Shown one piece after another: positions 1 to 64,000 of a stretch of 64,000 nucleotides of DNA (position 1 is the stretch's first letter; each line of letters opens with the position of its first letter). The position numbers were made by a program, and so were the translations under genes. The DNA is from Malacoraja senta (taxonomy: Eukaryota), in NCBI GenBank assembly GCA_038087875.1, contig CM075994.1, forward strand, positions 1,862,001 to 1,926,000. Direction: 5' to 3'. The notes beneath the pieces are model-generated. The model was not told the DNA's origin, did no database searches, and saw only the letters and a program-made list of their open reading frames with translations.

Positions 1-281
1 ACAGGCCCTTCGGCCCACCGAGTCCGCATTGACCAGCGATCCCTGCTGACTAATACCATCCTTCACGCACTGGGCACAATTTACTATTTTACCAAGCCAA
101 TTAGTCTACAAACCTGTACATTTTTGGAGTGTGGGAGGAAACCGGAGCACCCGGAGAAAAGCCACGTAGGTCATGGGGAGAACATATAAACTGTATACAG
201 ACAGCACCCATTGTCAGGATCGAACCTGTGTCTATGACGCTGTGTAGCAGCAGCTCTACCAGCGGCAACATTGTGCCACCC
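1..281 (-). mobile_element. tRNA-derived SINE, HE1/V-SINE type
   Basis: Reverse complement shows the ggtggcacaa...ggttcgatcc A/B-box head, V-SINE core (atgttctcccc...gtgctccggtttcctcccaca) and CR1-type tail ctcggtgggccgaagggcctgt. Confidence 0.85.
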
Positions 282-519
282 TTGTTCCACTGTGTCGCCC
301 AGACAATCTGGTCACTACTGTCCACACGTGAATACATGCACACTGAAGATATCTGCACCATCCCTACCATCTAGATTTGGGAAAGACCTGAGCACTCCCT
401 GATTGATGAGCTTCAATGATACTCTGCACACTCACCAAGCTATGAGGGGAGCCAAAACAAGGTATTGCTCAAAAGGTTCACAACACACAATAAACAATTA
501 ATGGCAAGGTCCTTAACTC

Positions 520-905
520 CATCTACACTTCACACTGCCTCGGAAAAGCATCCAAAATTATCAGCCCCATTCCGGTCATTCTTTCTTCTCCCTGCTCCGG
601 TTTGGCAGAATGTACAGAAGTTTGAAAGTGTGCATCAGCAGACTCAGGAACAGCTTCTTCCCCTCTGATATCAAGCTTCTGAAAGGCCATTCCCCAAGCT
701 AGGGGACTGTCTGATTCACCTCTACTCCATTGCAGACATTGGATTTGTCTCTGGAACTGATGCGCTACAATGCTGAGAACTATATTCTGCATCCCGTATC
801 TTCCCCTTTGCTCTTTCTATTATACTTGAATTGACTTGATTGTATTTATGTATAGTATTATGTGATCTGACTGGATAGCATGCAAAACAACGTTTTTCAC
901 TGCAG
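520..905 (+). mobile_element. Rex1/Babar-like LINE 3' fragment
   Basis: Same 3' sequence as 36707-37015, 38330-38770 and 42100-42730 (…cagactcaggaacagcttcttcccc…gatagcatgcaaaacaa…ttttcactg). The longer copy at 32300 encodes LNVSKTKELVVDFRK. Confidence 0.65.
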
Positions 906-909
906 AAAC

Positions 910-1160
910 AAAGAACTGCAGATGATGGTTTATTACAAAGACACACACAAAGTGCTGGAGTAACTAAGCAACTCAGGCAGCATCTCTGGAGAAAAGGAAC
1001 AGGTGACGTTTCGGGTCGGAACCCTTCTTCAGACTTACGAAGGGTTCCAACCCGAAACGTCACCTGTTCCGTTTTTCCAGAGATGCTGTCTGACCCACTG
1101 AATTACTCCAGCATTTTCTGTCTATCTTCGGTGTAAACCAGCATCTGTAGTTCCTTCCTA
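910..1160. mobile_element. Palindromic Penelope-derived mini-element with hammerhead core on the minus strand (1005-1032)
   Basis: Two inverted ~120-bp arms. Minus strand reads gtCTGAAGAagggttccgacccGAAACGTCac. The arm sequence matches the 3' end of the GIY-YIG-encoding Penelope copies at 19897 and 49100. Confidence 0.8.
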
Positions 1161-1269
1161 CATGGTTCTGATGAAGGGTTTTCAACCTGCAATGATAATT
1201 CTGTATCTCTTTACACAGATACTGCCCAACCTGCTGAGTGTTTCCAGATTATTCTGTCTTTATTGCAGA

Positions 1270-1535
1270 TTAAGGGAAGAATAAGGGGTAGGCCATTTAG
1301 GACTGAAATGAGGAAAAACTTTTTCTGCCAGAGAGTTGTGAATCTGTGGAATTCTCTGTCACAGAAGGCTGGATGTTTTCAAAAGAGAGCTAGATTTAGC
1401 TCTTAGGGCTAACGGAATCAAGGGACGGGGTACTGATTTTGGATGATCAGCCATGATCATATTGAATGGTGGTGCTGGCTCGTAAGGCTGAATGGCCCAC
1501 TCCTGCACCTATTTTCTATGTTTCTATGTTTCTAT
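1270..1535 (+). mobile_element. CR1 LINE 3' end
   Basis: Matches the 3' end of the 39055-40395 CR1 (RVVNLWNSL, gatcagccatgatcatattgaatgg) with a (TTTCTATG)n tail. Confidence 0.85.
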
Positions 1536-2259
1536 TTCCAGCATCTGAGTTTTAAAAAAAATTGTTTCACGAAGTAACCATACCCTGGGGTGTTGACAGA
1601 ACCTGCAGGTGGGCACCTAAGATGCAGCTTAATCTGGTTAGCATCTCTTCTGAGGTCTACCTTCTCCCTTGTGCAGCTCACATACAAAGGAATTCCCACT
1701 GGCAAGTCTATTAGAGTCATTAACAGCCTGAAGTTAATAAACAGCACTGAGGCAATTATAGCAAAGTCTCTTGCAGGTACAAAAGACAGCAGGTTGGGCA
1801 GAGCAGGGATACAGGGAGCTGGCTTACAAGAATTAAGAAACTCCCTCTGCCGCTAATCATTCCTAACCATGATGGTCCTGTTATTGGTGTTCTGCAAATT
1901 ATTCTACTAAGTCGAATGAAAGATGTGAGAAAATAATTTTCATCTCTCTCCATGCCTATTTAAACATCACTGAAGTTGGCAACTTCCATTACCAATTGCA
2001 TGAGGGATATCAACATTCAGGTACTATTATGTCTACAAGGTACTTCGGCCTCAACTTGTCCATGCCATCCAAGATGTCCCATATACACTAGTCCCACCTG
2101 CCTGCCATCGGCCCATATCCCTCTAAACCTATCCTGTCCATGTACCTATCCAAATGTCTTATAAATGTTGTCATAGTATCTGCCTCAACTACCCCCTCTG
2201 GCAGCTCATTCCAAATACCCACCCACACCCCCTGGAGCGCCACAACCAATCTAACTTTA

Positions 2260-2560
2260 GGGCTGCACAGTGGCAAAGCAGCTGTCTCACCGCACCAGAG
2301 ACCCGGGTTTGATCCTGACTATGGGTGCTGTCTGTACAGAGTGTGTACATTCTCCCTGTGACTGCGTGGGTTTTCTCCGGGCGCTCTGGTTTCCTCCCAC
2401 ATTCTAAAGGCGTATAGGTTTGTAGGTTAATTGACTTTCAGTAAGTTTTAAAAATTGTTACTAGCATGTAGGATAGTGTTAGTGTATGGGGCGATTGCTG
2501 GTTGGTACGGACTCAGTGGGTCAAAGGGCCGTCCGCGCTGTATCTCTAAAGTCTAAACCT
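2260..2560 (+). mobile_element. HE1/V-SINE
   Basis: gacccgggtttgatcc B-box, V-SINE core and CR1-like tail. Confidence 0.8.
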
Positions 2561-2957
2561 CTTGACTCCCCTAAGACCCAGTTCATAGAGTCATTGAGTC
2601 ATACAGCAAGGAAAAAGGCCCTTCACCCCAACTTGCCCATGCCGACCAAACTGCATCATCTACACTAGTCCCACCTGCCCACGTTTGGCCCATATCTCTC
2701 GAAACCTTTCCTGTGCTCTCCAGCTGGACCTTTTCCTACAGAAAGCTAACAGTATCCTTTCTAGACCCAACACCTTTCTAGATACTAAACTTTGAATAGG
2801 TGCTGCCAATACTATCCCTGAAATGTATTTCATTATTTTAGTGGGTGCGCCATTTGTTTGGGTGAAAGAATGGACTACATTTTCAGTCTCATTACCAAAT
2901 TCTTTTCTTAACTCAGGTTTTCTATTTCTATTTTTCTATTTCCTCCAAAACTCTTAC

Positions 2958-3142
2958 CCTGGAAAATAATTTTGCCACGCAGCATGTAGCCTCTGAAGTG
3001 ATGTTCTTGGGAACCAGCATTGTTTTCTTGGACCTCATTGGTGTGGGATAAGCACGGGAAAAGCAACAGCCTTTACACTGGAAAATGGGTATCCCTGGCC
3101 TTGTGAACCGGGTGTTCTCCTTCAGCCTGCAGTCCGGGCATC
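2958..3142 (-). CDS. cga: Glycoprotein hormone alpha subunit, coding exon 3 (cystine-knot core)
   Basis: Translates (G)[61 protein letters not shown], the diagnostic CGA [13 protein letters not shown]...[20 protein letters not shown] stretch. Acceptor ttcttcccaaAG (AG at 3144-3143), donor AGG|gtaaga (GT at 2957-2956). 185 nt, phase 1 in and phase 0 out. Confidence 0.97.
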
Positions 3143-3265
3143 CTTTGGGAAGAAAGGACAAATTTGGATCAACATTCCAGATCCTGGATTTAACACAACC
3201 TACAAAAGCTTTCACTACAAACAACATGTTCTGACTGGCCTAAGTTACTGTCAGATGAACAACGA

Positions 3266-3585
3266 GGGCGGCACGGTGGCACAGCGGTCGAGTTGTTGCC
3301 TTACAATGCCAGAGACCCGGGTTCGATCCTGGCAATGAGTGCTGTCTATACAGAGTTTGTATGTTCTCCCCGTGACCTGTGTGGGTTTTCTCCGTGTGCT
3401 CCAGTTTCCTCCCACTCTCCAAGGATGTACAGGTTTGTAGGTTAATTGGGTTTGGTAAAGATTGTACATTGACCCTAGTGTGTAGGATATTGCTAGTGTA
3501 TGGGGATCACTGGTCGGCGCGGATCGGTGGGTTGGTGGGCCGGAGGGCTTGTTTCCATGCTGTATCTCTAAACTACACTAAACCA
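3266..3585 (+). mobile_element. HE1/V-SINE (cga intron 2)
   Basis: gggcggcacggtggcacagcgg A-box, ggttcgatcc B-box, V-SINE core, tail ctctaaactacactaaac. Confidence 0.88.
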
Positions 3586-4114
3586 AATGGTTATGGTTAT
3601 GTCCAAGACAATAACAAGCCACGCTATTCTTTTGGCATCCTATCCCATGAAAGCTCGTTAAACAATCATGAATAATAAAGAAAGACACAAAGTGCTCTTA
3701 CGAAGCTATACTATATTTGATTTTTTTTCCACCCTGAGAGAAAGGTTCTGACCCTACCCTATCTATGCCTCTCATAATTTTATGTACTTCTATCAAGTCT
3801 CCCCTCAACCTCTGACTGTTATTCTTATGTGGACTCAGTGGATCCAATGGCCCACTTTGTTGCCTTCATTCCTCACCAACTATCAGTGACACATCCCCCG
3901 ACCTCTTCCCTCTGCTGTTATACCTACCTCTGCCTCCTGGTGGTGCTGCTGAGCTTTTCTTCAGCATTGACCTCACTCTGAGCACATTCAGTGCCCATGT
4001 CGGGTGGGGGGTGTTCAGTCTTCAGCAGAGGGAGGGCTACAAGTCGTAGCAGCAGCACCCTGCATTTTGACCATGTTTTAACCTGAAGATTTTATGAGAT
4101 TCAGAAGACAACAC

Positions 4115-4390
4115 TGTGGCGAAGCTGGTAGAGCTGTAACTAACAGCATCAGACACCCGGGTTTGATGCTGAACTCTGTGTGGAGTTTGCATGTTCTCCC
4201 CGTGACCGTGTGGGTTTCCTCCCACATCGCAAAAGACGTGCCGGTTGGTGGTTAATTGGCCCTCTGTAAATTTACCCCAGTGTGTAGGAAGTGGGTGAGA
4301 AAGTGGGATAACATAGAACTGGCGTGAATAAGTGATTGACGGTCGGCATGGACTCGGTGGGCCGAAGGGCCATGTTTCCATGCTGCAGCA
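4115..4390 (+). mobile_element. V-SINE, second subfamily
   Basis: Core tgtgtggagtttgcatgttctccccgtg and tail gactcggtgggccgaagggcc. Confidence 0.75.
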
Positions 4391-4989
4391 TTCTCTTGGT
4401 CAGTGATACGTTGAGGACTTCCAGAACCATTCACTTCCAACTGTGTACAGTTGTGGTCCCATGAGTTTGTCAGGCTGGTTTAATCAGCCTTGTAAGGGTA
4501 CCTCTCCCAGCTTTACTACAAACCCAAATTTAAATAAGAGGGCTTTATACAGGAGGAGAAATGTTTTTATCCAGAGGGTGGTGAATCTGTGGAATTCATT
4601 GCCACAGACGGCTGTGGAGTCCAAGTCAGCGGGTATTTTTAAAGCTGAAAACGATAGGTTCTTGATTAGGAAGGGAATCAAAGGTTACAGGGAGAAGGCA
4701 GGACAATGGGGTTAAAAGGGAAAAATAGAACAGCCATGATTGAATGGCATAGTAGACTCGATGGGCTGAATGGCCTAATTCTGCTATTATGTCATGATCG
4801 GGACTTCAATAGTGACACATGAATCCCAAACTTGATGGCTCTTTACTGTGTAACTGGGGAACATTTCCCAGCAGGTTCCAAGGCAATGATTTATCTCCTG
4901 AGAACCAGGTTGTAACAGCGACACTGTTTTTTATCTCTGCTGGCTTTCCATCCTTTGTTTTCAACTCATGTTTCTACAGATGCTGATTT

Positions 4990-5275
4990 TTACTTTAGAC
5001 TTTAGAGATATAGCGCACAAACATGCCATTGAGCCCACCAAGTCGTACTCGCACTATCTATGCACTAGGGGCAATTTTACAATTTTACTGAAGCTATTTA
5101 ACCTACAAACCTGTATTTCTTTGGAGTATGGGAGGAAATCGGAGCACTCGGAGGACACCCATACGGTCATAGGGAGAACGTGCAAACTCCGTACAGACAG
5201 CACCTGCAGTCAGGAACAAACCCCGGTCTCTGGCATTGTAAGGCAGCAACTCTACAGCTGTGTCAGTGTGCCACT
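4990..5275 (-). mobile_element. HE1/V-SINE
   Basis: Reverse complement of the same SINE consensus as 3266-3585. Confidence 0.75.
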
Positions 5276-5308
5276 CTAAGACAACCACTGGCAATGTGTG
5301 AATCTCAC

Positions 5309-5420
5309 CTCCAGCTGCAGCCTCCACCTCAGGAAAGGAATGAAAGCTGTGCTCCACCATGAGAAGAACAATCAGAACCAGACCACCACACTTCATGTAA
5401 TCAAGCATCTTGTAAACAGG
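5309..5420 (-). CDS. cga: Glycoprotein hormone alpha subunit, exon 2 (signal peptide and mature N-terminus; ATG at 5408)
   Basis: Acceptor tttatgtttcAG (5422-5421). From ATG 5408 it reads MLDYMKCGGLVLIVLLMVEHSFHSFPEVEAAAG+G: a hydrophobic signal peptide ending HS|FP as in vertebrate CGA. Donor GAG|gtgaga; the phase-1 end joins exon 3 in frame (G+GA=Gly, then CPDC). Confidence 0.92.
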
Positions 5421-7028
5421 CTGAAACATAAAGGCCAACCATTATATATAATTACCACTAATATTTTGTCTCATGATGAAATCAACCTAAACTGGCCATA
5501 CCGCTAAAGTCATAGTCATCCAGCACAGAAACAGGCTCTCCGGCCCAACTCTTCCATGCTGACCATGATGCCCCATTTACACTTGTCCCACCTGCCCGCA
5601 TTTGGCCCGTATCGCTCGAAACCTTTCCTATCCGCATACCCATTCAAGTGTCTTTTAAATGTTGTTATTGTACCTGTCTCAACTACATCAACTGGCAGCT
5701 TGTTCTATGAACCCACCTTCTCTGTTTGAAAAAGTTACCCCTCGGGTTCCTATTAAATCATTCCCCTTTCACCTTAAACCTATCTCCTCTGCCTTATGAT
5801 TCTGGGTAAAAAACTGCATTCACCTTATCTATTCCGCACATGATTTTATACACCTCTATATGAGCTGTGAGACTCTACCAGCAGAACCTCTGTGTCACCC
5901 ATTTTGTGTTTTGTTTAAACAATGAACGAGAATGGTTTTGATTGAGAGCGGGATGTTGGCTTAGTGATTCCCTTTCTTCCTTCAGTAGTTCTGCAGCATA
6001 AACATAGATCGGCTGAATTTTACACAAAAAAACAGAAAATGCTGGATGCACTCAGCATCTGTAAGGGTGTTTCTTTTTCCACAGATGCTGACTGACGTCG
6101 TGAGTATTTCCAACTGTTTTAATTTCATATTTCTGGCATCTGCAGCTTTTAGATTTTAATCAGCTGTGTTTTGGTTACTGATTTGCAAGACAGTGCCCAC
6201 TCTCATATTCCACAGATATATCAGCCTTCATGTTGAAATCTATGCTGGGCTTTGAACCTGTAGCTTTCTGACTGAGCAGTGAGAAGGCTTTTAACGAAAA
6301 TTAAACTGTAGTTAAATATAAAAATTAGGTTTGCAAAAATGCTTCCAATGTATCAGGTTTAGGTTTAGGTGTATTATTATCACGTTTACAATGAAAAGCT
6401 ACAAAGCTACACTGGAAAGCTTTGTTTTGCATGCTATTTAAACAGATCAATTATGTCTTAGAGACAATCAATTCAGACTTGTGCAATAGATAGAACAAAG
6501 GGGAAGATACAGAGTGCAGAATATAGTACAGAGGGCATAATGTAGTGCAGAATATCAGTAACAATTAAAATGTCTTCTATGTAAAAGTCCTATTAGTTTC
6601 CTATGTCAAAGGATAATTTGTTTAAGTATATCATTAAATGCAAAATATGTCTAATGCATTATTGAAATGCCTTCTTTGTAAAATTGTTATTAGTGTTTGT
6701 AGTGTAGTGTATATACTGGTAACTGTATCCTTAAGAACTGAGTACCAGGTGGGGTGATTTGAGACATGTGATATATTCATGCTTTAGTCTCGTGAATATG
6801 TGTGTGAGTGTGCGCGGTGTACTTTTGTAAAATATAGAAGACCCACACTGGCAAATGCTTGACTGAAACCTGTGTTTGTTTCTATCTACATGCCACTACC
6901 ATTATATCTTACAGTTTTCTATGTAATGTAAGTACATCATGAAATACAAAATAAGCCTAATGCTACTACTACTGCACAAGACTTTCACTTCATTGAGATT
7001 TTGCATATAAGTGAACACCATCTCTCAC

Positions 7029-7122
7029 CATTGTCCAGTTCTGGAATCTGAAGATAACGTGGAGCAGTTGTGATGATGTTCTGTGCGCCTGCCTGTCTTT
7101 TGATGGCACCCTCCCTGCATTC
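7029..7122 (-). other. cga: Putative cga exon 1 (mostly 5'UTR; start approximate)
   Basis: Begins ~25-30 nt downstream of a TATAAA and ends at a good donor ATG|gtgaga (GT at 7028-7027). Size and position fit the short first exon of vertebrate CGA genes. Confidence 0.65.
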
Positions 7123-7147
7123 TGTGGCAATGCTGGATCTCACAGCC

Positions 7148-7270
7148 TTTATACCCATTGCGACTTGTATCAGATGCAGGGGAACAGACATTGCATAACC
7201 AATAGCACAATTGACATAATTACCTCCTCATCCAAATCCCCACTCAGGAACAATTCTGTCAGATAATCCC
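7148..7270 (-). promoter_or_regulatory. cga: Putative cga proximal promoter
   Basis: Minus strand GGTATAAAGGCTGTGAG (TATAAA at 7153-7148), ATTGG/CCAAT at 7199-7203, GGTAATTA at 7224-7217, AGATAA (GATA) at 7261-7266 overlapping TAATCC (Pitx/bicoid-type) at 7264-7269. Non-repetitive sequence. Confidence 0.65.
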
Positions 7271-8799
7271 ACATATAAGTAGCTGAATTTCATTTCAGCC
7301 ACCACATGCATTAAAAGAGATTAGAGAAAAGTACTTTTCTTTGAGTATCCAGCTGTTTCAGATACTGTGACATTGAATTCCTAGTATTACAATAATAAAG
7401 CAATTCGGGCATTAGTTACTTCAAAGGTTATTGTCCAAATTTAATCGTTAAAAGCCCAAAACAAGTATCCAAGGAAGGATCTGTGGTCGGACCAATTGCA
7501 TAAGATACAGATCAGGTGCAGCCTTGTTGCCATCGTTCCCTTCATGGTAGGTTTCCAATCACCGCCAGGTTGCAAGTGAATGAAGCAAACAGCAGCAAGT
7601 CACATAGTCGATCTCCAGTACAGTTCCACTCCCTTACAAGTCTTTGCCCACATTCTTTGTTGGAAAATGCACAAATCATAACATTGTGAGAGGAGGGGCA
7701 AATCAATACTTGATAGACCAGGGAAGAGGGGGGAGCAGCGGTTACAATCAGATCAGCCATGATTTTGTTGAGCAGCAGAGGAGGCTCGAGGGGCTGTGGC
7801 CCATTCATGCTCCTGATTTATATGTGTATATGTATAAACAATTTGTTCACCACATTTAGTCATAGAGCCATAGAGCATGGAAACAGGCCCGATAACCCAA
7901 CTTACCCAAGCTGACGAAGATGCCACATCTACACGAGTCCCATCTGCCCACGTTTGACCCAGATCCCTCTAAACCATTCCTATCCATGTACCAGTTCAAA
8001 TGTCTTGTAACTTGCACCACATTATTCTCACTCCACTATGATTCAATATACCATTCTGAAATGTTCTTTATTTTATTAATTTGGGGAGTCTGCTTCAATC
8101 ATTCTCTTGATTTGAATGCCTTTTGAATGCCTTTACATTCACTCCACAGCCACATTGATTATTTTCATCTTAAACTTATCATTTTGAAATGGAAATAATC
8201 TATGACTATTTCTCTTGTCAACATTCCGTTATGCCTGTAAGGATTTTAAATTGGGAAGGTAATCCAAAGTTACTGTTTCCATAAAACATAGAACAGTACA
8301 GCACAGGAACAATGTTTCCACTGAAATTATGCCAATTTAAGCTGATCTCATCTGCCTGTACATGATCCATATCCCTCTATTCCCTGCAGTTCCATGTGCC
8401 TAACCCAAAATCCTCTTAAACACCACTATCGTGGTTTGTATCTCTAAACCAAACTCTAAATCAGCATATCCACAAAATCGCTCGAAGTGAGGAATAAACG
8501 GCTGTCTTAATCCTGTACATACAATTTTTCCAAAGGTTTGTGTATCCAAACAAAATGATCCAATAATCCAGGACCATAGGAACGTTGTCATTCCTTCAAA
8601 TAGAATATTCTCAATGATCCTTTTATTCCTATCAGATCTTGGTCCACTTAAGTTCTAAACCAATTGGCTATCCCATCAAAATGATTTACTAAGCAATTTT
8701 ACAGCTTGATTTCAGCAGCAGTTTATTTGGGTAAATCCCACTGGAAAGAACTAAGGATATTAAAGGCATTCAACTGTACATATTATTTCTTAAAAACAA

Positions 8800-10415
8800 T
8801 ATATGAAAGAGGATCTAGGGTGACAGAGGAACTGAAGGAAATCCACATTAGGCAGGAAATGGTGTTGGGTAGACTGATGGGACTGAAGACTGATAAATCC
8901 CCAGGGCCTGATGGTCTACATCCCAGGATACTTAAGGGAGTGGCTCTAGAAATCGTGGACGCATTGGTGATAATTTTCCAATGTTCTATAGATTCAGGAT
9001 TGGTTCCTGTGGATTGGAGGGTAGCTAATGTTATCCCACTTTTTAAGAAAGGCGGGAGAGAGAAAACAGGGAATTATAGACCAGTTAGCCTGACATCGGT
9101 GGTGGGGAAGATGCTGGAGGCAATTATAAAAGATGAAATAGCAGCACATTTGGATAGCAGTAACAGGATTGGTCTGAGTCAGCATGGATTTACGAAGGGG
9201 AAATCATGCTTGACTAATCTTCTGGAAGTTTTTAAGGATGTAACTAGGAAAATGGACAAGGAAGAGCCAATGGATGTAGTGTGCCTGGACTTTCAGAAAG
9301 CCTCTGATAAGGTCCCACATAGGAGATTAGTGGGCAAAATTAGGGCACATTAGGGAATTAGGGAAAATTGGTTGGCAGACAGGAAACAAAGAGTAGGGAT
9401 TAACGGGTCACTTTCAGAATGGCAGGCAGCGACTAGTGGGGCACCGCAAGGCTCGGTGCTGGGACCGCAGCTATTTACAATATACATCAATGATTTAGAT
9501 GAAGGGATTCAAAGTAACATAAGCAAATATGCAGATGACACAAAGCTGGGTGGCAGTGTGAACTGTGAGGAGGATGCTATGAGAATGTAGGGTGACTTGG
9601 ACAGGTTGGGTGAGTGGGCAGATGCATGGCAGATGAAGTTTAATGTGGATACATGTGAGGTTATCCACTTTGGTAGCAAAAACAAGAAGGCAGATTATTA
9701 TCTAAATGGTGTCAAGTTGGGAAAAGGGGAAGTACAACAGGATCTGGGGGTCCTTGTTCATCAGTCAAAGAAAGTAAACATGCAGGTACAGCAGGCAGTG
9801 AAGAAAGCGAATGGCATGTTGGCCTACATAACAAGAGGAGTTGAGTATAGGTGCAAAGAGGTCCTTCTGCAGTTGTATAGGGCCCTAGTGAGACCACACC
9901 TGGAGTATTGTGTGCAGTTTTGGTCCCCTAATTTGAGGAAGGACATTCTTGCTATTGAGGGAGTGCAGCGTAGGTTTACAAGGTTAATTCCCGGGATGGC
10001 AGGACTGTCATACGCTGAGAGAATGGAGCGGCTGGGTTTGTTTACTCTGGAGTTTAGAAGGATGAGAGGTTCTCTTATTGAAACACATAAGATTGTTCTG
10101 GGTTTGGACACGCTAGAGGCAGGAAACATGTTCCCGATGTTGGGGGAGTCCAGAACCAGGGGCCACAGTTTAAGAATAAGGGGTAAGCCATTTAGAACGG
10201 AGATGAGGAAACACTTCCTCACACAGACAGTTGTGAGTCTGTGGAATTCTCTGCCTCAGAGGGCAGTGGAGGCCGGTTCACTGGATACTTTCAAGAGAGC
10301 GGAGTCAGGGGATATGGTGAGAAGGCAGGAATGGGGTACTGATTAGGGATGATCACATTGAATGGCGGTGCTGGTTCAAAGGGCCGAATAGCCTACTCCT
10401 GCTCCTATTGTCTAT
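8800..10415 (+). mobile_element. 5'-truncated CR1 LINE ORF2 (RT and C-terminus), disrupted
   Basis: ORFs 8706-9353, 9372-9590 and 9597-10346 give [49 protein letters not shown] and RPHLEYCVQFWSP, with stops and a deletion. Confidence 0.95.
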
Positions 10416-12444
10416 TAACTTTAATACATACAATTGCATCATTTTCATTTCATGTTATAAACATTATTTTGCAGGCAGTCTTCCAGCACAAAGAAAGTTA
10501 AGTACATCTTCAACTTGCATCAATAACTTATGCCAGGAAACTCCATATAAGTTCTCATTGCCAGACTCCGACCCTTCAAATGAATCTCCAGATGGCCAGC
10601 TTTGACCTGCTAGCAAACATTGGACCTGAACATTGCAGGAAATTGCACCTAAGTGTTACCAATTTAAATTCAGTAATTCATAAGTTCATAAGTTATAAGA
10701 GCAGAATTAGACCCATCAAGTCTACTCTACCATTCAATTATGGCTGATCTTCTTTCCTTCTCAACCCGATATTCCTGCCTTTTCCCCATAACCCCTGGCA
10801 CCCTTACTAATCAAGAGTGTCAGGGGTTATGGGTTATGGAGTTGTGAATGTGGAACTTGTTCACGCCCATTTGTCAGCCATTCCCCAAATGCTCTCCATC
10901 ATTTGAACTCTCAAAGGTGAGTTTGTTCTTATTACTAAGAGTAGAGGTGTTCACAGGTATCACACAATCAGTTGCAAGAGTAGTGCATCAACAAAGAACA
11001 GCAGGTGCTGGTTTACACCAAAGATGGACACAAAGTGGAGTAACTCAACGGGTCAGGCAGCATCTCTGGAGAAAACAGATGTGTGATGTCCCAGCTTGGA
11101 ACCCTTCTTATGATTCGGATTCAGACTGAGATTCAGTTACTCCAGCAATTTGTGTCTAGCAAGAGGAGAGTGTGCAGTTTTGGATTCATAGAACATAGAA
11201 GAGTAGAGCACAGGAATAGGCCCAATGCCTGTGGCGAACATGATGCCAAGAACAACTTATCTGCCTGCACATAATCCATATCCCTTCATATTCATGTGCT
11301 TAACCAAAAATCTCTTCATTGTCACCATTGTATCTGCCTCCACCACCATTCCCAGCAGCACTTTATTTTCAGAAATTCCAATTTTATTCCGTACTTCAAA
11401 TTTTTGGGTCATGGTTTGTGAATTCCATAAGGGCAAATTTCCATAACACGAAAGGTTGTAACGCACAGGTCATTATGTAATGTAATTACTGAGGGGACAC
11501 ATCAAAAAAAAATTACTCTTTTATTCCAGAAATGAAATTTAATAGTCCTCGTTTACATATAATTCTCATTTTTGCTTCTGAATTATTAAAAATCAAACAT
11601 ATAGAAGTAGACAGAGCTGGGAATGAGCAAAACACAAGATAATTGAGAGTTTTAGAGGGCATTCGCTTTATTTAAATTAAAGTCATGTTCACTTTCCATC
11701 AGTCATTTCAATAAAGGTGAAAAAAAATGCTAATCCTGGCAAAAAATAGCACAGAAATTAAACTAAATGATGATTGAATATTATAATGCAAGTACTGAAC
11801 ACTGTTACATGAGGAATTCTGCCACAAAGCAATGATTTTAGGAAGGATTTGAGACGACATTCAAGTAACTTATTTGTAACTATGGACTGTTCCTACAATA
11901 TATATGAACGATAGTTAATTAATGGGAAGAGGAGATTTAGTGAACATCCCATTCTCAATGCTGTTGCAGCAGAGCTTGAGTGTAAATGACAAGGCCTCCT
12001 CAATTATCTCAGTCCACTCATAACATCCCACCATCATAGAAGACAGTTTTCAGCTAATTTAATTCATTCCACGTGTTATCAAGACATGGCTGAGTGCTCT
12101 TTATACAACCCCAGCAGAACTGCTGAATGCTTGCGTTTAGTTTAGTTTATGGTCACCTGTACTGAAACGTTTTTGTTGCGCGCTAACCAGTCAGCGGAAA
12201 AAACATACATGATTCCAATCAAGCCACCCATAGTGTTCAGATGAATGATAAATGGAAATTCTGCTGTTGGAGTAGAGTTTTAAAAGAGTGGAGTGATTGT
12301 AATGCGTGATTGCAGATCCACTTCTGTGACCAGCACACAGAGTCGCATGGCTTGTGCGTCATCATGGATCTCTCAATTTAGAGCAAATTTTGCACTTAGT
12401 CAAACTCTCCATTACGCACAGTCCATAAAAAGCAGGGCAATTCT

Positions 12445-12790
12445 AATGAGAGGCATAGATAGAAAAGATAGTCAGAACCTTTTGCCCAAGATGGAAAAAT
12501 CAAATACTAGAGGGCACACCTTAAAGGTGAGAGGGGCAAAATTTAAAGGAGATGTGCGGGGTAGATTTTGTTACATGGAGGAATGTGCCTGGAACACACT
12601 GTCAGGCGTGGTGGTTGAGGCTGATACAATAATGGCTTTTAAGAGACTTTTGCATAGGTATATGGATATGCAGGGAATGGAGGGACATGGATTATGTGCA
12701 TGTAAATAGGAATTGGTCTTCGCATCATGTTTGGCACAGACATTGTGTATCAAAGGGCCTGTTCTTGTACTGTTCTATGTTCTGTGTCAT
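12445..12790 (+). mobile_element. CR1 3' fragment
   Basis: MRGIDRKDSQNLLPKMEKSNTRGHTLKVRGAKFKGD, CR1 C-terminus and 3'UTR. Confidence 0.8.
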
Positions 12791-13262
12791 AATCTGGGTG
12801 TTTTATGTTTTATTCTTTATGGTTTACTGTATGTCGTGTTGTTACTTGCGAGCGGAGCACCAAGACAAATTCCTTGTAGGTGTACATACTTGGCCAATAA
12901 ACTTATTCATAAACTTATTCATTCATTCATTCATTCATTCATTCATTCATATTTAGCACCTTCTCAAATGCCACCGAGGCACTTTTTAAGTGATGAGAGT
13001 TTTTGTCCTCATCACTCTCTGGGTAAAAGTTTTTTCTCCTCCCCTGCTCTCTAATCTTTTTTTTAAATCTATGCCCCTGTCTTTTGGCTTCTAGTTTAAT
13101 GGAAATAGATATTTTCCAATTACTTTATCCAGCCTGCTACTCCAGTGTGGTGCTCATAATCTTGGAGACAAAGTCCTTGTTATTTGCAGAGGATAAGGGC
13201 TTGGACATAGGGCAGTTAACATTTCCGTAGATAAAATTTCCATGCAAGTTCCAGCCTGCATG

Positions 13263-13586
13263 TTTAGTTTAGTTTAGTTTAGAAATACAGCATGGAAACA
13301 GGTTGTGTGGTCACACCAACCAACTATCACCCATTCATACTAGTTCAATGTTATCACATTTTCACATCTACTCCCTACACATTAGGGCAATTTACAGCGG
13401 GCCAGTTAACCGACAAACCCGCATGTCTTTGAGATGCAGGAGGAAGACGGAGCGCCCGGGAGGAACCCACGCGGTCACAGGGAGAACAAGCAAACTCCAC
13501 ATAGACAGTACCCAAGGTCAGGATTGAATCTGGGTCCCTGGAGCTGTGAGGCTGCAGCTCTACTAGCTGTGTCACTGTGCCACCCT
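13263..13586 (-). mobile_element. V-SINE
   Basis: (TAAAC)n tail, V-SINE core and tRNA-like head on the minus strand. Confidence 0.8.
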
Positions 13587-14203
13587 GTATTAGCTCATCA
13601 AAATAAGCTGAAACATAAAGCATTGCAGATCCTGTGGCTGGTGACAAGCCCATTTGGACTCCTGACCTTGGTGTTCCCAACCTTGACCCTGGCTTGCTTG
13701 CTCACCCAGCACAATCCTGGCCGCACATCTACATTACACTTCAGACGCCATCTCCTTTCACAAACCTCCCCGCATTCCCGACCCTGACCTCACAAGAACG
13801 TGCTTTTGCGGAGAGCGTCAGTAAATAACAAGGACCTAGTAAACATATCAACCAAGACACCCCCAGCCTTTATTGTTCCTTAGAAAAACCACCCAGCTTA
13901 TCCATTTCACTTTACATTTACAATTTTCATTCCCTGGCACCTTCCTTGTTAAATTCCCCTGCACTCTCTCTAGCACTATCATATTGTATTTTTGAGACAC
14001 AAGGAACTACAGATGCTGGAATTTTGAGCAAAACACTAGGAACTGCAGATGCTGGTTTACAAAAGACACAACATTTTGGAGTAACTCAGCGGGTCAGGCA
14101 GCATCTCTAGATAGGTCTGAAAATAGATCGGTCTGAAGAATGATCCCGACCCAAAAGGTCACCTATCCATGTTCTCAAAGATGCTGCTTGACCAGCTAAG
14201 TTA

Positions 14204-14787
14204 AAGGCCTGTCTCGCGAGTCTGCGGTCATTGGCGGCGAAACGAGAAGAATCTGCCGCCATAGACCGCGCACTCGTGAGAACGTACAATTCCGGGGCCG
14301 TGCGGCGGTGTTCCCAACACCGCACGGTGCTAAAATAAAACCGACAATGTCGAAAACTATATACTCACCGCACAACCTCCACCAGTGATGCACGAGTGCG
14401 GCACGGCCGCCCGCACGGGCCGCCGCCAGTGTGGCTCGAGCGCCGTGTGTCAAACCTCCACTGCCACAGCCTCCGCCAGTGAGGCACGTGTGCGACACGG
14501 CCGCAGGCACAGCCACCGCTACAGCGCCACGATCAGGATGGCCGCCGCCACAGCCGCCGCTAGTGAGTCACGTGCGGCGGGCCGACGTCATCGCAGTCGG
14601 CCCGCCCTTTTTTTTACTTACCGCAAGCACGTGGGACCCGCCGTGTTTGAATTAACTCGGCCCCCGCGCAGCATCCGTGCGGCGCTCCGGTGGATAGGCT
14701 CGACGCTCTCACCGTTGCCGCGCGGTCCCCGCTACCAGCGACGCCGCGCTTCACCGCCGATGACCGCAAACAGGTAAGACAGAGCCT
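14204..14787. mobile_element. GC-rich MITE, PIF/Harbinger-like
   Basis: Imperfect ~38-bp TIRs (aaggcctgtctc…tgcggtcattggcggcgaa / ttcaccgccgatgaccgca…agacagagcct) flanked by TTA (14201-14203, 14788-14790). The empty site ctaagTTAgtccag is present in the inverted paralog near 16365-16378. Confidence 0.8.
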
Positions 14788-14809
14788 TTAGTCCAGCACT
14801 TTATGTCTT

Positions 14810-15400
14810 TTTTTAAATTTTTAATATTTTTATTTTACTAGAAGTACAATCGTATGGCACCAAAGTGCCTAATATATATTTTCATAATACATTTTATGTA
14901 CAGCTTCTTATTTTTTTATTATAATAAAGAAGAATAAGAAAAATAAATTAGATAATAAAGTATAGAAAAACGTGAGATATATCGTGTGTGAAGAAGAAGA
15001 AAAAAGAATGAAAGAAGAAAGTTAAAGAAAAGAAAATGGGGAAAAGAGAGTAACATTTTTTTTTAAATTAAAAGAAGTAAGGAGATCATTATTTATACTC
15101 TTGACCATCCTTCGCCCAGTCCCGAGACAATTAGCTTTTACAATTGTGTTGCACCATATGATTCCAAAAAGACGACAAATGGAGACCAACTCGTTATGAA
15201 TTGGTCTGATTTATCTATTAGGAGGAATCGCATTTCCTCAAGATGTGCGGTATCCAACATGCTTGCAATCCACATTTTGAGCGTTGGTATTGGTGTGTTT
15301 TTCCAAAATTTAAGTATTAATTGTTTTGCTATTATTAAACCATAATTAAAAAATAAATTTTGAGATGAATTCAATTTATTCCCATCTTCCATTACTCCAA
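14810..15400 (-). mobile_element. 5'-truncated L1 3' end, same family as the intact L1 at 22751-28356
   Basis: ORF 15138-15392 is near-identical to the last ~85 aa of the 1269-aa ORF2. 16-bp TSD CAGCACTTTATGTCTT at 14794-14809 and 15401-15416. Confidence 0.93.
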
Positions 15401-15442
15401 CAGCACTTTATGTCTTGCACTGAATTTGAGTGCTGGAGGAAC

Positions 15443-15780
15443 TCGGGAGTTTGCGAGCGCGCGCCGGGGCTCTAACACCAAGACCCGGTGCGCGACCTTG
15501 CATTAACCGGCGTGGCTTTAATGGCCGCGGGATAATCACCATCGCCCGCCGGGGGCTTTGACTTTGACTCTGACATCGGGGGGGGGGGAGTGCAGTGGAG
15601 AGATACGTTTTTTTGCCTTCCATCACAGCGCTGTGATGGATGTATGTGTAAATTGTGTTGTGTCTCGGGTCTTCTTCGTTTTGTAATGTATGGCTGCAGA
15701 AACGACATTTCGTTTGGACCTCAAGGGATCCAAATGACAAATTTGTCCAAATGACAAATAAATAATAATAATAATAAAAC
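15443..15780 (+). mobile_element. Non-autonomous retroelement 3' fragment with a Rex1-like tail
   Basis: Ends catttcgtttggacc…ccaaatgacaaataaa(TAA)n; possible short TSD aactc. Confidence 0.5.
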
Positions 15781-18249
15781 TCAATAGGTCATGCATAATC
15801 TGTGGAGAGAATGACATGTGATGTGTTGGGTCAGGACTGATCATTGTATTTTCTCTAAATCATTCAATTTGCTACCACATCCCAAAGATGGTCCAGTTGG
15901 TATGTTAATTGGTCACTATTAATTCATCCCTGTATAGGTCGACAGTCAAAGAATCATGGTGGGTTTGTGGGCACGAGACTGAAAATTGTGTGCTGGTCAC
16001 AGAAGTGGATCTGCAATCACGCATTCCAACATTCAGAATTTAATGGTGCTCTCTATACAATTCGTTTTCTGGGAATTAGAAACAAGGAGATTATCTTTTC
16101 CTTCTCAAGTGTCATAGATCGGACATAGGTGCTCCTAGTTATCATACAGTATTACCTTTTGTAAATCCTCAGCATTATTCTTTTGTCCTTGTACAATTTA
16201 AGGGCAAGTGACTCTGACCCAACTTAAAAATAGATGCAGACTGTTGTTCGTCTGTGTGAGCCTGGGAGAGGAAATAGGAAATGTGAGCCTTTCTTGTTTG
16301 GTAGATGAGCCATCATCTCAATTATGGATCCTGACTCAGATACAGTGCAAGACATAACGTGCTGGACTAACTTAGCTGGTCAGGCAGCATCTTTGAGAAC
16401 AAGGATAGGTGACCTTTTGGGTCGGGATCATTCTTCAGACCGATCTATTTTCAGACCTATCCAGAGATGCTGCCTGACCCACTGAGTTACTCCAGCACTT
16501 TGAGTTTTCTTTTGTAAACCAGCATCTGCAGTTCCTAGTGTTAACCAGTGCAGTTGGGCACAGGACAGTATGACTGTTGGCTCCATTGTTTAAACTCTAC
16601 TTTCAGGCAGTCTCTTTGATCATTGCTGAGTCCAGCAAAATGCACTAAGGTTGTTGAAAGTAGTGTCTTAAATGTTCTAAATATAGGTCAGGTGGCATCT
16701 GTGTAGAAAGCAACAAATTAAGCCTTTTAGGTCAGAAAAGATAGAAGTGGAACAAATTTTAAGTAAATGCAGAAACTGGAAGGGATGAGAGCAAATAATA
16801 CGAATAAAGGTTGTAATAAGGGTTAAGGCAGGAGAGATTAAACATCAAAAGTGATGATAATGCAAAGCAAATGTTGATAATAGGACAAATGAAGATACGT
16901 GAGATGGAAATAGCAAAACAAAATGAGAGCAATTGTTATGATCTGAAATTGTGGAGCAGTGCATTGAATAAAACTGAAAAGTACAGAACTGGAAGAAGAC
17001 ACTTTGTAAATTAGGCTTCCTTTGAGGTTCATGAAGAGGAGTGGGAGGCAAAGCACAGGAGGGGACAGAGCAGGGCCGGATTTACGGATACGGATGGCGG
17101 GCGGAGACAGAGAGTGACAGACAGAGAGAGAGAGATAGAGAGAGATAGAGAGGGGGGCCCGCCCAGAGTTGAACGGCAGATATCCTGCCTTGGCTGGAGG
17201 CCGCCTAGATTTCGAGGCCCTAGACTTCAGCCTATGAAACCTAGTGGTAAATCCGGCCCTGCAAGGCCCCTCTAGATCTCGAGGCCCTAAGCTTAAGCTT
17301 GTCTGGGCCGCCGGGTCTCCGCTCTCCACTCGCTCCTCATCCGTCGGCACGGCAGGCCGCCTTGCACATGCGCACAACCACGACCAGCACATCATCGGCC
17401 GCCCTACGTATACGCACTGCCACGGCAACTGGTCGGCGCTGGGGACTTTCTCCCTCGCTTTGAATTGTGGGAGATCTGGCCGCCATTGCTGTCCGGTCGC
17501 CGCCTCGCCGCGACCACTGAAAACCAACGCAGAATCACTCCCTGACCCTGGATCTGGAGTAACTCCCTGGAGTAACGCTTGCTTCTGGTTTCCTGGTCCT
17601 CCATAAATATTCCAAATGGAATTTAAACTGGAGGTGGTGGAGGGCTGAACAATAACAGCCTATTGCATTTTATCTGTTTATTTATTGTGTATATATATGG
17701 TCTATGGTATATAAACACACTGAACTTTTATCTCCTGTTCTGAATTATGTTTTTATATTCTGTTGTGCTGCTGCAAGCAAGAATTTCATTGCCCTATCTG
17801 GGACACATAACAATAAAACTCTCTTGACTCTTGACTTGGACTTAACCAAAAAAGGGTTATTCGGGAAAAAAGAGGTACCTTAAATTTAGTTGCATCTAGT
17901 TGGGTAACTATGGTAGGGTGAAGACTATTCCATGCTTTAATTGTGCGAGGGAACTCCATGGAGCAGCCAGCAACTCTGGATAGAAGAAATTGGGTGACGT
18001 TTCGGGTAGAGACCCTACTTTACACACCCTCTGGTTTTAGTATTTTTGGTTTAATTTAAAGATACAGCATGGAAACAGGCCCTTCGGCCCACCGAGTCCA
18101 CGCCGACCACCCATCACCCGTACACTAGTTCTATCCCACACATTAGCAGAGTAAGTCAAGAGTCAAGAGTGTTTTACTCTCTCACGTCCCAGTTAGAACA
18201 ATGCAATCCTTACTTGCAGCAGCACAACAGAATATGTAAACATTTTTTC

Positions 18250-19074
18250 TAACATTAGATTTTCTCTCTCTGCCCCCTCCCCTCTAGACGCACCTGAGAG
18301 GTGAGGGCTATTCGTCAGTGGATAGGGTGGAGATGGGATAAAAGAAGCAAATTAAAAAATTAAAATAATATCAAGGGGTGTGATGAGTGTGTGTGTTTGT
18401 GGGTGCCAGATTCCGTGCTTTGGAGGAAAGGGGTGGTTAGTGTGACGCCACAGCCCCCCCCCCCCCCCACCCGCAAACGCACGTTCGGTGTCCAGACCCA
18501 ACGGGTCTGCACTTGGTCTAGTATAATATTAAAACTCTGTGTGTGTGTGTGTGTGTGTCTGCTTAACTTGTGCCAGCCAGCCCCTTTGATACCGCGCTAC
18601 ACCAACACCGCACGCAGAAACGCCCAGATTTTTTCCATTTCGGTAGAGATTTCATTTTTCTTTACAATTAGCCCCTCCTGATTACATTTCGTCGTATTTA
18701 TGTACACATTTTAAAATAAAATCCATCACCCCCCCCCCCCCACTCACTCATTTTGTCTCCTCCTGCTGGTCAGCCACCATAACGGCTGCTGTCAACCGCC
18801 TCTGCTCCGAAAACGACGCCATCTTTTTTTCGCTAGCGATTTTCACCCCGGTGTATGAATCACGTTCGGACTCTAAAACCCCGGGTTCTGAACCATGTTC
18901 AGTGTCCAGGGGTCTGGAGCACGTTCTGAATTTTCACCCCGGGGTCTGAAACATTTTCTGGGTTTTTTTCCCTAATGATTTTCACCCCGGGGTCTGAAGC
19001 ACGTTCGGGATCTCACACCCCGGGGTCTTAAGCACGTTCGGTGTCCAGACGCAACGGGTCTGCACTTGGTCTAG
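18250..19074 (+). mobile_element. Two tandem non-autonomous Helitrons (about 18250-18521 and 18522-19074)
   Basis: Both end in a hairpin (cagacccaacgggtctg / cagacgcaacgggtctg) followed by cacttggtCTAG|T. Internal minisatellite (ttttcaccccggggtctgaagcacgttc) at 18838-19040. Related to the elements at 61381-64000. Confidence 0.75.
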
Positions 19075-19896
19075 TAACTATATAAATATATATATATGTG
19101 AGTGTGTGTGTGTGTGTGTTTGTGTGTGTGTTTGTGTGTGTGTGTGTATATAATATATATACCCACACACACACACACACAATTTCCCTCCTGGGATTAA
19201 TAAAGTTCTATCGTATAGTATCGTGTGTGCAGGAAGGAACTGCAGATGCTGGTTTGAACTGAAGATAGACACAAAAAGCTGGAGTAAATCAACAGGTCAG
19301 ACTGAATCTCTGGACAAAAGGAAAATATGATGTTTTGGGTTGGGTCTGAAATAGGTTCCTGCACACCTTTGGAATGTGGAAGGAAACAAGAGCACCTGGA
19401 GAAAAACCATGCGATCAAAGGGAAAAGGAGAAAACTCCATACAGACAGCACCCATATTCAGATCAATTCCGGGTCTCTGGCACTTTTAGGCAGCAACTTT
19501 ATGGCCAATGTACTGCCCCATAGCCTTGAACTTAATTAAAACATACAGTAGCTGTAAAGGGGGACATAGCGTCACTTGGAGATTTAAAACTGAAAATGGT
19601 TATTTTCATTTTTTTAGTAACCAAAGTTATCAACGTGTAATTTTTTGTGTGTTGGAAAACAAAATATAGTGGTACAGCTGGTAGACTTGCTGCCTCACAC
19701 GCCAGAGATCTGTGTTTGATCCTGACCTCGGACACTGTCTGTGTTAAATTTGCACATTCTCCCTGCAAGCGTGTGGGTTTCCTCCCACATCCCAAAGACG
19801 CATTGGCTTTGTAGGTTAACTTGTCTCTGTAAAATTGCCCCTAATGTGTAGGGAGTGGGTGAGGAAAGTGGGATATCAGAACTTGTGTGAATGGGT

Positions 19897-20753
19897 AGAC
19901 AGAAATGCTGGAGAAACTCAGCGGGTGAGGCAACATCTATGGAGCGAAGGAAATACGCGACGTTTCAGGTCGAGACCCTTCTTCAGACTGATGTGAGGGT
20001 GGGGGGGACGGGAAGAAGAAAGGAAGAGGTGGAGACAGTGGGCTGAGGGAGAGTTGGGAAGGGGAGGAGAAAGCAGGGATTACCTGAAATTGAAGAAGTC
20101 AATGGTCATACCGCTGGGGTGTAAACTGCCCAAGCAAAATATGAGGTGCTGCTCCTCCAATTTACGGTGGGCCTCACTCTGGCCATGGAAGAGGCCCAGG
20201 ACAGAAAGGTCGGATTGGGAATGGGAGGGGGAGTTGAAGTGCTGAGCCACCGGGAGATCAGGTTGGTTATTGCGGACTGAGCGGAGGTGTTGGACGAAGC
20301 GATCGCCAAGCCCACGCTTGGTCTCACCGATGTAGAGCAGCTGACACCTAGAGCAGTGGATGCAATAGATGAGGTTGGAGGAGGTGCAGGTGAACCTCTG
20401 CCGCACCTGGAAGGACTGTTTGGGTCCTTGAATGGAGTCAAGGGGGGAGGTAAAGCGACAAGTGTAGCATTTTCTGCAGTTGCAAGGGAAAGTGCCAGGA
20501 AAGGGGGTGGTTTGGGTGGATAGGGACAAATTGACCAGGGAGTTACGGAGGGAGCGGTCTCTGCGGAAAGCCAACAGTGGAGGAGATGGGAAGATGTGGC
20601 CAGTGGTGGGATCCCATTGGTAGACAAAAAAGCTGGAGAAAATCAGCGGGTAAGGCAGCATCTATGGAGCAAAGGAATAGACGACGTTTCGGGTCGAGAC
20701 CCTTCTTCAGAATGATGTCGGAGGGGGGGGGGGGGACACAAAAAAGAAAGGAA
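19897..20753 (-). mobile_element. Penelope-like retroelement: GIY-YIG endonuclease 3' part plus start of a tandem pLTR copy
   Basis: ORF 20080-20661: FRRDRSLRNSLV…FPCNCRKCYTC…FTCTSSNLIYCIHCSRCQLLYIGETKRGLGDRFVQHLRSV…PVAQHFN. The 3' terminus is repeated at 20621-20753, and that copy continues at 30525. Confidence 0.92.
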
Positions 20754-22750
20754 TGCAATATTAATTCGTAAAGGAATACCTTTTACACATTCATCAACAA
20801 TAGCGGATATAGATGGTAGATATATTATATTAGTTGGAGAGTTAAATGGGATAAAAGTGATTCTTCTTAATGTATATGGACCTAATTTTGATAATCCTAC
20901 GTTTTTTAATAAAACATTTAATATAATCCCAGAATTTACACAATATAAATTAATAATTGGAGGAGATTTCAATTGTACATTAGACTTTTATTTAGATAGA
21001 TCATCAAGGCAAAAAAAAGTAAAATCTCAATCAAGTGTATTTTTAAATTCATTTATTAATACCACTAATATTAAGGATGTCTGGAGAATTGAAAACCCAA
21101 CTGGACGGGAATACTCATTTTACTCACCGGTACATAAAACATACTCAAGAATAGATTATTTTTTAGTCGACTCCACGTTTATCCCATTTACTTATAACTC
21201 AAAATACCATAATATTATAATCTCAGACCATTTATGATTAAATTAAATGGAATGTCCGAGAAACAAACATATTGGAGATTTAACCCACAAATATTGAATG
21301 AAAGATCATGTCAGGAATATCTTATTAAACAGATGCAAACATTTTTCGAGGCAAATGACAACCCTGACACATCTGTCTCTCTTATTTGGGAAACATTTAA
21401 AGCGTTTGTCCGAGGCGCATTAATTTCTGCCCAAGTATTTTATAACAAAGAGAACCGGATTAAACAACAAACACTGGAAAGGGAAATAAAGCAACTAGTT
21501 ATAGAAAATGCGAGAATGCCATCTACGTTAAAACATATCAAAATTGCTGTACTGAAATATAAACTAAACAAAATGTATTCAGAACAAGTAATAAAACTTT
21601 ATCAACATACTAAACAATTACATTTTGAGTTTGGAGACAAACCACAAAAACTATTAGCACGTCAGCTACGAAAAATGGAGGGGGAAAAAATAATTCATAA
21701 AATTAGAGCAGATACAGGAGAATTATTAAAATTGCCCAAGGATATAAACGAGAGATTTCTCCAATACTATCATAATCTTTACTCAACTAAAACTGTAGTA
21801 CAACCAGAAGGAATAGCAGATTTTTTACAAAAATGTAATTTAAAAGGTTTAGATTCAAAAGATAGAGAATTATTAGAAGCGGAGATTACGATAAAAGATA
21901 TTGAAGAGTCTATTGGATCTTTAAAAAATGGTAAAGCAGTAGGTCCAGATGGTTTAGGCTCTGAATTCTATAAAAAAAATTATGATTTGCTTTCTCCACG
22001 TTTACAAATGCTGTATGAACATATTTATACTCAACAGAAACTTCCAGATACCTTAAATGAATCTATAATAACACTTATTCCTAAAGCTGATAAGGATCCG
22101 GAAGATCCAGGATCATATAGAGCAATTGCACTTTTAAATACAGATCAGAAAATACTAACAAAAATTTGAGCGCACAGATTAAGTACAGTGATGAATAAAC
22201 TAATACACCCTGACCCAAACAGGTTTTATTCAGAAGCGGTATTCATATTACAATCTAAGAAGATTATTTAATATAATATATTCAAAGAGAAATATTAATG
22301 AAGATCTAGCAATAATCTCACTCGATGCTGAAAAAGCTTTTGATCAGGTGGAATGGCCCTATTTATTTTCGGTGATGGAAAAAATTGCAGCTGGGCGAGA
22401 AATGTTGTGCGTGGATAAAACTGTTATATACAAACCTTACGGCTAGAATATTAACAAACCAAAGGTTATCATCTAAATTTAACCTATCTAGAGGTTGTAG
22501 ACAAGGACGCCCGTTGTCTCCATTATTATTTGCGCTTGTTATAGAGCCACTCGCAGAAAGAGTCAGGACCCATCCGGAAATATATGGGTATAACACAAAG
22601 GATACAGTGAATAAAATGTCTTTATACGCAGATGATGTATTAATTTACATTACAAAACCAGAAATTAGTATTCCAAATTTATTAAAGCTAATAACCCAAT
22701 TTGGTTCACTCTCAGGATACAGAATAAATTGGAATAAAAGTGAAATTATG
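20754..22750 (+). mobile_element. Older L1 (L1-A), 5'-truncated ORF2, left part (EN-RT), disrupted
   Basis: NVYGPN, GGDFN, YSRIDYFL, SDH, GPDG, YRAIALLN, RGCRQG, LYADD; frameshifts near 21234, 22220 and 22385 and a stop at 22167. Confidence 0.95.
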
Positions 22751-22933
22751 GTGCGCGTGAACAAGTCCTCTTGCTCATTTAAAAGTCCGTTATCTAATGA
22801 TGTTTTCGTTATGCAAACCAAGCAGCTCCGTTGAGTTATTTTTAACTTTAAAACGGCTTTTTGATAATTTTTACGGGAGTGAAGCTCACTGCAGCGTCCT
22901 CAGTGTTCCATGACGCTACCGGAACAAACTTAA

Positions 22934-23347
22934 GAGGTTCTTAAACTGCCGGGAGAACTAAGAATAGATACTGTTCAACGAGTTGGACGTGTCTCAAGAG
23001 GCATAAATGCTGCTCCAAGACAGATAATTGTGAAATTTCTTGATATCTCTTCAGTGGAAACTATATTGAAGAAGATTGTTCATGGTGAAAATTTGATATA
23101 TCGTGGGGAAAAGATCCGATTTTTCCGTGATTATCCTCCAGAGATTGTCCAGAGAATGAACCTGTTTACACCGACAAGAAACATATTGAGGGGTATTTCC
23201 AAAGTCAGATATGGTATTGTTTTTCCTGCAAAAATGAAAATTACATATAAGGAAATTGAGCGCTCATTTACGGACCCAGAAAAAGCATTTAAATATGCAG
23301 AAGATATCATGAGGAAAGCCCCCAAAACTTCAGAAGAAGACGACTAA
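22934..23347 (+). CDS. L1 ORF1p C-terminal half (RRM/CTD), 5'-truncated
   Basis: EVLKLPGELRIDTVQRVG…PRQIIVKFL…YRGEKIRFFRDYPPEIVQR…YGIVFPAKMKITY…F.DPEKA follows the L1 ORF1 (Transposase_22-type) motif pattern. Confidence 0.85.
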   Translation, partial: EVLKLPGELRIDTVQRVGRVSRGINAAPRQIIVKFLDISSVETILKKIVHGENLIYRGEKIRFFRDYPPEIVQRMNLFTPTRNILRGISKVRYGIVFPAKMKITYKEIERSFTDPEKAFKYAEDIMRKAPKTSEEDD

Positions 23348-24321
23348 AGGAATGAACATGGAACTTTTTAATTTCTAAGATGGAGCTGGAACCGGCGGAG
23401 TTCTCAGACAGTTACTGAGCTTATCTGTCTGGAATGTATTGGACAATATTGTTTAACCTTGAATGAAAAGCTCTCGTACAAAGAACGAGATAACCTGAGT
23501 ATTTAACTATTATATGCTAATTACAATTAACTAACTAACTTTAACAAAACTAATATGAGTGTGTGTAGTAAATATGTATATTCATGAATAAACCATTGCT
23601 TATAAATTGTAATTAACCAAAATGTCTATAACATTACTAACATTTTCTCTCTTTCTTTTTGAGTGGGAACGCAACATAAACTTGGAAAAAAGCCAGGAAT
23701 GAGGTTAACCCCTCGGTACCTGCTTGTAGGGTAGCTGGCTAGATAAATTGGTACAGTACAAATACTTATAGAAATTACAATAGGTTGTGGTTTATATTTG
23801 GATTTGGGGTTTAATTACATTAATGTTTTCTTTTTTTTTTAACTCTTTAATATTTTATTTTTGCATATTTTTGTTATTATTATTATTATTATTACTAATT
23901 TTTTTAATTTTTTTTATTATTAAATTAATTTTTTGGGGGGCATTTTACTAACGCTAGTTTGATAAAGTTATACAAGAATAAACGAGATGGTTTGTAGGTT
24001 TTTTTTTTTTTATTATTTTTTACGAGGTGTTAATAAGGGATTGGGGCTCACTGTAAAATAACATCAACGGAAGTCGATAATCCTTTCGCCACCTTAGGTG
24101 GCTACTTGTCTTTAAGGTACCTGCTTTTAGATACCTTAATTTCACTTTTTTTTAAAAATCACTTAATTAATTGTAAATCACAACTTTTCTTGCTTTATCT
24201 AAGGCACTTTTGGAGATGGAGATGTAATGTAAACTTAAAAATTTGGAATGACCACCCAACGTCCAGAACACGGAGGTATTTGTTTGCACCATATGTTTCA
24301 AGAACATCACTTTGATATACA

Positions 24322-27300
24322 ATGCAGGACGATAGGCAAATAAAGAATGGAGGAATCACATTCTGTAGTTGGAATATAAGGGGTGCCAATGAACCAATAA
24401 AGAGGGGTAAAATTTTTGCTCACCTAAAATCTTTGAAAAGCGACATAATCTACTTGCAAGAAACTCACATGAAACAGGAAACACAAATGAGATTAAAGGC
24501 GAAGTGGATAGGCCAAACATATTATTCGTCATTTACTTCTAAATCTAGAGGTACGGCTATTCTTATTCGAAAAGGTATACCGTTCAAATTAAAGAATACT
24601 ATATCAGATAAAGAGGGAAGGTATATTATAGTTTCGGGAGAAATTTATGCTACCCCAATAACTATGGTAAATATTTACGCTCCGAATTTTGATAACCCTC
24701 AATTTTTTGAGAAAATTATAGATATAATACTGGAGTTTAATTATCAAAATGTCATAATAGGAGGGGATTTTAATTGTGTTTTAGATCCTTACTTAGACAA
24801 ATCAGCAAAACAAAGAAGGAGTAATACAAAATCTAAGACTAGTGAATTTCTAAATACATATATTAAAAATACTAACATAACAGATGTATGGAGATCCGCT
24901 AACCCAGCAGGAAGGGAATACTCGTTTTACTCTTCGGTACATAAAACATACTCAAGAATTGATTATTTTTTAGTGGATAGGAAATTAATGCCATATATAA
25001 TTAACCCAACTTACCATATTAGTAGTATTTCTGATCACTCTCCATTGACTTTTTTAGTAAAATTTGAAGGAATGCCGGGAAAAAATTTTTTTTGGAGGTT
25101 TAACACATATATATTAAATGACATACAGGGTTATCAATATTTGAAACAACAAATGATATCATTTTTTGAGATAAATGATACACCAGGTACCTCACCTTCT
25201 TTAATATGGGAAACTTTTAAAGCATTTATTAGAGGAATTATAATTTCATATGAAATTTTTCAAAATAAGAAGAATAAAACTGAACAGATGCTGTTAGAAC
25301 AAGAAATAAGACAGTTAGAGTTAGATAATGCTAAAGATCCCACTATAGATAAACATAATAAGATAATACTACTGAAATTTAAACTTAACCGAATTCTCTC
25401 GGCAAGAGTAATAAGATTATTCCAAATTACAAAACAGGAATATTTTGAGTTTGGTGACAAACCACATAAGCTGTTGGCGCGTCAATTGAAAAAACAGGAA
25501 AAGGAAAATACTATAAATAAAATTAAATCTGAGAATGGTGAATTACTAATACTACCTAAAGATATCAATAAAAGATTTGTTCAATTTTATCAGAATTTAT
25601 ACACATCAAAAACCAAAACAGAAGATAGTAAAATTACAAACTTTTTAGATAAATGTAATCTACCAAAACTTGACCTTTTGGAACAAGAAGAACTAGGAGC
25701 GCAAATTACAATCGAAGAAATAGGTGAAACAATAAAATTGCTGAAAAATGGTAAGACACCGGGACCAGATGGTTTTAGTAATGAATTTTATAAAAAGTTT
25801 CATGAGATAACGACCCCCTATCTATTTAATTTATATACTCACGTTTTTAAAGAAAATAAATTACCTGAAACATTAGCAGAATCAACTATTACGCTTATTC
25901 CAAAGAAAGATAAAGATCTAGAGGAACCGGGTTCATATAGAGCTATATCACTTCTAAATACCGACCAGAAAATTCTAGCAAAGACCTTAGCTAGAAGACT
26001 AAGCAAATATATTAGTAAATTGATAAACCCTGATCAAACGGGGTTTATACCCAAAAGATATTCATTTAATAATTTGAGACGCCTGTTTAATATAATGTAC
26101 TCACATAAAAAGGAAGAAAAAGACTTAGCAATTATTTCTTTGGACGCAGAGAAAGCATTTGATCAGGTAGAATGGCAGTATTTATACATAGTATTACAAA
26201 AATTTAATATGGGAGAGAATTTTATTGCATGGGTGAAATTATTATATGATAAACCGATGGCAAGAATATTAACTAACAGCATGTTATCTCAAAAATTTCA
26301 ATTATCAAGGGGTAATAGGCAGGGATGTGCTTTATCACCCCTGCTATTTGCCCTTATGATAGAACCTCTGGCTGAAAGTATAAGAAGCCATCCGAATATT
26401 CAGGGTTATAATACTAGGGACTCAAATAATAAAATTTCATTGTATGCAGACGATATTTTGTTATATATAACAAATTCACAAACGAGTATACCAAATTTAT
26501 TAAATTTAATAGAGGAATTTGGGTCCTTTTCAGGATATAGAATAAATTGGAACAAAAGTGAAATTATGACGTTAAAACCTCAAGAATCCACACACTTATT
26601 GAAATTCCCCTTTAAAATAGCAACAGAAAAATTCAAATATCTGGGTATACAGATTACTAGAAAACATAAAGCTTTATTCAACGCTAATTTTATACCCTTA
26701 ATAAATAAACTTAATATAATGATAAAATTTTGGAAAACACTCCCTTTATCATTAATAGGCAGAATAAATGCTATTAAAATGAGCTTCTTACCACAGTTAT
26801 TATACTTATTTCAATCTATACCAGTATATGTACCAAAATATTTCTTCTCTAAACTGAATGCTAATATTACTAATTTTGTTTGGGATTACAAATCACATAG
26901 AATTAAAAAAGAACACTTATGTAAACCAAAAGATGTCGGGGGACTTTCACTCCCTAATTTTTTGTATTACTATTGGGCAATACATATTAAGAATATAATT
27001 TACTGGTTGGATAGTTCAACTCAACAGACAGAATGGATAAAAATGGAGAAAGAGGATTGTTATCCTTGTAATATAGGAACAATCCTCTTCTCCCCAAAAA
27101 AAATGAACAATACAATATATAAGAAAAACCCAATTATACAAGATACAATAAGAATATGGAAACAAATAAAACTAGCCTTAAAATTAAGAAACCTATCATT
27201 ATTAACACCGATAGCGAATAATCCTTTATTTAAACCATCTATGATGGATAAAATATATAATCAATGGGAAAGTTTAGGAATTAAAAGGATCGGGGATATG

Positions 27301-28131
27301 TATGAAATGGGAGATTTATTATCATTTCAACAATTACAATTAAAATTTAAACTGAAAAACACTCATTATTTTAAATATTTTCAGATTTGTAATTTTTTGA
27401 AGACATACATACAGGGATATCAAAAAATAACTCCTGATTTACTAGAAGAAGTAATGAATATAAAAGCTGATACACAAAAATTAATAGCATATTTATATAA
27501 TAGTATCTTAAATATAGATTTACCTGTGACTGAGGTAATTAGAGAAGAGTGGGAACGGGAATTATTGATAAAAATTACGAAGGCTACATGGGAAAAGTAT
27601 TTGACATACATTCACAAGTGTTCGATTAACGCAAGACATAATCTAATCCAATTTAAAATTTTACATAGATTATATTACTCAAAAACAAGATTAAATAAAT
27701 TTTATCCAAATATATCGCCCATTTGCGATAAATGTTTAATCCAAGAAGCAACTATAACACACTCTTTTGTTTCTTGTATAAAACTTCATGGATTTTGGAG
27801 TGATATTTTCGAAATATTTACAAAATTATTTAAGACAAAAATGGAACCCAATAATGAATTGATTATATTTGGGGTAATGGAAGACGGGAACAAATTGAGC
27901 TCATCTCAAAAGTCAATTTTTAATTATGGTTTAATAATAGCAAAAAAATTAATATTGAAATTTTGGAAAAATACACCAATACCAACGCTCAAAATGTGGA
28001 TTGCAAGTATGTTGGATACCGCACATCTTGAGGAAATGCGATTCCTCCTAATAGATAAATTTGACCAATTCATAACGAGTTGGTCTCCATTTGTCGTCTT
28101 TTTGGAAACGTATGGTGCAAAACAGGTGTAA
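24322..28131 (+). CDS. L1 ORF2p (APE endonuclease, reverse transcriptase, C-terminal cysteine-rich domain), uninterrupted 1269 aa
   Basis: SWNIRG, LQETH, GGDFN, SRIDY and SDH (EN); GPDG, LDAEKAFD, RQGCALSP and YADD (RT); CDKC…HSFVSC (CCHC). Confidence 0.97.
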   Translation: MQDDRQIKNGGITFCSWNIRGANEPIKRGKIFAHLKSLKSDIIYLQETHMKQETQMRLKAKWIGQTYYSSFTSKSRGTAILIRKGIPFKLKNTISDKEGRYIIVSGEIYATPITMVNIYAPNFDNPQFFEKIIDIILEFNYQNVIIGGDFNCVLDPYLDKSAKQRRSNTKSKTSEFLNTYIKNTNITDVWRSANPAGREYSFYSSVHKTYSRIDYFLVDRKLMPYIINPTYHISSISDHSPLTFLVKFEGMPGKNFFWRFNTYILNDIQGYQYLKQQMISFFEINDTPGTSPSLIWETFKAFIRGIIISYEIFQNKKNKTEQMLLEQEIRQLELDNAKDPTIDKHNKIILLKFKLNRILSARVIRLFQITKQEYFEFGDKPHKLLARQLKKQEKENTINKIKSENGELLILPKDINKRFVQFYQNLYTSKTKTEDSKITNFLDKCNLPKLDLLEQEELGAQITIEEIGETIKLLKNGKTPGPDGFSNEFYKKFHEITTPYLFNLYTHVFKENKLPETLAESTITLIPKKDKDLEEPGSYRAISLLNTDQKILAKTLARRLSKYISKLINPDQTGFIPKRYSFNNLRRLFNIMYSHKKEEKDLAIISLDAEKAFDQVEWQYLYIVLQKFNMGENFIAWVKLLYDKPMARILTNSMLSQKFQLSRGNRQGCALSPLLFALMIEPLAESIRSHPNIQGYNTRDSNNKISLYADDILLYITNSQTSIPNLLNLIEEFGSFSGYRINWNKSEIMTLKPQESTHLLKFPFKIATEKFKYLGIQITRKHKALFNANFIPLINKLNIMIKFWKTLPLSLIGRINAIKMSFLPQLLYLFQSIPVYVPKYFFSKLNANITNFVWDYKSHRIKKEHLCKPKDVGGLSLPNFLYYYWAIHIKNIIYWLDSSTQQTEWIKMEKEDCYPCNIGTILFSPKKMNNTIYKKNPIIQDTIRIWKQIKLALKLRNLSLLTPIANNPLFKPSMMDKIYNQWESLGIKRIGDMYEMGDLLSFQQLQLKFKLKNTHYFKYFQICNFLKTYIQGYQKITPDLLEEVMNIKADTQKLIAYLYNSILNIDLPVTEVIREEWERELLIKITKATWEKYLTYIHKCSINARHNLIQFKILHRLYYSKTRLNKFYPNISPICDKCLIQEATITHSFVSCIKLHGFWSDIFEIFTKLFKTKMEPNNELIIFGVMEDGNKLSSSQKSIFNYGLIIAKKLILKFWKNTPIPTLKMWIASMLDTAHLEEMRFLLIDKFDQFITSWSPFVVFLETYGAKQV

Positions 28132-28371
28132 AAGCTAATCCGTGACTGCGGATGGTCAAGATTATAAATGATCTCCTTCTATTTTCTTTTCTTCTTTTCT
28201 TTTCATCTATTCTCTTTCTTCTATTTTCTATGTCTCAACTTTCTTATTTCATTCTTTATTTTTCTTTTTCACACACTATATATCTCACATTTTTCTATTT
28301 TTCATTATCTAACTTTTTTCTTTTTCTTCTTTATTTCAAAAAATTTAAAAAAAAAAAAAAGTGAAATTATG

Positions 28372-30451
28372 CCAATAAGGGAACATAATAAACATATAAT
28401 ACAACAATTTCCATTTAAAATAGTAAATGAAAAATTTAAATACCTAGGCATTTATGTTACTAAGATATATACATCATTATTTAAAGCAAATTTTCCCCCA
28501 TTACTGAATAAACTACATAAGAATATTCAGTATTGGAAAACACTTCCTATTTCAATGGTTGGCAAAATTAATGCCATAAAAATGATTTTCTTACCGCAAA
28601 TATTATACCTTTTTCAAACAATTCCGATATATTTGTCAAAAAACTTTTTAAAAAAGTTAGATTCCATTGTCAGTGACTTTATCTGGGATTATAAGAATCA
28701 TAGGATAAGCAAAAAACATCTGTGCAAATCAAAAATAAATGGAGGTTTGGTTTTACCAAACTTTTTGTTTTATTTTTGGGCAGTTAACATTAAAAATATG
28801 AATTTTTGGTTGGAAGAAATAGATCAACAACCAGATTGGTTAAAAATGGAAAAGGAAGATTGCTCACCTTTTGAAATCGGCTCGATACTATTTGCTACTT
28901 CTAAATTAAATTAAACAATTTATAGGGAAAATACTATAATATATAGTACTATGCGAATTTGGAAACAATTAAAAAAGACATTAAAACTAGATAATTTATC
29001 ACTTTTTCTTCCAATTGCGAATAACCCTTTGTTTAAGCCCTCATGGTTGGACAAAGGTTTCACACAATGGAAAAACTATGGAATTAAAAAGATGGGACAA
29101 CTTTATAAGGAAGGCACTTTTCTTTCATTTCAGGAGTTGCAACAGATTTATGGACTTCAAGTAAATGATTTTTTCAGATATCTCCAACTTAGAGATTACG
29201 TAAAAGCAAATACTCAAAATTTTAGAATTAGAAATTCAGAAATTTTTGACGACTGTTGGAATAAACATCCTAATACAGAAAAACTAATATCTTATATATA
29301 TAATATTTTATTAGACAGTGATATTCCATTGACGGACTTACACAGACAAACTTGGGAAAAAGAACTAAATCAAATAATAACAAAAGATACTTGGGAAGAA
29401 AGTTTACAACACATACATCAATGTTCATTAAATGCCAGACATTCTCTAATACAATTCAAAGTAATACATAGGTTACATTATTCTAAAACAAAATTAAATA
29501 AAATCTTCCCACATATCTCACCAATATGTGATAAATGTCAACATTTAGAAGCTAACTTATCTCATATGTTTGCAAATTGCATAAAAATTAAAAATTTCTG
29601 GGTAAATATTTTCACAATAATATCTAAAGTGACTAGCATTCAATTGGACCCGGATCCAAAATTGATAATACTTGGAACATTAGAACTAAATCAAACATTT
29701 ACAACAACTCAAAGAAACTTTATTGATTATAGTATAATAACTGGGAAAAAATTAATTCTAAAATTTTGGAAAGGCCCTATAACCCCCACAATTAAAATGT
29801 GGATTATAGAAATGACGGAGAACTTACACTTGGAAAGAATTAGACTTGTCCTGTTGGACAAACAGGAACTATTCGTCGGAACATGGTCTCCCTTTATTGA
29901 CTATTTAAAGGGTCAGAATGGTTCAGCACAAGAACCTGACTAACACCCGTGCCAAGGAATAGATGAAAGGTTATACTCTGAAATGTACGAATATATCTCG
30001 AATGAAGTTTTTTATCGTAGTAAATTATTCCATTCTTCTTTATTATCTTTTTTTGTTGTTTTTTTTTTGTTGTTGTTTTTTTTTGTTGTGTTTTTTTTGT
30101 TTTGTTTTTTGTTTCTTCTCTTTTTTCTCTTTCTTTCTTTATTTCATCTATATCTTTTTAGTTCTATTTAGGTTTTTTTTAAAATGTTTTAAAAAAAGTA
30201 TTGGAGACATTGTAATAATAATGGACGATATTAGTAATTTAAAAATGTAAGACTGGTATCGATTTTAATATGATATGATATTGTGTTTCTTATTTTCTTT
30301 TGGTGCTCTTGAAATTGAATTCTGTCCTTGATTTGTGTACTGTGGTGTTTTTATATTTAATTTATTCCGATTATGTGTTTTGTATTTTTTTTATGATTCT
30401 ATGCATTGTAAGGTGTCCTTGGGTTTTAGAAAGGCGCCAGTAAATAAAATG

Positions 30452-30484
<33 letters not shown>

Positions 30485-30511
30485 TCCAATAAAAAATAAT
30501 TTCACAAAAAG
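28372..30511 (+). mobile_element. Older L1 (L1-A), right part of ORF2, 3'UTR and A-rich tail
   Basis: Resumes at PIREHNK…FKYLGI; stop at 28912; CDKC…HMFANC; terminal stop at 29943. TSD AAAAAGAAAGGAA at 20741-20753 and 30512-30524. Confidence 0.93.
30270..30482 (+). mobile_element. L2-type 3' tail inserted in the L1-A 3'UTR
   Basis: tgtaaggtgtccttgggttttagaaaggcgcc stem-loop followed by aaataaaatg(TAT)n, typical of L2 ends. Left boundary approximate. Confidence 0.55.
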
Positions 30512-30524
30512 AAAAAGAAAGGAA

Positions 30525-30840
30525 GAGGCGGAGACAGTAGGCTGTGGGAGAGCTGGGAATAGGAGGGGAAGGAGGGAGAAAGCAAGGACTACCTGAAATT
30601 AGAGAAGCCAATGTTCATACTGCTGGGGTGTAAACTACCCAAGCAAATATGAGGTGCTGCTCCTCCAATATGCGGTGGGCCTCACTCTGGCCATGGAGGA
30701 GGCCCAGGATAGAAAGGTCGGATTCAGAATGGGAAGGGGAGTTGAAGTGTTGAGCCACCGGGAGATCAGGTTGGTTATTGTGAACTGAGTGGAGGTGTTG
30801 TGCGAAGCGATCGCCAAGCCTGCGCTTGGTCTCACCGAGG
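30525..30840 (-). mobile_element. Penelope GIY-YIG segment, continuation of the copy split at 20753
   Basis: GETKRRLGDRFAQHLHSV…PVAQHFNSPSH; collinear with 20025-20330. Confidence 0.9.
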
Positions 30841-30844
30841 TTGA

Positions 30845-31210
30845 TCATACGCTGAATAATCCAACCACATTTTTGTTTGGAAGTGGAAAGAAATAATAGA
30901 AATTGCATTCATTGCAATGTGTAAAAAGAGTTGAGATACTGTATTATAATTTTGCTGCATGTCATTGTAGTATATATCATGTCTTGATTGGTGAATATGT
31001 TTAGTTTGTGACTTTATTTGAAGCAGAAATAATATGTGAATGCTTCATTGAGCATAATTCCGACTGGTAACTACTCACTTCGTCCGAGCACATTATCGCA
31101 CGCGTCATGCAAGCCGTCTTAAATGACCACCTAAACTGTCATTTGGCAATCTAAAAAGCTGCCAAGGTTGCCCGGCTGACAACAGAAAAATAAATTAAGT
31201 GAGAGCCCTG
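30845..31210. mobile_element. One end of another hAT-like element
   Basis: Terminates …ttaagtgagagccCTG (CAGGGCTC-type end). The partner end was not found. Confidence 0.45.
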
Positions 31211-33697
31211 CAAGGTGTATAATATTTTTGACGCTGTCATAGGCCTTTCTTACATATGCTGTCACAACGCACTGTAGTTTCTAAACAACCCTTCAGTAAT
31301 TTTCCTTGCCCTCCATTTCAGAATAATAGTGTTTTAAGCCAATAACTCGACACTAGCACTGGCAATAAATAAATAAATAAAAAGCGCAGCTTTCCATCCC
31401 CTTATCTCATTGGCCACGCTCGGCTGCAAATCTGTGTCAATCTGGTGGACCATCTTCCTCTAGTCGTGGGGGTGGGGGATTGGCAAGGGCCTCACAAGTG
31501 GAACAGCTTAGGGCCTCTCTTCATCTAAATCCGGCCTTGGGACAGAGCACTAAAATGGGAAGTTTCAAGCCAAATCTTAAAGCTAGAGGTAGAACATTTG
31601 TCGTTGGCAGCTTTGGTTGCTACAGTTTCCAGGATAACCAAAGCTGGGTTTTGAGCTGAATCAACATTCTGCCCGTATTTAGCAGAAAGCACAATCTTGG
31701 TCCAAGAGTTGAAGCTCCTACTCGAACCTCAGCTCCAAGGATCATTACGAGGCAGATTAATTACCTGCAAGCATCTATTTGAGGCTGAATAGTCTTTCAT
31801 TAAGGACGCATCTGTCTGTACATGATCCATATCCCTCCATTCCACACATATCCATGTGCCTTTCCAAAAATGTCTTAAATGCCACTCAAATATCTCTTAG
31901 ATGCCTCTTAAATTATCCCTTTGTGTTGTAACCTGAACAAGATAATACTGCAAACATGACAAGTTTGCATAGAGATAGACACAAAGTGCTGGAGTATCTC
32001 TTCAGGTCAAGCCCACATTCCAGGAGAAAAAAGACGGGTGACGTTTTGGGTCAGGACCCTTCTGCAGACATTTTGTGCCTTCCAGCTCTTTGTGTCTATC
32101 TTTGGTATAAATCAGCATCTGCAGTTGTTTGTTTCTACACGTTTGCCTAGAATTGGATTAGGAAGTCTCAGGACTCTGACCCACCAATGAAGAGGTATCA
32201 ATGACATATTTCCTTAGCAGTGTTGGGAAGAGAAAATTGCCAATGGCATGGTCACCTTTTTTCCAGCTCAATTGGAACATATTTGGCTAATTTGGGCTGG
32301 ATTTAAAATAAGGAGACAGAGTGCAGGAAGGACATAAAGCTGAGTAGCATGGTGTCAGGGCAACAACCTCTCCCTCAATGTCAGCAAAACAAAGGAGTTG
32401 GTCGTCGACTTCAGGAAGTGGGGTGGAGTACACCCTCCAGTCTGTATAAAAGTGATAGTGGGGCTGGTTGAGGGCTTCCCAGTTTCTAGGTGTAAATATC
32501 ACCAACAATTTGTCCTCATCCAATTACATTAATGCCAGCAAGAAGGCACACCAATGCCTCTACTTCCTCAAAAGACTCACGGAATTCAGCATATCTCCAA
32601 CGATTCTTACAAAAACTACAGATGCACTATTGAGAGCATACTGACGGGTTGCATTACAGCCTGGTTTAGGAACAACCCTGCCCAAGTCGGCAAGATATTA
32701 CAGAGTTGTAGATGTAGCCCAGTCCATCACACAGACCAGACTCCCCAGCACTGACTACCTACACTTCACACCACCGCAGAATAGCAGCCAACATAATCAA
32801 AGGCTTCTCCCACCCCGAGCATTCATTCTCCCAGGACCAGGGCCGGCCCTAGGCCGATTGAACCGATTTTTCCAAATTGGGCCCTGCGCCCAAGGGGGGC
32901 CCCGCGCCCAAGGGGGGGCTCCGCATTAATTTTCTGTATTTCATATGGAAATATAAATTCGCTTTGTTAAATAAAGATTTTTTTTTAAACATTCGCCATA
33001 CGGATTTTTTTACAAAACTTACATGGTTTTGTACATGGAATACAAGCGCTGTACGGCCATCAGACACAAACGATGTGTTAACAGCCACTAGTTAACAAGT
33101 AGTTATCCAATGCGTCATCAATGCATCGATCCACATTCCTCAGTAAATGTGTCATTGTGTTTGAAGAAGTATTAATATCGCTGCGTTCCTTTGAATACAA
33201 TTCACGCGCCGTCATTAACACTTCTTCAAAACATAATTACATTTTACTGAGGAATGTAGATTGATGCATTAATGACACATTGAGAATTTCTTAAAACTCA
33301 CCATCATGATTGAGAACTTCTTCTTGGTGACATTCTTGGTCTGCAGCAGGTTAGTCATTCAATTTACCTACCGACCCACGTTGTGTCTCTCTGTTTTCGC
33401 TATCTCCCTCCCTCTCTCTCTCGCGCGCTCTCTCTCCCCCGTGCGCTCTCTCTCTCCCGTGCGCGCTCTCTCTCTCCCGTTCTCCACCTCTCTCTAGCTC
33501 TCTCGGTATTCCCGGAATCATTGACGTTTTGCAGTAGACAAAAATGCTGGAGAAACTTAGCGGGTGAGGCAGCATCTATGGAGCGAAGGAAATATGCAAC
33601 GTTTCGGGTCGAGACCCTTCTTCAGACCCGGCTATTTCCTTCACTCCATAGATGCTGCCTCAAGCCCTGTGCCACTGTGCGAGTTCACACAAGAGCT

Positions 33698-34358
33698 TAA
33701 AATCTCTGGTAGCATCTCTCCCTATCTTCAAATTCCCACTTTGAAATAAAATACAGTTTTCGACTTAAACATTTCGCAGCAGGATCGCGATTAGTCGATT
33801 CCCACATATTTTCAATCATTGTTCGATTCAGTGTAATTTTCACACCTGGTTGATATAGTTGTTTTTTTTAAGATACAGTACATTACAATAAATAGTTTCA
33901 AGCATACCCGGTACTAAACGCACAAACATTAAGGTGGTTACTGATGTTACAAACGGTTATAAATGAATATAATTTCAAAGTGATTCCATGGAAAGAATAT
34001 TTAACCAGAATATGGTGAGGTCGGTGCAAAATGCTCACTTAAAACAATACGCCGTCAACTCAGGATTGTTTCTTAGCCCTCTGACAGGTGTTTCAATCTA
34101 ACCTCGCAGCTCGCTGTTAATCGATTCATAGCTATTAATTTTCATTCCTGGTCCGTATCGAACTTCTCCAAATGTAAACGCTTCAAGTTACGCTTCTTGT
34201 GTGGTGGTAAGGGGGGGGGGGGGGGGGGGGGAATGCTAGGATAAAATACCATATATTTGTATTTATGTAGCGATCCTGCTGCGAAAATTTTGTCGAAAGT
34301 TGTATTTTATTTCAAAGTGGGAATTGGAAGATAGGAACAGATGCTACACAGAGCTTTT
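33698..34358. mobile_element. MITE with ~90-bp imperfect TIRs
   Basis: 33698-33788 (…gtagcatc…ttcccactttgaaataaaataca…cgcagcaggatcgc) is the inverse of 34270-34358. Confidence 0.7.
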
Positions 34359-35041
34359 GATAGGAAGGAAACGTTACAGCAGCTGAGTAAAAGATTAGTC
34401 AAATGGTAGGTTCAATGAAGATCGGGCGAGGGGGATTGGGGGTGGGGGAAAAGTATCTATAGCTTGGGACTTGCCTAAATGAGTACTGAGATGGATTATT
34501 ATTCCACACCAAATTTCTTAGACAATAATACATTTTATGCATTTATCACATTTTGTTGGATATGGATCAACCTATGGTACATGCTCGTAAATTAGTAAAA
34601 CAAATGTTCTTTAAGTACTGTTGTTTCTGGGATGGAATTTCTGATAACAAATAACCTACATTCTATATTTTGTCATAATGTGGCTGAAACAATGGCATAT
34701 TTTGTGATATTTATTGAGATAAATATCACAAAATGTTTCAACATTCTGTATGTCTGATAGATATTGTGAAATGGAACAGAAATTATGGGAGGATTACATA
34801 AAACTACAATTCAAAGGTAATGAATATACAGAGTATTCTTATTTCCATCATGAACATACAATAGTGATATATGACACCAGGTCCTACTACGGTAAACTCA
34901 CGAGCTACTACGGTATGACTACGTGTTAAAAAGTATCAAATTTTTACATCCTGAGTATATTTTACATGTGGACATTTTTCAACATGTTGAAAAATCTTCA
35001 CGAGTTACCACGTTTCCTGAGTACCTGCCGTTAGCACTAAG

Positions 35042-35692
35042 AAATGGCATGTTGGCCTTTATAACAGGAGGAATCGAATATAGGAGCAAAGAGGTCCTTC
35101 TGCAGTTGTACAGAGTTCTAGTGAGACCGCACCTGGAGTATTGTGTGCAGTTTTGGTCCTCTAATTTGAGGAAGGACATTCTTGCTATTGAGGGAGTGCA
35201 GCGTAGGTTTACAAGGTTAATTCCCGGGATGGTGGAACTGTCATATGCTGAGAGAATGGAGCAGCTGGGCTTGTACACTTTCAAGTTTAGAAGGATGAGA
35301 GGGCATCTCATTGAAACATATAAGATTTGTTACGGGCTTGGACACGCTAGAGGCAGGAAACATGTTCCCGATGTTGGGGGAGTCCAGAACCAGGGGCCAC
35401 AGTTTAAGAATAAGGGGTAAGCCATTTAGAACGGGGACGAGGAAACACTTTTTCTCACAGAGAGTGGTGAGTGTGGAATACTCTGCCTCAGAGGGAGGTG
35501 GAGGCAGGTTCTCTGGATGCTTTCAAGAGAGTGCTAGATAGGGCACTTAAAAAATAGCTGAGTCAGGGGATATGGGGAGAAGGCAGGAACGGGGTACTGA
35601 TTGTGGATGATCAGCCATGTTCACATTGAATGGCGGAGCTGGCTCGAAGGGCCAAATGGCCTACTCCTGCACCTATTGTTTATTGTCTATTG
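35042..35692 (+). mobile_element. CR1 3' fragment, same subfamily as 8800-10415
   Basis: NGMLAFITGGIEYRSKEVLLQLYRVLVRPHLEYCVQFW; (ctattgt)n tail. Confidence 0.92.
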
Positions 35693-38329
35693 AACGTACC
35701 CGCTACGTTCATTCTACGTGTTTACCACGAGTTTTGATTTTTTTTTAAACTCGGGAGAGCTCTTGGGTGAACTCGTACAGTGGGACAGGGCTTCACACCC
35801 GCTGAGTTTCTCCAGCATTTTTGTCTATCTTCGATTTTCCAGCATCTACAGTTCCTTCTTAGACGTTTTGTGGAGATGGCTGCATCTGCGGTTCCTTTCT
35901 GTTGGGGGGAGAGGGAGGGGGGTGGGAAGAGTCCTGGCCCGTGGCGGCTCCTGATAAGTGATATGTTCCCTCCGCTGAGTTCCTCCAGCACTCTGTGTTT
36001 TTTGTTTGGCTCTGAAGTTGAAGGTGGACCCCCCTGTGTCTACCTTCAACTCCCTGTCTGTGGTGACTCAGCGGGACGGGCAGGGTCTCTGGGGAGAGGG
36101 TTGCGGTTCTGGTCGAGATCCTTCTTCAGACAATCACAAGTACTCTCACCGACGATAGTTCAGTTCAGTCTGAAGGAGGAGCTTACTCCATATGTCAGTG
36201 CGAGTAACCTCAATTGATCCCTTGTTCGCGCTGACACAAGAGTAAGCTCCACCGTCCGCTGTGATGTTATCCATCACCCGTTGACCACTCCGCTCTATGA
36301 TATTTGCTCTTGAGCTGGTCCCCTCACTGTTCACACGGAGAGCACTGCCAGAGGTGAGCGGGCCGGCAGAAGGCGCTGAGATGGCAGTCGGTTCCGCTGT
36401 CCGGTGATGGAGGCCGCTCGTAGGCGAGCTGCTTCCCTCCCCGGCCACAATGCAGTGGCGCCCGGAGCGCCGCGGCAGCAGTGAGTGAGTGTTACTGGCA
36501 TGAACCCGACCCTCTCCTTCTCAACGCTCCTTCCATCCTCGCAACTTTACCCCTGGCTAGACTCCCCACATGCTGTGAAAGGAACTCTCCCCCGAATTGT
36601 CATGTTACTCACGACACGTGACTCATTTATAATTATTTATTTATATTTCTACGAATTTTTTTCCCAATTGGGCCCCGCACCTCCTAAGGCCGGCCCTGCC
36701 CAGGACCCAACAGGGAGAAGATACAGAAGCTTGAAAGCACATTCCATCAGACTCAGGAACAACTTCCCTCTGTTATCAGGGGTTTGAATGATCTTTTCAT
36801 AACCTAGGATAATGTCCAATTCACCTCTACCCCACTGCGGACATTGGACTTTGTCTGTGGAGCTGTTGTGCTACAATGCTGAGAACTATTCTGCACTGTA
36901 TCATCCCATTTGTTCTGCCTATTGATTGTATTTATGTAATTATTTGATCTGATTGAATAGCATGCAAAACAAAGCTTTTCACTGCACCGTCGGTATATGT
37001 GACAATCATAAACCTAAACCAAAATCATTTTTATAGATTGCACCATAGAAAGCATTCTATCCGGATGTATCATAGCTTGGTATGGTGACTTGAAACATTG
37101 ACAAGTCCTTTCCATCCACAGCTGCTGCAAGACCTGTTGAGCTCTTCCAGCAGTTTGCATTTGGAACATCGAACAGTATAAGCAGTTGTGCAATGGCATG
37201 ATAGCTGTTTTGCTGATAAATCTCACATTCTAGAAAATCGTGTTATAAAATAAATTGTGCCAGTGGGAGAAAGGGGGTTAGAGAGTCTCTGACTAGCAAT
37301 AACTGTTATTCTTCCTGCACGATTTTCAAAAATAAAAGCAATAGCTTATTTTTTATTATTGCAAGCTACAAATAAAGACTATATGTTATGCTGTTCAACA
37401 GAGAATTATTACACAAGTGCTACCAATGAAAAAGATAGATGAACTCTGATTCATTCAATATGATGGTAGCCAAATTTAGTGCTTAACAGTGAACAGAATC
37501 AATTTCCTCTTAAACCTACTAATTATATTGGACATTAGCAGGTGCACACTACATGAGGAAGGAGCAGAGCTATTAGTGATGAATCTAGACTTCTGGTTTC
37601 TGCACATATAGTGATATTACTTCGATGTTTGTGGTGGACAGGTTCCTCAACATAGTTGGCATTGACAAGCCTGACTTCCAATTAGGATACAGGCATAGGC
37701 TCAGAAACAGTCAGGCCTACAGGGCTCCGATCTCAGATAGGGGTGTGGATGATGCAATGCATTCAATCAGTCACACTCAAGTACAATAGATATAGCAAAT
37801 GGGGGAAGATACAGAGTGCAGAATATTTCTCAGCATTGTAGTGCATCAGTTCCTTACACAAAGTCCAATATCCTTAATGGGGTAAAAAAAAAGGTGAATC
37901 AAACAGTAACCTAGCTTATGTTCAGAAGCAAGGACGATTGATTCCAAAAACTAACTGTGGCCGAACAGTGGAGAATGTGGCAAGGCGTAAGGTTACTGAT
38001 GCCAGTGTTGTGCCTTTCTGTTGCAGGTGATGGCCCCATAGTATCTCATACATGCCCAGTTCTGGGCTGAGGGATCTGTTCTAGATCAGTCGTTCTCAGC
38101 ATAATTTTAGTCCCACACAAACCAGAATGTGATCTTAGTCTTTAGTCATTTCTATCAGAGGCACATCGGACACAGGTAGACTGGCGAGAGTGATGTCAAG
38201 TAGGTTTATCCCTCTAGTAGGTAGATTTCTTAATTACCTGCCACAGACCCAATTAAAAAACGTTGTCCTTTTGCACTGTTAGCTTGGCTATCTTGGTAAT
38301 GGATAAAGAACCATCTACAGACCGGCCCA

Positions 38330-38770
38330 GACCTTCACACAACCTCCATTCCATTTACACCTCACGCTGCCTCAACAAAGCCATCAGCATAATCAAGGAT
38401 GAGTCACACGCCAGTCACTCTCTCTTCTCCCCTCTCCCATCAAGCAAAAGGTATAAACGTGTGAAAACGTTCACCTCCAGATTCAGGGAGTTTCTTCGCA
38501 GCTGTTATCAGGCAACTGAAACATTCTATCACCAATTAAAAAGTGGACCTGAACTAATGTCTATCTCATTGAAGACTATCGGACTATCTTTAATCAGACT
38601 TTACTGGATTTTATGTTGCACTAAACATTATTCCCGATGTCATGTATCCCGTACACTGTGGATGGCTCAACTATAATCATGCATTGTCATTCCACTGACT
38701 GGTCAGCATACAACAAAAGCTTTTCACTGTACATGTGACAATGAACTAAACTGAAGTAAACTAAACTAAA
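38330..38770 (+). mobile_element. Rex1/Babar-like 3' fragment
   Basis: LHSIYTSRCLNKAISIIKDESHASHSLFSPLPSSKRY; tail ends (aaact)n. Confidence 0.7.
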
Positions 38771-39054
38771 GATGTCCCACCCAGAGTACAATCGCTGGTC
38801 TTGCTACTTTCAGTGCTTCTTCCAAATATCATCCAGTATGTAGGAGTAGGGCTTTGTCAGTTGAAGATGGACATCCGGTAGTAATCCATGCAGAAGTAAT
38901 GAATGTTGCTGCTGTCTAGCTGACACAGGGAACAATTAAGTATTGCTGTGACAGTTGCATGACAAGCTTCCAGCCAATGAAATAGAATTCTCAAAGAAAC
39001 TCAAGGAAGTAAAACTCAGAGTAACTCAGTGAGTCAGGCAGCATTTGTGGAGAA

Positions 39055-40395
39055 CATCCATTTGGAAAGTGGTGAAATCATTGGACAAAGTCAGCATGGA
39101 TTTACGAAAGGTAAATCATGTCTGACGAATCTAATAGAAATTTTCGAGGATGTAACTAGTAGAGTGGATAAGGGAGAACCAGTGGATGTGGTATATCTGG
39201 ACTTTCAGAAGACTTTCGACAAGGTCCCACATAAGAGATTAGTATACAAGCTTAAAGCACACGGTATTGGGGGTTCAGTATTGATGTGGATAGAGAACTG
39301 GCTGGCAAACAGGAAGCAAAGAGTAGGAGTAAACGGGTCCTTTTCAGAATGGCAGGCAGTGACTAGTGGGGTACCGCAAGGCTCAGTGCTGGGACCCCAG
39401 CTATTTACAATATATATTAATGATTTGGACGAGGGAATTGAATGCAACATCTCCAAGTTTGCGGATGACACGAAGCTGGGGGCCAGTGTTAGCTGTGAGG
39501 AGGATGCTAGGAGGCTGTAAGGTGACTTAGATAGGCTGGGTGAGTGGGCAAATGCATGGGAGATGCAGCATAATGTGGATAAATGTGAGGTTATCCACTT
39601 TGGAGGCAAAAACAGGAAAGTAGACTATTATCTAAATGGTGGCCGATTAGGAAAAGGGGAGATGCAACGAGACCTGGGTGTCATGGTACACCAGTCATTG
39701 AAAGTAGGCATGCAGGTGCAGCAGGCAGTGAAGAAAGCAAATGGTATGTTAGCATTCATAGCAAAAGGATTTGAGTATTGGAGCGGGGAGGTTCTACTGC
39801 AGTTGTACAGGGTCTTGGTGAGACCACACCTGGAGTATTGCGTACAGTTTTGGTCTCCAAATCTGAGGAAAGACATTCTTGCCATAGAGGGAGTACAGAG
39901 AAGGTTCACCAGACTGATTCCTGGGATGTGAGGACTTTCATATGAAGAAAGACTGGATAGATTCGGCTTGTACTCGCTAGAATTTAGAAGATTGAGGGGG
40001 GATCTTATAGAAACTTACAAAATTCTTAAGGGGTTGGACAGGCTAGATGCAGGAAGATTGTTCGCGATGTTGCGGAAGTCCAGGACAAGGGGTCACAGTT
40101 TAAGGATAAAGGGGAAATCCTTTAGGACCGAGATGAGAAAAACATTTTTCACACAGAGAGTGGTGAATCTCTGGAATTCTCTGCCACAGAAGGTAGTTGA
40201 GGCCAGTTCATTGGCTATATTTAAGAGGGAGTTAGATGTGGCCCTTGTGGCTAAAGGGATCGGGGGGTATGGAGAGAAGGCAGGTACAGGATACTGAGTT
40301 GGATGATCAGCCATGATCATATTGAATGGCGGTGCAGGCTCGAAGGCCCGAATGGCCTACTCCTGCACCTATTTTCTATGTTTCTATGTTTCTAT
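39055..40395 (+). mobile_element. 5'-truncated CR1 ORF2 with in-frame stops
   Basis: [38 protein letters not shown]; (TTTCTATG)n tail. Confidence 0.95.
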
Positions 40396-40674
40396 GACCC
40401 GCTGAATTCCTCCAGCGCTTTGTGTTTTACTCAAGATTCCAGCATCTGCAGTTTCTTGGGAAGTGTTCAATTTTCCATGATTTGTTGGGTCCCATGCAGT
40501 GGTACTGTTGCACACTCATAGTGATCTGAGCTGCAGTCTTCCCCAATGGTCTTCAATCAGCACGTCAACATTCTCATACTCCATAGGGAAGAGAAACAGA
40601 TGTGCTCAGCTGAGCAGTCCAGAGACCCAACCATCAGATCATTCAGGAGCGATAATCACAGATGGAGGTCATTG

Positions 40675-41185
40675 TCATAGTCATACAGCATGAAATCGGG
40701 CCAATCAGCTCAACCTGCCCCCACCAACCAGCATGTTCCATCTACACTAGTCCCACTTGCCAGCATTTAGCCCTTATCCGTCTAAACCTGTCCTATCCAT
40801 GTACAGTACCTGTCTAAATGGTTCTTAAACGTTGCAATAGTGCCTACCTCAATTACCTCTGGCAGCTTGTTCCATACACTCACCGCCATTTGTGTGAAAA
40901 AGTTACCCCTTAGGTTCCTCTCAAATCTTTCCACCTTCACCGTAAACCTATGCCCTCTGGTTCTTGCCCTACTCTGGGCAAGAGACTCTGTGCGTCTACC
41001 TGATCTATTCCTCGCATGATTTTGTACACCTCTATAAGATCACCCCTCATCCTCAGGCGCTCCAGGGAATAGACTCCCAGCCTGCTCAACCTCTCCCAAC
41101 AGCTCAGACCGTCGAGTCCTGGCAACATCCTTGTAAATCATCTCTGTACCCTTTCCAACTTAACAACATCTTTGCTATAACATGG
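40675..41185 (-). mobile_element. CR1 3' fragment
   Basis: MLPGLDGLSCWERLSRLGVYSLERLRMRGDLIEVYKIMRGID. Confidence 0.85.
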
Positions 41186-42099
41186 TAAAGTCTAAAATGA
41201 TGGGAAATTGTGAGCTGTCCACCACACAAATTCACACACATTGTGTAAAGTTCTAACAATCAACATACTGTGATATACAGTAAATGGCCACGATGTCAAG
41301 GAGGGTGAGAATGCTTCTAAGAACCACTGGTGACAAAAAATGCATAACTACTTTAACAGAGATACAGGGCAAAAACAGGGATGACCCGATACTACCATCT
41401 GGAGGCTTCATTTAGTACCATTTACTAATTAAGGAGGTCTAGTTATATATTTGTACTGATGGAAATCTCTCTCCCTTACATCGTGGGTAACTTCTGTTTA
41501 GGCCAGAGTAATCCTGGTTTGAAAATTTGTAGGCAATAATCTTATTGATTCACAAGTATTTTAGAATTACATAGACAATGAAATATAGCAAAAAAAGACA
41601 CAAAGTTCTGGAGTAACTCAGCAGATCAGGCAGCATCTCTGGAGAACAGATAGGTGACGTTTTGGGTCGGGACCCTTCTTCAGACTCAACTTGATTAACT
41701 CAAGACACAGAACTACAGACGGCAGCCAAGAAAATCTTTGGCAGAATGCAGCAGTTTTGTATAGTAGCTGAACATACTGTTAAACTTAAGCATATGATGC
41801 ACATGTTCAGACATGTGCAATGACACCAATCACAATGCGATAATCTTTTTGACATCATGAACATAATGTTCGTTTGAACATGCATGGCCTGCAGGTGGCG
41901 TGGATCATATAGAAGCAACTCTTTGGAAGATGTGAGGCCTGCTTTTATGCTACATGAAGCAGATCATCCAGCTGGGCCTCGGGTGCAGAGCATGGCTCAA
42001 CCTTTAAAATGTTTATCTTGCCTTTTTGCCCACATGCCACCTCCCCCAGGTCACGGCTTATGTAAGGTCAATGCTTCAAAAGGTGTTGGGAAGGGGGAA

Positions 42100-42730
42100 G
42101 GAAGGAAGCACACCAATGCCTCTACTTCCTTAGAAGTCTTAGAAAGTTTGGCATGTCCACAAAAAGCCTCACCAACTTATACAGATGCGCCATAGAAGGT
42201 ATTTTATCAGGTTACATGACTGCATCGTTTGGAAACAGCTATATCCAAGACCGCTTAAAATTGCAGAGTTGTGGTTGTAGCTTAGACCATCACACAAACC
42301 AGTCTCCCTTCCATTGACTCTATCTACACTTGACGTTGCCACGGCAAGGCCACCAGCATAATCAAGGACCACACTCTCTTCTCCCCTTTCCCATCAGGCA
42401 AGAGGGACAGAAGTTTGAAAATGCATATCTCCAGATTCAGGAACAGTTTCTTCCCAACTGTTATTAGGCAACTAAACCATCCTCTCACCCGCTAGTGTGG
42501 TCCTGACCTCCCATCTATCTAATTGGAGACCTTTGAACTATCTGTAATCGGACTTTATTGGATGTTATCTCACAAAAAACGTTTTACCCTTTATCCTGTA
42601 CCTGTACACTGTGGATGGCTTGATTGTAATCATAGATCATCTTTCCGTGGACTTGATAGCACACATCAAACAGCTTTTCATTGTACCACTGTAATCCGAG
42701 GTACAGTGTCACTATAACCTAACAATAATA
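42100..42730 (+). mobile_element. Rex1/Babar-like 3' fragment
   Basis: Collinear with 32545-32830 and 38330-38770. Confidence 0.7.
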
Positions 42731-43718
42731 AATTAAACTATCCTAAATTAAAGGAAATTGTGATCTAATGGATTGGATTGGAGGGTCACACTTAAGTATT
42801 CCGTGAAGAAAATTGGGATCTCATGGTTTGGATTGGGTTAGTGGAGGGAAGGGGATAGATCGACTGCCAGAGGTTTTGTATTCATGATCGGTTACAGGAA
42901 GGGTTGTCAGAGCCAGCATCAGGTCAGGATCTGGTGTGTATTTATGTATGTATGTATGTGTGTATATATTTAACAAGAGCTGTGTGCCCAGAGGGGGCCA
43001 CGCATCAGACTCCATGGCTGAGGACCTGCATTGCTAGTAGTGATTCGACCATCCTGGCAACCAATATATAATGTATTCACAATGTAACAGGATGCAGAAT
43101 ACTCCACTGGTGGCATATGCATCCGAAATGTAAGCGGACAATTAGTATTAGAACTTAATTTAAACTGAAGTGGATGATCTACGTATACATTTGCAACATG
43201 ATGTTTCTTGCTCTATTAAACAAAAGGGAAAGAACATTTCAGTATGATGTTCTAAACGGGATATAATGAATGTGCCATTTTTGTTCACATTTAGCTTTTA
43301 TACAGCATGGTTGTTAAATCAGTGTGGTTCGATGCTCTTTGTGACAAACTATTCACTCTACTGAGATATAATGCGCAAACTGTTGTTGTAAAATCCACCA
43401 TAACCTTGGGTTTTTGTGTTTCGTTGCTACTACTACACACTATTAGCAAACAGAAAGGTAGCCTCCTGTCACCATCTCCAAGGCCCTCTCTAATGCCATT
43501 GTGCACGATTGCTTTTCAGCTGTTAAGTATTACTAATTTGGTTCACAAACAAAGTCTAATTGAACATGGATTGCAAGTAAATTTAAACAGGAGAGTGTCT
43601 CTCTATGTAAACAGAAATTTCCATGGCTACTTTCCTTAGAGATTTATCATCTTTCTTACTCACTAGGAAGGAACTGCAGATGTGTTAAAGAAGGAACTGC
43701 AGATGCTGGAAAATCGAA

Positions 43719-43869
43719 GGTACACAAAAATGCTGGAGAAACTCAGCGGGTGCAGCAGCATCTATGGAGCGAAGGAAATAGGCAACGTTTCGGCCCGAAA
43801 CGTTGCCTATTTCCTTCGCTCCATAGATGCTGCAGCACCCGCTGAGTTTCTCCAGCATTTTTGTGTACC
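43719..43869. repeat. Near-perfect 151-nt palindrome (Penelope-terminus-derived)
   Basis: 75-bp arms 43719-43793 and 43795-43869, 74/75 complementary, 1-nt spacer. Confidence 0.95.
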
Positions 43870-44240
43870 AAGGAACTGCAGATGTTGGTTTACACCAACA
43901 ATAGGCACAAAATGCTGGAGTAACTCAGCAGGTCAGGTAGCATCTCTGGAGAAAAGGAATTCTGAAGAAGGGTCTCAACCCGAAACGACACCTATTCCTT
44001 TTCTTCAGAGATGCTGCCTGACCCGCTGAGTTACTCCAGCATTTTGTGTTTTACTCGCCCTTATATTTGCTCATTCCCTATTTATAATTAATTTTTGTGG
44101 AGGGTACAGGTGCCGCTGGCAAGTGATTTATCCCTCACTGATCTTGAGATGTTGCTGGTAGGAATTCTTGATTGATTGATTGAATACTTTATTGTCACAT
44201 GTGACAAGTCACAGTGAAATTCTTTGCTTGCATACCCAAG

Positions 44241-45284
44241 TAGGTATGTTACAAAACTTACCTTCAGCGGCGCTGCAGTTCTGTCACTGCCCGTGTGCGC
44301 GACTTTGGCGCCTTTGAGAGGGGGGCGGGTTTAAAATGCGATATTTCGGCAGCCTGTTCTAAACGATCTTGAACAGGCTAAATAGTTGATGAAGAAAAAT
44401 CGCTTCGACTGCCGTTTTATTAAGTTTATTAAAATGAGCGCTTTATAATTTAATTGTTGGAGTAAAATTAAAATCATCTTCAAATGCTGTCAACGCCGAC
44501 AACGGGACGGATTTCACGCACGGGACAAGGCAAGGTACACCGTTTATTTTTTCATATAAACTTGCTTCTTAGGATACCTTTAATAAAAATTTCAAGTTGT
44601 GAAAATGTGATTATTTAAATATACCAACCGGCAGTATTTTTCCTGCCGATATTGGGGTTTAATTCAGTGCAACCGCAGCGTTCCAAACCAGCGCGTTGCA
44701 CAAAATCCCACTCGCAAGATGATTTAAATGGCCATTAATTTACAGGAATTAAACACTAAATTCGTTCCATTTGGCCTATAAATTAATGACAATGAGATTT
44801 AAAAATAATGTTATATTGTGAATTCTTGTGTGAATGTTATTTGGACATTTAGGCTTTTTAAAAATGTTAACTTTTTCTTAAGAAATGGATAGATATTTAG
44901 ATCTAGTAATTGAATTTTGTAATTAGCTACAATTGGGTAACTAACTAATTATATGCTTTAATTTCAGGTCATCCAAGTAAGATTGTTTCATATTTGTTTC
45001 AGAATGCTTCAATCTATAATAACTGAAAATTTCATTAAGTTCTGTTAATTTTTAAGAAAGTTATGTGCTTTTGACTGTCCTTCATCACAGCTTTTGTGTT
45101 AAATCAATGGAAAAGCAATGGGGAACAAGATGTTAATTTCCGAGTATGGAAATGGCCATAACTTTTTAAATACTGAGGATATGAAAGTGAATTAGGTGTC
45201 AAATTAAAATTCATTTTATGCTTTATCTGATGGGATAAATTGCAGACTTGATTTTTTAAATCTCAAAATTTTGTAACATTGCTA
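44241..45284. mobile_element. Non-autonomous hAT-like DNA transposon (1044 bp)
   Basis: TIRs TAGGTATGTTACAAAA / TTTTGTAACATTGCTA; exact 8-bp TSD TACCCAAG at 44233-44240 and 45285-45292. Confidence 0.9.
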
Positions 45285-45351
45285 TACCCAAGGCATACAA
45301 TAGTCGCCACATAAAGGACACATACAAAGTTACATAGTATCCCACGCCATA

Positions 45352-46353
45352 TCATATAACCATATAACCATATAACCATTACAGCACAGAAACAGGCCAT
45401 ATCGGCCCTTCAAGTTCATGCCGACTAGTCCGTCCATACTTCCCCCTAGTCCCATCTACCTGCACTCAGACCATAACCCTCCATTCCTTTCCTGTATATA
45501 TATCCATCCAATCTATTTTTAAAGGATAAAATCGAACCTGCCTCCACCACTTCCACTGGAAGCTCATTCCACACAGCTACCACTCTCTGAGTAAAGAAGT
45601 TCCCCCTAATGTTACCCCTAAACTTCTGTCCCTTAATTCTCAAGTCATGTCCCCTTGTTTGAATCTTCCCTACTCTCAATGGGAAAAGCTTATCCACGTC
45701 AACTCTGTCTAACCCGCTCATAATTTTAAAGACCTCTATCAAGTCCCCTCTTAACCTTCTGCGCTCCAAAGAATAAAGACCTAACTTGTTCAACCTTTCT
45801 CGGTAACTTAATTGCTGAAACCCAGGCAACATTCTAGTAAATCTCCTCTGTATTCTCTCTATTTTGTTGACATCCTTCCTATAATTAGGCGACCAAAATT
45901 GTACTCCATACTCCAGAATTGGCCTCACCAATGCCTTGTACAATTTTAACATTACATCCCAACTTCTATACTCAATGCTCTGATTTATAAAGGCCAGCAC
46001 ACCAAAAGCTTTCTTTACCACCCTATCTACATGAGATTCCACCTTCAGGGAACTATGCACAGTTATTCCTAGATCCCTCTGTTCAACTGCATTCCTCAAT
46101 TCGCTACCATTTACCATGTACGTCCTATTTTGATTTGTCCTGCCGAGATGTAGCATCTCACATTTATCAGCATTAAACTCCATCTGCCATCTTTCAGCCC
46201 ACTCTTCCAAATGGCCTAAATCTCTCTGTAGACTTTGAAAATCTACTTCATTATCCACAACACCACCTATCTTAGTATCATCTGCATACTTACTAATCCA
46301 ATTTTCCACACCATCATCCACATCATTGATGTACATGACAAACAACAGTGGAC
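45352..46353 (-). mobile_element. Young 5'-truncated CR1 (open frame from GPLLF to the stop)
   Basis: ORF 45446-46384 is uninterrupted: YINDVD, YADDTKIGG, RPILEYGVQFWSP; (TTATATGG)n tail. Confidence 0.95.
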
Positions 46354-47814
46354 CCACTTTATTCTCTCTCCCCAGGTCCTCCATTGTTCTTCTTGCCCCC
46401 CCCCCTCATGGCGGGTCCTCCTTGTTCCTCCCCCTGGCAGCAGCATCCTCACTCTCACATGGCCCGTCCTCTCCACCCGCCGCAACGACCTCTTCACAAT
46501 CAGCGCCGGGTCCCCTCCTGATGCTTCCGTGGCTCTGACCCAGGCCCCAGCTGCGGGCTCCATCGACTCAGGGGCCGGCCACGGGCGCCGTTGACCGTGG
46601 GCTCCGTCAACTCGCAGGGCTCCAACTCCGACCCGCGAGGTTGCACTGACTCGCAGGGCTTGGGCTCCAGCCCGTAAAGGCTCCCGCCCGGCTTCTCCGC
46701 AGCCTTCTGTGAGGCATCTGCGTCATCTCATGAGGCTCCACCGCCACCGCCGAGGTTCCACCGCTGCCACCAAGGCTCCACTGCTCCAGGATGGCTTCAC
46801 CGCTCGGCTTCTGCGCGGCAACCTTGGAGGTCTAACTCTACGTGGCCAACAATTATGCTGTGAGCATCGTGGTGCAGGAAATCACAATGCCATGGCTGAA
46901 AGGAAGGCATGACTGGCCTTTCAACTTTTCTGGGGCATTACAGGAGTGATGGAACAGGAGGTGGCAATGAAATATTAATTACGAAGTGCATCACTGCAGT
47001 AATGAGGGAAGGTGCAGCACAGGAGCAGGTCCTTTGTCCCACAATGTCTGTCCTGAACATGATGCCAAGTTAAACTAATCTAAAGACTACTACAAAGCAG
47101 CCACATGGATTTCTTCCTCATATCTCCACAATTGTTGTCAAATATTTATCTAATTTCCTTTCGGAAACTAACACTGAATATATTTCCATCAGAGGTGGCG
47201 CAGTTCCAATCCTAACCCACCACTACATAAAAAGCACTTTCTCACAATACTTCACCTATTGGAAATATGGAACTGATGCACTACAAATTTGAGAACTATA
47301 TCCTGCAGTCTGTATCCTCCCCTTTGCTCTATCTATTATACTTGAGTTTAACCGATTGTTTCTACGTAAGGTATATCTGATCTGTTTGGATGGCATGCAA
47401 AACAAGGTTTTTCATACAACCTCGTTACATGTAATAATAATAAACCTATTATCTTCTTATTTATGCAACTGTAATCCCTTATACTGTATAAAAATATGGC
47501 AAAAAAATTTGAGGCAACCCAAATAATTGACATGAATTTTGTGGCTTGAAAAATATTCGGAGTCAATCTACTGTACTAGTCATCTATGTTTACTTAGGAA
47601 TTCCCTTCAGCATTAGCTTTATAGAGTCAGTTACTGTATACAGCATGGAGACAGACCTTCTGGCCAATTTATCCATGCTGACTAAGTTATCCACCTGACC
47701 TAGTCCCATCTGTCTGCGTTAGGCCCACATGAAGTCTTTTCTATACATGTACAAGTAAAAGACACTTGGACAGGTACCCAGATAAGAAAGGTTTGGAGGG
47801 TTAGGGTTCGTTGT

Positions 47815-49195
47815 AGGTTGAACAGTTACTCTTCCAGGCGTACACTGGCCCTATCCCCGAACTCTACCTCTGCTACATTGATGACGGCATCGATGCTACC
47901 TCCTGCACCCCATGCAGAACTCACTGACTTCATTAACTTTACTGCTAATTTCCATCCTGCAGTCAAATTCACTTGGACCATCTCCCTACCGTTTCTTGAT
48001 CTCACCGTCTCCATCACAGGAGACAGACTATCAATTGACAACTATTATAAACCCACTGATTCCCACAGCTATCTAGACTACAATTCTTCCCACCCTGCTT
48101 CCTGTAGATTCTATAACCTACTCCCAATTCCTCCGTCTACGCCACATCCACGCCTAAGAGGAGGTGTTCCTTACCAGGACATTGGAAATGTCTTCATTCC
48201 TTAGGGAACAGGGGTTCCTCTCTTATATCATAGACGAGGCCCTCACTATGGCCTCCTCGATACACCGTAGCTCCGCTCTTGCTCCCCCTCCCCCGATTCG
48301 TAACAAAGACAGAGTCCCCCTTGTCCTCACCTTCCATGCAGCACATAATTCTCCGACATTTTTGCCACCTCCAACGGGATCCCATCACTAGTCACATCTT
48401 CCCATCTCCACCTCTTTCTGCAGAGACCATTCCCTCCGCATCTCCCTGGTCAACTCATTCCTTTCCACCCAAACCACCCCCTCCCCAGGTACTTTCCCCT
48501 GCAACCTTAGGAGCTGCAACACCTGTCCCTATACCTCCTCCCTTGACTCCATCCAAGGATCCCGACAGTCTTCTCAGGTGAGGCAGAGGTCCACGCACCT
48601 CCTCCAACCTCATCTACTATATCCGCTGTTCCAGGTGTGGGCTCCTGTATATCGGCGAGACCAAGGGCAGGCTCGGCGATCATTTCGCTGAACACCTCTG
48701 CTCAGTCCGCCTAAACCTACCTGATCTCCCGGTTGCTGGACACTTTAACCTCTCATTCCCACACTGACCTTTCTGTCCGGGCCCTCCTCCATTGCCAGAG
48801 TGAGGCCCAGCGCAAGTTGGAGGAACAGCACCTCATACTTCGCTTGGGCAGCTTACACTCTAGCAGTATGAACATTGACTTCTCTAACTTCAAGTAACCC
48901 TTGCTTTCCCTCTCTCCACCACTCCCCCTTCCCAGTTTTCCTACCAGTCTTACTGTCTCCGACTACATTTTATCTCTGTTTGGTTTGTTACCTTCTTCCA
49001 GCTAACAATAATCTATTCTACATTTTCCTTGATCTTCATTCCCTTTGCCCAGCTTTCACACCTTCACACTTCCTTATCTATCTCCCTCCCCCCTGGCGTT
49101 AGTCTGAAGAAGAGTCTCGACCCAAAACATCACTCTTCTCTCCAGAGATGCTGCCTGTCCCGCTGAGTTACTCCAGCTTTTTTGTGTCTATCTTT
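47815..49195 (+). mobile_element. Decayed Penelope-like element (RT C-terminus and GIY-YIG) with degenerate hammerhead terminus
   Basis: YIDDG, LPFLDLTVSI, YYKPTDSHSYLDYNSSHP, LYIGETK; 3' agtctgaagaagagtctcgacccaaaacatcact at ~49101-49134. Confidence 0.9.
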
Positions 49196-50967
49196 GGAGG
49201 GATTTAGGCCGGACGTAGGCATGTGGAAATAGCTCAATTAAGCAACTTGGTCTGCATGGATGAGTTGGGCCGAAGGGCCTGTTACCATGCCGTATCAATG
49301 GTGCTTTTATTGTCTCATGTGTGAAGTGCTAACACAGTGAAATTATTTTCTTATAAACAGTCCAGTAGAGTATTTCCATGCCCCCAATCTCCGATTAGCG
49401 AGTGTACGGGAATAGTCTATTGATCCCGCATGCAAGAGGTGCCATGTTTTGGCGCCACTTCCAAAGTCCACACTCTAGTTCTTAAGAGCGGTGCCTGTTC
49501 CAGGCAAGTCCGAGACTGTTGTGGGCCTCTAGCAGGTCAGTGGGTCCGGCAGCATCTCTGGAGAACATGGATAGATGACGTTTCAGGTTGGGGGACCCTT
49601 CTCCCAACCCAAAATGTCAACTATACAATTTCCCCAGAGATGCTGCCTGACCCACTGAGTTACACCAGTACGTTGTGTCTTTTTTTACACCAAAAGAATA
49701 ACGTCTAAATGTATGGTATAAGTACTTATAAAGAACATAATGTGCATGTGTGATCGGAATTTGAAACTAGTTGGTAGGGATTCCTCTACTCCTGATGTGT
49801 CGCCTGAAATCCAGAACAAATTGTTACAACCATTAAGACTGATCAATCCTGAAGATTTTTGTGTGGGTTTGATATTGGCAGTTTCAACTCTACAGAAACT
49901 GTTTTTTTGTCAGCAACTAGAAGGATGGACATTGTGCTTTCCATTATTGAATTTAATTTAAAAGACATCTCAAAATTGAAATGTGCCTTTTCCAGGTTGC
50001 TAATCAGCATGCTTGCAGAGGGCCAACAAGTGTTTTGTTTCAGTCAATCACGAGGAAACTTAGTAGCATACAAGGCCCAAGGCGCTGCACATCCGTGAAA
50101 AGACCTGCTACAACAAAAAGCCTTTCCTTTGCATTTTCCACAAAGGAGATGTACGGGTAATTTTTTTTAAAGAGTGGTGGGTGCCTGGAACACACTGCCA
50201 GAGGTGGCGGCGGACGCAGAGGCAGATGCAATAGTGGCATTTAAGAGGCTTTTGGATAGGCACATACGTGTAGATATGTAGGCAATGGAGGGATATTGAT
50301 CATGTGCAGGCAGATGAGATTAGTTTATCTTGTTCGGCACAGACATTGTGGGCCGAAGGGCCTGTTCCTGTGCTATAATATACTGTGTGAAGCACCCGAG
50401 GAAATCAGGCAAATTGAGATTTGATAACACTTACAAGATTGCAAGGGAGAAGGGCTTTGGATTTGAGTGTTGTGTGGCAAGGGATGAAGATTAGAAAAGG
50501 GTCATGGATAGTTATAAATAAAATCGAAAGATGTGGGTGGGTGCGTTGCTAGAAAGCAGTCCCTATTGCTATTTTCTGTAATGTGAAGCTGTATCATCAG
50601 CAAATTTGATATTTATTTATCCCCCCTCCTCTCCCCTCTCTATATCTTACATTTTTAGGTAGTGATCTGTGAATTCTGCAAGGGCAAATGTTCAGAAACG
50701 TAACTGCTCTAATTCAGGGGTTACCTGCATTCAGTGGTGGTCATAGTCAGGAAGAGAGGTTGGTATAAAACAAAAAATACTGGAAATACTTCAGGTTAGG
50801 CAGAATCTGTGGAAAGAGGAGGAGATAATGTTTCATAGAACATAAAACAGTACAGCACAACAGACCCTTCATCCCACAATGTCTGTGCTGAACATGATGC
50901 CAAAACCAACTCTTGTCTCTCTGCACATAATCCATATCCTTTCATTTCCATATCTCCATCCTATCCG

Positions 50968-51262
50968 ATGGGCAGCGGTGGAGTTGCTGCCTTACAGCGC
51001 CAGAGACCCAGTTCGAATCTGACTACGGGTGTTGTGTTTATGGTGTTTGTACGTTCTCCCCGTGACTATGGGTTTTCTCCGAATGTTCCTGTTTTCACCC
51101 AAACTCCAAAGACGTACAGGTTTGTAGGTTAATTGGCTTCAGTAAGAAACATTGTAAATTGCCCCTAGTATGTAGGATAGTGCTAATGTACAGAGATTGC
51201 TGGTCAGCGTGGGCTTGATGGGCTGAAGGGCCTGTTTCCGCACTGTATCTCTAAAATAAACT
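50968..51262 (+). mobile_element. HE1/V-SINE
   Basis: Head, core and tail as at 3266-3585. Confidence 0.8.
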
Positions 51263-51287
51263 ATTCCATAAACCTTGTCTATTTCAG

Positions 51288-52393
51288 AAGGCAAGGCAAG
51301 GCAAGGCAAGTTTATTTGTATAGCACCTTTCAACCACAAGGTAATTCAAAGTGCTTTACATAAAACATTTAAAGCATTTGAAAGAAACACATATAAAATG
51401 ACATTTAGATATAAAATGATTATTAGATTATTCAGATAAAATTACAAAATTAAAAGCAATCAAATAAAATATTTAAAATAGAATAAAACCAGGAATAGAA
51501 GTTACAGTGCAGTATAGGTAATTAATAAATTGTATTGTTTACTGAAAGGCAGCGGCAAACAGAAAAGTCTTCAGTCTAGATTTAAAAGAGCTGAGAGTTG
51601 CAGCAGACCTGCAGGTTTCTGGGAGTTTGTTCCAGATATGTGGTGCATAAAAACTAAATGCTGCCTCTCCATGTTTAGTTCTGACTCTGGGGCCACAGAG
51701 CAGACCTGTCCCAGACGATCTGAGAGGTCTGGGTGGTTCGTAGCTAAGCAGAAGATCAGAAATGTATTTTGGCCCTAAACCATTCAGTGCTTTGTAAACC
51801 AACAGTAGTATTTTGAAATCAATTCTTTGACAGACAGGAAGCCAGTGTAAAGACCTCAGAACTGGAGTAATGTGATCTACTTTTTTGGTCTTAGTGAGGA
51901 CTCGAGCAGCAGCATTCTGAATTAACTGCAGCTGTCTGATCGACTTTTTAGGGAGACCTGTAAAGACACTGTTACAGTAGTCGAGCCTGCTGAATATAAA
52001 TGCATGGACAAGTTTTTCCAAATCCTGCTGAGACATAAGTCCTTTAATCCTTGATATATTCTTTAGGTGATAGTAGGCTGACTTTGTGACTGTTTTTATG
52101 TGGCTGTTGAAGTTCAGGTCTGAGTCCATGACTACTCCTAAGTTTCTGGCTTGGTTTGTTGTTTTTAGCATTACCATTTGAAGCTGGGTGCTAACTTTTA
52201 ATCGTTCTTCCTTGGCTCCAAAATCAATTATTTCAGTTTTTTCTTTGTTTAATTGGAGAAAATTCTGGTTCATCCAATCGTTGATTTGCTCAATGCATCT
52301 ACTCAGTGCTTGTATTGGACTATAGTCTCCTGGTGATATTGTTATGTAGATTTGTGTGTCGTCTGCGTATCTATGGCAACATATTTTGATGTT
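51288..52393 (-). mobile_element. 5'-truncated L2-clade LINE with an open ORF2 C-terminus and (CCTTG)n tail
   Basis: YADDTQIY, NFLQLNKEKTE, ARNLGV, SRLDYCNS, LQLIQNAAARVLT, HITPVLRSLHWLPV, RIDFK; 3' aagcactttgaa…gaaaggtgct stem-loop and aataaa(cttgc)n. Confidence 0.93.
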
Positions 52394-55017
52394 TGTCCAT
52401 TCATCAGAGCTGAAGAAGCGAGAAAGCATGCAGAGGGTGGGAAAGGAATGGATAAAATAGAGGTCAATGGTTAACAAAGGGGATCAATGGTTGGATGAGA
52501 TTAGCTTGCACCAGCAGATCAATGGGTGGAGCTATGGGTTTGGGGAGGCCAACTGCAGATCAGCCATGGACAAAGACTAGTGTAGCAGGATTAAGAGGCA
52601 TATACTACTGTTTCTTGTGCTCCTTTGTGAAGATCACAAACTTGTGACTGAGGTAACGGGTGAGATTTGTGGGTTATTTGATCAGCACTGAAGCTGTAAA
52701 AAAATTGGCCTCATCCTGAATGTAAATTGCTGACCGAGCATCCAAGAGTGCAAAACACATAGGTGGATGGCAAGGCAATTGTCTGGGTTTTTCCAGACAT
52801 TACTTTTTAGGAGGAACTGGAAGAAATATTAGACCATGTAACTATCAGTATGAGCTTCATTTTCCACTAATTTCAATCACGCTCTATTTTTCATTAGGTC
52901 TCAAAAAACATGCGATTCAACTTCCAGACCTTATTATCTCTTAAATATATATTAAAGTACATTAATTGCAAGATTAAATATGAATTTGATTTTAACAACA
53001 TTCACACAAAATTGTTTACATCTGCCAATTTACTCAGTTTTGAAAAACTGCATCGGCCATTAATGTACTTTATTGTTCAGTTATTATCACATTTCCAAAA
53101 TATATTAAGTTCTTTTAAATATTTTTTGCCTCTGTCCATTTTTTTCCTATGCTTTTTGTACTAGATTTAATAATGAATGATATATAATTATTAATTAATG
53201 AATTATATATAAATATATAAGAAACACTTCTTGATTCAGTTTCCAGTATTGAGGAATAATTCTTTAATTCCTTTGATTAAGATAACACACAACTGTTTGG
53301 GGTGTTCACAGAATGTTGTGCCTTTTCGATAGTTGGCCAATAGGAATTTATTTTGGAAAAAACCCACATAACAAATCTGTGCCATCTGCCATGTTCCTAA
53401 TATTCATCCCATTTTCTAAATATGTCCACAGCTCTTCTGTCATTCAAACTCTATACATAGTTTGGAAATTTCAAACTGCATTGTTGTTCCCTTCCAATGG
53501 GAAGTCTGTTAATTTCTGAAGGACTGCTATACATTTAATTGACACACAAGAAACTGTGGATGCCAGAGCTTGAAGGAAAAGTCAAAGTGCTGGAGGAACT
53601 CGGCGGGTCAGGCAGCATCTGGGCAGCGAACGGAAAGGCAAGGTTTTAGGTTAGGACCCTTCTTCAGTCTTTGTGTGTCGTGCATTTAATGTTGCTTTGG
53701 TTGCATTAAGAATCATTAAATATACAAATGTTTACTGTACACAATAAATTGTAAGAACAGGTCTCCCACAAGTCCCAGGTTAAATCCTGACCTCCGGTGC
53801 AGTCTGTGTGAAGTTTGCATGTTCTCCTTATGACTGCCTGCGATTCCTCGACGTTCTGCAATTTTCTCCCTCATCTCAACGATTGCTGTTAGGCTGATAT
53901 ACCATGGCAATTAATCTAGTTTAGATGGTTGGTAGGAAAATTAGGGAGTGGTTGGTGCTCATGTGTAAAGTTACAGAAAGATAATTGCAGAAAAGAATTG
54001 TGAAGAGAGCTGTCGTGGACAGTGGACAGAATGGCCTATATTGTAAGGAAATATGTAGGAGAAAAATATATTCTTGTTTACCCAATGACTTTTTCCCCGA
54101 ATTTGATTTATGATGCTGAGTATTTAGTAATATTGTAAACTGCAAATAAACTGCACAATAATGATTAGCTATAAGGCACAGCCAAGAAGAAAAATAGTAG
54201 ACACAAAGAGCTGGAGTAACTCAGCGAGTTAGGCAGCATCTCTGGAGAAAAGGAATAGGTGATATTTCAGGTTGATATTGTTTAGAAATACAGCATGGAA
54301 ATGGCCCCATCAGCCCATCGAGTGCATTTCGAACATGGATTACCTAGTTTTGTTATCCCACTTTCTCACCCACTCCAAAAACATTAGGGGCAAATTTTAA
54401 GAGCCTCATAAACCCCCGTAATCTTTGGGATGTGGGAGGAAACCAAAGCACATGGAGTAAGCCCTCGTGGTCATAGGAAGAATGCGCAAATTCCTATATT
54501 AAGGAAAATTAAGGAAAAGAATATTAGCCTGAACAAGGGTCTCGACCCAAGACGTCACCTATTCATGTTCTCCAGGGATGCTGCCCGACCTGCTAAATTA
54601 CTCCAGCACTTTGTGTCCTTTAAGGATTCATATCACAGAGTAGACAAGTCAGGTAAAAGTATGAGGTACAATCATCTAATTCCATATACTGGACATGGAC
54701 AAATTGCAAACAGCTTCAAACCTTAACAAAATAATGTTTAAATATATTGCTTTCTATATGCTTTAATAAACAAATTACAAATTTTACTTCGGAGTCACGT
54801 GAGTGACTACGTGAAGAAGCCCGCCAGCCCGCATGCGCGTCAATACGTCTAACGCATGGCGCACGACTGGCTGGCAGGCGGGTCGCTCCTCCAGCGGTAA
54901 GTTTCAAACCCTGCAGGTAAGTTTTCGAATTTATTTTCAGGTTGTGATTTTTACTTGCAGGAAGCTCTTTTACAGAGTTCCTGCTGGATGACATTCCGGG
55001 GTCGAAATCCTGACGAG

Positions 55018-55202
55018 CCGCGGGGAAACCCGGCTACGGAGACCGCGGGGAATCCCGGCTCCGCGGGGAAACCCGGCTCGGGGGAACCCGGCTACGGAGA
55101 CTGCGGGGAATCCCGGCTCCGCGGGGAGACCCGGCTCGGCGGGGACACCCAGCTCGGAGAAACCCGGCTACGGAGACCGCGGAGAATCCCGGCTCCGCGG
55201 GA
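55018..55202 (+). repeat. GC-rich tandem repeat (ccgcggggaaacccggct units) in the DIRS gag region
   Basis: Directly visible ~18-bp repeats with 28-bp variants. Confidence 0.85.
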
Positions 55203-56199
55203 ATGTGGGCAGCCGGCGGCGGTCGGGTTCTCTACCCAAGTCGCTGACAGTGCGGTCAGCGACTCCAGACGCCGGCAGCCCGGAGAGGGTGTGCAGCCGA
55301 ACGGAGTCTGAGAGGCTGGACTGGGACAAGTCAGGCCAGGAGGGTTCCCCTCCATGGGTACATCCTCGGACGTTTACCCAGGTGGAGCATGGATGCGTCC
55401 GCAGGGCGTTCATCCCACTGAGGTGATGCTCCTTCCTGATATGGTCAGTGGAACGAGGCAATATCAGCGCAGGTCTCGTCGGGGACCTGCAGCAGCACCT
55501 GTTTCAGGGCTGCTTACAAATCTTCCTCTCTGTGGAGGGGAGTGCGAGGGGTCAGTGTGTGACTGACTCCAAACTCGGAAGTATGTCCGTGAAACATACT
55601 GGAGTACATGCGTGAGGTCTGTCATGGCATCAAGGGTTGCGATATCCTCGCAAACGGAGGAGCCGCTGCAGGAAGAGTTGGCTTCCAGCCTATGGCAGAA
55701 AACCCGGGGGGGGGGGGGGGGACAGAGTTTCCCCTCACATTACAAGCTTGGTAAACATCAGTGACCTCACGTCACATCATTACAGGAACATACACCTGTA
55801 AATTGTGCATTCCTGAAAGTGTCGGCAGTGAACAACGCTATCTGGGGAGACTATGGATGGCGAGGCCAGCAATGTCCAGCCACCGAATCTTCTCCTTGGA
55901 GAAGACCTAGCCAAACAGGTAAAAAACCTGGATGAGGAAGCAAAGCTGTCGGACTAATCAAGGTACCAGCGACTAGCAAAGCTTTACCATTTCGGCGACA
56001 AACACCCCTACACCTCCATCGGCAGTAAGCTGGTGGCAGCTTGAAAGCTGATTCTCTGGGCGGAGGTCTTCAGGCCTAGGCCCAAGCCGGCCCTCATGGA
56101 AAATGTGCAATCCACGCACCCCAGCAGTCCTACAAAATCCAAATCAAGGACGGGAATAGAACCCACATCAGGGGCCTTTGGGCTTACCGTAAGACCACC

Positions 56200-57960
56200 G
56201 GTAACCATGCAGGTACATGGGTCTGGTTCCTTCCGACACATGGGTTGTGTGGATCAGTTACAAGTTGGTGAGATTACACTTGTTTTGAATGAAAGGCGTT
56301 GGATAACATCAGATTCGTTTATACTGTACAGTATACAAGGTTTCCAAATTGAATTCAATTCATTGCCACCCACACAGCATACGCCAAACCGGATTGTCCA
56401 TTCACAACAGGAAGGTTTGGATGTACAAGCTGAAATTCAAAAGTTATATACAAAAGGGGTAATTGAGAAGTCGAGTCATGAACCTCACCAATTTGTTTCT
56501 AATATATTTTGACTCGACTTAACTCGTTTTGTGCAGTATAGACATTTCAAGATGGAAAACTTTGTTACTGCCAAACAACTGCTTTCCAAAGGATGTTATA
56601 TGGCATGCATCGATCTCAAAGATGCATACTATTTCGGTACCCTTTCGCTGGGATCACCGGAGATATTTGAAATTTAGCTGGATGGGGCAACTGTGGCAGT
56701 TTAAAGCATTGCCTAATGGGATAACTTCAGCCCAGATTATTTACCAAATTATTGAAGCCAGTACTTGGGCTACTTCGAGCTCAAAATCATATTGCTATGG
56801 CATACTTGGATAATATCCTAATCATAAGGAAAACCCTGGAGTTGGCTAAATTAGCTGTTTCAGCCACTAAACTCATGTTTGAGAGATTGGGGTTTCTCAT
56901 CCATCCAGTTAAATCCAAGTTGGTACCATCTAGAGTTATTGAGTATTTGGGATTTACCATTAACTCTATTCACATGTCTGTGACTCTGCCTTGGGGCAAG
57001 AGATTAGAATTAATAGAAGCCTGTAACAATCTCATTGTTAACGAGCAACCTTCTATTCGACAAGTAGCCAGTTTAATTGGCAAATTAGTGGCTGCTTTCC
57101 AGCTGCACAGTTTGGGCCTTTGCATTATCAGAATGTGCAAAGGAGCAAGCACTCATATACCATGCAGGTCTCTTTAATCAGACCTATGCGATTGCCAGCT
57201 GAAGCCATTTCTGAGTTACAGTGGTGGATGACCAATATTCAGCATTGCTCCAGTAACATTTTGGTCAGCAAATCTTCAGTTAAATTACAATCTGATGCAA
57301 GTGCTCAAGGTTGGGGTGCTACCAATACCATCTCTAGCTGCGGTGGCAGATGGAATGTGCATGAGTCATCAAGCTTTCAGTTACATGGTATCAACTATTT
57401 AGAGGTGCTGGGAGCACTCTATGGGTTGAAGGCTTATGGTGGGAATATGCATCATCTGCATGTTCAACTACAGATTGACAACACTACAGCGGTGGCATAT
57501 ATTAATCACATGGGTGGAATCAAGTCAGTATCTTGGGATAAACTGGCTAACCTTATTTGGCACTGGTGTATTGCAAGAAACATTTGGGTTTCAGCTACCT
57601 ACTTACCAGGTAGGTTTAACATGGTGGCGGACACCAGGTCACGGAAATTTAATGACAACACAGAATGGATGTTGGATCATACGGTGTTTAACGACATTGT
57701 CGCTCGGTATGGAACATCAGATATCAATTTGTTCGCATCTCGACTCAGTCACCAGTTACCAAAGTATTTGCATGGGAACCAAACCCAGGGGCAGTAGCGG
57801 TAGATGCATTTTCGCTACACTGGGGAGGAAGGTTCTTTTATACATTCCCTCCATTTTGCCTCATCAGTCGGTACTGGCTAAGATCCAGCAAGACTCCGCC
57901 TCAGGCATTTTTGGTAGTGCCTGACTGGCCCACACAGCCATGGTTCCCACTCATATTGGG
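56200..57960 (+). pseudogene. DIRS RT, RNase H and adenine-methyltransferase-like ORF, frameshifted
   Basis: FVSNIF, HFKME, IDLKDAY, QFKALPNG, AYLDNILI, IEYLGF (RT); LQSDASAQGWGA, INYLE, IDNTTAVAYINHMGG (RH); NLFASRLSHQLPKY, DAFSLHW, YTFPPF, PDWPTQPWFP (MT-like). Confidence 0.9.
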
Positions 57961-58064
57961 AATAATAACCTTTTATGGCTGTTCCCAAATGCAGAAATCT
58001 GCTGGTTCACCCTGTGACTGGGGAGGACCATCCTCTGCATGATTGAATTAAATTGTTGATTGCA

Positions 58065-59026
58065 GATTCTGAGAAGACCTTACCTGGGGCTCGGACTGTC
58101 AGATCGTACAGTGGATGTGATCACTGTGGCCTGGAGAGATAGTACCAAAAACAGTACATCTCCTATATCAAGAAATGGGAAGTGTTCTGTTTACAGTCCA
58201 ACATATCGTATGACACGGCATTTATAACAGATGTCTTGGAATTCCTCTCAAATCTATATTTGACGAGACATTGAGTTATAGTGCCATAAATGGTGCCAGA
58301 AGTGCCTTGTCGCCATACTTGTTGCTGGGATCGGGACACCACTATGTCGGGTCTCACCCACTGATATCTAGGTTTATGAAGGGTATCTTCACCTCTAATC
58401 CCCCCAGGCCCAGGTACTCGGAGATATGGGATGTTAGCGTTGTGCTAAAGCTGCTTCGCCGGTGGGGCCCAGCTACATCTCTATCCCTGGTCAAACTCAC
58501 TTAGAAAGTGGTTATGCTCATGGCGCTGGTCTCAGCGCAACGGGTCCAGTCACTGCATAAATTGCGACTGGACAGGATGGTTACATCTGTAAATAATATA
58601 AAATGTTATGTTTATGATTTAGTTAAGCAGAGCAGACCAGGGGCGTCAGGTCTCAAACTAGTTTTCATGGCATACCCCATGGACCTTCGGTTGTGTGTGG
58701 TCACACATTTACAACAATACGTCAAGGTCACCAAGAGCCTTAGAGGCTCTGAACTAGCAATGTTTGTTAGTTACAAAAAAACTCATAAGAAGGTATCAGT
58801 TCAGACCATCTCCAGGTGGTTAAAACGGGTTTTGGCTTATGCAGGAGTAGATACTAATATTTTCAAATCTCACTCCACCAGGGCTACTACAACATCAGCA
58901 GCAAGGGTTATGTATGTTCCGCTGGACCACATCCTAGCGGCTGCAGGATGGTCAAACGAACGAACTTTCCAAACATTTTATAATAACCCATTGCCAGACC
59001 GGGGGTATTTGCCAACTCTATTTTAG
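58065..59026 (+). pseudogene. DIRS tyrosine recombinase, disrupted
   Basis: SYSAINGARSALS, SHPLISRFMKG, PRYSEIWDV, LMALVSAQRV, KSHSTR, ILAAAGWS…TFQTFY (R…HxxR…W…Y catalytic set); stop at 58502. Confidence 0.92.
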
Positions 59027-60124
59027 GTTCTGTTTTATAGTTTCCTCCCGGATGAGAGGGGTTACTTATTATTATTTGTTCATTGAAAAGCAGCAGCATG
59101 TTTTAAATCAATGTCATGTCTGTATGCTTTATGAATGTTCACTTATCTGTGGTCAACTGATGCAGTTGTGATTGTGTGGACTCGTGTTCACGGCATGAAA
59201 TCACAGAGTTTTGAAATCTTCACGTAGTCACTCACGTGACTCCGAAGTAAAATAGTAAGATTAAACGAGAACTTACCAAGTTTGAAGTTTGATCTTTATT
59301 TTATGAGGAGTTACGATGAGGGATTACGTGCCCTCCGCTCCCAACCCTCTTATCATAAAGGTCATCTGGTAGTTCTAGTTCTCTCCAATCTTACTATATT
59401 CAGTTCAACAACTGTTATCTATGATTTCACACCGCTGCTTTGAAGGTTGACGTGCATGCGGGCTGGCGGGCTTCTTCACGTAATCCCTCATCGTAACTCC
59501 TTATAAAATAAAGATCAAACTTCAAACTTGGTAAGTTCTCGTTTAATCTTACTATTAATTTGCTGGAACTGTGGTGATAAGGATGGAATTGTCCCAGAAT
59601 ATCCAAACTTCACTGAACACCTCTGAAAGTAATGCTATATAATTCTGTAGATCATGTATTTTTACAGTAAAACAACTCAGTGGATTGCAAAGGGAAGCAG
59701 ATAACAAATGACCAAGAGTGATTGCCAAGATTGCCAATAATAATCAATTGGGCAAGGTACCAAAGGGCTCTTGATACCAATGAAAAGTAATCTCTCAAGA
59801 GTCAGCATGTTCAATAACTTGTTGGAAAATGGAGAATATTGGGGAAATAAATGAGTTAATTACAAAATGAAGTTTAGGTGCCTTCATGAAAGACAAATGC
59901 ACGATCTTAATTGCAAAGGTTCTTCTTTCTTTGTGAAAGCTTATTGTGGAGAATGATAGCTGTGGAGTAGGGATCTCAAACAAGAAAAGCAGAATACCTT
60001 TTCTTGATTGAGGACGTGTCCTTTTCTAAACGTAAGTCCCCTACTTGAGCATTTGAGATTTCAGATTTTCATATTGCATTCGGAGCACAAATGGTATTTT
60101 TCAAATGAAAACTTATGAGAATAC

Positions 60125-60420
60125 AATTTAGTTTAGAGATACAGCGCAGAAACAGGTCATTTGGTCCACTGAGTCTGTGCTGGCCAGCGATCCTCATACA
60201 CTAGCACTATCCTACACAATAGGGACAATTTACAATTTTTACCTAAACCAATTAACCTGCAAACCTGTCCTTTTTTGGAGTGTGGGAGGAAACCGGAGCA
60301 CCTGGACAAAACCCACTTAGTCACGGGAAGAATGTCCAAACAACACCCATAGTCAGGATGGAACCTGGGTCACTGATGCTGTAAGGCAGCAACTCGACTG
60401 CTGCACCAACACTGCACCCT
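60125..60420 (-). mobile_element. HE1/V-SINE
   Basis: Reverse complement of the SINE consensus. Confidence 0.8.
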
Positions 60421-61380
60421 GAGCTTACACTGGCAGAATATTACCTTACTTCAGTGCAAACATAAATAAACTGAGGAAGCTATTAGGGCAAAAAAATCAA
60501 CAAATTTCATCACGAGACCTAATCACTTCTGTTAACACATATCACTCACACCTGCTAAACCTAATTGCTTCTATTAAACGATACTCGTAAATTCAATTTA
60601 CAGCTGTATTTTCAAAACTCCAGATGTCTGATCTTTGCTTCCATTTACCACATTTCTCCAGTTAAACCATCCGCCTACCTTCCACATCCAAGTCACCATT
60701 TAATGCATTGCTCCCTTTCTCTCAAAATCAAACATTTTCACCTGGCAGGGCTACCACCTCCACTTCCTTAAATCCAAGGAATACACAAATGAATGGACAC
60801 GGACAACTATTTTAGCCGTTTACCTCCAGATGAAGCTGCACGATTTGAAGCACGATCGGGCCCTTTTTCTGTCTGCCATACTTGCTCACTGTTCCAGGAC
60901 CATGGAATGCAACAATGCGGCTGAACAATAATCCGTGGCTTCTTTTTTTTGTTATAAATTCTGTTTATATCCCTTTCATTTGTCTCCTTCACTTGCACCT
61001 CTCACCACATGGGAGGAATGAAACTATCTGATCACTTGCTTTCCTCTCTTACTTGGCTGAATTATTATTGCCCATATGCAATAAATTTGAACTTACAACT
61101 TTCTTTGGTGTCTCCCATGCCCTCTCTTACCTTATTTCACCCATAAGATGTATCTCCTTCTGCAGTGATGGACAGCCATTTTAGAATGGATGACCATTAA
61201 TGATATGAATGAGTTTTAAGGGACTCTCACACAAACTTAAATTCTAACTTCTGAGTAGTCCTTAAACTCTCAATCCATCTACTCTCCAGCATCAGACTTC
61301 TCATGATTGCCCACTGAATCTGTTCCAGGTTAGACCAGTTGCAGAACTTGTCTGTCTGTATGTCTGTCTCTATCTATCTC

Positions 61381-62068
61381 TCTATCTTAATAAAACTCAT
61401 CTTGTTTGTTTCCATGTCTGTCTATGTGTATGTGTGTCTGTGATGTCCTGAATTACGCCAAAACGGTGCACGATAGCGCTACAATTTTTTCCCCACCTTA
61501 CTCACCTGTGGTGTGTGTATCAAGTTTTGTTCAGATTGATGGTATATTTTACAAGTTATTCACAAATTTAACTTTACAAAATCCAGTTTGAGAAAAATCA
61601 CTTGAAGTTGCAGTGGCAGTTAGCAGCTATGACGTCACAATGGGATCTCATTTACATAAACTGCCGACTTAACTTGCTGGCCCTGCCCGTTACAGTGTTG
61701 CAAATCACAGGACACTGAGTCCTGGTAGCAAGTGCATTTGGATTTTTTAAAGTGAAAAGTCAATTTTTTAAAGTTTAAAAAGAGGGAGGGTGAAGAGGAT
61801 GGGGGGGGGAGTGCTGGGGGTTATGGGGAAATGAGCCGCCCTTACACAGTTGGGGGCTATGGGTGAGTGGTGGAATATTGCATTGGGGGAATGGGTTGCG
61901 TTGGGGGAACGGGTGAGTGGTGGAATATTGCGTTGAGGAATGGGTTGCGTTGGGAGACCAGGCCTCCAGTTGGGGCTATGGGTGAGTGGTGGAATATTGC
62001 GTTGGGAGAATGGGATGCGTTGGAGGACCAGGCCCCCCATGTGTCAGAGACACAATGAGTCGGTCTAG
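61381..62068 (+). mobile_element. Non-autonomous Helitron with internal minisatellite
   Basis: 5' TCTATCTTAATAAAACTC; 3' ggtCTAG|T; repeats of gggtgagtggtggaatattgcgttggg at 61850-62035. Confidence 0.72.
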
Positions 62069-62083
62069 TATATATATCATATC

Positions 62084-63770
62084 TCTATAATTATACAACT
62101 CTGATCTTGGATGTGTGTGTGTGATAATATTGGCCAAGTAAAACATGCCACAAAATGGAGAATCTCTGTATTCGCAAAGCCTGCTTGTCCTCTTTCTGTG
62201 AAAAGTTGCAGGGCTATGAGTCATGGCTCCAATGTGTCTGGACCCTGGGAGGAAGTTGAAGATAAGGTGAGGTCCCAGGTGTCCTCTTATTGTTAATATG
62301 TATGAGGGTTTTGCAGAAGAGTTGAGCAGGATTGCAAATGCATGATTAGGATTGGTCATAGGATGGGGTGTTGTAAAGTATTATTAATTATGTTGCAGAG
62401 TGTGTGTGCTGTTATCTTATGATTGGTTAAAGTATGGAGCCATGTTCAAATTTTTTTATACTACCTGGGGAAATGTTTTTTTACTTTAGTGAACTGTCTT
62501 CAAAATAGAACTTTCTGTGGAAACAATGTAATGGGGTTCTTTGTGATTGGATTAGGAAACTGTCAATAAATGTATTATATGAACAATATTTGTGATTGGC
62601 TTGTAGGGGTTGCCCCCCCTCATATAGTTTCATGCCATGGGTCAGATACCCTATAAAAAGAGGGACACCACATGGGTCGGAGTCGATCTTCTGGGAGTAC
62701 ACTCGGGACTGTGTGACTTGTCGGAGGTGTCTACTCGCATGAGCTGAGGGGCTTGGACGAGTAGAGACAAGGATCGAGAAATTTTTACATATTCTGGTAG
62801 AGATATATACCGTGGACTCCGAAATCGTCTTATCCGAAAAATTAATGCATTATTTCTCGAGTTATTTATCAGTGTTCACAAATCTGAAGAAACTTTGAAA
62901 AAAAACAGCTGATGACCTCACAATGGACCTGCCTGCCGTTCTTGCTCGCGCTGCAAGTGACGTCACCCCCCCCACGCCTCCCCCCCCATTATTCAAAAGT
63001 CGTGCCGTCGACTGAAGACCAAAGATCATAGCTGAAGACTGCGCTGTGAGTGACTAGAGCTCTCAGTCCGTCTCTGGTCGTGTCCGTCTCAGGTCGGAAC
63101 CGTATCGGGTCGGGTCCCTCTCCCCTCTCCTCCTCCTCCCCCCTCCTCCTCTCCCCCTCCTCCTCTGTCCCCTCCTCTCCTCGCCCACTCCCCCTCCGCC
63201 CCTCCCCTGGCCTCTCTCTCCCCCTCTCTCCCCACCCTCTCTCCCGCCTCCTCTCCCCCCTCCTTCTCCTCTCTCCCCCTCCCCCGGCCTTTCTCCTCTC
63301 TCTCCCCCTCCTCTCGCCCCTCCCCCCCTCCTCACCCCTCCCCATCTCTCCCTCCCACCCCTCCCCTCCCTCTCTCCTCCCCTCTCCCACCACCCTCACC
63401 CCTCTCCCCACTCTCTTTCCCCCCTCTCCCCTCCCCACCCCCTCTCTCTCTGTCTCTGCCCCTCTCTCTGTCTCTGCCCCTCTCTCCCTGTCTCTGCCCT
63501 CTCTCTCTACACCCCCCTTCCTCTCTAGACGCGCCTGTGAGTTGGGGGCTATGCGTCAGTGGAGAGAGCAGGGATGGGGTAAGAGGAGCCAATGAATAAT
63601 ATTAATATAATATCAAGGGGGATGGTTACTGTGTGCGTGTGGGGAGGGTGGTTAGTGTGTGTGTGTGTGGGGGGGGGGGGTGGTCAGTGTGTGTGTGATG
63701 CCGCATGCTGCGCCCCCCCCCGCAACCGCGCATTGAGGGGATGAGACCCAACGGGTCCCATTTGGTCTAG
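62084..63770 (+). mobile_element. Non-autonomous Helitron with an internal insert and C/T-rich tract
   Basis: 5' TCTATAATTATACAACTCTGATCTTGG; 3' hairpin gacccaacgggtc (63745-63757) then ggtCTAG|T. 63520-63770 aligns by eye with 18280-18521. Confidence 0.72.
63115..63525. repeat. Polypyrimidine/polypurine low-complexity tract
   Basis: ~400 nt almost entirely C/T on the plus strand. Confidence 0.95.
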
Positions 63771-64000
63771 TAACTATTAAAAGTCTGATCTTGGATGTTT
63801 GTGTGTGTGTGTTTATTCGTTTGTGTATAATCATATCTTCATGAAAAAAACGACATGCTAATGTAAAATCTTTACATATTCCAGAAGAGATTTTTCCCCT
63901 TGAGTCCGAAATTGCCTTATCTGAAAATTTCATGCTTTATTTCTTGGGTTATTAATGAAAATGTTAAAAAATCTGACAAAACTTTGAATTTAAAATATTT
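63771..64000 (+). mobile_element. Start of a further tandem Helitron unit, cut by the window edge
   Basis: Similar to 62087-62160 joined to 62779-62905 (ctgatcttggatg…tttacatattc…tccgaaat…cttatc.gaaaa). Confidence 0.65.

What the first reader, a model, noticed from the sequence alone, without database searches (positions are those of the whole stretch)
910..54620. Dense family of palindromic Penelope-derived mini-elements carrying minimal hammerhead ribozyme cores
Seen: a ~100-130-bp unit (gaactgcagatgctgg…gctggagtaactcagcgggtcaggcagcatc…gacgtttcgggtcgagacccttcttcag) recurs about 15-20 times, near 910, 6035, 10995, 14040, 16350, 17960, 19230, 31975, 33535, 41595, 43690, 43870, 49530, 53550, 54200 and 54530. 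It is usually arranged as an inverted dimer and matches the terminus of the GIY-YIG-encoding Penelope copies here. Its other strand reads CUGAAGA-A-GGGUC(nn)GACCC-GAAAC-GUH; intact 28-nt cores lie on the minus strand at 1005-1032, 19959-19986, 20683-20710 and 33598-33625. Known: Penelope-like elements carry minimal type I hammerheads with a palindromic short stem III, thought to act as dimers; an extra A after CUGANGA is tolerated in the CChMVd viroid hammerhead. Inference: these protein-free hairpin units may be a retrozyme-like non-autonomous RNA parasite mobilised by Penelope RT/EN rather than only abortive insertions. At least two subfamilies are visible (tctctggagaaaagg and tctatggagcgaagg).
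Basis: partly seen in the sequence, partly recalled or inferred. Interest (0 to 1): 0.72.

Follow-up and report, generated by a model that had tools for sequence, protein, structure and literature searches.

The report
Mirror-image stumps of a Penelope retrotransposon
These short mirror-image repeats in what looks like a shark or ray genome are the cut-off, ribozyme-bearing ends of an ordinary Penelope-type jumping gene, left behind in pairs when it lands, rather than a separate self-cutting RNA parasite.

Summary
The repeat is real: 36 arms in 64 kb, all 16 listed positions confirmed, four minimal hammerhead cores (one with a G·U first pair). It is the 3' end (hammerhead plus 'tail') of a Neptune-like Penelope element; three arms still sit on GIY-YIG/RT fragments. 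The pairs are textbook Penelope insertions lacking the ORF: tails outward, own target-site duplication in 6 of 10, the 30-40-nt tail extension on one side in 6 of 8, and nine different centres among nine independent pairs. Retrozyme features fail: no tandem same-strand units, no ends at the cleavage site as a rule, no pair with two intact cores, and the antisense arm buries the ribozyme. Public reads show no dominant junction. Two residues of interest: 14 of 17 arms that get that far stop at the ribozyme's 5' edge, and one decayed palindrome was copied once, 0.9 kb away. The scan reached the same reading earlier in another (shark) genome. Verdict: new member of a known kind; modest interest.

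The parts
902..1161 (.). P1: tails-out pair, both arms with long tail; centre at ~1033, at the 5' edge of the hammerhead; intact core 1005-1032 (minus); no TSD found
   Evidence: (123-nt arms, 81%)
1167..1259 (+). old solo arm, core decayed
6030..6149 (.). old decayed pair/arm of a more distant subfamily
   Evidence: (E 8e-4)
10984..11158 (.). P2: pair, long tail left, short right; 10-bp TSD (1 mismatch)
14033..15432 (.). P3: secondary copy of P4 (inverted, ~93% identical, same spacer, same dead core, plus ~15 nt of P4's flank), inserted in an older element tail; later split by a TIR element (14204-14788) and an L1-type 3' end (14810-15400, 16-bp TSD)
16350..16543 (.). P4: pair, short tail left, long right; 7-bp TSD; core dead (G12 lost, stem II broken)
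17950..18022 (-). solo arm, partly eroded (a further solo arm at 15778-15838)
19228..19346 (-). arm with long tail, ends in stem II
19896..20646 (-). 5'-truncated Penelope-like copy, subfamily B: linker CX4CxxC + GIY-YIG ORF end (20080-20646), pyrimidine tract, hammerhead 19959-19986, short tail
   Evidence: (PF01541, E 7e-4, below the curated cut-off)
20621..30875 (-). second 5'-truncated copy in partial tandem with the first: tail + hammerhead 20683-20710 + tract (to 20753), split by a 9.7-kb nest of L1-type elements, resuming at ~30520-30875 with the GIY-YIG end
   Evidence: colinear alignment, tblastn
31974..32140 (.). P5: pair, short left, long right; 11-bp TSD (1 mismatch)
33535..35862 (.). 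P6: subfamily B pair, intact core 33598-33625 (minus); right arm starts at or just after the cleavage site and is split by a TIR element (33663-35794); 9-11-bp TSD
35972..41686 (.). scattered solo arms at 35972, 36064, 37087, 39019, 40395 and 41595
43684..43869 (.). P7: young subfamily B pair (arms 99% alike), centre in the 15-nt quasi-palindrome of stem II (~43794), so neither arm has a complete core; inserted into the long tail of P8 with a 16-bp exact TSD
43663..44050 (.). P8: subfamily A pair (arms 95% alike), long tail left, short right; 8-bp TSD (1 mismatch); centre 43960/43961; core lacks U16.1
47817..49190 (+). 5'-truncated, frameshifted Penelope-like copy, subfamily A: RT end, thumb, GIY-YIG, tract, decayed hammerhead (49104-49131), short tail
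49531..49683 (.). P9: decayed pair, centre ~49602, no TSD found
53546..53670 (-). solo arm with long tail (a further eroded arm at 50770-50834)
54198..54618 (.). P10: two arms tails-out but 250 bp apart with a SINE-like piece between; no TSD; may be two solos

Best explanation
Each mini-palindrome is one abortive integration of a Neptune-like Penelope element (PLE). Shown: the arm is the element's 3' end (hammerhead + tail); two arms lie 5' end to 5' end with tails outward; the pair is bounded by one TSD of 7-16 bp; usually one arm carries the 30-40-nt tail extension; centres vary. Inferred (about 55% for this sub-step): the element's RT/GIY-YIG protein nicks both strands of the target with a stagger, and each 3'-OH primes reverse transcription at one of the two start sites in the tail; both cDNAs stop after ~60-130 nt, most often at the ribozyme's 5' edge, and are joined through short self-complementary words (CAG-N-CTG in front of the core, or stem II) and repaired. 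The alternative sub-step is fold-back self-priming of one cDNA. The hammerhead is a passenger that was functional, if at all, in the parent element's RNA; after insertion it decays and is buried in the hairpin.
For: Arm continuous with GIY-YIG/RT fragments in 3 copies; nearest proteins are shark and ray PLE proteins at 59-63% (3 best of 10 hits), one of which reads on into a hammerhead-like frame at the same place (P0003 C-terminus; back-translation is my inference). TSD in 6 of 10 pairs against 4.35% of 2000 random flank pairs, p~1e-6 (element ends set by eye). Long tail on one side only in 6 of 8 scorable pairs (p=0.14 alone), the signature described in PMC8557442 and PMC3846280 (passages). 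Nine different centres in 9 independent pairs. Partner arms are of one subfamily and are each other's nearest match in the 4 pairs P6-P9. In public runs the best-supported strand-switch joint stands in only 2 of 108,529, 5 of 89,733, 2 of 9,745 and 1 of 10,778 laid records. Both-strand nicking, a predicted protein dimer, two RT start sites that define the tail and a dispensable ribozyme are reported for a Poseidon element in vitro (PMC11167929).
Against: 4 of 10 pairs have no TSD (P1, P3, P9, P10). P3/P4 share a centre, so a palindrome can be copied whole. 5' ends are not random: 14 of the 17 arms that reach +6 stop within the next 12 nt (expected 1.9 at the arm's own stopping rate), which a discrete short RNA template would also give. 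The read test used one subfamily-B reference at 85% likeness, mostly on assembled contigs that break at perfect palindromes and for which the tool left some joints uncounted; 233 joints were not shown. The in vitro data come from another clade (Poseidon, not Neptune). No whole genome was held.
Confidence: 0.8

Rival explanations
1. Retrozyme-like parasite: the protein-free hairpin is transcribed, self-cleaves, perhaps circularises, and is amplified as its own family by PLE RT/EN.
For: Very high density (one arm per 1.8 kb); arms outnumber ORF ends about 6 to 1 in RNA reads of a relative (4709 vs 811); frequent variants among laid copies fall in loop II and at N17, none of the 40 shown at a conserved core base (555 rows not shown); animal retrozymes are reported to derive from PLE ends (bioRxiv 10.64898/2026.07.22.740005).
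Against: No tandem array of the unit among 51 TRF rows; no pair with two intact cores and only 2 of 10 pairs with one; a transcript through a pair has one sense core, paired to its antisense arm (P(stem II)=0.00 in P1 and P6); units do not as a rule begin or end at the cleavage site; no place where many RNA molecules begin or end, and both strands equally covered (poly(A), fragmented, another species, so weak); both subfamilies belong to ORF-bearing copies.
Confidence: 0.06
2. Non-autonomous re-mobilisation without the ribozyme: read-through transcripts of old palindromes present a tail to the PLE protein and are retro-copied whole, so part of the population is a loose secondary family.
For: P3 begins at the long-tail end of P4 (an RT start site), runs through the whole palindrome and ~15 nt into P4's flank including one TSD copy, and sits in another element's tail without a TSD. 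pLTR-driven mobilisation in trans is reported in PMC3846280 (passages).
Against: 1 case among 10 pairs, only ~0.9 kb from its source, which a DNA-templated repair insertion explains equally well; no dominant joint in reads.
Confidence: 0.09
3. Collapsed remnants: the insertions were once long (inverted end + ORF + end) and lost their middle later by microhomology-mediated deletion.
For: Centres at short self-complementary words (P1, P7); such deletions are reported for PLE copies (PMC3846280 Discussion).
Against: The youngest pair (P7, 99%) is already minimal; solo arms stop at the same edge as paired arms; none of the nine adjoining pairs keeps an ORF remnant at its centre.
Confidence: 0.05

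Closest known systems
Endonuclease-positive Penelope-like elements with inverted 5'-truncated copy and optional 'tail' (PMC3846280, PMC8557442)
   Same: Head-to-head inverted ends, variable TSD, 30-40-bp tail on one side, short palindromes at the inverted junction, partial tandems, hammerhead in the terminal repeat.
   Different: Here both halves are usually cut to ~60-130 nt, so no ORF is left, and the density is very high (one arm per 1.8 kb in this window).
Minimal hammerheads (min-HHR) of metazoan PLEs (PMC4209133)
   Same: No loop 3, palindromic 15.2-16.2, extra base between A9 and G10.1, G10.1-C11.1, mostly solo copies, also opposite-strand doubles 100-700 bp apart (reported for Schistosoma).
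   Different: Helix II 4 bp + tetraloop and helix I about 2 bp; cartilaginous fishes are not named in the parts of the main text I read (supplements not seen).
Neptune clade PLEs
   Same: CX4CxxC linker upstream of a GIY-YIG domain with the CCHH motif, C-terminal endonuclease, vertebrate host.
   Different: Clade placement rests on the motif only; no RT tree was built and Nematis shares the linker.
Non-LTR retrozymes of animals (PMC7229834; bioRxiv 10.64898/2026.07.22.740005)
   Same: Non-coding, type I hammerhead, related to PLE terminal repeats.
   Different: Retrozymes are head-to-tail tandems with two or more same-strand ribozymes that release monomers and circles; these units are inverted pairs or solos with at most one intact core.
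Poseidon element of Anolis (PMC11167929)
   Same: Two 3' end points (short and long tail) downstream of the hammerhead, as two RT start sites would give; insertion into the element's own terminal repeat (P7 in P8, P3 in an older tail).
   Different: Other clade; no ATG in the core here in most copies; activity not tested here.

Membership tests
EN+ Penelope-like element insertion | Terminal repeat continuous with an RT + C-terminal GIY-YIG ORF | tested here: met
   3 arms run on into ORF ends; Pfam GIY-YIG E 7e-4, below the curated cut-off, but phmmer E 1e-67 to RT/GIY-YIG proteins
EN+ Penelope-like element insertion | Inverted 5'-truncated copy, head to head | tested here: met
   10 of 10 pairs tails-out; one further neighbouring couple (35972/36064) is tail-to-tail and was not counted as a pair
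EN+ Penelope-like element insertion | Variable-length TSD around the whole insert | tested here: met
   6 of 10 pairs, 7-16 bp, null 4.35%
EN+ Penelope-like element insertion | 30-40-bp tail often at one end only | tested here: met
   6 of 8 scorable independent pairs; not significant alone
Neptune clade | CX2-5CxxC linker plus CCHH motif (linker absent in Penelope/Poseidon) | tested here: met
   C59-x4-C64-xx-C67 and C102xxC105 before YIG; definition from PMC8557442 passages
Neptune clade | RT phylogeny groups with Neptune | not tested
   only broken RT pieces in the window; no reference set at hand
Minimal PLE hammerhead | Conserved core, extra base 9/10.1, G10.1-C11.1, palindromic 15.2-16.2 | tested here: met
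   3 canonical cores + 1 with G·U; Rfam models do not detect it
Minimal PLE hammerhead | Self-cleavage as dimer or with protein help | not testable with these tools
   folding favours other structures in monomer and two-strand models
Non-LTR retrozyme | Head-to-tail tandem with two or more complete same-strand hammerheads | tested here: not met
   no tandem of the unit; the only same-strand intact couple (19959/20683) is a partial tandem of ORF-bearing copies
Non-LTR retrozyme | Monomer bounded by the cleavage site; linear and circular RNA | tested here: inconclusive
   genomic units are not bounded by the cleavage site as a rule; no pile-up of RNA ends in one poly(A) run of a relative, which is a weak test
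Independent non-autonomous family | Many dispersed copies with the same centre and ends | tested here: not met
   9 centres in 9 independent pairs; one local duplicate; no dominant joint among those listed; genome-wide census not possible

The most novel reading that the evidence does not exclude
The hammerhead itself sets where reverse transcription stops, and the palindromes are a mass fossil record of that step. One arm typically ends at the ribozyme's 5' edge (14 of 17), directly behind a pyrimidine tract + CAG that looks like a splice acceptor, and a second class of arms starts at or just after the GUC/GUU cleavage site (P6, P8, perhaps P4; the best-supported strand-switch joint in all four runs has this geometry). 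If real, these are run-off copies of self-cleaved RNA: in vivo evidence that PLE hammerheads cut during transposition, and a way to read the two-ended integration mechanism from a very large number of junctions. In this window the second class is not above chance (6 of 34, p=0.08), the read joint lies where the reference's own mutations break alignments, and an RT stall at the folded ribozyme would give the same ends.
Probability: 0.2. Interest if true: 0.6.

Novelty: new member of a known kind. Interest (0 to 1): 0.3.

Why it matters
For annotation: this abundant shark/ray repeat looks like a MITE or a miRNA hairpin (Rfam's best sub-threshold hits are miRNA precursors) but is Penelope debris. 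For mechanism: how PLEs build their inverted ends and what their hammerhead does in vivo are open questions in the papers read; ORF-less pairs with TSD, one long and one short tail and short, countable junctions are a clean data set to decide between two-ended priming and self-priming, and to ask whether cleaved RNA is ever used as template. The long perfect hairpins may also be a source of double-stranded RNA in host transcripts (inference; untested).

Tried and rejected
No genome held, so no census. The core pattern gave 0 matches in viral contigs and 0 in metagenome contigs. Rfam: no hammerhead family; miRNA hits are below gathering scores and reflect the hairpin only. The look-up of sequencing runs: no RNA holder listed on record for 41000-45400; not used as evidence. 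Contig depths were not used as copy numbers. The fall in read depth directly upstream of the core (21-fold) was rejected as a measure of truncation because other subfamilies have a different upstream tract (loose-end consensus at 19991); the arm/ORF ratio (5.8) is also inflated because subfamily A ORFs fall under 85% likeness. My first idea that 20621-20753 was the 5' repeat of an internally deleted, retrozyme-like unit was dropped when it proved to be the end of a second truncated copy. My first label 'Poseidon' was dropped for Neptune-like. The clustering p-values used hand-set counts and those included two mis-scored ORF-linked arms; one search gives the corrected ones (10 of 34 in -6..+3, scan-corrected p 0.03 to 0.001; 14 of 34 in -6..+6, p 8e-4 to 7e-6). 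P3's two arms were left out of these counts as duplicates of P4. MITE/DNA-transposon reading rejected: variable 7-16-bp TSDs, asymmetric ends and continuity with an RT ORF. Literature searches found no paper describing these mini-pairs in cartilaginous fishes; the library lacks most subscription journals and Repbase, and supplements of PMC4209133 and of the 2026 preprint (which covers one Chondrichthyes genome) were not seen.
Full report
Setting. The window is vertebrate DNA, almost certainly from a cartilaginous fish: the GIY-YIG fragment at 20080-20658 has its three best relatives in proteins that their sources label whale shark, devil ray and zebra shark (59-63% identity), and an exon of the glycoprotein hormone alpha chain lies at 2931-3239. 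No whole genome was held.

Observation. An iterated DNA profile finds 36 arms of a ~94-nt unit and none in ten shuffles. The four cores are at the stated coordinates on the minus strand. They fit the minimal hammerhead of metazoan Penelope-like elements (PLEs) as described in PMC4209133 (parts 1-2 of 4 read): no loop 3, a self-complementary word at stem III, an extra base after A9, G10.1-C11.1. Three are canonical, the one at 19959 has a G·U first pair; 12 of the 16 arms that span the core have lost a conserved base or pair. Rfam does not see them.

What the unit is. Read on its own strand the unit is: ORF stop, a pyrimidine tract, the hammerhead, and about 65 nt of tail, with an optional further 30-40 nt. 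Three arms are still attached to ORF ends: 19896-20646; 20621-20753, which resumes at ~30520 after a 9.7-kb nest of L1-type elements; and 47817-49190. The first two form the partial tandem typical of PLEs and carry subfamily B; the third carries subfamily A. The subfamilies are therefore those of the parent elements. The protein has a CX4CxxC linker and the CCHH motif, which by PMC8557442 (passages) points to Neptune or Nematis and away from Penelope/Poseidon.

The pairs. Ten pairs have the two arms joined at their 5' ends with tails outward. Six of ten are bounded by a direct repeat of 7-16 bp that abuts both ends, against 4.35% of random flank pairs: each pair entered as one event. Six of eight scorable pairs have the long tail on one side only. 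PMC3846280 (passages and Discussion) and PMC8557442 (passages) describe just this: an inverted 5'-truncated copy, head to head, a tail at one end, palindromes at the junction. Centres, given as the two 5' end points relative to the first core base, are -3/+6, +4/+49, -2/+45, -2/+69, -2/+32, +21/+11, +33/-1, +5/+12 and +14/-3: nine different ones.

Retrozyme test. Animal retrozymes are head-to-tail tandems with same-strand ribozymes that release monomers and circles (PMC7229834, passages; bioRxiv 10.64898/2026.07.22.740005, parts 1-3 of 5). The unit forms no tandem array here. No pair has two intact cores; two have one. A transcript through a pair carries one sense core paired with its antisense arm: P1 folds at -173 kcal/mol, z=-20, and stem II has probability 0.00 in P1 and P6. 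Even isolated arms do not favour the ribozyme fold (stem II 0.00-0.48, helix I 0.00), in line with low or protein-assisted activity reported for PLE hammerheads (PMC4209133; PMC11167929, parts 1-2 of 4).

Public reads. Four runs were laid on 19870-20319 at 85% likeness: contigs of the best-holding organism (X2), contigs of two other organisms (X3, X17) and raw poly(A) RNA reads of a relative (X23). The family is abundant in all four. In X23 the arm is covered about 4700-fold and the ORF end about 800-fold, with both strands alike on the arm; no place was listed where many molecules begin or end. The best strand-switch joint stands in 2, 5, 2 and 1 records; 233 weaker joints were not shown, and for X2 and X3 some were not counted. 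This fits many different centres and no dominant family, with the limits stated in the Against line.

What does not fit pure randomness. (1) Of 17 arms that reach +6, 14 stop within the next 12 nt, where 1.9 would be expected. The stop lies just behind a pyrimidine tract ending in CAG; in Drosophila virilis Penelope an intron ends at the 5' end of helix I (PMC4209133). A transcript start, a splice junction, an RT stall or junction formation at CAG-N-CTG could each explain it; I cannot separate them. (2) Six of 34 arms start at +29..+36, just after the cleavage site (p=0.08), and the best read joint has that geometry, but it falls where the reference's own changes break alignments. (3) P3 is a 93% identical inverted copy of P4, about 0.9 kb away once later inserts are removed; P4 has its own TSD and P3 includes one copy of it plus flank, so P4 is the source. 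The copy starts at the long-tail end, as a PLE retro-copy would, but both share the same dead core, so the ribozyme was not needed, and a DNA-templated repair event is not excluded.

Mechanism. Shown: anatomy, TSDs, tail asymmetry, variable centres. Inferred: staggered nicks on both strands, two primings at the two tail start sites, early stops, joining by short homology. The basis is PMC11167929, where a Poseidon protein nicks and extends both strands, is predicted to be a dimer, starts at two sites that define the tail and does not need ribozyme cleavage; the rival is self-priming on an antisense template (PMC3846280).

Earlier notes. A note of this scan on another shark genome (e1-7858806) reached the same reading; I saw it after and count it as agreement, not as evidence. 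[quoted passage not shown]

Verdict. Real, well explained by known PLE biology; a new member of a known kind. Interest 0.3, carried by the non-random stop at the ribozyme edge and the value of the junctions for a mechanism test.

Noticed in passing
window:2931-3239 (minus): Exon of the glycoprotein hormone alpha chain (Pfam Hormone_6, E 7e-37); the window lies at or next to this gene.
   Followed up: partly
window:24319-28128 (plus): Uninterrupted 1270-aa L1/Tx1-type ORF2 (AP endonuclease, RT, zinc finger), part of a 9.7-kb nest of at least three related LINE pieces (20754-30519) that splits a Penelope copy.
   Followed up: partly
window:54900-59560: DIRS-like remnant: RT pieces, a tyrosine-recombinase piece (58505-59023, PF00589 E 2e-6), a 99% 80-nt inverted repeat at 59251-59556 and a match back to 54781-54843.
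   Followed up: no
window:14204-14788 and 33663-35794: Two elements with short terminal inverted repeats (Harbinger-like by recalled end motif, not tested), each inserted at nearly the same part of a Penelope arm.
   Followed up: no
window:43668-43885 and 13999-14033/15432-15445: Penelope stumps inserted into tails of older stumps (P7 into P8 with a 16-bp TSD; P3 into an older tail), hinting at a preference for the element's own end as target.
   Followed up: partly
window:20080-20319 (run X23): RNA reads over the ORF end show about a 2:1 strand bias while the arm shows none; if the library is stranded in the usual way the excess is antisense to the ORF. Strandedness unknown.
   Followed up: no
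window:19340-19362 and 16441-16456: Short spacers next to arm ends look like degenerate restarts of the first half of the hammerhead, beginning at -1.
   Followed up: partly
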